Shown one piece after another: positions 1 to 64,000 of a stretch of 64,000 nucleotides of DNA; positions within the stretch are counted from its first letter, which is position 1, and each line of letters opens with the position of its first letter. The notes beneath the pieces were generated by a model. That model was not told where the DNA came from, did no database searches, and worked only from the letters and a program-made list of their open reading frames with translations. This DNA is from Mya arenaria (lineage: Eukaryota), in the NCBI RefSeq assembly GCF_026914265.1, contig NC_069127.1, positions 1,745,682-1,809,681 of the forward strand, written 5' to 3'. Both the position numbers and the translations under genes were made by a program.

Positions 1-380
1 AAAATTGCTCTTACTTCTTCATTTTTTGACCAATTTCAATAAAATATGAAATATAAACCCTTTATGAGGCACTTTCTAATAAATATACAAAAACAGAAAA
101 TTATTTATTAAAATTAATGAGTTATGAGTGGATTTCACTTATCGGAATCTGGATTTCACCTCGATTTCCGATCTATTTTGGAAAAAAATGAAAAATTGCT
201 CTAACTTCTTTATTTTTTGACCAATTTCAATAAAATTTGAAATATAAACCCTTCATGAGACACTTTCTAATATGTATATATTTTTTTTTTTTAAAATAAC
301 TGAGTTCTGGGTGGATTTCATGTTTTGAGTGGATTTCACGTGAAATCCACTGGATTCCTGTATCACCCCGCACCGACGAT
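1..380. repeat. Direct repeat of about 195 bp, two copies, starting 'aaaattgctct(t/a)acttc'
   Basis: Positions 1-195 and 196-380 align with few mismatches. The first copy may be cut by the window edge. Confidence 0.8.
329..350. promoter_or_regulatory. 22-bp perfect palindrome gtggatttcacgtgaaatccac centred on a CACGTG E-box
   Basis: Read directly from the sequence. Related ggatttca / tgaaatcc motifs recur nearby at positions 125-160 and 312-320. Confidence 0.3.
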
Positions 381-676
381 AAAGTTACTTACATGTGTAT
401 GACATTTTCAGGAGTCAGTGATGGTTAATGAGTTATTAAAATCCACTTTTTTACTATTTTTTTAGCTTATAGTGTACCTCAGAAAACACTTTCGTTAGTC
501 AAAATTTGTTATTGATGACAGCCATTTTATTTGTAATTGACACTATTTAAGAATACATGCTAGTGGGTCAAGGTCATTATAAGGTCATGTTGACACAGAA
601 GTTTCATTGGCTTGACATAAAAGGCTTCCATTTTATGCACAAATCTGCTTTAAATTACAAATATATAGAGAATAGT

Positions 677-826
677 TGTTTGTTTCAGTGTAAGATTGTA
701 ATATATTTCACCGTGTGTGCACCAAATGTTATATTTCACAATTGGAGTAGCCACGAGTGAAATATGCACTTTTGGAGTTAACGAGGTGAAATATGTCTAT
801 CTTACTGTACACTGAAACAAACATTT
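677..826. mobile_element. Short hairpin (MITE-like) element with arms gtttgtttcagtgtaagattgta...tttcacc
   Basis: Inverted-repeat arms of about 35 bp. The same element appears at 3715-3866 in the duplicated copy, and a related hairpin sits at 58536-58640. Confidence 0.5.
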
Positions 827-2719
827 TTTGCTTTTTGTTATATGCCCAAAACTGGAATGAAGTCATTTATTTCCAATTTTTTAGTTCATTTGTTTTTGGC
901 TTAATAATATCTGAAATACCAGTACTTTATTTTCCTCAATTTGATTCAAATATATAATTTTATTTAAAATAACTTTTCTTTTATTTTAACTACATTTTTA
1001 AATTAGTTTAAGTTAAGAAATGACTACCGTAAAAGACTTGGTATAAGACGATAGGGGGTATTAGACGCAGGGAAAAAATCTGTGAAAAGTCCGAGAAAAA
1101 ACTTTTAATCTATGTTTTTGGTTAAAATATGCATAGAAAAAATGTCAAAATCGTCCGGCATTTTCAGCCACCATGTTTGTTGACAGTGACAATTTTTTTT
1201 TTTCGTGAAAATGGCGATGGTTATCTTTACAACCATACTGTCGAGTAAAGTTATGTTATGCAAAAAATATTTTGACAGTGACCAACTTTGCTTTTTTATA
1301 TGTAAGTTTGATTATTGTTTAATTCAATTTATTATTCAAAATAATATTGAATACCGTAATTCACAAGAGTTCGGACACCATAAATTAATTATTTTTTCGC
1401 TCTCCGAGTACATAGGAAATAATCATTTTTACATTTTATTTACATGTTTGTTCATGGTTGCTTTTTACCACTTATTAATTTATCCGTAGTAATCAATGGT
1501 CATAAACTTATTTATTATTATAAGTGTAAATCCTTCATCAAGTTAATTAAAACACCATTTTATACATGCACTGAACTGAATAAACACATTCTATCGGCTT
1601 CAGATCAAAGAGTCACACTGTGTGACGTCACATAACTTACAGTTATACCCACGAGGATCTCGTGGAGAGCATGGACATTGCTATGCAGGATTAATGTATA
1701 ACTGTACGATTATTGCTTCATATAGTCTATTAGTGTGGTACAAGTTTGAAAGTTTATTGGCAGATCGTTTTACAAACATGTCATGTCGATGTTTTCTTAA
1801 TCCCTTGATTGCCCTTGTTGTTTGTTTAATCCTCAAATAAATATATCACACTTCCTTTTAAACAGGCAATAAATCGTTTAGGATGGGTAGTAACTAATTA
1901 AATTGTCACAGTGGTGGTTAGGTAATCTAGCCAGGCATTGAAAAGATAAAAATTTAATAATCTTCGTCTGTGAAACTTGGTAACTATGAAAGTTATGATT
2001 GATGTCCTTTGGGTGTCCTGGGTTTTTACAATCATCTTTTTTTCAAGTCTTGAAATAAAACAACTCGCGTAATTTAATGCTTGTTTAGTATGTTTGATAG
2101 TTTTATTAACGCACCGCTCTAATTTGATTCAATCATAGAAGTGTTTAGATAAAACAACCCTTCAAAATGATCACTAAATAACTGTTTTTAGTTCTTTATT
2201 TTCTACTACAAACAAATTAATGTTTCAGTCAATTTTCTTTTCACAAGTTCGATTATCGTTTGATTGTCGCGCGACAGTCAATCCACAGTGCACTCATCAT
2301 TATCGCTTATCGAGTTAACACAATATCACAGGTGTAATATTTAACGACGCACCAGCTGTCAAAACAAAGTGACATGCGATTCGCGAATTCCTAATACACA
2401 AAATTATTTTGACATGTTTGAACAAATAAATGTTCGGTTTTGTGAGGTAAAATTACGTTGACAACTAACAAATTTTCTCGATTTTTTGTCCGGTATCTGG
2501 AATTCCAGGGTTCTGGTTTTGTAGGGATTTTTATACATTGAAAATAGAAGGGGAAAATCCGGACTCTGAAAAAAAGTCCGGTATCCCGAGGATTCCGGTT
2601 TTGTGGAAATCCGGTTTAGTGAGTTTCCACTGTGTTTATTTTATAATATATTTAAAAAAATCTAGTTAAATTGTGTATAATAATATATTTTTCAAAAGGA
2701 ATCTACTAAAACGTGCGAT

Positions 2720-2836
2720 ATGGACTTTGATGCTCTTGTCATGGATATTGGATCTGGGATGTCCAAGGCCGGTTTCGCTGGGGACGCAGCTCCGACAGCC
2801 ATTTTCCCTTCCGTTGTTGGTCGACCTAGGAGTCGG
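2720..2836 (+). CDS. Actin-like protein, first coding exon (partial gene)
   Basis: Translation is [39 protein letters not shown]. It matches the actin N-terminus ([29 protein letters not shown]) and ends at a GTTAGT donor close to the conserved codon 41-43 actin intron position. A TATA-like taatatat sits about 35 bp upstream. Confidence 0.5.
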
Positions 2837-3235
2837 GTTAGTATTTGATTAAGATCCACGAAGTCTGTTGTACAGTTTGTTTCCAAAATGTTAACGGAAT
2901 CCTGAATTATTTCGTGTACCATTTAGATATGCATGGTCATGTCAAAGAAACCACTTGTTTATTGTCCAATGTCCAGTTACCTTAAATGACTGATTATAAG
3001 ACTCAATTTTCCCCCCCAGAGTTCGATCTAAAAGATGCCTGCGTCATTACAACCAGTAATAGGCTTTTGATATTTTTTTCTGAAGTTGATTTTGAGGCTG
3101 AATTTGGCTCTTCAGAGAAATAAATGACTTAAATTTTAATTTTCTTTACCAACTGACTACAAAAACTGTAGGGTTGGAGCCCATTTATTAGGTATGGTTT
3201 GGTAACCCGAACCATATGTATTTTTTTAAGCCTTA

Positions 3236-3657
3236 ATGTTGTTGTATATGTAATAAGGACCATAACTCTGGCCTTTGTGATTCTCATATAGTAAGGCCCA
3301 TTAATCTTGTTTAAACCATTGTTGTATAGTAAGGCCTAAAACAGTGTCTATATGGATTGTTGTATAGTAAGGCCTATAACAGTGTCTATATGGATTGTTG
3401 TATAGTAAGGCCTAAAACAGTGTCTATATGGATTGTTGTATAGTAAGGCCTATAACAGTGTCTATATGGATTGTTGTATAGTAAGGCCTAAAACAGTGTC
3501 TATATGGATTGTTGTATAGTAAGGCCTATAACAGTGTCTATATGGATTGTTGTATAGTAAGGCCTAAAACAGTGTCTATATGGATTGTTGTATAGTAAGG
3601 CCTAAAACAGTGTCTATATGGATTGTTGTATAGTAAGGCCTAAAACAGTGTCTATAT
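3236..3657. repeat. 38-bp satellite (ttgttgtatagtaaggcctaWaacagtgtctatatgga), about 9-10 units
   Basis: Tandem units read directly from the sequence. It ends copy 1 of the duplication. Confidence 0.9.
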
Positions 3658-3714
3658 ATAAAAGGCTTCCATTTTATGCACAAATCTGCTTTAAATTACA
3701 AATATATAGAGAAT

Positions 3715-3866
3715 AGTTGTTTGTTTCAGTGTAAGATTGTAATATATTTCACCGTGTGTGCACCAAATGTTATATTTTACAATTGGAGTAGCCACGAGTG
3801 AAATATGCACTTTTGGAGTTAACGAGGTGAAATATATGTCTATCTTACTGTACACTGAAACAAACA
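3715..3866. mobile_element. Copy of the hairpin MITE-like element inside duplication copy 2
   Basis: Identical arms to 677-826. Confidence 0.5.
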
Positions 3867-6061
3867 TTTTTTGCTTTTTGTTATATGCCCAAAACTGGAA
3901 TGAAGTCATTTATTTCCAATTTTTTAGAAAAAGCACATTTTTGCAAACATTCATTTCTAAAATTTTGGCAATGACATCCTTAAAATTGTGTCCCAGCCCT
4001 GTGCGTGCAGATGTTTTATTAGGAACCAAAAATGGAAATAAATTTCAAAACACTGAAAAAATACTTTAGCCTTCAACAAACCCTTATGGCCCCTGCATTT
4101 ATATGAAGGAAGAATCTGAATGACCTAGAAGATCAACAATCGAGGAAAAAAGCTGGGGCAACATTCATAAAACTCTTAAACTTAAGTCATTTTCTTAAGT
4201 AAAGTATCTCACTTATCATATCATATAATATAGTGGCTTAATAATATCTGAAATACCAGTACTTTATTTTCCTCAATTTGATTCAAATATATAATTTTAT
4301 TTAAAATAACTTTTCTTTTATTTTAACTACATTTTTAAATTAGTTTAAGTTAAGAAATGACTACCGTAAAAGACTTGGTATAAGACGATAGGGGGTATTA
4401 GACGCAGGGAAAAAAATCTGTGAAAAGTCCGAGAAAAAACTTTTAATCTATGTTTTTGGTTAAAATATGCATAGAAAAAATGTCAAAATCGTCCGGCATT
4501 TTCAGCCACCATGTTTGTTGACAGTGACAATTTTTTTTTTTCGTGAAAATGGCGATGGTTATCTTTACAACCATACTGTCGAGTAAAGTTATGTTATGCA
4601 AAAAATATTTTGACAGTGACCAACTTTGCTTTTTTATATGTAAGTTTGATTATTGTTTAATTCAATTTATTATTCAAAATAATATTGAATACCGTAATTC
4701 ACAAGAGTTCGGACACCATAAATTAATTATTTTTTCGCTCTCCGAGTACATAGGAAATAATCATTTTTACATTTTATTTACATGTTTGTTCATGGTTGCT
4801 TTTTACCACTTATTAATTTATCCGTAGTAATCAATGGTCATAAACTTATTTATTACGCCTATAAGTGTAAATCCTTCATCAAGTTAATTAAAACACCATT
4901 TTATACATGCACTGAACTGAATAAACACATTCTATCGGCTTCAGATCAAAGAGTCACACTGTGTGACGTCACATAACTTACAGTTATACCCACGAGGATC
5001 TCGTGGAGAGCATGGACATTGCTATGCAGGATTAATGTATAACTGTACGATTATTGCTTCATATAGTCTATTAGTGTGGTACAAGTTTGAAAGTTTATTG
5101 GCAGATCGTTTTACAAACATGTCATGTCGATGTTTTCTTAATCCCTTGATTGCCCTTGTTGTTTGTTTAATCCTCAAATAAATATATCACACTTCCTTTT
5201 AAACAGGCAATAAATCGTTTAGGATGGGTAGTAACTAATTAAATTGTCACAGTGGTGGTTAGGTAATCTAGCCAGGCATTGAAAAGATAAAAATTTAATA
5301 ATCTTCGTCTGTGAAACTTGGTAACTATGAAAGTTATGATTGATGTCCTTTGGGTGTCCTGGGTTTTTACAATCATCTTTTTTTCAAGTCTTGAAATAAA
5401 ACAACTCGCGTAATTTAATGCTTGTTTAGTATGTTTGATAGTTTTATTAACGCACCGCTCTAATTTGATTCAATCATAGAAGTGTTTAGATAAAACAACC
5501 CTTCAAAATGATCACTAAATAACTGTTTTTAGTTCTTTATTTTCTACTACAAACAAATTAATGTTTCAGTCAATTTTCTTTTCACAAGTTCGATTATCGT
5601 TTGATTGTCGCGCGACAGTCAATCCACAGTGCAATCATCATTATCGATTATCGAGTTAACACAATATCACAGGTGTAATATTTAACGACGCACCAGCTGT
5701 CAAAACAAAGTGACATGCGATTCGCGAATTCCTAATACACAAAATTATTTTGACATGTTTGAACAAATAAATGTTCGGTTTTGTGAGGTAAAATTACGTT
5801 GACAACTAACAAATTTTCTCGATTTTTTGTCCGGTATCTGGAATTCCAGGGTTCTGGTTTTGTAGGGATTTTTATACATTGAAAATAGAAGGGGAAAATC
5901 CGGACTCTGAAAAAAAGTCCGGTATCCCGAGGATTCCGGTTTTGTGGAAATCCGGTTTAGTGAGTTTCCACTGTGTTTATTTTATAATATATTTAAAAAA
6001 AATCTAGTTAAATTGTGTATAATAATATATTTTTCAAAAGGAATCTACTATAACGTGCGAT

Positions 6062-6178
6062 ATGGACTTTGATGCTCTTGTCATGGATATTGGATCTGGG
6101 ATGTCCAAGGCCGGTTTCGCTGGGGACGCAGCTCCGACAGCCATTTTCCCTTCCGTTGTTGGTCGACCTAGGAGTCGG
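6062..6178 (+). CDS. Actin-like protein first exon, second copy in the duplication
   Basis: Identical coding sequence to 2720-2836, with the same donor. Confidence 0.5.
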
Positions 6179-6593
6179 GTTAGTATTTGATTAAGATCCA
6201 CGAAGTCTGTTGTACAGTTTGTTTCCAAAATGTTAACGGAATCCTGAATTATTTCGTGTACCATTTAGATATGCATGGTCATGTCAAAGAAACCACTTGT
6301 TTATTGTCCAATGTCCAGTTACCTTAAATGACTGATTATAAGACTCAATTTTTCCCCCCAGAGTTCGATCTAAAAGATGCCTGCGTCATTTCAACCAGTA
6401 ATAGGCTTTTGATATTTTTTTCTGAAGTTGATTTTGAGGCTGAATTTGGCTCTTCAGAGAAATAAATGACTTAAATTTTAATTTTCTTTACCAACTGACT
6501 ACAAAAACTGTAGGGTTGGAGCCCATTTATTAGGTATGGTTTGGTAACCCGAACCATATGTATTTTTTTAAGCCTTAATGTTGTTGTATATGT

Positions 6594-9500
6594 AATAAGG
6601 ACCATAACTCTGGCCTTTGTGATTCTCATATAGTAAGGCCCATTAATCTTGTTTTAACTATTGTTGTATAGTAAGGCCTAAAACAGTGTCTATATGGATT
6701 GTTGTATAGTAAGGCCTATAACAGTGTCTATATGGATTGTTGTATAGTAAGGCCTAAAACAGTGTCTATATGGATTGTTGTATAGTAAGGCCTATAACAG
6801 TGTCTATATGGATTGTTGTATAGTAAGACCTAAAACAGTGTCTATATGGATTGTTGTATAGTAAGGCCTAAAACAGTGTCTATATGGATTGTTGTATAGT
6901 AAGGCCTATAACAGTGTCTATATGGATTGTTGTATAGTAAGGCCTAAAACAGTGTCTATATGGATTGTTGTATAGTAAGGCCTATAACAGTGTCTATATG
7001 GATTGTTGTATAGTAAGGCCTATAACAGTGTCTATATGGATTGTTGTATAGTAAGGCCTAAAACAGTGTCTATATGGATTGTTGTATAGTAAGGCCTATA
7101 ACAGTGTCTATATGGATTGTTGTATAGTAAGGCCTAAAACAGTGTCTATATGGATTGTTGTATAGTAAGGCCTAAAACAGTGTCTATATGGATTGTTGTA
7201 TAGTAAGGCCTAAAACAGTGTCTATATGGATTGTTGTATAGTAAGGCCTATAACAGTGTCTATATGGATTGTTGTATAGTAATCCCTATAACAGTGTCTA
7301 TATGGATTGTTGTATAGTAAGGCCTAAAACAGTGTCTATATGGATTGTTGTATAGTAAGGCCTAAAACAGTGTCTATATGGATTGTTGTATAGTAGGGCC
7401 TAAAACAGTGTCTATATGGATTGTTGTATAGTAAGGCCTATAACAGTGTCTATATGGATTGTTGTATAGTAAGGCCTAAAACAGTGTCTATATGGATTGT
7501 TGTATAGTAATCCCTATAACAGTGTCTATATGGATTGTTGTATAGTAAGGCCTAAAACAGTGTCTATATGGATTCTTGTATAGTAAGGCCTAAAACAGTG
7601 TCTATATGGATTGTTGTATAGTAAGGCCTAAAACAGTGTCTATATGGATTGTTGTATAGTAAGGCCTAAAACAGTGTCTATATGGATTGTTGTATAGTAA
7701 GGCCTAAAACAGTGTCGATATGGATTGTTGTATAGTAAGGCCTAAAACAGTGTCTATATGGATTGTTGTATAGTAAGGCCTAAAACAGTGTCTATATGGA
7801 TTGTTGTATAGTAAGGCCTATAACAGTGTCTATATGGATTGTTGTATAGTAAGGCCTATAACAGTGTCTATATGGATTGTTGTATAGAAAGGCCTATAAC
7901 AGTGTCTGTATGGATTGTTGTATAGTAAGGCCTAAAACAGTGTCTGTATGGATTGTTGTATAGTAAGGCCTAAAACAGTGTCTATATGGATTGTTGTATA
8001 GTAAGGCCTAAAACAGTGTCCATATGGATTGTTGTATAGTAAGGCCTAAAACAGTGTCTATATGGATTGTTGTATAGTAAGGCCTATAACAGTGTCTATA
8101 TGGATTGTTGTATAGTAAGGCCTATAACAGTGTCTATATGGATTGTTGTATAGTATGGCCTATAACAGTGTCTATATGGATTGTTGTATAGTAATCCCTA
8201 TAACAGTGTCTATATGGATTGTTGTATAGTAAGGCCTAAAACAGTGTCTATATGGATTGTTGTATAGTAAGGCCTAAAACAGTGTCTATATGGATTCTTG
8301 TATAGTAAGGCCTAAAACAGTGTCTATATGGATTCTTGTATAGTAAGGCCTAAAACAGTGTCTATATGGATTGTTGTATAGTAAGGCCTAAAACAGTGTC
8401 TATATGGATTGTTGTATAGTAAGGCCTAAAACAGTGTCTATATGGATTCTTGTATAGTAAGGCCTAAAACAGTGTCTATATGGATTGTTGTATAGTAAGG
8501 CCTAAAACAGTGTCTATATGGATTGTTGTATAGTAAGGCCTAAAACAGTGTCTGTATGGATTGTTGTATAGTAAGGCCTAAAACAGTGTCGATATGGATT
8601 GTTGTATAGTAAGGCCTAAAACAGTGTCTATATGGATTGTTGTATAGTAAGGCCTAAAACAGTGTCTATATGGATTGTTGTATAGTAAGGCCTATAACAG
8701 TGTCTATATGGATTGTTGTATAGTAAGGCCTATAACAGTGTCTATATGGATTGTTGTATAGTAAGGCCTATATCAGTGTCTATATGGATTGTTGTATAGT
8801 AAGGCCTAAAACAGTGTAGTAAGGCCTAAAACAGTGTCTATATGGATTGTTGTATAGTAAGGCCTATAACAGTGTCTATATGGATTGTCGTATAGTAAGG
8901 CCTATAACAGTGTCTATATGAATTGTTGTATAGTAAGGCCTATAACAGTGTCTATATGGATTGTCGTATAGTAAGGCCTATAACAGTGTCTATATGGATT
9001 GTTGTATAGTAAGGCCTATAACAGTGTCTATATGGATTGTTGTATAGTAAGGCCTAAAACAGTGTCTATATGGATTGTTGTATAGTAAGGCCTAAAACAG
9101 TGTCTATATGGATTGTTGTATAGTAAGGCCTAAAACAGTGTCTATATGGATTGTTGTATAGTAGGGCCTAAAACAGTGTCTATATGGATTGTTGTATAGT
9201 AAGGCCTAAAACAGTGTCTATATGGATTGTTGTATAGTAAGGCCTAAAACAGTGTCTATATGGATTGTTGTATAGTAAGGCCTAAAACAGTGTCTATATG
9301 GATTGTTGTATAGTAAGGCCTAAAACAGTGTCTATATGGATTGTTGTATAGTAAGGCCTAAAACAGTGTCGATATGGATTGTTGTATAGTAAGGCCTAAA
9401 ACAGTGTCTATATGGATTGTTGTATAGTAAGGCCTAAAACAGTGTCTATATGGATTGTTGTATAGTAAGGCCTATAACAGTGTCTATATGGATTGTTGTA

Positions 9501-10440
9501 TAGTAAGGCCTATAACAGTGTCTATATGGATTGTTGTATAGTAAGGCCTATAACAGTGTCTGTATGGATTGTTGTATAGTAAGGCCTAAAACAGTGTCTG
9601 TATGGATTGTTGTATAGTAAGGCCTAAAACAGTGTCTATATGGATTGTTGTATAGTAAGGCCTAAAACAGTGTAGTAAGGCCTAAAACAGTGTCTATATG
9701 GATTGTTGTATAGTAAGGCCTAAAACAGTGTCTATATGGATTGTTGTATAGTAAGGCCTATAACAGTGTCTATATGGATTGTTGTATAGTAAGGCCTATA
9801 ACAGTGTCTATATGGATTGTTGTATAGTAAGGCCTATAACAGTGTCTATATGGATTGTTGTATAGTAAGGCCTATAACAGTGTCTATATGGATTGTTGTA
9901 TAGTAAGGCCTATAACAGTGTCTATATGGATTGTTGTATAGTAAGGCCTAAAACAGTGTCTATATGGATTGTTGTATAGTAAGGCCTAAAACAGTGTCTA
10001 TATGGATTGTTGTATAGTAAGGCCTAAAACAGTGTCTATATGGATTGTTGTATAGTAAGGCCTAAAACAGTGTCTATATGGATTGTTGTATAGTAAGGCC
10101 TATAACAGTGTCTATATGGATTGTTGTATAGTAAGGCCTAAAACAGTGTCTATATGGATTGTTGTATAGTAAGGCCTATAACAGTGTCTATATGGATTGT
10201 TGTATAGTAAGGCCTAAAACAGTGTCTATATGGATTGTTGTATAGTAAGATCAATAACACTGTCTATATGGATTGCTGTATAGTAAGGACTATAACACTG
10301 TCTATATGGATTGTTGTATAGTAAGGACTATAACACTGTCTATATGGATTGCTGTATAGTAAGGCCCATTGCACTGGCTTTAATAGCTGTTGTAAAGTAA
10401 GGGCCATAACTCTGGATTTTATGATTATTGTTTTATAAAG
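6594..10440. repeat. 38-bp satellite, about 100 units, same family as 3236-3657
   Basis: Highly homogeneous tandem array with alternating cctaaaacag / cctataacag variants and degenerate ends. Confidence 0.95.
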
Positions 10441-11765
10441 TCAAACTCTGACTTTACTGGTGGTTGTATAGTAAAGCCTTTAATGCTTAATATACTGGTT
10501 GTTGTATAGTAAGGCCTTTAATGCTTGATATACTGGTTGTTGTATAGTAAGGCCTATAATGCTTGATATACTGGTGGTTGTATAGTAAGGCCTATAATGC
10601 TTGATATACTGGTTGTTGTATAGTAAGGCCTTTAATATTTGATATACTGGTTGTTGTATCGTAAGGCCTTAAATGTTTGATATACTGGTTGTTGTATAGT
10701 AAGGCCTATAATGCTTGATATACTGGTTGTTGTATAGTAAGGCCTATAATGCTTGATATACTGGTTGTTGTATAGTAAGGCCTATAATGTTTGATATACT
10801 GGTTGTTGTATAGTAAGGCCTTTAATGCTTGATATACTGGTTGTTGTATAGTAAGGCCTATAATGTTTGATATACTGGTTGTTGTATAGTAAGGCCTATA
10901 ATGTTTGATATACTGGTTGTTGTATAGTAAGGCCTTTAATGTTTGATATACTGGTTGTTGTATAGTAAGGCCTTTAATGCTTGATATACTGGTTGTTGTA
11001 TAGTAAGGCCTATAATGTTTGATATACTGATTGTTGTATAGTAAAGCCTATAATGTTTGATATACTGGTTGTTGTATAGTAAGGCCTATAATGTTTGATA
11101 TACTGGTTGTTGTATAGTAAGGCCTATAATGTTTGATATACTGGTTGTTGTATAGTAAGGCCTATAATGTTTGATATACTGGTTGTTGTATAGTAAGGCC
11201 TATAATGTTTGATATACTGGTGGTTGTATAGTAAGGCCTATAATGTTTGATATACTGGTGGTTGTATAGTAAGGCCTTTAATGCTTGATATACTGGTGGT
11301 TGTATAGTAAGGCCTATAATGTTTGATATACTGGTGGTTGTATAGTAAGGCCTATAATGTTTGATATACTGGTGGTTGTATAGTAAGGCCTATAATGTTT
11401 GATATACTGGTTGTTGTATAGTAAGGCCTATAATGCTTGATATACTGGTTGTTGTATAGTAAGGCCTATAATGCTTGATATACTGGTTGTTGTATAGTAA
11501 GGCCTATAATGCTTGATATACTGGTTGTTGTATAGTAAGGCCTTTAATGCTTGATATACTGGTTGTTGTATAGTAAGGCCTATAATGCTTGATATACTGG
11601 TAGTTGTATAGTAAGGCCTTTAATGCTTGATATACTGGTAGTTGTATAGTAAAGCCTTTAATGCTTGAGAATTTTTACTGGTTGTTGTATAGTAAAGCCT
11701 ATAATGCTTGATATACTGGTTGTTGTATAATAAGGCCTATAATGCTTGATATACTGGTTGTTGTA
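10440..11765. repeat. Variant 38-bp satellite (ttgttgtatagtaaggcctataatgYttgatatactgg), about 35 units
   Basis: Shares the 19-bp core ttgttgtatagtaaggcct with the preceding satellite, but the second half of the unit is different. Confidence 0.9.
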
Positions 11766-11849
11766 ATTTGCAGTGCTTTTGTTGTGAATATATTAGTTTA
11801 TCTATGTGATTGTGATTTTTAATTCTAATGAGAAATATACATGCTTCAG

Positions 11850-11918
11850 GGATTTCAGGTTGCCAATTTAGCACCCGAACATACACAGCAGAACCTTGAT
11901 GTAGCCAATAATTTAATG
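11850..11918 (+). CDS. Candidate 69-bp coding exon (GFQVANLAPEHTQQNLDVANNLM), unknown product
   Basis: Open frame flanked by a strong acceptor (atgcttcag) and donor (gtatgc). It enters and leaves in phase 0. Confidence 0.2.
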
Positions 11919-12289
11919 GTATGCATTGTTTCTGGCTTATAAAGTTTTACAATTTAAACTGCTTTAATAAAAGTGTATAGTAATATTAGTATAAGGTGCT
12001 TTGTTGTTAATCTTTTCTTATAAATTTTAGTTTGCAAAAAAGAGTGTCATCAAAATGTTCTTTAAAACAGCACCAATTACTTTCACAATCTGTTTATAAC
12101 ATACAATAAAACAAACATTTTAGCTTTAGAAATGTTGTTATTCATTTTTTTGTTTAGTTTTAATCGCATTAACATATGGAATTAAAGAATATAATAATGA
12201 ATATTTATTTATTTATTTATAATAAGCTAATTCATTTTGATACTTACCCAGGACATTGCTAATGTTTGTTATGTCCTGTAAGGTGCCAT

Positions 12290-13320
12290 TTGTTAGTATC
12301 TCTAGCAATATGTCTATCTATATATCTTTATTCCCTCACTAAATATGTCTGTCTGTCTGTATCTAAGTCAATACATATCTCTGTATCTCAGTCAATGTAT
12401 CTGTCAATCTCTCGGTCAATATGTCTGTCTGTATCTCAGTCAATGTATCTGTCAATCTCTCAGTCAAAATGCCTGTCTGTATCTTAGTCAGTCAATGTAT
12501 CTGTCAATCTCTCAGTCAGTATGCCTGTCTGTATCTTAGTCAGTCAATGTATCTGTCAATCACTCAGTTAATATGTTTGTCTGTATCTTAGTCAGTCAAG
12601 GTATCTGTCAATCTCTCAGTCAATATGCCTGTCTGTATCTTAGTCAATGTATCTTTTAATCTCATAGTCAATATGCCTGTCTGTATCTTAGTCAATGTAT
12701 CTTTTAATCTCATAGTCAATATGCCTGTCTGTATCTTAGTCAATGTATCTTTTAATCTCATAGTCAATATGTCTGTCTGTATCTTAGTCAAGGTATCCGT
12801 CAATCTCTCAGTCAATATGCCTGTCTGTATCTTAGTCAATGTATCTTTTAATCTCATAGTCAATATGTCTGTCTGTATCTTAGTCAATGTATCTTTTAAT
12901 CTCATAGTCAATATGCCTGTCTGTATCTTAGTCAGTCAATGTATCTGTCAATCTCTCAGTCAGTATGCCTGTCTGTATCTTAGTCAGTCAATGTATCTGT
13001 CAATCACTCAGTTAATATGTTTGTCTGTATCTTAGTCAGTCAAGGTATCTGTCAATCTCTCAGTCAATATGCCTGTCTGTATCTTAGTCAATGTATCTTT
13101 TAATCTCATAGTCAATATGCCTGTCTGTATCTTAGTCAATGTATCTTTTAATCTCATAGTCAATATGCCTGTCTGTATCTTAGTCAATGTATCTTTTAAT
13201 CTCATAGTCAATATGCCTGTCTGTATCTTAGTCAATGTATCTTTTAATCTCATAGTCAATATGTCTGTCTGTATCTTAGTCAATGTATCTTTTAATCTCA
13301 TAGTCAATATGTCTATCTTA
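12290..13320. repeat. 24/48-bp satellite (agtcaatatgcctgtctgtatctt + agtcaatgtatcttttaatctcat)
   Basis: Tandem units read directly from the sequence. The long ORFs here on both strands are repeat artefacts. Confidence 0.95.
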
Positions 13321-13729
13321 GAGTCTGTCTTTAACTTTATCAATGTATTTTTATTAAAATCCAGTTTTTATTAAAGTCAGCGGTCCATATCATGTTTTTG
13401 GCCGGTCCAGACCTCGCCAAAAATATAGAATGGACCGCTGACGTCATCAAACCGGTGAGTGCTGCTTGCAGTTTGCACTAGGACATTTTTTCTCAAGTAA
13501 ACATTATAAGATTTGTTCAATAAAACACATCAAAGGCACTTTAAAATTATTAAATGGTTAAAAGTGTTCGGTAAAATATAAGAAATATAACACACCACTT
13601 CGGGCCATATGAAATTACAAGGACTGGCCAGTCAGCCCCCGAAGGTGAATGGACCTTCATTGGCTAACTGGCCGGTCCTTATATTGTCATATGGCCCTCA
13701 GTGATGTGTTATATTTCTTAACTGTATCT
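13321..13729. mobile_element. Non-satellite insertion of about 410 bp with internal hairpins (MITE-like) interrupting the 24/48-bp satellite
   Basis: Unique sequence between two blocks of the same satellite. It contains a 54-bp inverted repeat (taagaaatataacacaccacttcgggccatatg...catatggccctcagtgatgtgttatatttctta) and a smaller cagcggtccat...atggaccgctg hairpin. Confidence 0.45.
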
Positions 13730-14640
13730 AAGTCAATGTATCTGTCAATCTCTGAGTCAATATGTCTGTCTGTATCTCAGTCAATGTATCTGTCAATCTC
13801 TCAGTCAATATGCCTGTCTGTATCTTAGTCAGTCAATGTATCTGTCAATCTCTGAGTCAATATGTCTGTCTGTATCTCAGTCAATGTATCTGTCAATTTC
13901 TCAGTCAATATGTCTGTCTGTATCTCAGTCAATGTATCTGTCAATCTATTGGGCAGCATGTCTGTTTGTATTTCAGTCAATATGTCTGTCTGTATCTAAG
14001 TCAATGTATCTGTCAATATCTCAGTCAATATGTCTGTCTGTATTTCAGTCAATATGTCTGTCTGTATCTTAGTCAGTCAATGTATCTGTCAATCTTTCAG
14101 TCAATATGCCTGTCTGTATCTCATTCAATATGTCTGTCAATCTTTGAGTCAATATGTTATCTCAGTAAATATGTCCCTCTGTATCTCAGTTAATATGTCT
14201 GTCTGTATCTTAGTCAATGTATCTGTCAATCTCTGAGTCAATATGTCTGTCTGTATCTCAGTCAATGTATCTGTCAATCTCTCAGTCAATAAGTCTGTCT
14301 GTATTTCAGTCAATGTATCTGTCAATCTCTGAGTCAATATGCCTGTCTGTATTTTAGTCAATGTATCTGTCAATCTCTGAGTCAATATGTCTATCTTTAT
14401 CTCAGTCAATATGTCTGTCTGTATCTCAGTCAATGTATCTGTCAATCTCTCAGTCAATAAGTCTGTCTGTATTTCAGTCAATGTATCTGTCAATCTCTGA
14501 GTCAATATGCCTGTCTGTATCTTAGTCAATGTATCTGTCAATCTCTGAGTCAATATGTCTATCTTTATCTCAGTCAATATGTCTGTCTGTATCTCAGTCA
14601 ATGTATCTGTCAATCTCTCAGTCAATCTGTCCATCTGTCC
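13730..14640. repeat. Continuation of the 24/48-bp satellite, with variant subunits
   Basis: Same gtctgtctgtatct / agtcaatgtatctgtcaatctct units as 12290-13320. Confidence 0.95.
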
Positions 14641-14790
14641 ATCCGTCCGTCTGTATTTATGTCTTTCTGTCTGTCTGCCTACCCAACTACATGCTTAGCC
14701 TTGTCTATAAAATTATACTTTTGATTATTTTTATTTATCATCACTAATGATTTAATCTTACATACTATATTAAGTTTTCTTTTCCAATAG

Positions 14791-14904
14791 ACAATGCCCA
14801 TGGAGACTCTGGAACAGAGAGTTGAACCTATTGATTCACCGATTGATTCACCGGTGGAAGAATCAGATGATGATCAGCCTGCATCTAGACAATTGTTCCA
14901 TATG
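14791..14904 (+). CDS. Candidate coding exon, possibly with the initiator ATG at 14794 (MPMETLEQRVEPIDSPIDSPVEESDDDQPASRQLFHM)
   Basis: Acceptor ttttccaatag, an ATG in acaATGc context, and donor gtaatt. The product is acidic and Pro/Ser-rich. It ends in phase 0. Confidence 0.3.
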
Positions 14905-15599
14905 GTAATTTATTATCAACCTCTTAAGATAGATTTATATATTCAGACTATGTGTAGAATAGCAGGTTCAGTCATTTTTCTGTTTATAAACACCTACCTT
15001 TGAATTTCAGGTTGTTGTTTTTTTCTTTACATCTGTCCCAGTTAAAGCTGCGCTCTCACAGATTTACTGTTTTTACGTTTATTATTTTTTTAAACATGGA
15101 TGCGTAAATATCTAAAAACCAATGGTAAAAGATTGCTGACAAAAGATCAGATTTGCATATTTCCGTTCGAAAATTAATGTTTAATGGCTTAAACCATTAC
15201 GAACAGTTAAAGAAAACTGCATAAAACATTAATTTTTGAACTGCAATATAAAAATGTGTGATTTAATTATTTGTCAGCAGTCTTATATCACTAGTTTCGA
15301 TGGATTTTTGCAAGATAAAAATTAAAAAAGTTGTTCTGTCTGTAAGAGTGCAGCTTTAATTGTATAATTTTATTTTTTTATTTTCTTCATTTAAGTATCA
15401 GCAGGTTAACCCACAGAAATACAATGTGTTCAAAAAATTTCTACTGAAATATTACATAAGGCTTGTGATTTGGCTATGTTTTTGCAGATTTCCGCAGATC
15501 TAATGACTTCAGGGATCAAAAATATCATTCATTTGTTTTAGTTACTAAAAAAAGTAAGCTTGCTGCTATTAGTTGTTTCATTGTTTGTTATATATTCTC

Positions 15600-15740
15600 C
15601 AGTTTGTTTAAAATTAGAAATCCACAAAACCCTTAGTCAAGAGAACCCTTAGTCAAGAAAACCCTTTGTCAAGAGAACACTTAGTCAAGAGAACCCTTAG
15701 TCAAAAGAATCATTAGTCAAGAGAACCCTTTGTCATGGGC
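15600..15740. repeat. 19-bp tandem repeat (cccttagtcaagagaaYcc), about 7 units
   Basis: Read directly from the sequence. Confidence 0.85.
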
Positions 15741-16391
15741 ATTATTTGATCTCAAATAGGGTGTAAAACACCCGCAAAAGCCATCGCTGAAATGATTTCA
15801 GCTATTCAGCTTGACTACCAGGGCAATCACATTGCTGGATTCCCATTGATCAAGATCATGCATATATTTTCTACAACCAGCATGTTTCCAGTTAGTCAAT
15901 AATTGGTTTTATTAGGGGGGTAGTTTAGAAGCTCCTGTATGTGGACTGTCTAGGTTATAAGTATTTCACACTCATCACTAAAAAGGCTTCCATTTATTTA
16001 GTCTTTTAAGCCAATATTTCAGTGAGAGGCTGCACCAGCCCTGCCAACTTTAATATTTGTCAGGAAGACCAAAAATTAACACTGACTATTACATGGATAT
16101 AATTGTATAACGTTATGACTTAATTGACAACTAATTCAAATTCCTAAGATCATTCTCATGGTTTAAGAACATTTTTCAAAAAAACACAACATATAGCAAT
16201 CCCAGAAAAAGGTCTAATTCAGGTAAAGATACACCGCATGTAACTGTCATTCAATTTAAAATGATTTGGTAAATTTTCATAACCAAGATTTATCACAATG
16301 GAACCGTTCGACAATGTTTTATAAACAATACAGTATTAGTTTTCAATGTCCCATACAAAACTGTTTTGTTTTTCTTCTGTCTGGACAAAAG

Positions 16392-16609
16392 GCAGTTAGA
16401 GGTGGAAGAACTAGGCAGACTGCCCGCAAGTCCACGGGAGGAAAAGCTCCTAGAGGTCCGTCTCCAGAATTGATCGCCAAAGTTCTGGAACCTGATCAAT
16501 CCGTGGAATATGAAGCATGTGAACTCCAACCTAAGAGGTCCAGATCCAGGGAGCGGGACATATATATGAAAGACTACAGGCCTGATGTATCAGAATATGT
16601 AGTACAACG
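16392..16609 (+). CDS. Coding exon whose product carries a histone H3 N-terminal tail-like stretch (GRTRQTARKSTGGKAPRG)
   Basis: Open frame of 72 codons after the pyrimidine-rich acceptor ...ttcttctgtctggacaaaag, ending at a GTATGT donor. QTARKSTGGKAPR is identical to H3 residues 5-17, but K4 is replaced by R. The rest of the exon (PSPELIAKVLEPDQSVEYEACELQPKRSRSRERDIYMKDYRPDVSEYVVQR) does not resemble histone. Confidence 0.4.
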
Positions 16610-16829
16610 GTATGTATTATTATCATTAATGGTATGAAAAGCATGTTCATAGGTAATCGTTTGAATGCACTCTATCAACTTCTGACAATCAAATGCCTTA
16701 CCCCACTTTTTCCTACATTATCCATTTTTTCCATTTATGGTGAATAATTTCAACTATTCCAGCTTATGTTATGCACTTGTAATTTTAACTAGCTATAATA
16801 TTACCAGCTATTCTGCATTTTGATTTTGC

Positions 16830-17900
16830 CATATAGTTATATATCTTGGGGCTGGCTATTTAAGAGTTGCCCCTCTGTGTCTCATATATCTTGGGGCTGG
16901 CTATTAAGGAGTTGCGTCTGTGTCACATATCTTTGGGCTGGCTATTTAGGAGTTGCCCCTGTCTCATATATCTTGGGGCTGGCTATTTAGGAGTTGCCCC
17001 TGTCTCATTTATCTTTTGGCTGGCAATTTAGGAGTTGCCCTTGTCTCATATATCTTGGGGCTGGCTATTTAGGAGTTGCCTCTGTCTCATATATCTTGGG
17101 GCTGGCTATTTAGGAGTTGCCCCTGTCTCATATATCTTGGGGCTGGCTATTTAGGAGTTGCCCCTGTCTCATATATCTTGGGGCTGGCTATTTAGGAGTT
17201 GCCTCTGTCTCATATATCTTGGGGCTGGCTATTTAGGAGTTGCCTCTGTCTCATATATCTTTGGGCTGGCTATTTAGGAGTTGCCTCTGTCTCATATATC
17301 TTGGGGCTGGCTATTTAGGAGTTGACCCTGTCTCATATATCCTGGGGCTGGCTATTTAGGAGTTGACCCTGTCTCATATATCTTTGGGCTGGCTATTTAG
17401 GAGTTGCCCCTGTCTCATATATCTTGGGGCTGGCTATTTAGGGGCTGCCCCTGTCTCATATATCTTTGGGCTGACTATTTAGGAGTTGCCTCTGTCTCAT
17501 ATATCTTTGGGCTGGCTATTTAGGAGTTGCCTCTGTCTCATATATCTTGGGGCTGGCTATTTAGGAGTTGCCTCTGTCTCATATATCTTGGGGCTTGCTA
17601 TTTAGGAGTTGCCTCTGTCTCATATATTTTGGGGCTGGCTATTTAGGAGTTGCCTCTGTCTCATATATCTTGGGGCTGGCTATTTAGGAGTCGCCTCTTT
17701 CTCATATATCTTGGGGCTGGCTATTTAGGAGTCGCCTCTGTCTCATATATCTTGGGGCTGGCTATTTAGGAGTTGCCTCGGTGTCATATATCTTGAGGCT
17801 GGCTATTTAGGAGTTGCCTCTGTGTCATATATCTTGGAGCTGGCTATTAAGGAGTTGCCTCTCTCTCATATATCTTGGGGCTGGCTATTTAGAAGTTGCC
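16830..17900. repeat. 42-bp satellite (gctggctatttaggagttgccYctgtctcatatatcttgggg), about 25 units
   Basis: Read directly from the sequence. Confidence 0.95.
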
Positions 17901-18559
17901 TCTGTCTCGTCAATCATACGAGTTAACACCACCTCATGTCATATCACATCCCTGAAAAATCTTGTCATGCGAATAGCTTCAAAAGTATTGCACATATACA
18001 AATGAAACTTCATGTAAAGTTTAATCACCTTGGGAAAGCATGCACCTGTTATTTGTGTGACATGTCACTGACCACTGCACTCTTACTCCTGAATAAGATA
18101 TACTGCAATTAATTTGATATAGTTTAAATATTCCAAAAAGGATGACTAAATTTCGAAAACAATGGTTATTATGAAGGGTAGTGAGTTTAATTTGAATTTT
18201 TTTTTAGCATTAAACACAAGTTTATGAGACTATAGTGGATCACAGGAAACCTTTTAGCATACACCAATCATTTAACATTTTGCCTTTCTGCTATTCAATA
18301 CAAGGTTACATCTTGTTATCAGTCATTTATTACTTCCATAAATGCATTATTTATTAAGTAGTTAAAAGGTTTATCAGTCAAAATGGATGTTTGTTATACA
18401 TGTGTATGCATTGATTTTGAATAAGAGTGTCACTTAAGAGAATAAACGTCTGGACAATACAATTCCTGTGTCCAGGCAGCATCTTGGAAGTTTATCACTT
18501 CTGTAATGGTTCTTGTTTTGCTTTCTAGTTTCTGTAAGTGCGAGTAACATAGAGTTTTT

Positions 18560-19320
18560 ATCATTAGAAAGTTTAGTCACACTTTTTTAGACTCAGAATT
18601 ATGTCAGTTTATAAATCCTTTTGTTTTGAGTCTAGTCCAAGCTTCTTGGACTTAGATATGGGTTTATAAACCTTGTTGTTTTGAGTCCAAGCTTCTTAGA
18701 CACTGATATGGGTTAATGAACCTTACTGTTTTACGTCTAATCCAAACTTCTTGGATTCAGGTATGGGTTTTATTTTTAAGTCCAGTCCAAGCTTCTTAGA
18801 CTCAGATATGGGTTTAAATAGCTTGTTATTTTTAAGTTTATTTAAAGCTTCTTATCTTCAGATATGGGTTTATAGACATGGTTGTTTTGAAGTCTTGTCC
18901 AAGCTTCTTAGTCTCAGATATGGGGATATAAACCTTGTTGTTTTTAAGTTTATTTAAAGGTTCTTAGCTTCAGATATGGGTTTATATACATTGTTGTTTT
19001 TAAGTCTAGTCCAAGATCCTTTGCCTCAGATTTGGGTTTATTAACCTTGTTGTTTTGATTCTAGACCAAGCTTCTCAGACTCTGATATGGGTTTATAAAC
19101 CTTATTGTTTCAACGTCTTTTCCAAGCATCTTAGACCCTGAAATGGGTTTATAAACCTTGTTGTTTTGATTCTAGACCAAACTTCTCAGACTCTGATATG
19201 GGTTTATAAACCTTATTGTTTCAACGTCTTTTTCAAGCTTCTCAGACTCTGAAACGGGTTTATAAACCTTGTTGTTTTAAGTCAAGTTTAAGCTTTTTGG
19301 ACTCAGGTATGAGTTTATAA
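18560..19320. repeat. Satellite of about 58 bp (gggtttataaaccttgttgttttgagtctagtccaagcttcttagactcagatatg), about 12 units
   Basis: Read directly from the sequence. The units are more diverged than in the other arrays. Confidence 0.85.
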
Positions 19321-19501
19321 ATCTTGAAATAGAAATTCTTAATGGACATGTGTTTTAAAATCAAATGAAATCTAACAATAAATATATTTTTATGCATATT
19401 GTTTGATTTTATTTCGGATATTTATTTATGAAATCAAATGAAATGTCTTAACTTACTCTATAATGAAGAAGAACAAATTTTAAAATCTTACATTTTTGCA
19501 G

Positions 19502-19536
19502 GAAAATGAGATTTGATCCATCCTCTTCCCCTGAAT
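19502..19536 (+). CDS. Candidate 35-bp micro-exon (..KMRFDPSSSPE..)
   Basis: Textbook acceptor (ttttgcag) and donor (gtaagt). Its phase (needs 1 nt in, leaves 1 nt out) fits between the 16.4 kb and 22.3 kb exons. Confidence 0.2.
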
Positions 19537-19989
19537 GTAAGTTGCAAATATATTTGTTCTTTCAAGATAATCAAAGGCTTGGTTAAAAAAAATTCTCTAA
19601 TAACTGTGACATTTTTCATTAAATGATACCAAAATTATTTGTTTGTATTTAAAAAAAGTTTATAGACTTGTGTTTTGAGTTTAGAATTCACTTTTAATCA
19701 AACAAACAAGAATAGTGTAGTACCAGGTGGGATAGAAGGGTACTGGGCCACATTTCTAGGTCAATGACTAAAGTCTATGAAACCAGCTCAGCACACTAGT
19801 TACATTTTGATATAATTGTATAACATTGGTCTTAAAATGCCTATAAGCTGCAGCATTAAAGTAACAAAAGATCGTTTATTTTAAAACCCCAAAAATATTA
19901 ACATTTACATTTCTTGATTTTTGTTGAGAAATTGTTTCCTGGCAGCGGTGTCCTCATGATAATAGTCAATATTCCCTTAAACAGATCAA

Positions 19990-21850
19990 TTCTAAACTCT
20001 GAAGAGGCATGTATATGTTACATTGGAATACCCAAATCACATGTACTCTTCAACCAGCCCAAATCTATACTTATGTGCTACAATCCGAAATTCATGCTGC
20101 AAATGTGCTACAACTCCAAATTCATAAACTAATGTATTACAGCCCCATATTCATAAAACTAATGTGTAACAACCCCAAATTCATAGTCCTAAAGTGTTAC
20201 AGCCCCAAATTCATTGACTAATGTTTTACAACCCCAAATTCATAAACTAATGTGTAACAACCTCAAATTCATAGTCCTAAAGTGTCAAAGCCCCAAATTC
20301 ATAAACTAATGTTTTACAACCCCAAATTCATAGTACTTATTGCTACAACCACAAATTCATAGTTCTAATTGCTACGACCCCAAACTCATAGTACTAATTG
20401 CTACAACACCAAATTCATAGTACTAATTGCTACAACGCCAAATTCATAGTTCTAGTGTGTTATAACCCACAATTCATAGTACTAATTGCTACAACCCCAA
20501 ATTCATAGTACTAATTGCAACAACCCCAAATTTATAGTACTACTGTGTTACAACCCCAAATTCATAGTACTAATTGCTACAACGCCAAATTCATAGTACT
20601 TAAATGTGCTACAACCCCAAATTCACTATGCTAATTGCTACAACCCCAAATTCATAGTTCTAGTGTGTTACAACCCCAAATTCAAAGTACTAATTGCTAC
20701 AACCCCAAATTCATAGTATTAATTGCTACAACCCCAAATTCATAGTACTAATTGCTACAACCCCAAATTCATAGTTCTAGTGTGTTATAACCCACAATTC
20801 ATAGTACTAATTGCTACAACCCCAAATTCATAGTTCTAGTGTGTTATAACCCACAATTCATAGTACTAATTGCTACATCCCCAAATTCATACTTCTATTG
20901 TGTTATAACCCACAATTCATAGTACTAATTGCTACAACCCCAAATTCATAGTATTAATTGCTACAACCCCAAATTCATAGTATTAATTGCTACAACCCCA
21001 AATTCATAGTTCTAGTGTGTTATAACCCACAATTCATAGTACTAATTGCTACAACCCCAAATTCATAGTATTAATTGCTACAACCCCAAATTCATAGTAC
21101 TAATTGCTACAACCCCAAATTCATAGTTCTAGTGTGTTATAACCCACAATTCATAGTACTAATTGCTACAACCCCAAATTTATAGTACTAATTGCAACAA
21201 CCCCAAATTTATAGTACTACTGTGTTACAACCCCAAATTCATAGTACTAATTGCTACAACCCCAAATTCATAGTACTTAAATGTGCTACAACCCCAAATT
21301 CACTATGCTAATTGCTACAACCCCAAATTCATAGTTCTAGTGTGTTACAACCCCAAATTCAAAGTACTAATTGCTACAACCCCAAATTCATAGTATTAAT
21401 TGCTACAACCCCAAATTCATAGTATTAATTGCTACAACCCCAAATTCATAGTACTAGTGTGTTACTACCACAAATTCATAGTACTAATTGCTACAATCCC
21501 AAATTCATAGTAATAGTGTGTTATAACCCCAAATTCATAGTACTAATTGCTACAACCCCAAATTCATAGTACTAGTGTGTTACAACCCCAAACTCATAGT
21601 ACTAAATGCTACAACCCCAAATTCATAGTACTTGTGTGTTATAACCCCAAATTCATAGTACTAATTGCTACAACCCCAAATTCATAGTACTAATTGCTAC
21701 AACCCCAAATTTATAGTACTTATGTGCTACAACACCAAATTCATAGTACTAATTGCTACAACTCCAAATTCATAGTACTAATGTGTTACAACACCAAATT
21801 CATAGTACTAATATGCTACAACACCAAATTCATAGTACTAATGCGCTACA
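19990..21850. repeat. 29-bp satellite (ctaattgctacaaccccaaattcatagta) with a higher-order variant (ttctagtgtgttataacccacaattcatagta), about 60 units
   Basis: Read directly from the sequence. Confidence 0.95.
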
Positions 21851-22288
21851 ACCCTTAATTCTTATACTTAAGTGTTTCAATCTTGGCAAATATAATTCTG
21901 TAAGCTGGATAGGCATTGACATAGGATTTGGCAAAACTGGAAACAATCATGAGACCCTTAATGTCAGCCAAGTAATCGCTTTTGTAATCATATTTTCCTG
22001 TTCTCAATGAAGTGGTTAAAACATATGTAAAAATGTATGGGAATATTTGTAAACAAAGGTGATTGCAATTCATAAATATAAGATAGTTAAGCACATGCTT
22101 TTTGCTATATAGATATGATTGCAGTATAGAATGGAAAATTGAACCTCGGTCAAGTTGTGCTGCTGGTTACTGGGCATGTCCTTTACCAGCCTGATTATGT
22201 GCCCTTGGACTGGATTTGCTAAATCCTCACACAATCACATAACATTTATTATTCTTACTTATATCACTTTTGTTTTTGTGTACTTCAG

Positions 22289-22480
22289 CCTCTAAGCTTG
22301 GTAGAGATGTAAAAATGTCAGAGGACACTAACCTCGCAGTGTTAGAGTCACATGATAATGATAAGGAGGAAATGAGGATTGTAGGAGGTGGAGCCTCTTC
22401 CCTCTTGATGGATGAGGGAGAAGAAGAGGAGGAGAATGAGGAGGACGAGGATATGGGGTTTGGCCTGTTTGATGATGATG
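22289..22480 (+). CDS. Coding exon with a ribosomal stalk P-protein-like acidic tail (IVGGGASSLLMDEGEEEEENEEDEDMGFGLFDDD)
   Basis: Acceptor tgtacttcag and donor gtgagt. The EEDEDMGFGLFD stretch matches the conserved C-terminus of P0/P1/P2 proteins, but here it is internal, followed by DDD and a splice donor. Phase: needs 2 nt in, leaves 1 nt out. Confidence 0.4.
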
Positions 22481-22885
22481 GTGAGTGCATAGGAAACTGA
22501 TATAGCTTTTTTATCCATTACTACCATTAGATTTGATGTAATGACTGGCGTCATATCAAGTACTAACTTGGTCTCCAATCTAGTATTAGAAAAAATGGCC
22601 ATCTTTCATAATTATGATGGGACATACATTTTCTGCTTTTTCTTTTGCATTATTTTTATGGAATTCTTATTCAGATAGAGTAATATTATTTTTTACTGTA
22701 CAAAATTCGAAATGCTATTGCACCTTTAATTGTTTTTTCTTGGCAAAAAACTATACTGGCTGAATGGTTTTGATTAAAAAGAAAGGGAAAAGAACTTATA
22801 ATTATGTTTGTTTTAGATCTATGTAAAATTTTATTGACCAACTATCTCTTTCATTATAATTAATAAAAGTAACAAGCAACTTTAA

Positions 22886-24480
22886 TTATGCCCCCCTTCG
22901 AAGAAGAGGGGTATATTGCTTTGCACAGGCATGTCGGTATGTCGGTCGGTCGGTCGGTCCGTCGGTAGACCAAAGCTTGTCCGAGTGATAACTCAACAAT
23001 TCCTGGACGTATGGTCATCAAACTTCACATGAAGGTTGGGCCTAACCAGTAGATGACCCCTATTGTTGTGATAATTTTAAAGCTTGTCCGAGTGATAACT
23101 CAACAATGCCTGCACCCATGGCCCTCAAACTTGACATGGAGGTTGGGCCTGACCAGTAGATGACCCCTATTGTTTTTAGGGATCATCAGGCCAAAGGTCA
23201 AGGTCACAGTGACCTTGAATGGTAAAAGGTTGTCCGAGTGATAACGTGACAATGCATGCACCCATCAAACTTGACTTGGAAGTTGGGCCTGACCAGTAGA
23301 TGACCCCTATTGTTTTCGGGGGTCATTGGGCCAAAGGTCAAGGTCACAGTGACCTTTAATGGTAAAAGGTTGTCCGATAGATAACTCAACAATGCCTGCA
23401 CCCATGGCCCTCAAACTTGACTTGGAGAATTGGCCTGACCAGGAGATGACCCCTATGGTTTTTGAGGGTCATCTGGCCAAAGGTCAAGGTCACAGTTACC
23501 TGGAATGGTAAAAGGTTGTCCGAGTGATAACTCGACAATGCCTGCACCCATGGCCCTCAAACTTGACTTGGAGGTTGGGCCTAGCCAGAAGATGGTCCCA
23601 ATTGATTTAAGGGGTCATTGGGCCAAAGGTCAAGGTCACAGTGACCTGGAATGGTAAAAGGTTATCTGAGTGATAACTTGACAATGGCTGCACCCATGGC
23701 CCTCAAACTTGATTTGGAGGTTGAGCTTGGCCAGAAGATTGTCCCTATTAATTGTAGGGGTCATTGGGTCAAAGGTCAAGGTCACAGTGACCTTGAATGA
23801 TAATAGGTTGTCCAAGTGATAACTCAACAATGCCTGCACCCATGGCCCTGAAACTTGACATGGAGGTTGGGCCTGACCAGTAGATGACCTCTATTGATTT
23901 TAGGGTCAAAGGTCAAAGTCACAGTGACCTTGAAAGCAAACTCGACAATTCTTGGACCTATGGTCATCAAACTTGACATGAAGGTTGGGTCTGAACAGTA
24001 GATGACCCCTATCGACTTTGGGGGTCATCAGGCCAAGGTCAATGTCACAGTAACCTTTAACGCAAAAAAGAACAAATCTTCCCCCACTGATATCTCAACA
24101 ATGCCTGAACCTATGATCATTAAACTTGACATGGATGTTAAGCCTGAACAGTAGATCACCCTTATTGATTTAGGATTCATAGAGCTAAAGGTTAAGGTCA
24201 CAGTGATCTTGAATGGTAAAAGGTTGTCCGAGTGATAACTCAACAATGCCTGAACCTGTGGCCTTCAAACTTGACTTGGAGTTGCATCTGACTTGAAGAC
24301 TTATGATTTAAGGGGTCATCCAGTCAAAGGTCAAGGTCACAGTGACCTTGAACAAAAAAAAACTTGTCTTGTGATAACTTGACAATGCCTGCACCCATGG
24401 CCCTCAAACTTGACATTTAGGTTTCTGGTGACCAGCTGATGACTCTGGATTTTGAGTTCATAGAGTCAAAGGTCATGACG
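22886..24480. mobile_element. Composite pearl-like element: hairpin head (ttatgccccccttcgaagaagaggggtatat), (GTCG/GTCC)n microsatellite, then about 12 tandem 125-bp units
   Basis: Each unit contains ggccaaaggtcaaggtcacagtgacct. The same head, tetranucleotide and tandem-unit architecture recurs at 41320 and 42690. It resembles published bivalve pearl/CvA-type elements (from memory). Confidence 0.6.
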
Positions 24481-24605
24481 GTCATAACACACTTTATCCT
24501 CACACTTTAATGGTCATAATCTTAAAACAGCAACAAATCAGCTGTCATTTCGGTCCATGCATATTTCATTCAATTGTCCATATAATCCTGACAACATGGC
24601 GCTCA

Positions 24606-24622
24606 GGGGGGGGGGGGGGGGG
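24606..24622. repeat. G17 homopolymer
   Basis: Read directly from the sequence. Confidence 0.9.
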
Positions 24623-24839
24623 CATAATGTTTGACAAACATCTCTTGTTTAAGGGGGTCCTGCAGGACAGCTACCTGCATTTATTGAAGTACAACATATA
24701 GTTTTGTTGGCACCCCTCAAGTTGACATATAGATATGTTTACATCTTTCAATGTTGTGCACTGAACGATGGTCTTTTCATCCCCTATGAAAAAAGTGAAC
24801 TGTTTCAAGACCTGCATTATGAGGCCCTCAAAACATATA

Positions 24840-26400
24840 TGTAGGCTATCTCTTGGTTATCAGAGATGGGTATGAGGCCGTCATGAGAAACATCTGTATC
24901 TTTGGGTTATCAGAGCTGGGTATGAGGTCCCACAAACATCTGGGGTATAAGATTTGGATGAGGCAGCCAAAAACATCTGTGGTGTATAAGATCTGGATAT
25001 GAAGCAGCCATAAACATATGTGAGGTAAAAGATCTGTGTATGGAGAAGTCAGGAACAATTGTGGTGTGCAATTGTGAGTTGTCAGATCTAGATATGAAGG
25101 GACCAGGAACATCTGTGGGGTATATGATCTGGGTATGAGGCAGTAAGGAACATATGTGAGATAAAATATCTTAGTATAAGGCAGCCGTAAACATCTGTGG
25201 GGTATAAAATCTGAGTAAGAGCATCAATAAAGATCTGTTAGGTATAAGATCTGGGTATGAGGTAGCCATAAACATCAGTGGGGTATAAGATCTGGGTATA
25301 AACCAACCATAAACATCTGTGGAGTATAAGATCTTGGAATATAGGGAGCCATGAAAATGTGTGGAGCGTAAGAAAAGGGTATGAAGCAGCCTGAAACATC
25401 TGAGGGTTATAAGATCCGGGTATGATGCAGCAAGAAACATCTGAGGGGTATAACATCATGGTATGACGCAGCCAGAAACATCTGTGTGTGAGGTACAAGA
25501 TCCAGGTTTGAGGTGGCCAGAAACATCTGTGGTGTATAAGATCTGGGTATGAGGCAGGATTTTTTTTTTGTGGGGAATAATATCTGGGTATGAGGCAGCC
25601 AAAACCATCTGTGAGGTATGAGATCTGGGTATGAGGCAGCCATAAACTTCTGAGGGGTATAAGATCTGGGTATGAGGCAGCAAGAAACATCTGCGGGGTA
25701 TTACATCATGGTATTTAGCAGCCAAAAACATCGGTGGGGTATAAGATCTGGATATGAGGCAGCCAGAAACATCTGTGGGGTATAACAACATGGTATGACA
25801 CACCCAAAACATCTTTGGGGTATAAGATCCGGGTTTGAGGCAGCCAGTAACATCTGTGGTGTAAAAGATCTGGGTATCAGGTAGCCAGAAACACCTGTGG
25901 GGTATTATATCTGAGTATGACGCAGTCAGAAACATCTGTGGGGTATAAGATCTGGGTTTGAGGTGGCTAGAAACATCTTTAGTGTACAAGATCGGGGTAT
26001 GTCGCAGCAATAAACATCTGTGGAGTGATCTGGGTATGAGGCAGCCAGTAACATCTGAGGTGTATACTATCTGTTTATGAGGCAGCCAGTAACATCTGTG
26101 GTGTAAAGATCTGGGTATGAGGTAGCCAGAAACATCTGTGGTGTATAGGATCTGGGTATGAGGTAGCCAGAAACATCTGTGGTGTAAAGATCTGGGTATG
26201 AGGTAGCCAGTAACATCTGTGGTGTAAAGATCTGGGTATGAGGTAGCCAGAAACATCTGTGGTGTAAAGATCTGGGTATGAGGTAGCCAGAAACATCTGT
26301 GGTGTAAAGATCTGGGTATGAGGTAGCCAGAAACATCTGTGGTGTAAAGATCTGGGTATGAGGTAGCCAGAAACATCTGTGGTGTATAGGATCTGGGTAT
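24840..26400. repeat. 40-bp satellite (atctgggtatgaggtagccagaaacatctgtggtgtaaag), about 38 units
   Basis: Read directly from the sequence. The 317-aa minus-strand ORF here is a repeat artefact. Confidence 0.95.
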
Positions 26401-26892
26401 GAGGCCCATTACTCAGTATTTATTACCCATTACTTGTTCAGAATGGTCATTAATATTCCCATCATTCACATTCACAAGTTGTGAAGCAAGAAGAGAGAAG
26501 AGATCAGTTCAGTCCCATAATCAATAAGTTTCTTGTGCTCATTAATAGGGGTTTCCTGTTCATATTTGGTCTGATTTTGATATTGACAGTTCCAAATTTC
26601 ACTTGATTTGATGAAATGTATTTTTCAACCTGATAATCATGCAAGTGTTAGCCTTTTTCTCTTTGTAAAAAGTGTATTCTGGTGGACAACTTCTTAGGTC
26701 TAAATACTAAAAGATGATCTTATAAATAAATTCCAAGATAAGTATAAGTTTAGGATATTTCCTTTAAAATGTTAAGGTTAAGATATTTTACAAAAAACAG
26801 AAATCAATATTAAATTAAATTACAGCCAGATTTTTTACGTTCAAGTATGAATATCCCTTTTTGATAAACAATGTTGTTTTCTTTTTTTCTAG

Positions 26893-27729
26893 CAGAAGAT
26901 GCTTTAGATACAACCAAATCTAAAATGAATTTTGGAGAAAAACAGACTGCCATCACAGCTTCTTTTGCACACAAAATTGATGCTCAGGATGAAAGCAAGC
27001 AAGGACCTCCAGCAGTTTCATGGAGAAAAGTTGGTGAACCAAGATATCACTCAACAACAGCAGTATTGGGGAAGAATTCTGCATTTGAATTTGGGCTTCA
27101 ACAAACGCTCATGGAAAGAACAAGTTACAAACCACAGGCTTTTGGAGAAATTTGTTCAGCACCACCACCGCCACCTTTCCCTCAACAGGGAGGCTACTTT
27201 AGGCCCTACAGTCAACAATCTAGTAACCTTGCTTCCAATGGGCGTCATGCAACACTACAGTTCACGCAAAATGCAGAGCTTCCACCTCCAGGAGCACCGC
27301 CTCCTCCAGGTGCGCCTCTGGCTCCACATTTCCGTGCTAAGGTGCTTGCACCACCTCCACCTCCAGGTGCACCACCTTCTCCTCCAGTTGAGCCTCTGGC
27401 TCCACCTATCCATGCTAGGCCCCCTGCACCACCTCTACCTCCAGGTGCACCGCCTTCTTCTCCAGGTGTGTTTCTGGCTCAACCTCTCTCTGTGAAGGCC
27501 CCCGCACCACCTCCACCTCGACGTGCACTATCCAAAAGTCTGGCTCCACCTCTCCCTGCCAGGGCAGCTGCACCACCTCCCACTCGAGGTGCCCCTTCCC
27601 CAACTCTAGGTGCATCTCTGCGCCAAGCTCTCTCAACTGGGACCCCGGCACCACCTCCTACTGGACCTGCTGGCTTGAAAGCTCCACCTCTACAAAAATT
27701 TGCTTCCTGTTCTGTAGTCTCTTACGAAC
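26893..27729 (+). CDS. Large coding exon for a proline-rich, internally repetitive (FH1/WASP-like polyproline) protein segment
   Basis: 279-codon open frame in AT-rich DNA, acceptor ttttctag and donor gtaagt. It contains repeated PPPGAPPxPP(V/L)xPLAPP blocks. Phase: needs 2 nt in, leaves 1 nt out. Confidence 0.55.
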
Positions 27730-28129
27730 GTAAGTGTCTACATTTTTATGATTTGTTTTCTTAAAAGAAATTAGAAAATCAAATTCATCACATAAATAAT
27801 GCATTGAGGCCTAAACATACAACACAGTATGTCTTAATGATTTATAATTTTTATTTGAAGTAGCAAAATGCTTATGACATCATTCTGTTCATCATGTTTT
27901 AAGTAATGTTGCAATGTTGACCTGGTCAATATGGTTAAAATCATTAGAAATGTACCTGCAACCAGTCGTGTAGATCTTTGTTCAGTTTTCCACTGGTTAT
28001 CTTTTGGCTAGCTCATTAAAACAATTTGATTGGTAAGTAGTAAATATTAGATATATATTGACCAATCAATAAACAATTTTGATAGTTTTGACGAAACCGA
28101 AAACTTAAAACAGTTTTAAACAATTGGCC

Positions 28130-28600
28130 CAAGGGGATCAGTGTGTGTATACCACGTGATAAATTACGTCATAAATGCTAGGTCGGAGGGCAATATTTTG
28201 CTTAAAATGATGAGTAAAATCTAAGATAACTTTTCTTTACTACACCAATGAAACAAAGGGCAGTCTATGCCATTTAAAGAGCCCCGCCTTCGTTTTATTA
28301 CTGGAGTTTGGTAACGTGATTTAAGTTTCATCAAACACACGAAAAACCTGTTTTCAAAATAATGGTTTGATAGTACGCCGTCAGACGGGCGTACTGTGGA
28401 AAGGTTTGTTGAAGTGTTTTAAGAAACTATACTCTCAATCAAACTCTGGTAAAAGACCGAAGGCGGGGCTCCGTAAGTGACATAGACTGCGCTTTGTTTC
28501 ATTTAAAATGGTGAAGAAATAGGAAAGTTATCTTTATTTAAAGTCTTCATTCGAAGCAAAATGTTGCCTTCCAACACACAATTTATCACATGGTATACAC
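28130..28600. mobile_element. Foldback element of about 470 bp, with arms of about 155 bp and termini CAGTGTGTGTATACCAC...GTGGTATACACACACTG
   Basis: Left and right arms are reverse complements at roughly 85-90% identity. A small perfect palindrome (tacgccgtcagacgggcgta) sits in the centre. A second copy lies at 50090-50560. Confidence 0.7.
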
Positions 28601-28946
28601 ACACTGGGCATGGTGGATTTCAGTCAGTGGCAATTTTTGCCATGTTTTGGATATAGAAACATTCAGGTGACTGATGTGCAATAATTGCTAAAAACAGTTT
28701 ATGGATTTTAGTTTTGTTAAGGATTTGGTAAGAAATCAATTAAAAAGAACCCCACAAATTCTTCCTATTCCTACCAGTTCGTTGTTTTTTATCTTTAGAT
28801 AACAGAAACCAATTCGATGTTGGTTATAAGTATTTGCATGCTACCAAGAAATAATTATTTTCTCTGTGTGCCTTGAACAAAGTAAACTACTACATCCATC
28901 AATTTCTTTTTATGATCATTCTATGATTATTTCTGCACGTTAACAG

Positions 28947-29010
28947 CAAAGGCTGCAGTCATGGGTGGGGGAGCTGGAGTAATACCATTGTCATCGAAGG
29001 CTATACCGAG
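28947..29010 (+). CDS. Candidate small exon (..KAAVMGGGAGVIPLSSKAIP..)
   Basis: Acceptor cgttaacag and donor gtaggt. Open frame. Its phase chains with the 26.9 kb and 29.6 kb exons. Confidence 0.2.
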
Positions 29011-29249
29011 GTAGGTCATGTATTCATGCATATGATAGGAAAAGTACAAAAAAATGCCTGACTGTTGGTTAAGTGGAAAATCATGAGTAAGAAATGGTTT
29101 AAAAATCACACACCATATTAATTTTAAAGATTTATCACATTTTTTTCTTGCATTAATGCTGTATGAATGCATGCAGTAGGGCACATGAGCAAATTCAATT
29201 ATGTGCCAATACTTTTATTTACATTCTTAATAAATATTTATTATGATAA

Positions 29250-29470
29250 GCAAATTAGCAGTATCTTCTGCAATTGATATTGTAACCATAATTAGTGTTG
29301 TCGATGCTGGCAGTGGTCATTAATGTTTTGTCAATAGAAAGACTTGAATACTTTAAACTATGTATTGTTGTCGATGCAGGCAGTGGACATTTATGTTTTA
29401 TCAGTGGAAAATTTTGAATACTAAATGTAGTGTCATGGATGTTGGCTGCAGACATTTATGTTTTGTCACT
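29250..29470. repeat. Tandem repeat of about 65 bp, 3 units (tgttgtcgatgcWggcagtggWcatttatgttttRtca...)
   Basis: Read directly from the sequence. Confidence 0.8.
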
Positions 29471-29593
29471 AGATAGACATAAATGCTAAATAGACAGATA
29501 GAACATCAGCCATTATAGCCATATATTTACCTTTATTAATATGCATGTAAGATATATGTATTGAACTCATTTGTATGCTTATTTTTAATGCAG

Positions 29594-29679
29594 AGATAGG
29601 GAGAAAGTTGAATCCCAAACGAGGAAATATAAACCCAATGAGAGGATGGCACTTGCACATAAACTGACAAGTACAGCAG
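29594..29679 (+). CDS. Candidate small exon (..DREKVESQTRKYKPNERMALAHKLTSTA..)
   Basis: Acceptor tttttaatgcag and donor gtatat. Open frame. It leaves 1 nt, which matches the phase needed by the first Hsp70-like exon. Confidence 0.2.
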
Positions 29680-29799
29680 GTATATAAGGCTTAAGTACAT
29701 GTAGGTGTTTTTCAAAACCCCAAATTATAACAAGTGGGGTTTTAAATTGTTGACATGCATTTTTTTATAGACCACAACTGTTCTCTAAGATCTGTACAT

Positions 29800-31150
29800 T
29801 AAGGAATCAATTGACATGGCTATTAATACTGGTTAATCGATATCATACTTGTTGGGGACTTCAACCTTAATGCCTCTCCGCAAATTTCTAATGCCACATT
29901 GTGTCGAGAGTATGGTCTCACTCAATGTAAATGAGCCAACTCATTTCACAGAATCTCATCGTCTATAATTGACTAGTATTTCTGAAAAACACTAGATACT
30001 TCTAAGAGGTGTTGTGATCCTTTTTGTCGACCAATGAGTCTTTTTTCATTGCCCAGCATATGTGGTTGTTTTCTTCAAATTTTGTAAACCTAAACACATA
30101 TTGGAAGTGATAATGATAATCTCAAAACAGTTACAATGCCTCCTTCTTCCTCTCAATCATACAGCTTAACAGCTCTGATATAAAACCTCCACTATATTCT
30201 CTGCCATTTGGAAAGGCTGTTGGGCCAGTTACATTAAACAATAGAATCTTAAAAGAACTCTGTCATGCTGGCTCACCCACTCTGTGATCTTTTCTACTTT
30301 TCACTCTCAATATCTGCTTTTCCAGAATCATGGAAAGTTGCTAATGTTTGTAATGTTAGGGCTTCTAAAAACTGACAGTTTGCCTGTCTGGACCGATTTT
30401 GACTATGCTGGAACGATTTCAGGAATGGAATCAGTCCAAACATGTGGTAGATCACAGGAGATACATTTTGCTGACTACGTAATGCAAATATTTTGGACAT
30501 TGTTTGCCGTGTTATTTTGATCATGTCCGAAATAAACCTTACTTTTTTATAGGCTTTGTGTATATACAGACTAAATGGCAGGTTTCAATACACATTTCAT
30601 TAATTGTTACATGAATTTATCTGCAATTATCAATGCTTATTTATTACGCCTAATGTCAGTCCCATCAACTGCAATCCAAACAAACTACTTGCGAATGTTT
30701 AACTTATTAACACATGTATTGAAATGTGTCATATGTGTCGGCTGCAAATCAAATGATACACTTTGTGATGTCAAAACACAAGCAGTGTAGAGATTAAAGG
30801 CGCGTGGCAATTTATATATTTAAATCAGTCAATCGTACACCGTATGATTCCATTTAACTCGAAGCTGGTTAACCAACTAACCATGTGTACCATGTGTGCG
30901 TCTAGATTGGTTAGAATATACCATGCGTGTTGTTTTCTGCGACATTGGTTAAGCATTTGACCATGTTTGCCATGCAACCCTACTGTCTTTTTAACATGTC
31001 AATGATTTCTGTGAAAATATGTTTTGTTTGCTTTGTAGCCAACTACAAAATAGATAACATAATTATAAAGTGTTGGACTTCATCCCTTCATCCTATTAAA
31101 GCAGGTGTATCACAAGGTTCAATTTTAGGTCATTTTTTCACTCCATGATT
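29800..31150 (+). pseudogene. Degraded non-LTR retrotransposon (LINE) fragment covering the endonuclease C-terminus and RT N-terminus
   Basis: Frameshifted pieces. ILVGDFNLN is an APE-endonuclease motif. FPESWKVANV is the RT domain-0 motif. AGVSQGSILGHFF is the RT GxxQGSxLxP motif. No frame is continuous. Confidence 0.5.
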
Positions 31151-31760
31151 ATAATTTTTTATACAGTATAACCCTTTTGAATTTTCATATATGTTTTTCA
31201 TTAAAATATCATTATATTTGATCAGCTCCATTTATAGGACATAAGCATATATAACATAATTTAAAACACTTTTGAACGCACTTATCCTTATAGACAAACA
31301 AATAAGATACACTTAACTGCTTTCTACAGCAGCAGATGATCTTTTTAAACTTTTAGCTTCGAATTAAAGTCTTAAATATTTAATATGAAATATTTTTTGT
31401 CATGAAATAGATATTTAATATGAAATATTTTTTGTCATGAAATAGATATACTTAAACCAAGGATTTCTACACATGCTATATGGGGCAAAGAAACTTAATC
31501 TGTTTCAACTAAAATTCATATATTACCATGACAGATCTCATAATATAAGAATGTTGAGAAATACCTTTTTCATTGGCCATTTCAGTGAAGTTTATTGTGA
31601 AAAAGATTATCAATTATTATGTTTACAATTATAAACCAGATATTGTTTACACTTTATCATTGTTACATTTAAATTCAATTATAATCTTCATCATCTTTCC
31701 TTTCAAGACAAAAGAATGAATAAAAAGATATTGTCATAATGACATGCTGTACTGTTGAAG

Positions 31761-31946
31761 ATTCAAGAGAGAAATCGGCTCAGCTGCTGTTGTTGGATGT
31801 AACGCCGTTGTCCCTGGGGGTTGAGGTGATGGGCGGGGTCATGCGTGTCATTATACCAAGAAATAGCACCATCCCGACTAAGAAGAATTTGATGTTCTAC
31901 CCTCCTAATGACAGCAATGGGGAAGTTGTAGTGAATGTTTATGAAG
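31761..31946 (+). CDS. Hsp70-family protein, substrate-binding-domain exon A (start uncertain between 31728 and 31761)
   Basis: Translation ..[63 protein letters not shown] aligns with the Hsp70 linker and SBD-beta (DLLLLDVAPLSLGIETAGGVMT.LIKRNTTIPTK...VLIQVYEGER). Donor gttagt. An in-frame stop at 31721 limits the 5' extent. Confidence 0.6.
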
Positions 31947-32222
31947 GTTAGTGTTTGATTCTATATGGTCAATAATGATTGTTATCTAAACATTTTGCCG
32001 ACTTTGTAACAATTTTTTATAACTACTAAAATAGCAAGAAATTAATAGGGAAGTATATATATTGAACAAACCAACCTTTCCCAGAAAATGACCTGACACG
32101 CTTTGCAATCTCCAAACTACACTGCACATTATAGTCATTAATTGTAGTCTATTTTAACTGGTCTTCAATTTGAATACTGTTAGTATTTAGATATTTATTA
32201 TGGTGTTGTTCCTCACTTTCAG

Positions 32223-32408
32223 GAGAGCGCCCACATGTTGTGGACAACCACCATCTCGGCGTTGTAAAGCTTGCTGTTTCCACACCAAGAACGTCTGCAC
32301 CAACTATAAATGTTACGTTTGACATAGATGCAAATGGAATTTTGCGTGTTACAGTTATGGATACAGTTTTGAACACCGTTAACAGTATCCAAATAGCAAA
32401 TGAACAAG
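32223..32408 (+). CDS. Hsp70-family protein, SBD exon B
   Basis: [46 protein letters not shown]...IQIANEQG matches Hsp70 [45 protein letters not shown]...ITITNDKG. Acceptor cctcactttcag and donor gtattg. The phase joins exon A as YEG|ER. Confidence 0.65.
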
Positions 32409-32764
32409 GTATTGTAAATAATTCATATACATTACTATGTGTACATAATATACTATTCCTATATGCTTCTTTCATATTAAGAGTTCCATGAATCACTTTT
32501 TCAAGACTCTGTGCTACATGGGTGTACTTAATCATATGTTTTTGATCCCAAAACATCAAATTACATGTCAGCCATGTGGTCATGATCTTTGTGAATGAAC
32601 ATTAGAGTCTTCTTTGTAAAAACTGATTTGGCTAATAATCATGCTCATCAACAGAAAGTATCATGCAGTATTCATCATTGTATGATTTCACAACAATTTC
32701 TTTTTTACACAATTTAAACAAGTACAACATTGTAAATTAAGTATGTACCGGTATGGTGTTTTAG

Positions 32765-32887
32765 GTCGACTGAGTCGAGAAGAGATTGAGAGGCAGGTGG
32801 GTGGATCGGAACAGTCAAAAGAACTTGATGATACAGTTTGGAAAGCAAACAAGACAAACATGACCTTACCATCACCATATAAAGGAG
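32765..32887 (+). CDS. Hsp70-family protein, exon C (GRLSREEIERQV...)
   Basis: GRLSREEIERQVGGSEQSKELDD matches Hsp70 GRLSKE(E/D)IERMVQEAEKYKAEDE. Acceptor gtgttttag and donor gtaata. The phase is consistent with exons B and D. Confidence 0.6.
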
Positions 32888-33033
32888 GTAATAAAATAAT
32901 ATTATTACCAATACAAAGAATTGCAAAAAGCCCCCAGCTCAGTTACTTTAATAGCAATGTAAAGTAATCATTGTTGTATGGATATTGTATCATTGTGTTT
33001 ATTTACTAAACAGTCTTGTTTTTTGTTCTTCAG

Positions 33034-33146
33034 AAGAGGTTCACCTCGAGGAATATGGAATAGGAGTGTCTTTTAGTACATGTGTCTCGGGAAAGTCATC
33101 CTTGACTCTTGCAAATATCACACGATTGTTGCAATTACAAAACAAG
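33034..33146 (+). CDS. Hsp70-family protein, exon D (divergent lid region)
   Basis: Open frame EEVHLEEYGIGVSFSTCVSGKSSLTLANITRLLQLQNK. Acceptor ttttttgttcttcag and donor gttagc. Phase consistent. Confidence 0.45.
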
Positions 33147-33626
33147 GTTAGCCTGTAAAGCATTTCTACAGATGTTTGTGCTTTAAAACTAACTGCAACA
33201 AGCAGACATTGGTTTTGTAGCAGAAGGGACATATGTGGGAAATACTGTGTCAATATTTTATTATATGTGACTATAATTAGATTGGCTGCCCCCATGGTCT
33301 GGCAGTTTTAAAGGTCATTGTTACTTCAAGGTCATTTCCATACCTATACTCTGTTTGCTATATATAATCAAAATATACATGAATGATAGTATTGTTACTT
33401 ACAAATCAATGTACACAAGCTTATAAACAGTTTGATAGTAATTTACATATTTTTGTAAGAACAATTTATAAAATTAAGCCCCTGGGAACACAAATTGATT
33501 ACAATTTTGTTGTGGTTTTGAAAGTAACTGAGAATAGGCTTATATGTTGTTAGACATTTTTGTAACATAAGTAATGTTTTGTAATATTGTAGTTAAACTA
33601 TTCTCCAATATGGTATTAATTTTCAG

Positions 33627-33726
33627 GAAGGATATTGGACTTTCACTCCAGAACTTGAGAAAATAATTGGAATTAACTTCTCTGTTTGTGAAAGGGTATT
33701 GAAAAATGCAGGACTTTCCTCACTTG
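33627..33726 (+). CDS. Hsp70-family protein, exon E
   Basis: Open frame EGYWTFTPELEKIIGINFSVCERVLKNAGLSSL. Acceptor ttaattttcag and donor gtaagt. Phase consistent. Confidence 0.45.
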
Positions 33727-33759
33727 GTAAGTTGCATAATAGTACATTCAGGTATGATT

Positions 33760-34870
33760 GTTACAATTGAAGGTAATTTTGCCAATGTAGCAGTTGAAAG
33801 TTCACTGTGTTGGATAATTTGCTAATGTTACTAGGTACTAGTATAGGTTCAATTGCCAATGTTACAATTAAATGTTAACTGTATGGTATAAGTTACCAAC
33901 AATACTAGTATAGATCCAATTGCAAGCAATTGAAGGTTTACTCACTGTAGGATACAAGATACAAGAATCTTTATTTCAAGTCGGGTGTATGTTAACAAGA
34001 AACATTAGCTCATTGAGCTATATTTTCCGACACAAATAACAGACATACAAAACATATCAAATAAAAATAACAATGAGCTTGTGACCTGGAAATTAATAAA
34101 TGGATCATTTGCCAATGTAACTAATTTACTGGTAGGTCCCATTGCCAATACAGCAATTCAGGTTTACTGTGTAGAATCACTTGCCAATTTAACTTTTTAA
34201 GTTTAGGGTCAATTGCCAATACAGCCATTAAGATTTACCGTGTAGAATCACTCGCCAATATAACTTTTTAAGTAAATGTTCAATTGCCAATACAGCAATT
34301 AAGGTTTACTGTGTAGAATCACTTGCCAATATAACTAGTAAAGGTCCAATTGCCAATACAGCAATTAAGGTTTACTGTGTAGAATCACTTGCCAATATAA
34401 CTAGTAAAAGTCCAATTGCCAATACAGCAATTGAGGGTTACTGTGTAGAATCACTTGCCAATATAACTAGTAAAGGCCCAATTGCCAATTCAGCAATTAA
34501 GGGTTACTGTGTAGAATCACTTGCCAATATAACTAGTAAAGGTCCAATTGCCAATTCAGCAATTAAGGTTTACTGTGTAGAATGACTTGCCAATCTAACA
34601 AGTAAAGGTCCAATTGCCAATTCAGCAATTAAAGTTTACTGTGTACTATCACTTGCCAATATAACTAGTTAAGGTCCAATTGCCAATTCATCAATTAAAG
34701 TTTACTGTGTAGAATGACTTGCCAATCTAACAAGTAAAGGTCCAATTGCCAATACAGCAGTTAAGGTTTATGTGAAGATTGTAGAAACACTTGCCAATGT
34801 CACTAGTAAAGGTCCAGTTGCCAATGTTACTACCTAGTAAAAATGTTTACTGCATCTGATCAGTTGCCAA
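33760..34870. repeat. Satellite of about 63 bp (ccaattgccaatacagcaattaaggtttactgtgtagaatcacttgccaatataactagtaaaggt), about 17 units, inside an intron of the Hsp70-like gene
   Basis: Read directly from the sequence. It lies between exons E and the terminal exon. Confidence 0.9.
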
Positions 34871-35219
34871 TTTAACAAGTATACATGTAGGTCCTATTGC
34901 CGAAGGTTCAATTGATGAAGTCATTCTTAGCTTGTCTTTTTAAAGAATAAGGAGGCTAAACTTCTTGCGTCTGAATCAGTGTCTGTATTGGCATCTGATT
35001 AAAGTTTTTGGGCAAGTTGGTATTTTCACTTATAACCCTAATACCCTTCATTCAATTTACTTAATACTTCACACAGTTAATACGATCACACAATGAGTAT
35101 ACACAACTCCATATCAATCCTAAATACAATTTATAACCTTTGAATATTTTTTTCTCACTTTTTTGGCTTTTGACAGGCACATTTTTATGGTTTTAACCAG
35201 TTTTTCACAAAGTGAATCC

Positions 35220-35830
35220 TGGTTATTAGAATGATGTACGTCTTTGTTTGAGTGGGCCAGCAGCGTCAAACTCAACTATGGTATGAAATATTTAATTTTG
35301 TTAGAATTGACATAAAGTGACCAAACTTGGTATGTAGGAAGAATTCATGGAGAACCTTCATGGAAAACGTTTGGGTCCGCTAGGGTCAAAGTGAATCCCA
35401 CTGTTACTTAAATTAGGAAAATGGTTGATACTGATTAACTTTAGTCAGGGTTGACATATAGTGACCAAACTTGATATATAGGAAGAGTTTATAGAGACCT
35501 TTCATAGGATTGTGTTTGGGGCTCGAGAGTCATGGTCAAGGGAAAGGTCACCATTCTAAAAATAGAAAAATGGTCAGTACTGCATATCTTTAGTTATGTG
35601 TCCAATAAAGAGTTTATGGAAACCTTTCATGGGATCGGGTTTTGGGCCCATAGGATCAACATCACTGTAACTAAAACTGGAAAAGCGTTTGATACTGAAT
35701 AACTTTAGTTAGGGTTGTCACATTGCACTCAGCTTGATTTACAGAAAAAGTAGATGGAGGACTTCCATGGATTGCATTTGGGGCCCCTAAAATGAAGGTC
35801 AAGGTCACTGTCTTTAAAAATAGAAGAAAA
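35220..35830. repeat. Tandem repeat of about 190 bp, about 3.3 units, related to the ggtcaaggtcac...aaaaatagaaaaa repeats
   Basis: Units at about 35220, 35410 and 35600 share ttgacatatagtgaccaaacttg, ggtcaaggtcac and ttctaaaaatagaaaaatggt blocks. Confidence 0.7.
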
Positions 35831-36264
35831 ACAACAACAGTTGAAACTGAATCTCACAACAAAGTCTGTAGATCTTCTGTCAATCATTGAATACCTGGTC
35901 GCAATGCTGAGTTTCTTGATTACTTTTTAACTTGACTTTTTTATTCCTTTTGACAGGGAAATAATACAGCATTATCGTATGTATTTCTAAGACAAAGCAG
36001 CTTATAGTCGAGCGCGCTGTCCTACAACAGCTCTGATTTTGTCAATGCTGTCATATAATCATTATTTTGAAAAATGTCACATGTTCTTTTTATTGAAATA
36101 ATTATACCATTATATATCATACAGTAGTAGTTTCAGACAGCATGTCAAACAGAGAACGAACTTTGTAAGATAAAAAAATGTTTTTTCATTTGTTAAATCT
36201 GATTATTATATACATGTGTAGTATATAATAGGTGAAACTTTATTTTTGTTTGTATGCTTTTTAG

Positions 36265-36668
36265 GTTCCAAAGTCGGTGAGGAGATAAAGAGTCTGTTGT
36301 TGACGGTTATGGTCGGGCTGTGTGTACTCCAACTTCTCATCCCAGAGTTCTTTCCCAGCTCTTTCTCCAGGGAACTCCAACAAGCCTTACACGAGAAGTT
36401 GAAAACACGCCTCAGTGAGCTCGTCCACACAAATCAGATCACCAATGAGCAAGCTGGTGAGCTAGCACAAAGCCTGGAGCACTCTTTGGCGTATGGTAAT
36501 GAAGTCTACGAGAAATATCCAATGGTTTGTTCCATTTTGGAGCTTGGAACCTCATGGGGAGCTATTGGGGGGAAATTTCTTGGATTGTATAAGGAGGACA
36601 TGCCAAAAAGCATTACACAATCAACCATAAAGGAACAAACAACGTCAAGACATGAAACATTTGTTTAA
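36265..36668 (+). CDS. Terminal coding exon of the Hsp70-like gene, ending at TAA 36666-36668; C-terminal region not Hsp70-like
   Basis: 134-codon open frame after acceptor tgctttttag. The incoming phase matches exon E. It contains a hydrophobic stretch LLLTVMVGLCVLQLLIPEFF. The following DNA is AT-rich and looks like 3' UTR. Confidence 0.45.
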
Positions 36669-38399
36669 AGTGGATGGCAATATCACACTGGTGGTGGTTG
36701 TTGTTCACTACATATGCCTTGATGTGTATAAATGTTCACAGAAAACACTCCTTGGATGCAAATGATTTTGATTTCAGATATCATTTCTTTGTAAAAAGAG
36801 GGAATAATATAGACTAGTTTGTTATGAATAATTGTATAGTGTACCACTTTGTCTACAACAACATGAACATGCATATTTATTGCTGATCACATCATATCAT
36901 TAGAATCTGCAGAAAGAGTTTTTCCATATCAACCTGTTCGTGCAATTGTTAATATGGCAAATGAATGTGATATACATGAATTTTTTTTAGTGTTTGTATG
37001 TTAAGTTTTACACTCTGAAATACTGTATACTTTTTTATGTGCAATTTCCGGTAAATGTGATACTTTTGTCTGTTTATGATTGTTATCTGTGTGTATACCT
37101 TGGTTTTGTAGCTTAACACAAACCATTTATTGAATGTTTGTTGACACATCCTGTTTATTGTATTTTTATATAAATGCAGTGTAATTGTTTTGCATACAAT
37201 TCCAGGGGATTTGTTAAAAAAAGCTGAAAATTCAGCGGTATTTTTTATCAGGTCTAAGTAGGCGAAATATCAAAATAATTTTAGATGCAAGTGTGAAAAA
37301 ATGTATTCACATATATATTTATTACTATGATTTTTTTTACCTTTTTGATCATACAAAAGTATTTTATAAATCATCATATTTTTATGATACACTGTCATAT
37401 CACATGCAGAACAAAATATGTCACAGGAAAAATATGTTTTCCTCCAAAGTATATTAGAAAAATTCTGCTTATTATCAGCAATGATGACTTCCAGACAAAA
37501 AGAGAATGGAATAAATATTATTTATTTCTTCCATTTCCCAAATAGTAATATTTGTTTGCATTTGATCATTATAACAAATAACTTTCTTGTAAAAGTCATT
37601 CGTCATTTGAAAAATATATATTTATTGTTATTCATGAAGTTTTCTCCCTTGTGAAATTGTTTTTTTACATTCAGTTCTCTCACATACTGTGGTTTCAATT
37701 AGTCATTATTGCCTTTAGTAAAATTTCTCTAAAAAGAAATACTACTACATCAATGAATTGATTTCTTTATTATATTAACGTGAACATTACTACACATGTC
37801 ATCTACGTATCTAAAGACTGTTTTGAGTTATTCTAATATATACGTATTAGTATAATTACATTTGACATGTCACGTCATAAATGAAAAGCGTGGAAAAAGA
37901 ATACAATATATTGTGTTATTTCATGTATTTCAGTGGTATTAATAGTCATGTTTGTGTTTATGGATGTTTCTGAATAGAAAAGAGGATATCACATACTAAG
38001 TGGTCATTAAACTGAAAATGATTTAATTTGTTTATGAAATGGATAAAAACTTGCCAAGTCTTGTTTTTAGAAAACTTGTTTAATACATTCTGTATGAAAT
38101 GACCACTCATGTTATAATTATCTTCTATTATAATTATGGTACAACTCACATTTATTGCTCCTGAATGAATGTTTTTTCAGGTGTTTTTTTATATAACATT
38201 TACCGTTCTTTTTTGTACTGGATAATATCTTTGATATTTTTTTAGATTTACGTGTGATTTACATTGGTTGCAGTATCATCGAGAGGTTGTGGTTTTCTAT
38301 TCATCATTATGTAAATACACTCTGACCAAAACTAATACGTTTGGCGATTAATACAGTTAAAAAGAATGATTAGGCAGTGAAGAAAAACTCGAAAACTCA

Positions 38400-38640
38400 T
38401 TATTACCGCCAGATATCTAGTGGCTATATACACATGTAGGAGTGGCCATATACACTTATCGGAGTGGCTATATACGTAAGTAGGAGCGGCTATATACATA
38501 CTTTTTTAAGTTGGGATGGCTAATATGTATAAGCAGCTATATACACATGTAGGAGTTGCCATATACACTTATCGGAGTGGCTATATACGTAAGTATGAGT
38601 GGCTATATACTAGTACATACTTTTTAGCTCACCTATCACT
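38400..38640. repeat. Tandem repeat of about 115 bp, 2 units, built from ggctatatac(a/g)... subrepeats
   Basis: Read directly from the sequence. A partial third copy sits at 40693-40750, on the far side of the next satellite. Confidence 0.75.
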
Positions 38641-38879
38641 TTGTGACAAGGTGAGCTTTTGTGATCGCCTTTTGTCGTCCATCGTGCGTCGTGCGTCGTC
38701 TGTCAACAATTTACTTAAAAGACATCTCCTTCTTAACCGCTGGGCCAATATTAATAAAACTTCATAGGGATGTTCCTTGGGTGGTCTTCTATCAAATTTG
38801 TTCAAAGAATTCAATTCCATGCAGAACTCTGGTTAAAGGAAAAACTTTAAAAATCTTCTTCTCCTAAACCACAAGGCTT

Positions 38880-40620
38880 AGGCCGTTATATATGGTAGGT
38901 AGGATCACCAAATGGTCCTCTACCTAGACTGTTCAAATTATGGCCCTTGGGTCAAAATTTGCCCCGCCCCGGGGGGGGGGGGGTCATGGGTTTTCTCTAT
39001 ATGTTTATAGTGAAAACTTAAAAAATCTTCTCCTCTGAACTTACTTGGCCTAGAGCTTAGATATTTAGCATGATTCATCGTCTAGTGGACCTCTACAAAG
39101 ATTGTTCAAATTATGGCCCTGGGGTCAAAATTGGCCCCGCCCCGGGGGGTCATGGGTATTCTCTATATGTTTATAGTTAAAATTTCAAAAATCATCTCCT
39201 CTGAACTTACTTGGACTAGAGCTTAGATATTTGGCATGATTCATCGTCTAGTGGACCTCTACAAAGATTGTTCAAATTATGGCCTTGGGGTCAAAATTGG
39301 CCCCGCCCCGCCCCGGGGGGTTAGGGTATTCTCTATATGTTTATAGTTAAAACTTCAAAAATCTTCTCCTTTGAACTTACTTGGACTAGAGCTTAGATAT
39401 TTGGCATGATTCATCGTCTAGTGGACCTCTACAAAGATTGTTCAAATTATGGCCTTGGGGTCAAAATTGGCCCCGCCCCCTTGGGGGGTCATGGGTTTTC
39501 TCTATATGTTTATAGTGAAAACTTCAAAAATCATCTCCTCTTAACTTACTTGGACTAGAGCTTAGATATTTGGCATGATTCATCGTCTAGTGGACCTCTA
39601 CAAAGATTGTTCAAATTATGGCCCTGGGGTCAAAATTGGCCCCGCCCCTGGGGGGTCATGGGTTTTCTCTTATGTGTTTATGGTAAAAAAAATTAAAAAT
39701 CTCCTCTGAACTTACGTTGCTTAGAGCTTAGATATTTGACATGATTCATCGTCTAGTGGACCTCTACAAAGATTGTTCAAATTATGGCCTTGGGGTCAAA
39801 ATTGGCCCCGCCCCGCCCCGGGGGGTTAGGGTATTCTCTATATGTTTATAGTTAAAACTTCAAAAATCTTCTCCTTTGAACTTACTTGGACTAGAGCTTA
39901 GATATTTGGCATGATTCATCGTCTAGTGGACCTCTACAAAGATTGTTCAAATTATGGCCTTGGGGTCAAAATTGGCCCCGCCCCCTTGGGGGGTCATGGG
40001 TTTTCTCTATATGTTTATAGTGAAAACTTCAAAAATCATCTCTTCTTAACTTACGTGGCTTAGAGCTTAGATATTTGGCATGATTCATCGTCTAGTGAAC
40101 CTCTACAAAGTTTGTTCAAATTATGGCCCTGGGGTCAAAATTGGCCACACCCCGGGGCTGATGGGTTTTTTCTATATGTGTTATAGTGAAAACTTAAAAA
40201 ATCTTCTCCGAACTCACAAAGACAAGTAACGTCTTAATTTAAACTGGATAACATATTTAGTACACATACCAATTTTCAATATGGGCCACATACAACAATT
40301 AATAACAAATATACATATATAGATACACACGTAAAATCAAGTAGTGACAAGAGCTTAGCTATTTGGCATGATATATCATCTAGTTGACTTGTACCAATAT
40401 TGTTCAATCTTTGGCCCTGGGGTCAAAAAAATGGCCCCACCCGGGCGGTCATGGGTTTCCTTATATATGTATATGATGAAAACTTAAAAAATCTTCTTCT
40501 CCGAAACCAAAAGGCAAAGGCCTTAGATATTTGGTATGAAGCATCGTTTATCGGACCACTATTAAGATTGTTCAAACTTTAGCCCTGGGGTCAAAATTGG
40601 CCACGCCCCGTGTTCATAGG
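38880..40620. repeat. Satellite of about 170 bp, about 10 units, with a ggtcaaaattggccccgccccgggggg core
   Basis: Read directly from the sequence. It includes a G13 run at about 38968. Confidence 0.9.
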
Positions 40621-41319
40621 CTTAGGTTTTCAATATTTGTATATTATGGAAGAATGTGCAATATATGACAGGTGAGCGATTCAGGGCCATTTGGCCCTCT
40701 TGTTTAAGTAGGGATGGCTAATATGTATAAGCGGCTATATACACATGTAGGAGTATGTTGCCTGTACCTTAAAACATGTACGTGACTTCACTTCAATGTT
40801 GATTAGCATGGGCTGTTGTCCACTTGTCATTTCTATCACATTTCTCTTGGTCCTAAAGTAGTTTTTTGACCCTCTCCTTAATGAATATTTTATGAAAAAA
40901 AAGTGCCATGTGCACATGTAGCTCAAACAGTTTTGCACCTACATGCACGAAATTTATCTACATGTATGCTATTTTTTACATTTCACTTGTTAATCCACAC
41001 TGATGATCGTGACATTTAACGATTCCTGAGTCAAGGCGGCATCTGGGGGTATACATCACATCACTCTAGCTCTAGTTTCTACAAATATTATTACACTATT
41101 TATAACTATTGATATAATGTCATATTATTATTATTATTAGAATTTTTATTAATTAACTAAATCCTTTGTCAGGTTGTTACATTTAATGCATTGTTGTACA
41201 GTTGGAAAAATACCTCATATAGCTAATGATTTTTTGTAATCCAATAGCTAAGAATAGAAATAAAAGTAGTCATTTGAAAACAAATGTGTTTTTGTCCCTA
41301 CCATCTGTGAGTAGGATTG

Positions 41320-42600
41320 GTCCCAGCTACTATTTATGCCCCCACAAAGTGGCGGCATATAGGGTTGCCCTTGTCCGTACGTCTGTCTGTCTGTCTGTAC
41401 GTACGTACGTCCCGAAGATTGTTTCCGATCTAATTCTTGAAAACTGTTTGTCCAATCCTCACCAAACTTTAAACACATGTTTGTGACCATAATATCTTGA
41501 TCAAGTTCGATAGTCATGGAAATCGCTTTAGTCATTTAGGAGTTACAGCCCTATTTTGCCAAAAATACTTCAAAAATATATGTTTCCAATCTAATTCTTG
41601 AAAAGTATGTGTCCAATCCTCACCAAACTTTACATACATGATTGTGACCATAATATCTTGATCAAGTTCGATAGCCATGGAAATCGCTTTTGTCATTTAG
41701 GAGTTACGGCCCTTTATTTGCAAAAAAAGACTTGAGATTATCCTGAATAATCATTATGGCTTATTTTCTGTGACAAAAAATCGAAGTGGGGGCATCCGTG
41801 TCCTATGGACACATTTCTAGTTTCAAACTGAGGCTGTGTTTGTCTCATTATGTTTCATAAATGGGTTTTATTTTTATAACCATCTCTGATATATACTGCA
41901 AATCATGTATATATGCATTTGATCGTTGACAAATCGAAAAACCAACTTTAATTAATAGTTATATGAAACAAATAGAACCCTTTTTATGCCCCCACAAAGT
42001 GGCGGCATATAGGGTTGCCCTTGTCCGTACGTACGTCTGTCTGTCTGTACGTACGTACGTCCCGAAGATTGTTTCCGATCTAATTCTTGAAAACCGTTTG
42101 TCCAATCCTCACCAAACTTTAAACACATGTTTGTGACCATAATATCTTGATCAAGTTCGATAGTCATGGAAATCGCTTTAGTCATTTAGGAGTTACGGCC
42201 CTTTTTTGCCAAAAATACTTCAAAAATATATGTTTCCAATCTAATTCTTGAAAAGTATGTGTCCAATCCTCACCAAACTTTACATACATGATTGTGACCA
42301 TAATATCTTGATCAAGTTCGATAGCCATGGAAATCGCTTTTGTCATTTAGAAGTTACGGCCCTTTATTTGCAAAAAAAGACTTGAAAAATACGTCCCGAA
42401 GATTGTTTCCGATCTAATTCTTGAAAACTGTTTGTCCAATCCTCACCAAACTTTTAACACATGTTTGTGACCATAATACCTTGATCAAGTTCGATAGCCA
42501 TGGAAATCGCTTTAATCATTTAGGAGTTAGGGCCCTTTATTTCCCAACAATACTTAAAAAATATCTTATCCGATCTAATTTTTGAAAAGGATTTGCCCTT
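41320..42600. mobile_element. Two tandem copies of a pearl-like composite element of about 650 bp, each with head ttatgcccccacaaagtggcggcatat, (GTCT/GTAC)n and about 170-bp internal repeats
   Basis: Copy 1 is about 41326-41960 and copy 2 about 41986-42600. The internal unit is gtttccgatctaattcttgaaaaNtgt.tgtccaatcctcaccaaactt.a.a.acatg.ttgtgaccataatatcttgatcaagttcgatag.catggaaatcgcttt.gtcatttaggagttac.gccc. Confidence 0.6.
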
Positions 42601-42689
42601 GTTAACTCTGGATCATTTAAGTTAATTGCTTAAGTGTAGCAAATTAAAATAAAATGGCAGGAACTCAGTTGCACCTTCCGATAATTATA

Positions 42690-43880
42690 CCCCCACAAAC
42701 AAAGTTTGAGGGGGTATATAGGAGTGAGCTTGTCGGTCGGTCGGTTGGGGCTGGTGGGGCCAAGGTCAAGGTCACTGTTACTAAAAATAGAAAAACGGTT
42801 TCCGGACGATATCTCATGAAAGGCTTGACAGATTTGAACAATTTTTGGTACACAGGTGTAACATCAGAAGATACAGGTCAAGTTCGATATTAGGGCTGGT
42901 GGGGCCAAGGTCAAGGTTACTGTTACTAAAAATAGAAAAACGGTTTCCGGACGATAACTCATGAAAGGCTAGACAGATTTAAACAATTTTTGGTACACAG
43001 TTGCACCTTCAGAAGATACAGGTCAAGTTCGATATTGGGGCTGGTGGGGCAAAGGTCAAGGTCATTGTTACAAAAAATAGAAAAACAGTTTCCGGAGGAT
43101 AACTCATGAAAGGCGTGACAGATTTGAACAATTTTTGGTACACAGGTGTAACATCAGAAGATACAGGTCAAGTTCGATATTGGGGCTGGTGGGGCCAAGG
43201 TCAAGGTCACTGTTACTAAAAATAGAAAAACGGTTTCCGGACGATAACTCATGAAAGGCTAGACAGATTTGAACAATTTTGGTACACAGGTGGAACATCA
43301 GAAGATACAGTTTGGTACACAGGTGTAACATCAGAAGATATAGGTCAAGTTCGATATTGGGGTTGGTGGGGCCAAGGTCAAGGTCACTGTTACTAAAAAT
43401 AGAAAAAACGGTTTCCGGACGATAACTCATGAAAGGCTTGACGGATTTGAACAATTTTTGGTACACAGGTGTAACATCAGAAGATACAGGTCAAGTTCGA
43501 TATTGGGGCTGGTGGGGCCAAAGTTAAGGTCACTGTTACTACAAATAGAAAAACGGTTTCCGGACGATAAATCATGAAAGGCTTGACAGATTTGAACAAT
43601 TTTTGGTACACAGGTGTAACATCAGAAAATACAGGTCAAGTTCGATATTGGGGCTGGTGGGGCCAAGGTCAAGGTCACTGTTACTAAAAATAGAAAAACG
43701 GTTTCCGGACGATAACTCATGAAAGGCTAGACAGATTTGAACAATTTTTGATACACAGGTGTAACATCAGAAGATACAGGTCAAGTTCGATATTGGGGCT
43801 GGTGGGGCCAAGGTCAAGGTCACTGTTACTAAAAATAGAAAAACGGTTTCCGGACGATAACTCATGAAAGGATAGTTTTT
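42690..43880. mobile_element. Pearl-like composite element: perfect hairpin head ttatacccccacaaacaaagtttgagggggtatata, (GTCG)n, then about 7 tandem units of about 165 bp
   Basis: The units contain gggctggtggggccaaggtcaaggtcactgttactaaaaatagaaaaacggtttccggacgataactcatgaaaggct. Confidence 0.65.
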
Positions 43881-45393
43881 CTTGTCAGCAGTGTAACTTC
43901 TAAATTACTCAACAGATTTAAATAAAACCATACATGCATGATAAAAGAAGATGCAGTGTGCAATAACCTTGGAGTTATGGCCTCTTTTCAAAGGAATGGC
44001 TTGCCATTCCTGTGTCCAGTCGGCATTTGGGGGTATTTGTCACTCCTGTGACAGCTCTAGTTATTTATGAAATTTTATGCAAACATAAAATTATTTATGG
44101 AATTGTTCAAACATTAATTTAGTGGTATTTAACCATGTCAGCATCCTGCATAAATTATTGCCTCAGCCAATCACCTTTGAGTTTTATCTCATGTAGCTCT
44201 GAACAGCCAATCGCGATACGTTGTATCCATTACTGATATATTTTTAGCGTGGTCGAAAGCCTCGGCATTTTATTTTAGTTTTCATATAATACATGAAACG
44301 TTTGTACCTTTCACGGTTATTTACTTATGTCATTTATAGCTGTTTGCTATACTTTACGGTTTGGACTAAACATGTAAGGGTGGCGACCCTGTTTTATAGC
44401 GAAGTTTTGTGTGGAAAAGGCAACAAACCAAATCGGCTGTTTACGGGATCACGTGACTTAAGATGGCTGCGCCCAGTGTCGCAATTTAGATACTACATCT
44501 ACAAGTCTTCAAGAATTCTTCTGTCATTATTGTGATTTGATACCCAATACGGACTTATATGGGCCTCCTTACGTGCTATGCTTGGAGTTTTCCTGGTGCT
44601 TAGTTCAAACAATGGATAATATGAACACGGTGTATGATTTCAGCCCTTATTATTCTCGTGCTGGTCATTAACCCATGTTAACCAAGAATACGTTGCTCAG
44701 CATATTTCTGATTTGGACTTATTGTTTGACATTGGACTATCACATGCGCGTGTCTCCAGTCATTCTACAAAAAGGATTCAGGACCCGTTCAGTTGATGCA
44801 TTCTACCATTTCGCTTTGGACGATTGCCCACTTTCCGTCACATGCTCTCTTCGCTTCGCCAGCATCCCCATGCTGCTGTGGTCGCTGCCCTGGGTCCATT
44901 CGCTTTTACTTGAAAAGATATGTAGTTTTGTCCATATTCTAGCACGTTCTGTGCTTCTAATATGGGTGGCGGCAGAGGATTCTCCTTGTGGCGGTTTTTC
45001 CACCCAGATATGTTTTTCGGGAAATGTTATTATACACATGCTATTGACACTTATGTTTTATTTTACGATATTTCGTAAAAACACTTTTATGGCATTAATA
45101 ATGCCCTATTTTCATTCAAAGCTTGTGTTACGTTTTCCCTTCATCCATACGAGTTCGACCCGGCCTGTCACATAGTACCTTGACGTTGAACAATACATAA
45201 ATACGTTATCAACTTTCGATGACGTCACGTCCGGCGTAAGTAAACAAGTCTGGACAACGTCTTGAATTTTATTAATTAAATTCATATATTACGTTACAGT
45301 GTTAAAACAGACTGAAAAATGTAAAAAAAATAAAATGCACGTGTATTTTCTAATGTATTGATACATTTTTTTTTTCGCGATATTCCGTGAAAC

Positions 45394-46142
45394 ATGGAAT
45401 TAACGGTGACTGAAAGTGTTCCGGAAACCGGCGTCGCACTTATGGAGAAACGGCAATATCAGTTAAATGAACAGAAAGCGCTGAAGAAAAAGTACAGCGC
45501 ATGTGATAGAAACACTGTTACTGTAGAAGACACTGGAGGAGGGACTATGTTCCGGTTCAACACAGGAACCTACGAAGTGTTTAAGGCTGCCGCTGAACAA
45601 TTCTACAGCTCGGGAGAAATGCAAGGCCAGAGTTTGAAGTGCATGTTCATGACAAAAAGCAGCGGCTTGTCGAGACTAAATTTAAGGTCAACAATTGTAA
45701 GGGACATTATACCTTAAATATGTATCACACGGCCTGTTCATGTCTTGTAAACGGAAAAAAAATCGAATGGTTCCACGAAGATCATCTGCCGGAAATAGTA
45801 TCTTCTATCGAAAATAATTGAGCAGAAAGGGGCGTTACGGTGCAAGATATGAATTTGTCGTTAAAAGAGTTGCTGCACCCATCGAACCTTGTCATTCAGC
45901 CTAAAGAAGAATCAGTGACTTTAATTGACTGCGACAGTGAAGTTCAATTAAGAATACATACCGATACAGAATGCCGCGTAGAAAATTCACAGACAACAAG
46001 TACAAACGAAGTCGATGCCATAGATTTCCAACATCCCATCTCGGAAACCATTGCTTTACTCAAAGGTCTACAAGAATCTGTCAGTCGATTAGAAACTAAT
46101 CTGGAATATCATATTACCCAGACAGAAGAGGGTTTTGCTTAA
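45394..46142 (+). other. Three consecutive frameshifted ORFs of unknown identity, immediately upstream of a LINE RT
   Basis: ORFs 45394-45717, 45639-45821 and 45840-46142 in different frames. I recognise no domain. They may be remnant LINE ORF1 or 5' sequence, or host sequence. Confidence 0.15.
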
Positions 46143-46199
46143 CTACGGGATGAAATGTTCAGCGTCAAAAGACAAAATAAAACAAACTCTGATTTTACT

Positions 46200-47780
46200 G
46201 ACCGTCACCTTGAAGGTGTGAAATCGAGTACTATACAGCTGAAGTCGTCTTGTATGTTGATAAGCTTAATACGGCGAAAGCTACAGGATTAGATGGAATA
46301 GGGCCTAATATCCTAAAACAATGTGGTGATTGTATTGTTATACCACTAACGTCCATCATAAATAATAGCATACGGCTAGGAATATTCCCAGACTCATTAA
46401 AATAGGCTAAGGTTTTGCCTATATATAAATATTCTGATCGCAATGATCCAAATAACTATAGACCAATTTCTATCCTTCCAACACTGTCAAAGGTGTTTGA
46501 ACTGCACTTGGCAGATGAAATCAAAACATTTTTTTTTTTAAAAAACGAATGTCATACATGAATTTCAATCTGGGTTTCGAGAAAAAACATTCTTGTCATA
46601 CAGCGTTGATAAGAATAATTGATGATTGGATTGATGGAATTGACAATGGAAACTATGTAAGTGCTCTCTTTCTTGATTTACGAAAGGCGTTCGATCTAGT
46701 AGATCACCAAATACTTTTACATAAATTGAAATTATACAATTTCAGTGATAATTCCGTCCAACTGATAACTTCATATTTGAAAGATAGACACCAAATTGTA
46801 AAGTTTGGGGATTTCCAATTTTCACGAAGATATATAAGGTCTGGAGTTCCTCAAGGATCCATTCTTGGTCCTATTCTTTTTCTTATATATATTAACGACA
46901 TAACCTTTGAAATTGAAAATTCCTTGATTGACTTATATGCTGATGATACTACACTACATGCAAAAAGTTCAAATACGCAGGAAATTGAACGTACGTTGCA
47001 AATAAATTTAGATATGGTATCGGATTGGTGCAAAGTAAACAACATGGCAGTACATCCACAAAAAACTAATTGTATATTGCTGGGTTCAAATGCAGAGTTA
47101 AGAAATGCATGTGCACTCAATTAATTCGTAGACAAAGTACTAATTGAAAATGTAACTTGCTTAAAATTATTATTGATTCATCATTGTCGTGGAATCTGCA
47201 AGTTGAATTTGTCTGCAAGAAAGTAACTGCAAAGATAGCCCTTTTAAAAAGACTCAATTATTTTTTAACGGATCAAATGAGACAATTGTTTTATAAATCG
47301 TATATACTTCCTATGTTTGACTATTGTTGTAGCGTTTGGGGGAAAAGTAAGCAAACGCATATGAGACGAATCACCATGCTTCAAAAAAGAGCTGCAAAAA
47401 TTATTCTCTTTAAGCCTATTAGAACGCCATCGCATGAATTATTTAAAAAAATATAGAATGGCTTCAATTTGAATACCGTTGCAGATATCAAACGGATGTT
47501 ATGGTATTTAAATCTATTAATAATCTTACACCGAGTTACATAAGAGACATTATTAAGATATCTAGCAACACAAGATATGGATTACGATCTTCCACGCGAC
47601 AAGACATTGCTCACTTTCGACATAAAACACAATACAAGAAACACTCGTTTGCATGCTACAGTGGGAAAGTTTGGATTTTTTTTACCAGAAGATATACGTA
47701 AGTCTAACACGGAAAAGACATTTGAAACCCGCTGCAAGAAGTTCAATTTACATCATCAATCGCAAAATCCGTTGTAAAAA
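46200..47780 (+). mobile_element. Non-LTR retrotransposon (CR1/L2/Jockey-like) reverse-transcriptase region, degraded, with no endonuclease domain upstream
   Basis: RT motifs across three frameshifted ORFs: TGLDGIGPNILK, FPDSLK*AKVLPIYK...NYRPISILP, F(R)EKHSCHTAL, FLDLRKAFD, GVPQGSILGPILF, YADDT, then thumb-like LKRLNYFL...LYKSYILPMFDYCCSVWG, then a tail FKSINNLTPSYIRD...RSS. There is an in-frame stop within LK*AKV. Confidence 0.8.
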
Positions 47781-48082
47781 TTGTATGCATACCACAGGTA
47801 TAGTTTATACGTATGCATATGTTGAGTAAGTTGTTAAATAAATGTGTGACTGTCCTACTGACTCAATTAAACAATTTTGATGAGTTTTCTTGTTAACATT
47901 TAGGAACAAATTGATGTATTATTAAGCATTGATGTGTTAAATGAATGTGTTATATTCATGTTTTATGTTTTCGTATTATATTTTAATACGTACCTTTCTG
48001 AAATCCCATTCTAAGCATTTTTACATGTCAAAACGATCATTAATTCTAGTTATAGGCCATGATGAAAAAATGTAATAATTAA

Positions 48083-48232
48083 GGAATGAATTGCGGGGTT
48101 GATGTCATTATCGGGGTATGAACGCAATTGGGTTGGTCAATGTGTGTGGAGTCCGAAGGACTCCACGCGTACTTTGACCAACCCAATTGCGTTCATATCC
48201 CCGATAATGACATCAACCCCGCAATTCATTCC
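48083..48232. repeat. Near-perfect palindrome of about 150 bp, with arms of about 62 bp (gaatgaattgcggggttgatgtcattatcggggtatgaacgcaattgggttggtcaa)
   Basis: The right arm is the reverse complement of the left with 1-2 mismatches. The central loop is about 25 bp. Confidence 0.85.
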
Positions 48233-48762
48233 TTATATTTACACCATTAGTTCATTATTTCATTCAAGAATTGTTAAAAATATACTTTATTTCATATAAG
48301 AAAACCTTTCAGTAATCCGTTCTTACCCATTCTGTAAATAGACCGACCCGACTATAACCGGAAACATTTTTTTCAAATGACGTCACAATAACGCGGGAAA
48401 AGATCAAACACTTGAAATCACTTTAAAACGTAAAATTGAAACACTTCTGGTACCAATATATTTAAAATAAAATAAACTAACACTTTTAAAAATGTTGATC
48501 TATATTTTACGGGACCTGCAGACACAATACAAACAATAACAAGATCAATAGCTTTCATGTATATTGTTATGCAATGAATTACGATCCGAACATATCCGAA
48601 GATGTTGCGTTCATCGATTGATGAACGCAATTGCCGAAAGGCAGTTCATTTAAGGAATGGAAGTTGAGGTGTAAATATTGCTTTTTAAACAATATGTATT
48701 TTTGCGGTACTGTTCAAAATGTGTTTTCTCATTTGTGTTTTGAGTATTATTTGCATCACATC

Positions 48763-48763
<1 letters not shown>

Positions 48764-48811
<48 letters not shown>

Positions 48812-48834
48812 TGCGTGCGTGTGTGTGTGTGTGT
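48764..48834. repeat. Compound microsatellite (GT)n(GCGT)n(GT)n
   Basis: Read directly from the sequence. Confidence 0.95.
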
Positions 48835-48925
48835 TCTTTCAGAAGGCCGCACTGTAAATAAGACGTGTGTTATGTTTTTCGTAATATGATGCCTGTGTCT
48901 TAATGTGTTACCTTCTTTAAATAAA

Positions 48926-49003
<78 letters not shown>
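48926..49003. repeat. (TTA)n microsatellite, about 26 units
   Basis: Read directly from the sequence. Confidence 0.95.
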
Positions 49004-50089
49004 GTACAAGACGGATTTTGATACAATACAGCAAGGACGCAGCTGAAGAGGTTCAAGTGGTAATATAGGAGATATGTGGCAAATGTTCATACACGTTATA
49101 TATATTATATTATAAATATGTTCCGATATATGTGTGAGTAATCGCCTTCTTTGAGTATATACTGCCTATTTCTATAATCTCATCATTGCGGTTACACTCT
49201 AGACTGGTCACTTATATATGTTTCTTACCGTTAACTGTCAGGTATGCGCGTGAATATGTAGCTATTTTTAAGCACAGTGCTTTCATTTGACAAATGGGAA
49301 ATAACCACTGCCTCTCACCAGCGACCAGTATAATTGAAAAGGGCAGCGTATTGCTTGTTGTTTTTGGTTACAGCCGACTGGCTACTAATTATTGATAAAA
49401 ACTTATACTATTTTGTATCGGTGTTTTATCTGTTCACGGACACCCAAACGATTTCTTTACAATGTTGTTTAAGTTAAGTTGAAAGAAACGTGACACTGAA
49501 ACGTATTCACTTTTCTTAAAATGTAAGAAGTTATCCATAGACACTCGTCCATTTTTAGTCGAACATGTTGTCGTTACATGTACACATTAAAAAGTGAAGC
49601 GATATGAATACATATATACATGTAGGTATGTTTTGACATTGCAACATGTCTTGTTTTGACAAATAATATTACTTGTTCATAAAGCTGAAAAGACTTGTCT
49701 TGAAATACTTGCAAGTTATAGAAGTTATTCTTCTTCGCATTTATGATTGTGTTGTGTGTTTTCCATCTACAAGAACATATGTCAAAGGCTTGTCCTTCAT
49801 GCATTACAGCAATGGGAGTGTTGTCGTCGTCATGAATAAAAATGTTAAATAATGTTGAAAAACAATTAAAGACTGCTATAATTAAAAATGAATCTTAAGA
49901 CAAACAAAACCATTTGCATTGTTTTATTATAAGTCATCAGGCAAAAGTAGATGTTGGATTGTGCTCCTTGAATTTGAATGACAGTTTGCATCTGCATGCA
50001 TGATCTTGATTTTTGGGGATGTAAAACCATTTTTGCAACATAATAAAGTTTGCACTGTAAAATATCTTGCACTCTACACATCTTACAGT

Positions 50090-50560
50090 ACCAGTGTGTG
50101 TATACCACATGATAAAATTACGTCATAAATGCTACGTCGGAAGGCAACATTTTGCTTAAAATAAAGTCTTAAATCAAAGATAACTTTTCTTTTACTACAC
50201 CATTTTAAATAAAACAAAGGGCAGTCGATGCCGCTTAAAGAGCCCCACCTTTGTTTAATTGCCGAAGTTTGATAAGGTGATAAGTTCCATCAAACACTCC
50301 GACAAACCTGTTTCCAAAATAATGTTTTGACACTGCTCCGTCAGACGGACGTACTGTGAAAAGGTTTGTTGAAGTGTTTTAGGAACTAAACTCTCAATCA
50401 AACTTTGGTAATAGACCGAATGCGGGGCTTCGTAAGTGGCGTAGACTGCGCTATGTTTCATTTGAAATGGTGAAGAAATGGTAAAGTTATCTTTGTTTAA
50501 AGTCTTCATTGGAAGCAAAATATTGCCTTCCGACGTAGCATTTATGACCATCAGTTCGTG
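50090..50560. mobile_element. Second copy of the 470-bp foldback element (same orientation as 28130-28600), right arm truncated
   Basis: Collinear with 28130-28600 at roughly 80-85% identity, with the same central ccgtcagacgg palindrome. A 2x ~30-bp tandem (catcagttcgtgggtttttacccgggcttg) at 50550-50610 follows. Confidence 0.7.
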
Positions 50561-52329
50561 GGTTTTTACCCGGGCTTGCCATCAGTTCGTGGGTTTTTAC
50601 CCGGGCTTGGCTGGACCGAAAGTCGAAGTCCCCGCTTTTCCTCGGACTTGGGGGTGGGGGCGTGGTGGTTACAATTGACAGGTGCATAACTTGAATGTGA
50701 AGGGTCAACATATTGGTGATTCAACCAAAACGTGCAGCATATTAAACGTGGATCAATAAGGAATTAAACAGTCCCGTATCTAAAAATACTACATTTCCAT
50801 TATTCCATTATAATAATTGTTCGACAAGCTGAGCTTGAACGTTTGAGTTCCACCTCTTAATGAATTGGGACCTTTTTTGTTAGTCTAAGAGAAAATAAGT
50901 AACAAACACATGATAGTGGATTATTATAAAACATGATTAATAGCCTGCCACCTAATGAAACATTATGGTAATGTTTATGTCATTTTTCAGCGTTGCATAT
51001 AGTCTGGTTCCCTGCTTACTGATATTCCATTCGAATAACATTAACGAAAACGAAAGTGTTAGGGGAAGGAACTCCAGACTACGTTGCATTAACAATCCGA
51101 GGATTTTTATTCAGACTAACCGTCAATTCGACACAAATCTTTTAGACAAGTCCGTTTTTAAGAGAGTATGCAAAACACTGCAATCAAGACATTCCAAATT
51201 TGACAAACACTGGTAAAATTGTTATTTTCTGGCTTGTCAGCAATTTATCCAAGAATTCAAATTACAGAAATTTTGTCATTATAAACGTATTTTTCGGCAA
51301 AATTTAAGCACGTCCGACATGTATACTTGCAGGTATCGACAGAGTGTGCTTTGAATTCAATTCAAATGTTGCTTTTCTAAGAATTAGATAGGCCGACAGA
51401 TGTTTGTGTATGTAGATGCAATTGGTCACTGGCACCTTATGCATTTCAAATGCAGAACATGAGCATGGCTAGTAGAAAATATTCTCTGGTGGCACCAGGA
51501 ACACGTTTCCTTAAAAAACAATGATTGAATGTCCCTTGTTATTGTTTTTATGGATAATAACTGACTGAACACATCATTTGTAGCATTATGTCAAACATGT
51601 ATACATCATTTTATTTACTTGAGTCATATTTTTCAAGTCGCTGGTCATCTGAATAATGGAAGAAGAGGACGAATACACTGTGGCGAATACATTTTGAGTA
51701 CTTTGTTTTGAAACAATAAGCATACTTTGTTTTTTGCAACATTATGATTACTTTGTTTGTACAACATTACCACACAGCTATTTCAAATTTTCGGCACAAT
51801 CACACACGCGTCATTTGGCGTAATGAATGCGTCATGTAACCTGAGCACACTGAAGACAAAATATGCATTCTTGATAAGTTTCTGTCTGCGACGTGTCAAG
51901 GATATAGTTCGTTCATTGTGTAGCACAAGATCTCCCGGAATGGCAAGGAATAATGAAACACAATCCCTGGTGGGAGAGCTTAACAATATAAAGAATATTA
52001 CCGTTAGGCAAATATAACAATAATCATTTAAGTGGTTTGGATGTGGTGCATTATCGAAATTAAAGCAATGTCATGGTGACGACCTATTGTTGACATTATA
52101 CAATTAAAAAACTGCACTTTACGACTTTGAATGCACTCATTTTGTTGAATCTATATCAAACAATGTTCGAAGAATATTTGTCTGCAATATTTGTTTATTC
52201 AAGTGTTCACATTACGAGATGAGACTATATTTCTCGTATATCATTCTAGTAAATCATTGTTGAACTATGCATCCACTATCTGGAACTCATATCTCCAAAA
52301 CGACATAGGCATTCGATACTACTGGTTTC

Positions 52330-52380
52330 AGGGGAGGGGGGGGGGGCGCACCCGACGCCCCCCCCCCCCCCCCCGTAAAA
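52330..52380. repeat. G-run / C-run inverted repeat (G11CGCACCCGACGC C16) capable of a pure G:C hairpin
   Basis: Read directly from the sequence. Confidence 0.8.
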
Positions 52381-53435
52381 AAATCGTCTAAAGTTTAATT
52401 TTCATTTCAAAATAACAGAAAAAAGTAATAAAATACGCCCAAAATGCACCATTTCGGGCAAGGAATTTTCAAAATGTTCAAGAGGGACTTCGCCAAACCC
52501 CTTCCCCGCCAACATTTTAAATCACATTAAATTCGGTAATAAGGGAGGGGCGCAAGACAAACAGTTACGCCCTTAAGTTACGCCCCCTCTAACGTCAAAT
52601 TCTGGATCCCACCCGTGGGTTGTATCTGTAGTGTTTGCTTCTTTGGTGAAATTCAGCTGAAAATTGATGAAAACATACTTATATGGCACTGCATTCCTTG
52701 ATTTCTCAAATAAGCCCTCATATTCATTATGTAAGGCAAAACGAAGTGTCATACTTTTTATCATGATGACTGCTCTTTGTTCCTAGCTCAGAAGAGTCTT
52801 GACACTTTTTCCATCTCCTAAAAGAGCTGGAGCCACTGTTTTGCACTTGTCTGGTAGCAACAAGGTGAAGGTCATTGCTTTAATTTAGATACCAAAATTT
52901 AAACTTGCCAAATTTCGTCATACTCCAGGTTTCATTGCATTGTTGTTGATTCTAGTTGATTAATGTGTACGTAATATAATCTTGCGCACGGAATATGAAA
53001 TAAGTACTTTATTAGAACAACTTTACAAGACCGTGGACGTACGTGATTTAGATCGAGTGCGCCACGTATACCAGGACACACTTATCACTTATTATTAGAG
53101 CAAAAAACTTCGAATATATTTCAAGATAAAATATGAAATTGCCGTTGACAGTTATATCGGCATATATTGTACAGAAAACGTTTGGCTCTACCTTATAATG
53201 TTGTTGTTGCTGTTGTTGTTGTTAATGATGATCATTGATTCATTTTACTAGAGCTGTGCAAGAAGTTCGTAGATATCTTTTTTAATTAAATTTTTGACGT
53301 GATTAAGAAAAAGAACAAATTATGTTAACGGACAAAGGCATGCTGAATACCTGTGGCTTGTAAGTTATATCAATTTTAAATTTAAATAATTGAACATTCG
53401 CTTAATATGTAACTTACTTCAGTGAAGATTTATTT

Positions 53436-53905
53436 TAAAGGGACTCGCTCATGTTTTTGGAACATTTTTTAACCACGGTAATGCCTTTGAAAAACACTTA
53501 TACTTTATTTGTTTACTTTTTGATACCGATATTGCAGAAAAACACAATTGAAGTTAAAAACAGATCAGGGAACTCAGACACAAGTCTTTAGTGAATACAG
53601 CACCTAGCGTTAATGAGGAGCTAACCCAAACCGATACAGTCATTTTTTTTTAGAAAACTGTCAACAAAACCACTCGCCCACATAAGACTCTTACATAAGC
53701 TGGGGATAATTTAACGTAAAGCTGTTTGTAAAAAAGCGTTACTATCGCTATTCCGAAACGTGGAATTCAAAGACAATTTATAAGCATATATCAACATTTG
53801 CTGAACGGTTCTAGCCGTCCGTATCTTTGTTTTAACACTCCTTTTTGCCACACTTTATTTCGTCTTAAAAAGTGCATTTTACAAGACATGAGCGAGTCCC
53901 TTTTA
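53436..53905. mobile_element. MITE-like element of about 470 bp bounded by the inverted repeat aaagggactcgctcatgt / acatgagcgagtcccttt
   Basis: 18-bp perfect terminal inverted repeats. The internal segment (atcaacatttgctgaa...ccacactttatttcg...) recurs partially at 54595-54725. Confidence 0.5.
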
Positions 53906-55532
53906 TACTCTGAACGATTCATTATTTCACCTGTATAATGTAAATAAAATTAGAACAGAGATGATTGTTTTTTTTTTTTTTTTCTGGAAACAGGAACCGG
54001 CTGATTTTAAAATCATCAAAGAGTATTAAATGATGAGACATTCATGATATTCATGATGAATAGGAAATTATGTTCTACAGTTGTTATCAGTACTAGAAGC
54101 AATCGTTTAATAATACGTGTGGTTAAGACATAAAACAGACAGGCTTGTACCATCATTAATACTATCTTTGTAAGTAAAATCTATCTCACTATCAAATTAA
54201 TGGGATTTATTTTCTAAGAATGTGTTATAATCAAAATCGATTTACTTTTTGCAACATTAATGAATCAAGATAAAGTATAAATCACAGGTTTTATTTCATG
54301 CACTGGGTATCTTCACGACGATTCCCGTTTTTTGAAAGTCAATCTGTTTTCTTTACACTCAGTAATAGTGAGACTGTCTTAGACATTAATATTTTACCTT
54401 ACAGTATCTAAGAGTTATATATATTTAACATGCTTCAGTGGATGGGGACTTAAATCGCCTGCTCCACTAGATCACTAGGACTTCAATACATGTTGGTGAT
54501 CTCTCAACATTTATAACATAACGTAATAATGTAAATCAACCAATCACGCAACAACAAAGCATGGCAATTGTGGTCTTCAATGACGATAATTGAGCAAAAA
54601 TCAACATTTGCTGAAGTATTCCAGCTTTTCATTATCTTAATTTTAACACTCTTACTAATTTACCACACTTTATTTCGGCATGCATTAAAGGTGCGTTTTA
54701 CGGAAACATAAGCGAATACCTATCGGCGATTTTTCACTAAACACCATTGATGCTATGCTCCGTCCACTTATCTGCCTTATTAGCATAAAGTAAATGTCAG
54801 TGGACCGGTTTGGAATTTTGTGGGTATTTCCCATACATTTCTTCTTAATTAAGCATCATGTGGACCTCGGGAATTTATTAAACATTATATGAGACTCTAT
54901 CATAGTTATGTACTCACTTTTTCTCTTATTATTTTATCCTAAGTGGCACTGTGGCTTTAACAGTTTTGAGGACAAATAACCGACCTAAACCTACACTTGC
55001 TAGGAGAAAGGGGAGAAGCTAAAACATTGCATACCGTCCTTGTAAATATTGTTATGTCAGTATTTTAATGTAATAACTCTTGATTTTTGTAGAAAATTCA
55101 ATTGTTCTGATATGTCAGTAGGTAGCACTTCATATAAACAAAACTTTAAGTAAATCAGCAGCCCCTTTCCACATGTGGCAAACATATGTAATGGCATGTT
55201 AATGAGAAATATATTAAATATAAGGTTATTTAAATCTGGGTATTCGTTTTTAATAACACCCGCTTCTTTGCAAGGTGCTGTGCTGAACTGTTTCATAAAC
55301 CATACAAGTGATTTGATGCTGTTTCATAAACCATACAAGTGATTTGATGCTCTCAAAGAAATCATTCAATTTCGTAAAATGTTTTACAAACATGATTAAA
55401 TAAACACAAATCAATTCGATTTTGTTTTGACTATAGTAGTTGTGTTAAATAGAACAGAAACATGTTTTCGCCAACAGCATTATGCATCTTATAAGACCTG
55501 ATGTTAGACATGAATACAAGTCTATGGTTACA

Positions 55533-55573
55533 AGAAGAAGAAGAAGAAGAAGAAGAAGAAGAAGAAGAAGAAG
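55533..55573. repeat. (GAA)n microsatellite, about 14 units
   Basis: Read directly from the sequence. Confidence 0.95.
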
Positions 55574-58535
55574 CAATTATGACTTTTCAATACACTTTAG
55601 TGCTTTGACGTAATTCTTGAACAATGTGCTACATTATTTACCCATTAATCAAACGGTTTATCATAAATGCGTATACTGTTGCTGAATTTATACTGTTTTA
55701 TTATGTTGGTTTGATATTGAAAATGTGAAGATACCTGCCTTTGAAATTTCAAGTTGTGTTGTCACAGGATCGTGTTGTTGTTTTTTCAAAATGTTTTTCT
55801 TCTTGGCAAAAACGGTGTACCATTGTCAGGTCGTACATGTCTTTGATATGGCTCCATGTGGAAATTGTACGTACCGTCTTTTATCGATAACCTTTTTCTC
55901 ATGGACTGGAGAAGTACAAAGTGTGTTATGTCGCCACTGGGCTTTCGCATTATTTGATAAATTGCATTTGCTAGGCTTTGGTACAAACATTCATGTTAAT
56001 GCCACATGGCCATCAGTACAAATTGTTCGACCAATATGTATATATTCAATGGTTTTATATTAGAAAAAGTCATAAATATTTTTTATTGCTATATTTATAT
56101 ACCTTTATTTTACTTACCGACATGAATAATTAATTCAATAAATCAGGTGAGTTGATGTACTTTTATGTGATTCAAAACAATTGGATAAAAGCAGGATGTC
56201 TATACACAGTAGAAGTACATTTGATCTTACTTGACGGTTGTCTTCAGAAGTTAACGTACTGCGTGTTTTTCAGGAGAAATGTGTCTGAAAAGCACGGAAT
56301 GCGCAACGCTAACATAATACACGACAGTGTTGTTTATGGACGTCTCTTGTCATTTGTCTGATACTGTTTGATTTACATCTCCAATGTATGGAAGCAACCT
56401 CTTCAGCCAAGTGATTTGAAGAGTACACAGATCAAACTGCGCACTTATCAAAGCTGTTTCCTTTTACAGTGCAAGAATAAATGCTATTGCAAATATCAAG
56501 CATATTTTTAAAGGATGAAACTCTCAACAACGGGCTTAAGCCTTGGAAACTAATTTCCCATAATTAATTAACGAATTTCACTGTTGAACAAATTCTGTTT
56601 GGTCAACAAAATTACAATGGTAACTAACCGAGTAGACAACTTGTTAACGAAAACGATGATTATAAACACAAGGTTAAGGATTAACTGAATTTTAATACAT
56701 AACGCAAACCAGCTACAGGCATTCAATATCTTCATGATCAAGTTCACAGACTGGCCATAGTAAATTTGGAGCTGCGAAAAGAAAAAGTATTCGTCAGTGT
56801 TATGGATGCTCGTTCTTGTCACTAAGGCCTAATAGAGAACATGAAATGTAACATATGATCTACCCCTCGCTTAGAATATTGCATATCTCATAGTTTCTCA
56901 GTCGTTGGGTACATATTTTTGATATTTGATGAATTGATTGGATTGATGGTCCTTTCGTTGAAACGTTTTATTTATATTCTGTAAACTCGTTCCTGACACT
57001 AGAATGGTAGCCATAAAAGATCGATGTACCGCAAAATTTCACATTCTTGTAATTACCGATACTTAAATAAAGAATGTCTACATGTCAACATATATTTGAT
57101 TCAATACGTATATGAAAAACTATAGAAACAAGCTTAGTAGTCGAAAGTTTAAACATAAACCCCGTTTAATGGCACAGGGTAAAATATATAGAACACAAAA
57201 ACAAACAATCACAAACAAGAAACAGCACAAAACTCCACAAACAACACTACATATATACTATATAAAAACTAGGGGTGTAAAGCCAAGTTCTGTCTGTTGT
57301 AAATATTTGGCTACAAGGAAGACAAAAAAGTATCATGAATAACAATCGGTGAAAAAATCTAACCGAACAAAAATCAGGATTACGTGAGAATGCCATACCA
57401 CGCCTATTTATTGGAATATGTCAATTAAAACATAGCCATGAAAGTAGCACAATAATATGTATTCGATCATATATATATATATATTTCTTTCATGCTTTTC
57501 GATGAAATATGGGGTTTAACCAGTGAAATAACAACAGTGAAAATATCAATTTGATATTTTCACTGCAAAATAAGGAGTGAAAATATCAACTTTCAGAACT
57601 ACTTTAAATTCCTTGGTTGTTACATGTACTTGCCTACTGGACTTCAATAAATTCTGTCAAAAAATGTTAAAAAAATATTAAAGAAATGTTTAATAAATTT
57701 AGATAAATATATAATTGGAAATTAACAACTTACCGTTTATTACCGGTTATCCCGTTTATCAAACATTTTACTGATCTTTGAAGCTGAATGTTCGAACATT
57801 TGCCTTCATACCAAACAAATTACAGACAAAAACAACTGTTCGAACATAAACAAAATTTTATATCATCGTTCAAATGTATTTTGAACTGTTAACCATTGGA
57901 GTACGTAAATTGAGCTTCCTAGAGAATTCACACAACAATTTACAGATAGATCCGATATTTTTTACCCCACCCACACCTCAAAATGTGTCAACAAACTAGC
58001 GTGGCATTTACTCTTTATCTGGAAAACAAACATTTTAAAGCGAAACAGACTGGTCTCTGACAGTAAGATGACTGAATATTAACTTACTATAAAACACGCG
58101 TACATGCAGTCTTAAACTAAGGTTAACTAATGGTTAAAATCCAATGAGTATCCACATTTGTTTTGCTAACACATTTGACCTTCCAAATTTTCATTCTTTA
58201 AATAGCGGCGTAGTAATTTGGTTATGTTTTCATGTCCATCTTAAAATAAAAAGTGTTTTCATTATTTTTGGAACATATGTGCACTAATAATACTTCATTG
58301 TTTACTGTTCATAAAGCTTTGCAATAAAAAACGAGCGAATATTAAGCTATAAGAATGAATAGCAGAGAACTATTTCTCAGCAAACCGAAAGTAGAAAAGT
58401 TGACAGCTATAATTATGCATGAGGGGCGCCCCACGGGTAGCGGCGTAAAGCCCACCCTTTTCAAAAAAGGGGGTAATCCAGAAATGAATAAAAAACAAAT
58501 AAAACTCCGAAAATAAGCATAAAAGAAACAGAAAA

Positions 58536-58640
58536 TTTGTTTATTTCAGTGTAAGATTGTATTTAATTTCACTCGTGATCATAAAAAAACTACATTTTCA
58601 CTCGTGAAATAAAATACGATCTTACACTGAAATAAACAAA
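58536..58640. mobile_element. Hairpin MITE-like element (arms tttatttcagtgtaagattgtatttaatttcactcgtga), same family as 677-826
   Basis: 39-bp inverted arms with 2 mismatches. It shares ttcagtgtaagattgta...tttcac with the element at 677. Confidence 0.55.
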
Positions 58641-58644
58641 TATC

Positions 58645-58774
<130 letters not shown>

Positions 58775-61700
58775 TTTCCGATCATATATATAGAGTTTGC
58801 TCTGCTTGTGCTTTTGGGTTCATGAATGACACGTTGTTTGTTCAATTCTGTAAACAACGGTCAAATAAGATCGAATGAACATTTTCATTTATATGACCAT
58901 CAATATTTTATCTAATTATCTTGGATGTTTGGCATAAATTTACATCAACTTCCCTGATTTAGTGAAGTAATTAATCATATAACACTGTTGGTGTGCTGTT
59001 CACTGATGTAACAAGTGCTTTCTCTAGACATTCAAGTTGAACGGTCGATTAGGATTATATTTTGAGTAAAACAAAAGTAAATGATATTCTCGTATATGTA
59101 AAAAATGCGAAATATGAACTTTAGTTTTTTTTGAATGGACGTATTTGTAAACTAATATGTTCAACTGGACATATGACATTATCATGCATGTTTGTATCAA
59201 AGTTAGCATTTACTGATTATCGATTATCAAGTAATACGAAAGTACGGTAGCAGTTCTCATTTTAAGGCTAAGGAAGACGTTACGGACAACATTTACAAGG
59301 TACAACTTGCAAGAAATGCACGATCTTGCTTACAATGGCACACGTATAAATCCAGTCCGCATTTGCTAAGAAAAACATTTCGGAAAAAACAACTGAACTC
59401 TGACAACACTTAACTCGAACTTCGAAGGGCGGGTATCCTTACAAACCCAGTATTAATGTATCATTATAAAAAAAGTTAAGTTTTCGCAATAGTGCACGCT
59501 AAGGCATTCTCCTGTAAATTTTGAATATATGGAAAAAGGCGTAAAACATTGTTCAAAAATTACATCAAAGCAGCAATCATATTGAATATGAATATATATT
59601 TTCCATTGATATCAATGTCAACTCAACTCAACTCATCTTTATTTCCACCATTAACGGTGATATTCATATTATGTACAAATAGGTACTATGAAGTCATGAT
59701 ATCTATATACATGATATATGTACATACACAAAAAAATAGCATATTATATCAACATGCATATTGAGATTGTGTTTGTATCCTTTGTATCAAACTTAAGGTG
59801 TAAGTCTTATATCGAACACAATTATGCACTATTCACGAGACAGTTATACATAAATACAAACAATCGTCTCAAGAATTGTTTTCGCACTGCTTGGTAATTC
59901 TGTACACTTAGTTCTGCCCCAAGAAGTGCTAAGAAAAACATTACGCATTTAAAACAGACATATATATCTAAACAAACCTCTGTTGACCACACAAATTAGA
60001 TCTGAAATTGTAAACACAATATAATACAAAGTATAAGACAAAATCACGTTTTAATGGAAATATATAGAAACTATTTTGAATATTTTAAAAAAGCTGCAAC
60101 TGCTACGTATGTTTCGATGTGGTAAGTGTAACTTCTATAAGCATGTATGAGTGTGAACTACTTTTTCGTCACGTCATTCAACCTCTGATTATTTTGCATT
60201 GGAAAGTGTTATATATACAGTATGCGTTTTATGCATATATCAATGTTTTGCTTTTACCGGTGGGGTGGGGGCAGAAGAAAACCAATGATAGCTTTATAAA
60301 GAATATTCCAATAATACTACTAATTATTTTTCTAAAATTGAAAAAAACAACAAAAAAAAAACACACACATAAGAAACCAAAATGAAAGAAAATTATGCAG
60401 ATATTCAATGGATTAGATTGAATACAAACGTACACACGCGATCCGAATAACTGAGGTTTGTGATGTTTATAGCGCATTTGTGATATAATGTAATTTTGAT
60501 TTGCGTGCATAGTAGACCCCAAAAGCCAATACTGGATTGGAAATGATGCTCATACTGCACACTGATGCCTCATAAGTAGGCCTCAGTAAAGTTGTATATC
60601 AAGACAGTAAAGACCGCTTTAAGAACAATTACCCGGCGCATAAGCTGGATTTCGTGTGCTTAGATGCCAGCAGTGATGGCTGTATTGAAGAACTATAACT
60701 TCACTCACTGTTAGCGAGCTGGACGTCGAAACTATTACGTTGAAGTGTTGGCTCGTGTTGAGATCGAACTAGAAACAATTGCAGCGATAATTACCACTAC
60801 AACTACAATATCAGAGCGGACACGACTTTTTCTGAGTACAGTGAATCCGGAATTCTTACCGGAAGTCTGCAGTGCACATCACAAAATACCTGAAGAAATG
60901 CTGGAAAGATACTGACTGAATACCAACTATTTTATTCATCAACGTATAATACATGACATATTAAAACACATACGAGTACATATGTACAAGTAAGAGAAAT
61001 GGGTCAGAACGGAAGATAAATAAATAACACTAAATTATTCTCCAAACATTGGAGACACTACATGATTAGTGACGGACATAACTTAAAACTCACAATATAA
61101 ATGCCATAAAAAGTGGGTTGAGTCTATATAGAAATATCTAAGTCGATTGTTAATACGAATTATGCAATATTAAGGAATAAAAATCAAACAAAAGATAGAA
61201 AAAGAGGTTATACTGACTGATGTACTGATAATGAACAAAGAAATGTTCGTCTGACTGCCTCGATAAAGCTATGTTTAAAATAGTTTACTTGTTGGAAATC
61301 ATATGCTATAATAAGGGTGGGAAAGAAAAAAGAGTGTTACAGGGAAGAATGAGATTGGTTGTAATATTAAATCAAATGTCAAAAATTCCTCTGACTGAAA
61401 TGATGATCACTGCTGAATAACTTCGTTTTCAGTTCGACTGGGTAATTGTATAGTTGAGAAATATAATCAGACGCTCATACAGATGTAATCGACTGTTGAC
61501 GCAGAGAAAAAAGCTGACTGGATGTCGTATGTTGCATCCTTTTGTCACGCATACAACAAATATAAGATTGAATACCCAAAAGAGTTCCAGGAAAGATTTC
61601 AACACACATACAGGAAGAAGAAATAGTAAGCTGTTAAAGCACATTCATCGAAGCTTCAACGTGATGATCATGTCATTGTCAGGAACTTTACACAGGGAGG

Positions 61701-63249
61701 TAAGAGGAAGATTGATGACCGACGGGAGGAACAACTGTATGTGATACTTTCCAAGCCAAATCAGGGATATACTTGTGTTCGGTTTCAGGAGAAATGCACC
61801 ACATACCAAAACACTTGGAACTTATACATCGGAAATTAATGCTTCCGTCCTTCAAACGTCCCCAGAGTCCCCAAAGTACGTTATACCACATTGCCGCTCT
61901 GGTGTCAGCGATGACATTTTGTCCGACGATGATTTACCTGCTGTTCGACGTTCACAGCGATCAAGAAGATTTGACTACGGTATATTAGGTCTATGACATA
62001 AAATGATGACTACAAATTCCCCGCAGTGCTGAGCCATTGTTATTCCTGTGCAATAAATATCTATTTATGCTGATAATTGTAAACATTAATGCAGGTAATA
62101 CATATACTCTGAGAAGAATTTAAGAATGATGATTTTCTTTGTATTCATCGATAGTAGTATAGGTCATTATATGTAACGTGCTTCCTTCATTGTTTCGATG
62201 TATTGATTAACGATCGCACCATTGTTTGCCTTAACTGACTTTGAGTACACGTATTTGTACGTGTTCCATATTACATACTGTGAAATCATTCATATTTTTT
62301 GGAACATAAATTTTCGTGTTTTTTTGGGTCGGGTTATAAACGAATTCCAAGATCCCAATGAAAATTGGACCTTTAATTTTCATCTTATGTTGCCCATGTA
62401 AAAAACCGTACATGCTGGTCTTAAAAATATAAATAAAACTCCCTAATTAACTTTTGCTTATAAATGACTGCAACAACGAATTGCCAAGTAATGCGAAAGC
62501 CTAATGGCGACTTCCTGGTTCTTATTTCATATTAACATTGTATACTTTTCCGTTTCTCGTTCTAGTTGATGGCCAATCGGCATCAGGCGTTGAATTATAC
62601 CAAACAGATAAAGAACACATTGAACACCGCAAATTTAATGTGACTGTCTCGTGTGTTAAAGGTTCTATTTGCGTTGTTAAGACATTCATTAAAGGTGTTG
62701 TCTGCTAACAAGGGATGCAATGCCATCGTTGGCTAGTAAGTATAAGGCTGTCATATACCATTGTAAGGGAGCAACAAAAACACGTGACCACAGGTGCGAA
62801 CGACCACGGAGAAACTGAGACAACAAAACGTATGTTTTTGATGTTTTATTTATTATCTTGAATCGAATTAAAACAAGACATAGCCCACGGTACGCCACAT
62901 AATTTCCGATTTCATGTGGTATACTGTCTGATGTTTTGGTGTTGTAGTTTTTGAGAACATTCAATAACAAATTTTGAATCGGCGATGCAGACGACCACAC
63001 ATTTAGTACATCTTGCAAAAACTGTGCTAGAACGGCTAGTTTCGCCTGGTTCTTTACGAAAAACACATATTAAAGCAAAAATATACCATTTAGAGTACCT
63101 TTGCAAGGCGTATTGATGTTTTTGAAGGCAATATTAAAATATCAAATTATGCGAATAACCACACTCGAGAATTTTAGGCGAACGACCACACCTTTTAAAT
63201 TAAATTTGAAGGGGATGCGAATAAAGCCTCCGTGATGTCAATGTTTTTT

Positions 63250-63575
63250 TTCTAATGATAATATATTTGCGTTGCAAATTTTAGACCCGCGAGCTTTCTT
63301 CCAGAATGCAATTTAATCATAATTAGTTTAAACATATTTATTTTACAACGATTGTGAAACAAGTTATTACAACATTATATTAATCACTCTCGTTGGCACG
63401 ATTTAACGCGATAGTGTGGTCTTGTGTTGTGGGGGAAACCGGAGAACCCGGAGAAAACCCACTTGTCCGGCTTGGTGACCACAAACCAAACTCACATGCG
63501 CCCAAGCCGGGAATCGAACCCGGGTCGCCTAGGTGAGAAGCGAGTGCGCTAACCACTGCGCTAACCGGACAACCA
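63250..63575 (-). mobile_element. tRNA-derived SINE with A box TAGCGCAGTGG and B box GGTTCGATTCC, plus a conserved central domain
   Basis: The reverse complement of 63497-63572 reads ggttgtccggTTAGCGCAGTGGTTAGCGCactcgcttctcacctaggcgaCCCGGGTTCGATTCCCGGcttgggcgca. The acceptor stem pairs imperfectly, so I call it a SINE rather than a tRNA gene. The body includes gtgggttttctccgggttctccggtttcccccaca. Confidence 0.6.
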
Positions 63576-64000
63576 ATTAATCATAATGATGTATTCAGAC
63601 CTCGTCACGTGTTTACTTGTGGTTCAAATTGTTTTATTTGATATTTTGTTAACTGAGAGTAAGATCAAATTTGGTCAATAGATGTTGCAGCATGTTTAAA
63701 TTTTATAATGTGAATTACCGTAAACAAACGCATACCGATTTTTCAGTTACAAAACAAGATGCGGAAAAAATCTGGGCTGAGCCTTCACCGGAGAAAGAAC
63801 AGACAGTCTGATCTTGTCCATGTTGATGTACCTCTAAACATGGTCAGCAATACACAAAAGAATTAAATGCTTCAAAAACGTTAGTTACATCCAAAATGAG
63901 ACTCCTAAACATTCAATGTTGACTATCGATATGATGATATGGAATTTCTAATGCTACTGGGTAGTTCATTTAAACCCGGCGAACGACATGTGTAGTCATT

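Follow-up and report, generated by a model that had tools for sequence, protein, structure and literature searches.

A probable twelve-exon mollusc gene for a chimeric protein with histone H3-tail and ribosomal P-stalk mimics, an Hsp70 fragment and a PARP4-type MINT domain

Between 14.8 and 36.7 kb of the analysed stretch of Mya arenaria DNA (64,000 nucleotides; the window hereafter), a series of open segments raises the question of whether a histone H3 tail, a ribosomal P-stalk tail, a polyproline region and an Hsp70 substrate-binding domain (SBD) can be parts of one protein. The initial annotation suggested that they might be, from seven exons of compatible splice phase followed by Hsp70-like exons. 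Borders (AG...GT flanks) and computed phases are correct for all seven, and together with the Hsp70-like exons they give an ORF of 813 amino acids. Inclusion of a 100-nt exon absent from that list (33627-33726), and use of the donor at 32797, produces a corrected model of 12 exons, 2451 nt and 816 amino acids on the + strand, which starts at ATG 14794 and ends at TAA 36666-36668, exactly the end coordinate of the initial annotation (Table 1). AG/GT borders are found on 12 of 12 exons, and the concatenated translation is uninterrupted for 816 codons. The four modules that had been proposed are all present, and a MINT domain in the last two exons had been missed. The component domains are known, the architecture is undescribed, and positions 14794-36668 most likely represent one 12-exon mollusc gene, the exons of which would be transcribed into a single mRNA.

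The argument that chance gives only one-third per compatible junction is weak by itself, because exon borders are tunable, and independent tests were therefore run. Ranked against every AG/GT dinucleotide of the window, most splice sites come within the top 0.1-10%, and GC content is 0.40-0.53 in exons versus 0.30-0.41 in introns. A codon model, trained on exons 6-12 and the Pinctada gene only, was applied to exons 1-5; the frame required by the chain scores best in each of them, and the p-values in Table 1 are from comparison with random intron segments. A naive dynamic-programming exon chainer recovers 5/5 upstream exons with 170-198 bits, versus 0.7-47 bits in control intervals; exons 1-4 are kept at penalties of 8-16, and exons 1 and 3 are lost at the highest. 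In the 5.6-kb interval between exons 2 and 4, exon 3 is the sole phase-correct bridging exon, ~0.15 being expected by chance. Five junctions are bridged by homology, all colinearly, four by Hsc70 (335-520) and one by human PARP4 (1579-1707). The donor of exon 10 (CAG/GTGGGT, score 11.7, top 0.1%) belongs to the best-scoring donor class of the window. The acceptor of exon 8 at 31761 is poor (score -5.5, top 39%); the AG at 31708 is much better, but its use would lead to a premature stop. Each exon has a single copy within the window. The exons had been described as satellite-free, which is true apart from an in-frame 78-bp repeat inside exon 5, and the introns as satellite-filled: tandem arrays occupy 37% of the intron sequence overall, rising to 58-65% in introns 2-4.

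Table 1. Features of the proposed gene (window coordinates)
Feature	Coordinates	Strand	Evidence	Remarks
Exon 1	14794-14904	+	Splice sites, codon test p=0.006, chainer	37 aa, acidic/Ser-rich; ends in phase 0
Exon 2	16392-16609	+	Codon test p=0.002, chainer	Phase 0 to 2; holds histone H3 tail copy
H3-tail mimic RTRQTARKSTGGKAPR	16407-16454	+	tblastn with H3, E 1.8e-5; six-frame motif scan	
Exon 3	19502-19536	+	Only bridging candidate in 5.6 kb; codon test p=0.025	35-nt mini-exon, phase 2 to 1
Exon 4	22289-22480	+	Splice sites, codon test p<0.0003, Pfam, tblastn	Phase 1 to 1, symmetric
P-stalk C-terminal tail mimic EEEENEEDEDMGFGLFD	22423-22473	+	tblastn with RPLP0/P1/P2, 65-76% identity	
Exon 5	26893-27729	+	Splice sites, codon test p=0.0003, chainer	837 nt, phase 1 to 1, symmetric
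Proline-rich region	27162-27701	+		Residues 276-455, 180 aa, 32% Pro
Exon 6	28947-29010	+	phmmer vs PDB Hsc70	Degenerate remnant of Hsp70 ATPase subdomain IIA
Exon 7	29594-29679	+	Pfam, phmmer	End-of-ATPase-domain remnant; KPNERMALAHKL aligned to NPDEAVAYGAAV
Exon 8	31761-31946	+	phmmer, tblastn	Linker LLLLD and first half of substrate-binding beta-sandwich; weak acceptor
Exon 9	32223-32408	+	phmmer, tblastn	Second half of beta-sandwich (..VTFDIDANGIL..)
Exon 10	32765-32796	+	phmmer, splice score	32 nt; start of lid helix A (GRLSREEIERQ)
Exon 11	33627-33726	+	Aligns to human PARP4 1579-1616	100 nt, phase 0 to 1
Exon 12	36265-36668	+		Remaining MINT (PExFP ... YPMVCSILELGTSW ... LGLY) and 25-aa tail; TAA 36666-36668
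Candidate polyadenylation signal AATAAA	37510-37515	+	Pattern match only	First after stop, ~840 nt downstream

The N-terminal part of the protein is an orphan: no homologs of exons 1-3 were found among 5.8 billion proteins. The start codon has an A at -3 and is preceded by an acceptor AG at 14789-14790. The peptide RTRQTARKSTGGKAPR in exon 2 differs from histone H3 residues 2-17 only in having Arg in place of K4 (15/16 identical), and retains the ARKS (K9/S10) and GGK (K14) sites; the histone fold is absent. Histone mimics occur in other non-histone proteins, for example at the automethylation site of G9a, in LIG1 and in the tail of influenza NS1, but RTRQTARKSTGGKAPR is far longer than the 4-8 residues of the mimics known. 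The copy is internal, not N-terminal, and readers requiring a free Ala1 amine should therefore not bind it.

Exon 4 encodes an acidic run closed by a P-stalk tail motif, EDEDMGFGLFDDD, with the exon border directly after ...MGFGLFDDD. Over the last 9-11 residues EDEDMGFGLFD equals the P0 tail (conserved form in P0/P1/P2 ...EESDDDMGFGLFD), while the P-protein dimerisation domain is absent; the Pfam Ribosomal_60s tail model gives 15.5 bits on EEEENEEDEDMGFGLFD, under the cut-off. Like the H3 tail copy, this motif is internal, not C-terminal; it is followed by DD and 630 more residues, so that the mimic has no free C-terminal carboxylate. In ribosomes the tail docks translational GTPases. It is also the docking peptide for the ricin A chain and Shiga toxin A1 (PMC5322317, PMC9823235). 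Exon 5, the acceptor of which is a NAGNAG (26893 or 26896), starts with ~90 amino acids of mixed sequence and continues into the proline-rich region, which contains two PPPPP runs, a tandem repeat of 78-bp (26-aa) units, in frame, at 27281-27528, and PxxPxR motifs (PPLPAR, PPPPRR) that would be of SH3/profilin type. Residues 1-455 are predicted to be disordered.

The Hsp70 portion, residues 466-649, corresponds to what a cytosolic Hsc70-type gene encodes in its 3' half: a decayed ATPase-domain stub, followed by the LLLLD linker, a beta-sandwich that is well preserved, and the first turns of the lid. Exons 6 and 7, which the initial annotation had set apart from the Hsp70 exons, are both Hsp70-derived according to phmmer searches against PDB Hsc70, being what is left of the last part of the ATPase domain; VMGGGAGVIP in exon 6 aligns with Hsc70 VLVGGSTRIP at residue ~335, and the Pfam HSP70 match (E 1e-30, profile positions 358-509) begins inside exon 7, at residue 498. 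In the same searches Hsc70 335-530 is colinear across five exons and four junctions. Identity to Hsc70 in the SBD core is ~53%. Core motifs of the SBD are intact and its flanks decayed; the ATPase remnant is badly decayed, and no other trace of the ATPase domain was found by tblastn elsewhere in the window. By our own alignment to the DnaK SBD, the hydrophobic pocket residues are conservatively kept (I401V, M404M, F426F, V436V and I438V in DnaK numbering). The linker and beta-sandwich follow Hsc70 (HSPA8 type) in colinear order over 335-520. Missing are the ATPase domain (1 to ~330), the helical lid for the most part, and the EEVD tail. An ATP-driven chaperone cycle would be impossible, and the protein could at best be an ATP-independent binder.

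The C-terminal domain, residues 650-795, can be assigned by homology to the PARP4-type MVP-interaction (MINT/MVPID) family. Searched against PDB, the last 172 residues have a sole significant match, to human PARP4 1579-1632 and 1680-1707 (E 5e-6; a family profile gives E 2e-6), which spans the junction of exons 11 and 12; a local copy of Pfam gave no match to PARP4_MVP-ID, and Foldseek gave no match. Exon 11 carries the first portion of the domain (EGYWTF...AGLSSLG) and has counterparts in loci L002, L004, L005, L006 and L007; the MINT family is conserved across molluscs. As in PARP4/VPARP (human 1562-1724; PDB 9bw6/9bw7), this all-helical domain, homologous over 1579-1707, is at the extreme C-terminus. 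In contrast to PARP4, the BRCT, PARP catalytic, VIT and vWA domains are all absent, and the payload is an Hsp70 fragment with a disordered motif region instead of an enzyme. In humans the MINT domain docks PARP4 inside vaults; it is confined there to that one protein (Suskiewicz et al.), and fusion to MINT by itself is enough for a protein to be packaged in vaults (PMC12280208). Since the last two exons encode such a domain, the protein is probably vault-associated. Two MVP-contact residues of PARP4, S1614 and K1618, are conserved, and R1689 is Ile; because of this replacement, and because MVP residues touching PARP4 are reported to be conserved in vertebrates only (Lodwick et al.), MVP binding in molluscs is putative.

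Comparison with related bivalves, which the initial annotation had recommended, finds the module set maintained in Pinctada and the module order changed. The Pinctada imbricata protein KAK3096544.1 (UniRef title "PARP4 MVP-ID C-terminal domain-containing protein", uncharacterised; precomputed Pfam domains HSP70 and PARP4_MVP-ID) has polyproline, DDDMAFSLFDD, Hsp70 SBD and MINT in one ORF. The two genes have in common an acidic run with M[GA]F[GS]LFDD (14/22 identical, E 1e-5, in the EEEENEEDEDMGFGLFD region), a P-tail motif that closes a phase-1 exon (after ...MAFSLFDD in Pinctada), and identical MINT introns (the 100-nt exon of phase 0 to 1 and the same last-exon junction); exon 6 has weak similarity to Pinctada exon 4. 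They differ in that polyproline comes first in Pinctada and after the P-tail here, in the 55-aa linker that Pinctada adds before MINT, and in the Hsp70-derived part, where no intron positions are shared; the SBDs are 39% identical, each being nearer to human Hsc70. A six-frame motif scan of the Pinctada locus found no H3-like peptide. Proline-rich sequence with MINT is also seen in Solemya velum KAL5010402.1 and locus L005. The shared modules and identical MINT introns of Pinctada, together with Hsc70/PARP4 colinearity, give good support at the sequence level to a single gene that begins no later than the P-tail exon and includes all exons down to the stop codon; exons 1-3 probably belong to it as well, on evidence from within the window, namely the ORF and its phases, the splice sites, codon usage and the gene finder.

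It is conceivable, if rather unlikely, that two neighbouring phase-compatible genes are involved, with the disordered H3-tail/P-tail/polyproline exons 1-5 ending at a stop (27762-27764) reached by read-through of the exon 5 donor, and an Hsp70 fragment-MINT gene downstream starting at ATG 28961 (MGGGAG...) or 31739. Both ATGs are in frame, the ORF lasts for only 11 codons past that donor, use of the strong acceptor at 31708 would cut the frame coming from upstream short, and the exon 5/6 junction has no bridging homology. Yet this junction pairs a top-1% donor with a top-3% acceptor, the ATPase remnant of exons 6-7, though decayed, is still in frame with both neighbours, and expression of a 5'-truncated Hsc70 copy requires a promoter and exons upstream. 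The Pinctada and Solemya ORFs also unite proline-rich/P-tail-like regions with MINT, in Pinctada together with the SBD, and the Pinctada P-tail exon is spliced directly to the ATPase-remnant exon in the phase seen here.

We also give little credence to a gene that starts at exon 3 or 4, or in unseen 5' exons, leaving exons 1-2 as pseudo-exons, parts of another transcript or rare alternative 5' exons. Such a start would account for the missing homologs of exons 1-3, the lack of the H3-like peptide in Pinctada, the ATG within exon 3 and the loss of exons 1 and 3 from the chain at the highest penalty, and the bridging exon alone has the chance expectation given above. Against this, the strong acceptor of exon 4 needs an upstream partner, the donor of exon 2 ranks in the top 1%, the required frame is open through exons 1 and 2 and shows codon usage similar to that of the downstream exons, the chainer retains exons 1-4 at penalties of 8-16, and a 15/16 match to H3 is not possible as a chance ORF. 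Quite improbable, finally, is a decaying chimeric relic, in which H3, RPLP, Hsc70 and PARP4-like fragments were joined by rearrangement or transposon capture and are perhaps transcribed with no selected function. The locus is packed with satellites and retroelement debris, the N-terminal part is an orphan, and the Hsp70 portion has diverged by ~50%; nevertheless, there are 0 stops or frameshifts in 816 codons and 12 exons, the exons are single-copy and outside repeats, the flanks of the SBD have decayed around core motifs and pocket residues that are kept, and the module set persists in Pinctada, with MINT conserved across molluscs.

We consider it moderately probable that this is one 12-exon gene for an 816-aa chimera that works as a vault holdase or adaptor. 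In this mechanism, the C-terminal MINT domain would hold the protein to the inner face of the shell that major vault protein forms, and the linear motifs would point into the lumen along with the ATP-independent Hsp70 beta-sandwich. Clients held there might include hydrophobic peptide segments, factors recognising the H3K9/S10/K14 region, factors recognising the P-stalk tail, and proline-binding modules; MVP binding, vault docking, cargo capture and each of these client interactions are predicted from the domain content. As to origin, an older "proline-rich + MINT" gene may have gained the Hsc70 3' half by exon shuffling, which fits the symmetric phase 1-1 exons and the older gene type in Solemya and L005. 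With this architecture, the protein would be a natural candidate for a vault cargo adaptor, possibly a vault-resident holdase.

The chain of forward-strand exons proposed in the initial annotation is confirmed. Its seven exons are all flanked by AG and GT, with the lengths, phases and peptide content (H3-like, P-tail-like and proline-rich) described there, and they form an open reading frame when spliced together from the ATG at 14794; every exon of the chain is single-copy within the 64-kb window. Addition of the exons resembling the Hsp70 substrate-binding domain (SBD) gave a first assembly with an ORF of 813 aa. An exhaustive phmmer search with the last exon returned relatives that start with the block Q(E/K)DGxWEF...AGLKSLG, which is encoded in the window by a 100-nt exon (exon 11 in the table) absent from the first model. 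Since this exon begins in phase 0, exon 10 must end at 32796, where the donor, CAG/GTGGGT, ranks in the top 0.1% of the window. The rejected form of exon 10, 32765-32887 spliced straight to 36265, is also in frame, but has a weaker donor and skips the conserved 100-nt exon. The final model comprises 12 exons, 2451 nt and 816 aa, with an intact ORF.

Exons of the final gene model (window positions)
Feature	Position	Strand	Remark
Exon 1	14794-14904	+	
Exon 2	16392-16609	+	
Exon 3	19502-19536	+	
Exon 4	22289-22480	+	
Exon 5	26893-27729	+	
Exon 6	28947-29010	+	
Exon 7	29594-29679	+	
Exon 8	31761-31946	+	
Exon 9	32223-32408	+	
Exon 10	32765-32796	+	
Exon 11	33627-33726	+	
Exon 12	36265-36668	+	TAA stop 36666-36668

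The reading of the chain as one gene is well supported from exon 4 to the stop codon, by homology and by the architecture of a gene in Pinctada imbricata, and exons 1-3 are probable parts of the same predicted gene on the basis of statistics within the window. The argument originally made from splice phases stands as far as the phases are indeed compatible, but phase compatibility alone is weak evidence, because exon borders can be tuned. Splice sites mostly lie within the top 0.1-10% of all AG or GT dinucleotides in the window, with weaker acceptors at 31761 (top 39%), 33627 (25%) and 32765 (17%), and GC content is 0.40-0.53 in exons versus 0.30-0.41 in introns. With training restricted to the Pinctada gene and to exons 6-12, which have homology support, a codon model gave every one of exons 1-5 its best score in precisely the frame required by the chain (against random intron segments, p = 0.006, 0.002, 0.025, <0.0003 and 0.0003, respectively). 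Exon 3, a mere 35 nt needed to bring exons 2 and 4 into frame, is the sole phase-correct, stop-free AG..GT segment in 5.6 kb, relaxed thresholds included; about 0.15 such segments would be expected there by chance. A naive dynamic-programming exon chainer, constrained solely to end at the exon-6 acceptor, found every one of the five upstream exons with penalties set to 8-16 bits, with scores of 170-198 bits versus 0.7-47 bits in control intervals on both strands.

The chainer also added a 168-nt open segment of phase 1-1 at 23467-23634, within the 146-bp satellite of intron 4, which is probably spurious as an exon because of its weak donor and lack of homology. The acceptor of exon 5 is a tandem NAGNAG (TAG/CAG/, 26890-26895), with both sites in frame and one Ala codon apart, and here the chainer favoured 26896. 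At the 5' end it proposed an extra exon, 13392-13454 (MFLAGPDLAKNIEWTADVIKP), with donor GTGAGT, spliced to the acceptor at 14790; a CRE-like TGACGTCA lies inside this candidate, at 13439. The region 13319-13721 is a unique spacer between two satellite arrays. Because it consists of inverted repeats (13376-13442 and 13579-13720), it may belong to a mobile element and not represent a promoter or first exon. The best polypyrimidine/AG signal upstream of the first SBD exon is the acceptor at 31708, which is out of frame and meets a stop five codons on; despite its strength it was rejected for exon 8, as it places this stop in the SBD frame, and the in-frame acceptor at 31761 is weak. The pair could reflect splicing that is regulated or inefficient, isoforms coupled to NMD, or translation starting internally at ATG 31739.

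As the initial annotation had it, the exons generally avoid tandem arrays, except that exon 5 contains an in-frame 78-bp repeat, and the introns are rich in satellites: arrays make up 37% of intron sequence overall, 58-65% in introns 2-4 (16610-26892) and 27% in intron 11 (33727-36264), with periods of 41, 56/111, 29, 146/292, 41 and 66 bp. Just upstream of the gene lie arrays of 24/48 bp and a satellite with a 38-bp unit in about 130 copies (3318-3657, 6660-11623 and 12352-14638). A literature search found no paper matching the satellite consensus units. Downstream of the gene there is a 169/336-bp tandem array (38913-40209), in which all three forward frames are open over long stretches (..WPWGQNWPRPGG..), and a reverse-transcriptase ORF at 46549-47124 (+; Pfam RVT_1, E 9e-28). 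Short open stretches in intron 7 (30120-31145, +) look RT-like by eye and have no Pfam match. A tRNA-like element at 63498-63570 on the reverse strand (Rfam tRNA, 34.4 bits) is assigned no anticodon by ARAGORN, and is thus probably a SINE or pseudo-tRNA.

The middle of the predicted protein derives from Hsp70. Pfam HSP70 (PF00012) matches with 106.8-112.6 bits (cut-off 20.6) over profile positions 358-509/527 of 599, residues 498-648 aligning to positions 358-509 with E 1e-30, and phmmer against PDB aligns Hsc70 residues 335-530 colinearly over five exons (E 1.6e-36). In exon 6, VMGGGAGVIP is aligned to Hsc70 VLVGGSTRIP, and in exon 7, KPNERMALAHKL to NPDEAVAYGAAV. This colinearity validates four junctions and identifies exons 6-7, the small exons of the initial annotation without assignment, as what by alignment is a decayed stub of the ATPase domain, about 50 aa long (Hsc70 335-381). 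Exons 8-9 encode the LLLLD linker and the entire β-sandwich, and exon 10 the first turns of lid helix A (GRLSREEIERQ), where Hsp70 homology ends and the MINT exon follows. The SBD core is 53% identical to human Hsc70, and in our own alignment it conservatively retains what we take to be the DnaK pocket residues (I401V, M404, F426, V436, I438V). Apart from the stub, the N-terminal actin-like ATPase domain is missing from the model, as are the helical lid and the C-terminal EEVD motif, and tblastn with full HSPA8 found no other ATPase-domain pieces in the 64-kb window. The predicted protein thus appears to have no ATPase domain, full lid or EEVD, and because ATPase and lid are wanting, it is best described as an Hsp70-derived fragment and not a functional Hsp70. 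A protein search with the Hsp70 and C-terminal parts returned generic Hsp70s only, at no more than 52% identity, and no ortholog; with the full 813-aa model against 5.8 billion proteins, polyproline words dominated and the only matches were myxobacterial DnaK-like proteins.

The C-terminus belongs, by sequence similarity, to the family of the C-terminal helical MINT (MVPID) domain of PARP4, which interacts with the major vault protein (MVP). A search of 1.84 billion representatives gave 18 relatives of the last exon, including P. imbricata KAK3096544.1 (UniRef name "PARP4 MVP-ID C-terminal domain-containing protein"), Haliotis asinina XP_067674270.1 (annotated "PARP4-like") and Solemya velum KAL5010402.1. 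Against PDB, the window C-terminus matches PARP4 with E 5.2e-6 over colinear segments 1579-1632 and 1680-1707, and the family profile does so with E 2e-6. Precomputed PF26156 matches exist in relatives, marked weak or faint; hmmscan of the C-terminal 172 aa and three relatives gave no PF26156 at E 10, the model being either missing from the Pfam copy or too vertebrate-centred. AlphaFold, run on the single sequence of the last exon, gave a poor model (pLDDT 54), and Foldseek found no match in PDB. An earlier view of this exon as a Bcl-2-like or transmembrane segment is superseded by the PARP4 homology. The top match of the last exon is a 603-aa CFAP65-like protein of the psyllid Cyamophila willieti (KAL1457516.1; P0133 in our set), with eight tandem 40-aa units (LSGDELSTLHTSVNTLFAFSNEVFEIEPMVCTYLSMK) that resemble ..LAYGNEVYEKYPMVCSILELG of MINT. 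A faulty annotation or assembly may lie behind this, or else an unusual expansion, in an insect, of a repeated MINT fragment.

In PARP4, MINT spans residues 1562-1724 and docks the protein on MVP repeats 3-5 inside the vault, and MINT alone suffices for packaging fused proteins into vaults (PMC12280208); no other human protein has a homolog of it (PMC10450202). Of the three PARP4 contact residues named there, S1614 and K1618 are conserved in the window protein (..SSLGSK..) and R1689 is Ile. According to Lodwick et al., the PARP4-contacting MVP residues are conserved in vertebrates only, so that for molluscs MVP binding by the predicted domain is something we infer, and the vault link is a strong lead, not a result.

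The N-terminal region carries two peptide copies. In exon 2, RTRQTARKSTGGKAPR agrees with histone H3 over residues 2-17, with 15 of 16 positions identical (tblastn E 1.8e-5); the similarity stops after residue 17, and Pfam search gave no histone match. At the end of exon 4, EEDEDMGFGLFD is 65-76% identical to the tails of human P0, P1 and P2 (tblastn), while Pfam Ribosomal_60s (PF00428) reaches 15.5 bits (cut-off 28.1) over profile positions 71-88 only. This tail motif is internal and is accompanied by no match to the N-terminal dimerisation domain of the ribosomal P-stalk family. Since only the motifs are present, the predicted protein would be neither a P protein nor a histone, and the P-tail stretch is presumably a motif copy. 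Exon 5 includes a 180-residue stretch with 32% proline, in which PPLPAR and PPPPP are, by sequence, SH3/profilin-type ligands. No homologs of exons 1-3 were found among 5.8 billion proteins or by comparison with Pinctada; the parts outside Hsp70 and polyproline retrieved from the same 5.8 billion only three H3-containing vertebrate proteins, with E>1. Recent transposon capture of H3 and RPLP fragments was dropped as an explanation, the exons being single-copy and the P-tail motif common to Pinctada.

The Pinctada gene (VSWD01000007.1; locus L001) was rebuilt exactly, with 13 exons. Its protein runs polyproline, ...VSWRK..., EEDDDMAFSLFDD, ATPase remnant, Hsp70 SBD and MINT, so that the exon order which the initial annotation had suggested comparing across bivalves is kept for P-tail, ATPase remnant, SBD and MINT, but not for the position of the proline-rich part, and no H3-like peptide occurs in any frame of this locus. 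BLASTP between the two proteins aligns MINT (E 7e-22), the SBD region (1e-13) and the P-tail segment (1e-5). In both genes the MINT exon has exactly 100 nt, entering in phase 0 and leaving in phase 1, one and the same Gly codon (..SLG/) is interrupted by the last junction, and the P-tail-like motif stands at an exon end in phase 1. The Pinctada P-tail exon is spliced directly onto the ATPase-remnant exon, whereas in the window the 837-nt proline exon lies between them; skipping it preserves the frame. Exon 4, like exon 5, is symmetric, with phase 1 at either end, and each could be skipped or inserted without frame loss; together with the direct Pinctada splice, this is a hint that exons were shuffled or that the proline-rich exon serves as a cassette. 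Side features of the Pinctada locus are an intron after ..GRFQL, aligning at about residue 462 of human HSPA8 and presumably near the 463/464 boundary of the HSPA8 isoform-2 deletion, and an exon 1 frame that is open for 54 codons upstream of the annotated ATG (L001 9288-10000, +), just preceded by a 219-codon Gly/Glu-rich ORF, so that the database model may be 5'-truncated.

Whether the Hsp70 part was acquired once is less straightforward. MINT introns are identical between the two genes, but no intron of the Hsp70 part of the Pinctada gene coincides with those of window exons 6-10, and the SBDs, 39% identical to each other with only seven shared derived residues, both resemble human Hsc70 more than one another. 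This would fit a single fusion followed by heavy turnover of introns, or else two separate captures; of these, the single fusion is favoured by the decayed ATPase remnants, which are weakly similar. Other MINT loci bear on what preceded it. Solemya KAL5010402.1 combines an acidic N-terminus with "EEMCFPLFG", a long polyproline and MINT, without SBD, and in another locus (L005) a 457-codon proline-rich ORF lies directly upstream of two MINT exons. No Hsp70 SBD exons were found upstream of these, nor within 3-9 kb upstream of the two MINT exons in four further loci (L002, L004, L006 and L007), and a metagenome scan with the MINT family alignment found a single short locus only. The simplest history is that an old gene of proline-rich plus MINT type received the shuffled 3' half of an Hsc70 gene.

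The window thus contains a single intact ORF with an ATPase-less Hsp70 β-sandwich, a C-terminal MINT homolog and two near-exact peptide copies. In the mechanism that we propose, the MINT domain would anchor the protein to the inner vault wall and the N-terminal 650 residues would extend into the lumen, where the lidless, ATP-independent SBD might act as a holdase for hydrophobic segments and the H3-like, P-tail and proline motifs might recruit partners. The H3-like peptide retains the ARKS (K9/S10) and GGK (K14) sites; being internal and having K4R, it would suit enzymes and readers directed at K9, S10 and K14 and not readers of a free N-terminus. The ribosomal P-tail is a docking site for translational GTPases. 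It also docks the A chains of ricin and Shiga toxin (PMC5322317, PMC9823235). Unlike it, the copy in the window is internal and lacks the terminal carboxylate used by some partners. That bivalves have, in this protein, a natural non-enzymatic vault-loading adaptor, a MINT-anchored ATPase-less Hsp70 clamp with H3-tail and P-stalk-tail decoys, is a speculative proposal that we regard as rather improbable.

Each of these domains is known, and their combination was not found described, occurring only in uncharacterised database entries; literature searches found no paper that deals with a protein joining Hsp70 to MINT, or with mimics of the P-tail outside ribosomal proteins. The gene illustrates exon shuffling cleanly, as it has symmetric exons of phase 1-1 and, set between older exons, one half of an Hsc70 gene; it is intact although a third of its intron sequence consists of satellite arrays. 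The function of vaults has been an open question for decades, and to our knowledge only three vault-resident macromolecules are known besides MVP, namely PARP4, TEP1 and vault RNA. Taken together, the Mya, Pinctada and Solemya sequences suggest that molluscs couple a MINT-type docking domain to quite different payloads, which in the window consist of an Hsp70 SBD and nearly exact copies of two short peptides that are among the most conserved in eukaryotes. If the predicted protein enters vaults, this payload names candidate clients: unfolded peptides, H3-tail readers or writers, and P-stalk-binding factors. Were the adaptor proposal true, unfolded polypeptides, importins or enzymes directed at H3K9/S10/K14, and P-stalk-binding factors would be sequestered in bivalve vaults, the last group possibly including translational GTPases or ribosome-inactivating toxins of the ricin/Shiga type; the protein would then join PARP4 and TEP1 as a minor vault protein, the first natural one beyond these two to recruit cargo, and would offer a direct experimental handle on the purpose of the vault.

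Follow-up and report, generated by a model that had tools for sequence, protein, structure and literature searches.

An H3-tail copy inside a predicted exon of a candidate gene-fragment mosaic in Mya arenaria

[quoted passage not shown] We examined this question in a window of 64,000 nucleotides of Mya arenaria DNA (the whole stretch that was analysed). The predicted internal coding exon at issue lies at 16392–16609 on the + strand (218 nt; phase 0 in, phase 2 out), and its full frame-0 translation, AVRGGRTRQTARKSTGGKAPRGPSPELIAKVLEPDQSVEYEACELQPKRSRSRERDIYMKDYRPDVSEYVVQ, contains GGRTRQTARKSTGGKAPRG, which is identical to H3 residues 2–17 at 15 of 16 positions. An earlier sequence-only reading had reported 13/13 identity to H3 residues 5–17; translation and tblastn bear this out and show it to be somewhat understated, since R2 and T3 of H3 are kept as well. 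The H3-derived segment, G-RTRQTARKSTGGKAPR, aligns with H3 A1–R17 at 16404–16454 (+), of which 16416–16454 encode the exact 13-mer Q5–R17. It differs from H3 at A1 (G), at K4, where the reported replacement by R is indeed encoded by an AGG codon (16413–16415), and at K18 (G), so that the likeness stops just where that reading had placed its end. A tblastn search of the window with an H3.3 query matches H3 A1–R17 at 15/17 positions (E 4.7e-5 within the window), and a PDB search with the exon product returns only H3 chains and H3 peptides. Given the composition of the window, the exact QTARKSTGGKAPR has a probability of ~1.5e-18 per position, and any H3 13-mer would be expected ~4e-7 times in a 1-Gb genome, whereas ARKS alone is expected by chance about once per window. 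Because chance is excluded at this level, the H3-like peptide of the exon, GGRTRQTARKSTGGKAPRGPS, derives from an H3 gene, as a genuine copy of its tail. The GC3 of its 17 codons is 0.41, compared with 0.36 in the remainder of the exon.

The segment that carries the run has an open frame between AG and GT and a composition that contrasts with that of the introns, as is characteristic of a predicted internal exon. In the acceptor region (16362–16391, +), read directly, the pyrimidine tract ttttgtttttcttctgtct is followed by ggacaaaag, and the junction reads tgttttgtttttcttctgtctggacaaaag/G; the tract lies 10–30 nt upstream and position −3 is an A, which makes this AAG acceptor weaker than the YAG consensus. 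The donor, GTATGT at 16610–16615 (+), was also read directly (ACG/gtatgt). The pyrimidine-rich acceptor and GTATGT donor described from the sequence alone are therefore present, with the qualifications that −3 is suboptimal and the tract is set back, and the related statement that this is no intronless histone gene is likewise supported, as the H3 run sits within a segment resembling an internal coding exon. The two other frames of the exon contain 3 and 12 stops, whereas the open frame around it extends over 125 codons (16260–16634); in random codons, by estimate, ~7% would be stops. The G+C content is 0.49 in the exon and 0.30–0.32 in its flanks, with one step exactly at 16392 and the other near 16600, and it is raised over all 218 nt, including the 167 nt outside the H3 likeness, rather than just over the 51 H3-like nt. 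GC1/2/3 are 0.57/0.50/0.38, a GC1>GC2>GC3 periodicity. The exon region is unique within the window, and the surrounding island (14700–16840) is single-copy there.

Outside the run, the ~55 remaining residues show no histone similarity by Pfam, tblastn or PDB search, in agreement with the sequence-only reading. They include the peptide STGGKAPRGPSPELIAK, unique to this exon, and, downstream of the run, a series of mainly basic residues, KRSRSRER, noted by eye. The histone fold (alpha1-L1-alpha2-L2-alpha3) that follows the tail in H3 is absent: tblastn with full H3 aligns residues 1–17 only, and the exon product has no match to Pfam Histone (PF00125). H3 presents a processed N-terminal tail, with A1 exposed after Met removal, and K4; here the run is internal, has G1 and R4, and is preceded by AVRG and by a possible 37-residue upstream exon. 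The product of the exon is an orphan sequence and probably disordered.

The H3 tail is accompanied on the + strand of the window by fragments of three further abundant conserved proteins, actin, the ribosomal P-stalk and HSP70; pieces of several unrelated genes, all in one orientation, are thus found at one locus. An actin-like first coding exon at 2720–2836 (+; 39 residues, donor gttagt) was detected by tblastn with ACTB residues 2–41 (70% identity, E 7.6e-12, two copies) and by Pfam Actin (E 1.9e-7). Its identical second copy, at 6062–6178, lies in a tandem duplication of ~3.34 kb. This exon ends in phase 0, which would permit a join to the one at 14791, and it may belong to the tandem repeat rather than to a threaded gene. 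A predicted exon at 22289–22480 (+; phase 1 in and out, in-frame ATG at 22315) encodes a product ending in MDEGEEEEENEEDEDMGFGLFDDD, with a copy of the P-stalk C-tail, EEDEDMGFGLFD; the MGFGLFD within it (22453–22473) is a 7/7 tblastn match, and this exact 7-mer is expected 3e-5 times per window. This internal P-stalk-type segment, EEDEDMGFGLFDDD, matches Pfam Ribosomal_60s at E 6.5e-4, below the curated cut-off. In a PDB search with the exon, 25 of 26 matches are ribosomal P0/P1/P2 chains, whose C-termini are the part matched in all three alignments displayed. Four predicted exons (31761–31946, 32223–32408, 32765–32887 and 33034–33146, all +) encode a divergent yet intact HSP70 substrate-binding domain, with 45–56% identity to HSPA8 383–530 by tblastn, a Pfam HSP70 match of E 2.5e-32 (profile positions 379–531) and canonical GT-AG junctions, all in phase 1. 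HSPA8 residues 1–382 have no tblastn match anywhere in the window, and this absence of the ATPase domain rules out a complete HSP70 gene. Despite the divergence from HSPA8, no stop or frameshift interrupts the four exons, which argues that at least the HSP70 part is, or recently was, coding-constrained. By fragment, conservation is 88% for H3, ~85% for the P-stalk, 70% for actin and ~50% for HSP70. Other histone tails, ubiquitin, calmodulin, the Pol II CTD repeat and H1 have no matches in the window. The locus is AT-rich, with satellites flanking every exon island in the window.

The exon phases would allow much of this material to be threaded into one gene. Upstream of the H3-bearing exon, a predicted exon at 14791–14904 (+; acceptor ttttccaatag, donor ATG/gtaatt, phase 0 out) encodes (T)MPMETLEQRVEPIDSPIDSPVEESDDDQPASRQLFHM from an ATG at 14794; G+C steps up at both its ends, and it joins 16392 in frame. 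Downstream, direct splicing from 16609 into 22289, a strong acceptor, was rejected, as it meets a stop two codons past the junction (...VVQRL*). Given this stop and the phase 2 end of 16609, a single-gene model needs either the weaker acceptor at 22305 or a 35-nt micro-exon. Candidates for the latter were taken from the non-satellite parts of 16610–22288, and of six that are phase-compatible, the one at 19502–19536 (+; ttgcag/GAAAATG...CTGAAT/gtaagt) has the best splice signals, a cag acceptor and a GTAAGT donor; it would link 16609 (phase 2) to 22289 (phase 1), and we treat it as a putative connector. A predicted proline-rich exon at 26893–27729 (+; 279 codons, phase 1 in and out) is open and in frame with 22480, and matches no Pfam family. 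The junction into the HSP70 part requires the weak acceptor at 31761, because use of the strong acceptor, which places the exon start at 31708, closes the frame. With these choices, nine GT-AG exons thread into an uninterrupted open model of 667 aa, an argument from phase that is only moderate because the junctions were chosen to fit. We infer from the sequence that the exons may be transcribed, spliced and part of one gene.

Searches for relatives of this model returned little beyond the conserved motifs. The joined exons 14791–14904 and 16392–16609 (110 aa) gave no match at E ≤ 0.01 in a homologue search. An exhaustive HMMER search of 1.84 billion representative proteins gave seven matches, and the two that were compared (P0006, which bears H3, and P0002, by BLASTP) are alike through the H3 motif only; none of the seven was shown to be related in the flanking residues, and no homologue of the non-H3 residues was found among these 1.84 billion representatives. 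Neither these representatives nor the word-indexed search with the joined exons yielded an orthologous exon, and scanning metagenome contigs with the non-H3 peptide and an exact 27-nt DNA word of the exon gave nothing. The exons at 22.3 kb and 26.9 kb have no homologues, an exact look-up of the program-made open reading frame gave no record, and a full-text literature search for RTRQTARKS gave no paper. A homologue search with the HSP70-like part returned generic HSP70 only, the closest relatives being 52–54% identical, which indicates that the proteins of the source genome are absent from the collection. Since the searched collections apparently lack this genome, the missing homologues are weak evidence.

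Precedents for the arrangement come from hypothetical proteins with H3-tail repeats: Peniophora KZV74085.1, Ceratobasidium KAF8603043.1 and the Logan/ENA/JGI entries P0001, P0002 and P0007. These carry 3–4 internal copies of H3 ~2–17 separated by disordered linkers, and those of Peniophora sit immediately 5′ of a genuine H3 gene. Like the exon described here, they place the tail in a non-histone open reading frame, frequently with a substitution at position 1 or 4 (for example GRTRQTAR in P0002). The window differs from them in having a single copy, no H3 gene in 64 kb and nothing similar outside the motif. From these proteins it is clear that H3 genes do have 5′ portions copied into other open frames. 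A looser analogy may be drawn with chimeric genes that arise by partial segmental duplication or by transduplication of the Helitron/Pack-MULE type, which would share with this locus the joining of unrelated fragments in one orientation and one threadable frame, and the retention of some native exon ends (here the actin donor at codon 41/42 and the spliced HSP70 exons). In contrast to Helitron/Pack-MULE-type chimeras, the locus would extend over more than 30 kb, with satellite-filled introns, and no transposase or helicase gene was identified.

The motif content of the run bears on what it could do if translated. The exon product contains the exact G9a/GLP minimal site TARKSTG, together with a QTARKS stretch, an Aurora-type RKS phospho-acceptor and the GGKAP context of K14. 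The G9a minimal site is H3 6–11 TARKSTG, with R8 essential (PMC8541646), and HP1-type chromodomains bind the QTARKS stretch. Once methylated, the H3K9-like motifs of G9a/GLP, ATF7IP and LIG1 recruit HP1, MPP8 and UHRF1, and Aurora B switches them off by phosphorylating the next residue (PMC9768651). Such mimics are G9a K165/K185 and GLP K205 (automethylation sites), ATF7IP K16, LIG1 K126 and the automethylation motifs of SETDB1 (PMC2175347, PMC6172828 and two 2025 SETDB1 preprints). The run resembles these in that its A-R-K-S/T motif is internal and stands in disordered, non-histone sequence; however, theirs are 4–7 residues long and look convergent, whereas the copy here is near-exact over 16 residues and must derive from an H3 gene. 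Viral mimics include the ARSK tail of influenza NS1 and the disputed ARKS of SARS-CoV-2 ORF8 (PMC6028506, 10.1101/2021.11.10.468057, PMC10833455). They share an H3-like motif with the run, are short and have been proposed to sequester chromatin factors; unlike them, pathogen proteins acting against a host, the copy here is far longer and belongs to a cellular locus, to which, as the evidence stands, host–pathogen logic does not apply. For mimics of the H3 N-terminus that PHD fingers read, a free, processed N-terminus and K4 are required, following an M-[AGSCTPV]-R-x-K rule (PMC8166343). The run keeps H3 R2 and T3, its point of likeness to mimics of this kind (PAF15-type, M-Z-R-X-K N-termini), but it is internal, has G1 and R4, and reads RTR rather than RTK; if translated, it could not engage PHD fingers or any reader dependent on K4 or on a free H3 N-terminus. 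Pfam PAF gave no match. If translated, the run would behave as an internal H3K9/S10/K14 pseudo-substrate, and motif logic suggests that it might function as a decoy or substrate.

What, then, accounts for the run? Chance resemblance, or convergence of a basic low-complexity stretch, could supply the common ARKS, but the expectations given above for the exact 13-mer make it scarcely conceivable for the run as a whole. The sequence-only reading had also raised a decayed H3 retro-pseudogene extending beyond the exon, which was looked for by tblastn and not found. H3 genes are multi-copy and their pseudogenes common, and a faint likeness of ELIAK to QLATK follows the run if a three-residue insertion is allowed (by eye); nevertheless, full-length H3 searched in all frames at E ≤ 10 gave nothing credible elsewhere in the 64 kb, no Histone family match was obtained, the downstream sequence has neither a poly(A) tract nor frame-shifted H3 codons, and only 17 codons match, without disablement. 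We regard it as highly improbable that the run is what remains of an H3 gene in decay or of a processed pseudogene. It is possible, though we lean against it, that the whole region is an untranscribed or non-coding graveyard of duplicated fragments in satellite-rich DNA, and the exon a pseudo-exon whose signals are residual or fortuitous. The satellites that flank each exon island on either side, the missing homologues, the actin fragment inside a tandem repeat and the reliance of several junctions on weak sites or a micro-exon, where strong acceptors lead to stops, are consistent with such a relic, as is the estimate that the six frames of 64 kb of this composition should contain ~0.7 open frames of 125 codons. 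Against it stand the sharp G+C steps at the predicted boundaries of 14791–14904 and 16392–16609, the raised G+C of the non-H3 167 nt, the codon-position periodicity, the in-frame joining of an ATG-bearing first exon to the second, and the HSP70 part, which is ~50% diverged with frames and splice sites intact over four exons.

It seems unlikely that the locus encodes a dedicated endogenous histone mimic, an expressed nuclear protein in which selection maintains the run to serve H3K9 methyltransferases, HP1-type readers, S10 kinases or K14 acetyltransferases as decoy or substrate. A mimic of that kind would account for the survival of 15/16 residues, free of frameshifts, amid unrelated flanks, for the complete TARKSTG site and ARKS switch, and for changes at 1, 4 and 18 that hit exactly the features of N-terminus and K4 readers and the K18 context; KRSRSRER could serve as a nuclear localisation signal (by eye), and the H3 and P-stalk motifs are better kept than actin and HSP70. 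However, no orthologue that could reveal constraint was found, known endogenous mimics are short convergent motifs, and holding 15/16 identity over the long term would need nearly all the constraints of H3 itself, so that recent capture is simpler. The near-perfect residues could equally reflect a very recent capture without function. The co-occurring housekeeping-gene fragments suggest a general capture process, and the presence of actin, P-stalk and HSP70 pieces on the same strand favours DNA-level capture over a purpose-evolved mimic. We therefore put at about even odds (probability roughly 0.5) a lineage-restricted mosaic gene or gene-fragment mosaic whose H3 piece, neither a decayed pseudogene nor convergent, entered by DNA-level capture. 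Under this capture reading, ~50 nt of an H3 gene (from codon 1 or 2 to codon 17) would have arrived by fragment duplication, exon shuffling or transduplication, and would today form part of a coding-type exon in a mostly disordered mosaic locus. Its order, on one strand and in compatible phases, would be the actin first exon (twice), the H3 N-tail, the P-stalk C-tail, the proline-rich exon and the HSP70 substrate-binding domain. The exonised histone fragment that the sequence-only reading had offered as its second option comes close to this, in that a fragment appears to have been captured into a mosaic locus.

The consequences depend on expression. If the locus is not expressed, the run is one more gene fragment in satellite-rich DNA. 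If it is, the run would be by far the longest endogenous copy of a histone tail in a non-histone protein, and one taken from captured histone coding sequence rather than reached by convergence. A long shot is that a single translated protein joins near-exact copies of tails through which abundant host proteins interact (the actin N-terminus, the H3 N-tail and the P-stalk C-tail) to the proline-rich linker and the HSP70 substrate-binding domain, and might decoy or trap tail-targeting enzymes, toxins or effectors. Ribosome-inactivating proteins dock on the P-stalk tail and would, with H3K9/S10 writers, be examples of its targets; integrated-decoy logic would then have a counterpart in an animal. 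Taken with the H3-tail repeat frames of fungi and a nematode, the locus suggests that copying of the H3 5′ end into other frames is recurrent and unstudied. An expressed product would also be a natural separation of H3 functions, in which the K9/S10/K14 context is kept and the free N-terminus and K4 are gone, and a practical caution would follow, as it should be recognised by anti-H3K9me, anti-S10ph and anti-K14ac antibodies through cross-reaction.

Translation of the predicted internal coding exon at 16392-16609 (+) in frame 0 gives AVRGGRTRQTARKSTGGKAPRGPSPELIAKVLEPDQSVEYEACELQPKRSRSRERDIYMKDYRPDVSEYVVQ, and the remaining two frames carry 3 and 12 stops. Within the window, tblastn with H3.3 aligned H3 A1–R17 to 16404-16454 with 15/17 identities (E 4.7e-5); residues 2–17 match at 15 of 16 positions, R2 and T3 included, and the departures from H3 are G at position 1, R for K4 (codon AGG), and G for K18. 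The sequence-only reading had counted 13 of 13 identities to H3 residues 5–17 with K4 replaced by R, and both statements hold in this alignment, in which the match runs to R17. A sequence search of all PDB chains with the exon product returned H3 chains and H3 peptides only, which, together with the translation and the H3.3 alignment, confirms the tail copy.

At the base composition of the window, the exact QTARKSTGGKAPR has a probability of ~1.5e-18 per position, and ~4e-7 chance occurrences of any H3 13-mer are expected per 1-Gb genome; the BLOSUM-based E-value underrates the significance of the run relative to this composition-based probability. By these statistics the run is derived from an H3 gene, convergence over 13–16 residues is not credible, and the probability that chance or convergence produced it is negligible. 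The sequence-only reading had also raised a decayed H3 retro-pseudogene reaching beyond the exon. A search with full-length H3 in six frames (word size 2, E<=10) found no H3 similarity past residue 17 at the exon and no credible H3 match elsewhere in the 64-kb window, and Pfam Histone gave no match; an extended H3 pseudogene is thus very improbable.

The exon stands out from its surroundings in composition, with a G+C content of 0.49 where the flanks have 0.32 and 0.30. Scanned in 40-nt steps, G+C steps up precisely at 16392, from 0.33 to 0.55, before falling to 0.25 at 16592-16631; because it is elevated across the 167 non-H3 nucleotides as well, the exon is more than a GC-rich remnant of histone sequence set in AT-rich DNA. 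The values by codon position (GC1/2/3) are 0.57/0.50/0.38, and the open frame through the exon spans 125 codons. The consensus GTATGT donor reported earlier is present as ACG/GTATGT; the pyrimidine tract of the acceptor lies 10–30 nt back from an AAG, which counts against the exon. The predicted upstream exon at 14791-14904 (+) has a strong acceptor (ttttccaatag), the donor ATG/gtaatt, the same G+C step, and an ATG at 14794 whose −3 position is A; its exit phase is 0, and the frame continues into 16392, with MPMETLEQRVEPIDSPIDSPVEESDDDQPASRQLFHM preceding and AVRGGRTRQTARKS... following the junction. Both lie in a 2.1-kb island (14700-16840) that is single-copy within the window. Judged from these sequence features, it is rather probable that the two are genuine coding exons, spliced into some mRNA. 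The upstream exon also includes EESDDD, an acidic hexamer identical to the one ahead of MGFGLFD in ribosomal P proteins; this may be coincidence, and the hexamer is a casein-kinase-2-type site as well.

Downstream of 16609, exon-like islands with G+C of 0.41–0.52 continue on the + strand, among them predicted exons at 22289-22480, encoding ...MDEGEEEEENEEDEDMGFGLFDDD, and at 26893-27729, a proline-rich segment of 279 codons without a Pfam family or homologue. The latter repeats PPPPPGAPP and APPLP units and resembles formin FH1 or WASP-type profilin/SH3-binding tracts. The H3-like exon exits in phase 2, all junctions from 22480 on are phase 1, and direct splicing from 16609 to the strong acceptor at 22289 yields ...VVQRL*; continuity of the frame therefore needs a micro-exon or a weaker acceptor. 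A 35-nt candidate at 19502-19536 (+; ttgcag/.../gtaagt) has the best splice signals among the six candidates of compatible phase outside the satellite portions of the interval, and a weaker acceptor at 22305 offers an alternative route. If the micro-exon is included, a 667-aa frame runs uninterrupted through nine GT-AG exons; joining the HSP70 part (described below) requires the weak acceptor at 31761, since the strong upstream acceptor (exon start 31708) terminates the frame. In-frame ATGs at 22315 and 31739 could start a separate downstream gene and an ORF for the HSP70 substrate-binding domain alone, respectively. One continuous gene through these islands is a tentative model, somewhat doubtful in our estimate.

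The + strand contains pieces of actin, H3, ribosomal P-stalk protein, and HSP70, all four of them very abundant and highly conserved. An actin-like first coding exon (39-letter product, gttagt donor) occurs identically at 2720-2836 and 6062-6178, each beginning with its ATG and both inside a ~3.34-kb tandem duplication. It emerged when the window was searched with a limited set of further abundant proteins, a search that detected no pieces of H4, H2A, H2B, H1, ubiquitin, calmodulin, or CTD-like sequence. The exon shows 70% identity to beta-actin residues 2–41 (Pfam Actin E 1.9e-7) and ends in phase 0 between codons 41 and 42, where actin genes classically have an intron. This phase would suit the exon at 14791, although the actin-like exon sits within the tandem duplication; the window holds no further actin exons. 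The segment at 22408-22480 (+), EEDEDMGFGLFD, is a near-exact match to the invariant C-terminal tail of ribosomal P0/P1/P2, with MGFGLFD at 22453-22473 (7/7; 3e-5 expected per window) followed by DD and a GTGAGT donor. Pfam Ribosomal_60s scores E 6.5e-4, below its curated cut-off, and 25 of 26 PDB matches are P-protein chains, C-terminal in 3/3 alignments listed. Lying 6 kb downstream from the H3-like exon, this is the second tail copy of the + strand, and its position is internal instead of C-terminal.

The HSP70 part is a divergent, intact substrate-binding domain in four exons at 31761-33146 (+), possibly extending to a stop at 36666, with 45–56% identity to HSPA8 residues 383–530 and a Pfam HSP70 E of 2.5e-32 on the gene model; no HSP70 ATPase domain occurs anywhere in the 64-kb window. 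That this part has stayed intact at ~50% divergence is an argument for coding constraint having acted on at least part of the mosaic. That the locus is an untranscribed relic is unlikely. The introns and spacers between the fragments are filled with six different satellite arrays, and seven tandem-repeat arrays occupy the gaps between the exon-like islands, at 7000-11623 (period 38 bp, x121), 12352-14638 (24/48/96 bp), 16839-17908 (41 bp, x26), 18773-19321 (56/111 bp), 20068-21868 (29/59 bp, x61), 23079-24414 (146/292 bp), and 25084-26405 (41 bp, x32). Since the four conserved-protein pieces share one strand among satellites, the pattern points to general DNA-level fragment capture or partial duplication instead of the evolution of a single purpose-built mimic, and a mundane origin is likely.

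The 110-aa two-exon product had no match at E<=0.01 in a word-indexed search. Exhaustive HMMER comparison with 1.84 billion representatives gave seven matches (E<=1e-3), all with their strongest part overlapping the H3-like run. Five of these are uncharacterised reading frames in which the H3 tail recurs internally three or four times (Peniophora KZV74085.1, Ceratobasidium KAF8603043.1, and unnamed Logan, ENA, and JGI proteins), a class of which we know no description; the others are a Cooperia tandem-fragment model and a duplicated H3 of Brassica. Among the seven, the two compared more closely, P0006 (which carries full H3 copies) and P0002 (by BLASTP), resemble the two-exon product in the H3 motif alone. 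A Peniophora sp. contig (L001, KV424483.1) carries five H3 N-tail coding copies at 4016-6967 in annotated hypothetical genes, with a real H3 gene directly downstream at 8127-8655. The other predicted exons and the HSP70 part have no near-identical protein in the databases, the mechanical ORF has no database record, and metagenome scans were empty; the lack of an orthologue is weak negative evidence, because the searched collections evidently do not include this genome.

H3 residues 5–10 (QTARKS) are the HP1 chromodomain contacts, the G-K14-x-P context is read by GCN5-type acetyltransferases, and ARKpS is bound by 14-3-3 proteins; QTARKS, the G-K14-x-P context, and ARKS are all present in the exon peptide. 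It also carries an exact TARKSTG, the minimal G9a/GLP site, in which R8 is essential (PMC8541646). Far shorter H3K9-like motifs, those of G9a, GLP, ATF7IP, and LIG1, become ligands of HP1, MPP8, or UHRF1 once methylated, and reader binding is blocked by Aurora B phosphorylation of the next residue (PMC9768651). PHD-type readers require the free alpha-amine of A1 or K4 (PMC8166343). These and other A1-amine/K4-dependent readers would be unable to bind the exon peptide. Since the K9/S10/K14 elements are kept and such readers are excluded, the peptide, if translated, is predicted to act as a selective K9/S10/K14 pseudo-substrate or competitor.

A selected, dedicated mimic is nonetheless quite unlikely, as the other conserved-protein fragments alongside indicate a general capture process. 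The sequence-only interpretation is supported in part: the run is a genuine H3 copy in an exon-like segment, and of the two origins proposed there, an exonised histone fragment comes closer than a mimic. Our preferred reading, at a probability of about one half, is that a captured H3 fragment sits in one exon of a mosaic locus restricted to its lineage, with mimic activity possible but incidental. By function, the H3 copy comes nearest to the endogenous H3K9-type histone mimics, whose motif the peptide contains at the sequence level; by structure, to chimeric genes built from captured fragments; and by sequence, to the uncharacterised ORFs with H3-tail repeats. It differs from all the described mimics we found, which are short convergent motifs, in being a long homologous copy. 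A 16-residue H3 copy, if confirmed and expressed, would surprise chromatin specialists.

G+C skew in the window is strongly positive at 6–12 kb and strongly negative at 20–22 kb. LINE-type reverse-transcriptase ORFs, split over several frames, lie at 46214-47453 (+), with ORFs from 45391 (Pfam RVT_1 E 2.6e-21). An ORF at 63383-63580 (−) holds ...HLGDPGSIPGLG..., the pattern from a translated tRNA-derived SINE (T-arm GGTTCGATCCC), and probably marks a SINE insertion.

Follow-up and report, generated by a model that had tools for sequence, protein, structure and literature searches.

The window, as we call the whole 64,000-nucleotide stretch of DNA that was analysed, is AT-rich (GC about 0.30-0.42), contains dense tandem satellites, and displays spliceosomal-type gene structure. 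Our attention centers on exon C, a candidate internal coding exon at 22289-22480 on the + strand that is delimited by its sequence, frame, and splice sites and that falls within a possible six-exon gene on the same strand. Satellite arrays occupy the introns and flanks of this gene model, with periods of 38 nt (6660-11623, approximately 130 copies), 24/48 nt (12352-14638), 41 nt (16839-17908 and 25084-26405), 29 nt (20068-21868), 66 nt (34134-34825), 169 nt (38913-40209), and 145 nt (42745-43875). Farther downstream lie LINE-type reverse transcriptase ORFs (46214-47700, +), which were identified on visual inspection through motifs such as FLDLRKAFD and SGVPQGSILGP, and a tRNA-like element (63498-63570, -) that scores 34.4 bits against the Rfam tRNA model, yields no anticodon from ARAGORN, and is possibly the head of a SINE. 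Rfam and tRNA scans of the window returned nothing bearing on exon C.

Pieces of housekeeping genes are scattered through the same DNA. Two identical copies of an actin first exon, at 2720-2836 and 6062-6178 (+), lie within a tandem duplication of ~3.34 kb; each comprises 39 codons, has both an ATG and a CGG|GTTAGT donor, and is 74% identical to actin residues 2-39, and no further actin exons occur in the window. The phase 0 donor of the actin exon would fit the acceptor at 14790|14791 in frame, a junction that we do not claim. Three HSP70-like exons with good splice sites (31739-31946, 32223-32408, and 32765-32796, all +) are located between exons D and E of the gene model. They encode the substrate-binding domain only, corresponding to HSPA8 residues 383-530 (Pfam HSP70, E 2e-13 and 3e-10), and no HSP70 nucleotide-binding domain was detected in the window. 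We considered and rejected their inclusion in the same transcript, as only a purine-rich, poor acceptor at 31727|31728 keeps the frame from exon D and the third exon ends in phase 0, mismatching exon E; we therefore treat the HSP70-like exons as a separate nested fragment. The 1-1 exon at 32223-32408 could in principle serve as an in-frame cassette. Together, these orphan housekeeping pieces could represent either a graveyard in which fragments accumulate and decay or a mosaic gene built from fragments.

Exon C itself is 192 nt long and forms an open stretch of 64 codons, made up of 63 whole codons and two split ones. Its frame (codon starts at 22288/22291) translates as A-SKLGRDVKMSEDTNLAVLESHDNDKEEMRIVGGGASSLLMDEGEEEEENEEDEDMGFGLFDDD, with the peptide ending in ...EGEEEEENEEDEDMGFGLFDDD, and the remaining two frames across the exon are closed by numerous stops. 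Upstream is a pyrimidine-rich tract with an AG acceptor, tttgtttttgtgtacttcAG (22269-22288, + strand, AG at 22287-22288), that scores 2.4 bits with a generic position weight matrix; downstream, directly adjoining the exon, is the consensus donor GTGAGT (22481-22486, +; G|GTGAGT, 6.2 bits), which is one of the 31 highest-scoring donors on the + strand. Between these signals, in the final third of the exon at 22414-22479 (+), resides a module resembling the tail of the ribosomal stalk proteins, recognised by both Pfam and tblastn and consisting of an acidic run, EGEEEEENEEDE, the core DMGFGLFD (22450-22473), and a DD extension. The preliminary description had placed a P-protein tail in an internal exon with a proper acceptor, where it is followed by DDD and GTGAGT in place of a stop codon, and this arrangement is borne out by the sequence and its translation in every detail. 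The exon is in phase 1 at either end, so the frame survives its skipping, and the gene model without exon C is likewise open; possibly, then, it is a cassette exon. The 85-codon stop-to-stop ORF that contains the exon is unremarkable by length alone. Transposon-like terminal repeats flanking exon C were looked for and none were found.

Six exons on the + strand (A-B-B2-C-D-E, 14794-36668), which we assembled by eye and then checked with a script, join into a chain of 1797 nt and 598 codons that has AG/GT at every junction, remains in frame throughout without an internal stop, and ends in TAA. Exon A (14794-14904, +) provides the ATG and an acidic, Ser/Pro-containing N-terminus (MPMETLEQRVEPIDSPIDSPVEESDDD...), and ends in phase 0 at the donor ATG|gtaatt; a good acceptor, 14790|14791, lies 3 nt 5' of its ATG. 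In exon B (16392-16609, +) lies a copy of the N-terminal tail of histone H3, which is discussed below. A 35-nt mini-exon, B2 (19502-19536, +; tttttgcag|GAAAATG...CTGAAT|gtaagt), leads from phase 2 to phase 1 and thereby joins B to C in frame, and among the nine AG..GT pairs between B and C it is the sole pair that bridges the frame. Exon D (26893-27729, +) is an 837-nt, phase 1-1 exon whose second half is proline-rich, with PPPPPGAPP repeats, and Tandem Repeats Finder detects a 78-nt repeat within it at 27281-27528. Exon E (36265-36668, +), which ends in the TAA, is predicted with low confidence to be all-helical (pLDDT 54 in an AlphaFold model built without an alignment). It contains a strong internal donor at 36456|36457 (CTG|GTGAGC, 6.7 bits) that would give an alternative 192-nt, phase 1-1 form, and the gene may continue downstream of exon E in some isoforms. 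The resulting model protein of ~598 residues is mostly of low complexity and includes an RS-rich stretch; its N-terminal part is acidic, its middle is proline-rich, and its C-terminal exon is predicted to be helical. The exons flanking C have no similarity to P proteins.

Several intrinsic properties of the chain bear on whether it represents a gene. GC content at codon positions 1/2/3 is 0.61/0.50/0.36, a pattern that looks coding-like, and the exons range from 0.40 to 0.52 in GC compared with 0.32-0.41 for the introns. We also counted exon-like objects, defined as open frames of at least 150 nt bounded by an acceptor of at least 2 bits and a donor of at least 5.5 bits under a generic splice scoring matrix of our own making. 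The + strand has nine, namely exon C, variants of exon D, and a form of exon E, which reduce to three distinct objects that are all part of the chain; the - strand has one. In 60 first-order Markov simulations, the mean was 0.2 per strand and the maximum was 2. By the same generic matrix, the acceptors of exon A (at its ATG) and exon B score poorly. Taken together, these intrinsic signals point to a real multi-exon gene more than to a chance ORF, and on the sequence evidence we consider it slightly better than an even bet that exon C is a real exon of a gene that does not encode a P protein.

The histone-like segment of exon B, RTRQTARKSTGGKAPR at 16407-16454 (+), is a near-exact copy of H3 residues 2-17. 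It retains 15 of these 16 residues, including an intact ARKS, and has Arg in place of Lys4. In the PDB sequence search, the exon B tail matches H3 residues 2-19 in many chains, and only the first 16-18 residues of the tail are truly H3-like; in tblastn, an alignment to H3 residues 3-72 reaches 36% identity, driven by the tail. The same tblastn search detected no histone fold after the exon B tail or elsewhere in the window. The occurrence of H3 tail sequence in a non-histone protein is reminiscent of histone-tail mimicry, such as that of ARKS-type viral mimics. Compared with the known mimics listed in that literature, which span 4-6 residues and are mostly viral, the exon B copy is longer, at 16 residues, and belongs to an animal-type gene; unlike H3 itself, it has no free N-terminus and has Arg at the position of Lys4. 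Thus, a single gene model includes copies of two terminal tails from abundant proteins, the N-tail of H3 and the C-tail of the ribosomal stalk.

The likeness of exon C to the stalk proteins is limited to that C-tail. Pfam Ribosomal_60s (PF00428) aligns with exon C residues 43-61 only over profile positions 69-88 of 88 (E 1.8e-4), and its score of 22.4 bits falls below the curated cut-off of 28.1 bits. When human P0, P1, and P2 were compared with the 64-kb window by tblastn, only their last 17-20 residues matched, at 22411-22473, with 65-76% of those residues matching; for P0, the match covers residues 301-317 only. Within this segment, EGEEEEENEEDEDMGFGLFD (22414-22473) includes both the acidic run, which is intact, and the DMGFGLFD core, which is identical to the consensus at 8/8 residues. 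Exon C therefore shares with the C-terminal domain of P0/P1/P2 (PF00428, consensus SD[D/E]DMGFGLFD) an acidic run followed by DMGFGLFD. It differs from these proteins in the placement of the motif, which is not at the extreme C-terminus but is internal and is followed by FDDD, a split codon, the GTGAGT donor, and further exons, and in its host protein, which is otherwise unrelated and has neither a dimerisation domain nor an Ala/Pro hinge or P0 body. By our own estimate, ~2e-5 occurrences of MGFGLFD are expected by chance in six frames of a 64-kb sequence of the window's composition, so the motif is no chance match; either the core descends from a P gene or selection maintains it.

Two origins had been offered in the preliminary description, namely that the tail was exon-shuffled into another gene or that the exon belongs to a P1/P2 gene whose stop codon was lost. 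The second of these, which we extend to P0, could draw on the tail similarity itself and on a short GGGA faintly reminiscent of the hinge start. Against it, similarity to P proteins starts only ~20-29 residues before the end of exon C, and the upstream part, which had been suggested as a potential match to the P1/P2 N-terminal dimerisation domain, does not resemble it: when the first 41 residues were aligned with the P1/P2 bodies of human and Drosophila, 214-318 of 500 shuffled sequences reached the observed score. Furthermore, the Pfam match is confined to the tail and is below the family cut-off, tblastn finds neither a P1/P2 dimerisation domain nor a P0 body in the 64-kb window, and the in-frame flanking exons are unrelated. 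Because the upstream part performs no better than shuffled sequence and no other part of a P protein is present in the 64 kb, we reject a P1/P2 gene with a lost stop, unless an N-terminal P1/P2 exon beyond the window were joined to 22289, and an ordinary P1/P2 or P0 gene of that kind now strikes us as extremely improbable. The exon-shuffling alternative fares better and agrees with every test made: the exon is symmetric, it joins in frame to flanks without similarity to P proteins, and the host frame encodes an unrelated protein, largely of low complexity.

Searches for relatives of the exon and of the model protein returned little. The 64-aa product, which the preliminary description had singled out for comparison with protein databases, yielded no homologue there, and an exhaustive HMMER protein search with exon C recovered two spurious repeat proteins only. 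No matches emerged from word-seeded protein searches with exon C alone, with a query stripped of its low-complexity and motif parts, or with exons A-D, the last of which produced 8000 candidates and was probably swamped by poly-proline words. Scanning metagenomes with exons B-D spliced together produced 117 pattern matches, none of which was confirmed, and exact look-ups of three window ORFs in an assembly collection gave no match. Pfam assigned no significant domain to exons A, B, D, and E (a DUF5555 match to A+B at E 0.036 was disregarded), and a PDB sequence search with exon E yielded chance-level matches only. Since these databases yielded no homologue, the model gene is lineage-restricted or else is no gene at all.

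The internal placement of a stalk tail is found elsewhere. A degenerate DNA pattern encoding D-MGFGLF-DDD, in which the tail is followed by Asp instead of a stop, was run against a metagenome collection and recovered eight loci (L001-L008), seven of them distinct; by our own estimate, in which the size of the collection is a guess, ~0.01 chance matches would be expected per ~1e12 bases. All eight have an acidic run before the motif and at least 35 further codons after it, and together they place an internal [ED]DDMGFGLFDDD in at least five unrelated protein contexts. In L002 the motif follows WD40 repeats at the end of a WD40 protein, in L006 it falls inside a DUF4139 domain (E 1.4e-11), and in L005 it occurs at position ~470 in a continuous 693-codon ORF without Pfam domains; other loci likewise have no Pfam domain. 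L007 and L008 each have a second, degenerate copy upstream (ESDEDFDFNLFG / DLGFNLFG). The proteins encoded there, which are eukaryote-like, resemble exon C in the core, the preceding acidic run, the trailing DDD, and the internal position, whereas their sequence similarity to it is confined to the motif.

A search of a full-text literature library gave no occurrence of the string GFGLFDD, and the papers containing MGFGLFD, among the matches listed, concern P proteins, toxins, or autoantibodies. As far as we have seen, then, the internal stalk tail is a recurring feature that has apparently gone undescribed so far, and from these sequences the stalk tail looks like a short, portable motif. That it turns up repeatedly as an internal motif at other loci makes a functional role for the exon C copy more likely.

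Phase 1-1 exons are the class typical of shuffled metazoan modules, and exon C begins and ends in the same phase, as expected of an exon-shuffled module. Most likely, the end of a P-protein gene would have been duplicated or captured into an intron with phase-1 splice sites on both sides. The reading that we prefer, held at a little under even confidence, is that exon C is a genuine-looking exon of an orphan, non-P, six-exon gene and carries a mimic of the stalk tail. We infer that exon C is expressed and that its motif works like a stalk tail.

In ribosomal proteins, the tail is found at the free C-terminus, and its terminal Asp contacts Arg235 of ricin. Binding studies indicate that the acidic DDD and FGLFD parts both contribute to recognition by Shiga toxin, the ricin A chain, and trichosanthin, that the Asp after LF is critical for the ricin A chain, and that the free P tail is disordered and becomes a helix or turn once it occupies the hydrophobic pocket of its partner (PMC6162817). 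Other sources connect the stalk tail with GTPase recruitment and with Gcn2 (for example PMC11624264 and PMC3794596). Exon C keeps all of the residues of the tail that are relevant to binding, with extra acidic residues on either side, and for this reason the simplest mechanism would be that of a soluble or tethered stalk-tail mimic, a proposal to which we give rather low credence. As a short linear motif that is exposed and both acidic and hydrophobic, the exon C motif would fold upon contact with hydrophobic pockets, and these would be the ones known to receive the stalk tail in translational GTPases, in GCN2, and in toxins that inactivate ribosomes. In that case the host protein would be tethered to the partners of the stalk or would act as a soluble competitor of, or decoy for, the ribosomal stalk. 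Precedent for a tail detached from the ribosome comes from the synthetic stalk-tail peptides used to compete against the binding of ricin and Shiga toxin to ribosomes (PMC6162817; PMC3280276), and free P-tail peptides compete with ribosomes (PMC6162817). These peptides have a free C-terminal Asp and are active at high micromolar concentrations (PMC6162817), whereas the motif of exon C is embedded in a protein; we would expect the exon C tail, if soluble and exposed, to compete for these pockets as well.

Alternatively, exon C may be a pseudo-exon or relic, a dead fragment of a P gene or pseudogene that lies unexpressed in a satellite- and fragment-rich region and whose open frame and splice-like signals are fortuitous or decaying. 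This account sits well with the presence in the same window of two orphan actin first exons, the substrate-binding part of HSP70, and an H3 tail, with the satellites that fill the introns and flanks, with the lack of a homologue in protein or metagenome searches, and with the ordinary length of the 85-codon ORF. It is harder to reconcile with three distinct, co-linear, phase-compatible exon-like objects on one strand where 0.2 are expected, with a chain that stays open through 598 codons and whose codon-position GC looks coding, with a tail that has not decayed at any of its eight core residues or in its acidic run, and with the lack of transposon termini beside exon C. We regard such a relic as unlikely, if far from negligible. 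Should exon C prove unexpressed, the finding would come down to a gene fragment, well preserved, in a region rich in such fragments.

Other accounts accept a real exon and place its end or its function differently. An in-frame TGA at 22498-22500 (+), 6 codons past exon C and 8 codons past the FD of the motif, is reached only if the donor is unused and would add GECIGN, and AATAAA/ATTAAA signals follow it at 22773 and 22862 (+). With the donor at 22480 unused or used in part and polyadenylation nearby, exon C could be an alternative last exon with a near-C-terminal tail (…MGFGLFDDDGECIGN), an arrangement that would suit the stalk-tail partners described in the literature consulted, all of which bind a free C-terminus (PMC6162817). 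The G|GTGAGT donor is perfect and among the best in the window, however, exon D begins in exactly the matching phase, and the DDD-trailed versions internal to long ORFs elsewhere suggest that a near-terminal position is unneeded. We therefore think it quite improbable that exon C ends the transcript in this way, and note that such a terminal exon could coexist with the main model in a second isoform. It may also be that the exon is real and that its motif makes a generic acidic-hydrophobic contact, as in an acidic activation domain or FG-type sequence, such that identity with the P tail reflects origin only. The H3-tail copy, RS-rich stretch, and proline-rich region of the host would be fitting in a nuclear protein, and GLFG/FG-like stretches adjoin the motif in some of the metagenomic proteins with an internal copy. 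A core identical at 8/8 residues with its acidic run, here and nearly so in unrelated proteins, is nonetheless more conservation than a generic contact would demand, and we consider this account improbable.

The preferred reading, an exon of a non-P gene bearing a stalk-tail mimic, would be of interest because the literature consulted treats the stalk tail as a feature of P0, P1, and P2, where it serves as a handle for GTPases, for GCN2 activation, and for ricin-type toxins. If the reading is true, a cellular protein with an intact, exposed tail could compete for, or be delivered to, the partners of the ribosome, and would constitute a novel type of regulator or of decoy for toxins. The internal motif in several unrelated metagenomic proteins suggests that the phenomenon is wider than one locus. 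More speculatively, and with small likelihood in our estimation, the stalk tail may be a portable motif that has been acquired repeatedly across eukaryotes, and perhaps by large viruses; the gene described here would then be an animal example in which H3 and stalk tails are combined in one disordered protein that plugs into or competes with stalk partners, such as translational GTPases and GCN2, or that decoys ribosome-inactivating toxins. With regard to viruses, one and the same non-P ORF of ~95-107 codons is present on two IMG/VR contigs, L009 (69.5 kb, 6481-6801) and L010 (187 kb, 850-1170); this ORF lacks a P-protein body, ends in ...SSSSDDMGFGLFD followed by a stop, and is possibly a viral mimic of the stalk tail or the product of a misfiled eukaryotic contig.
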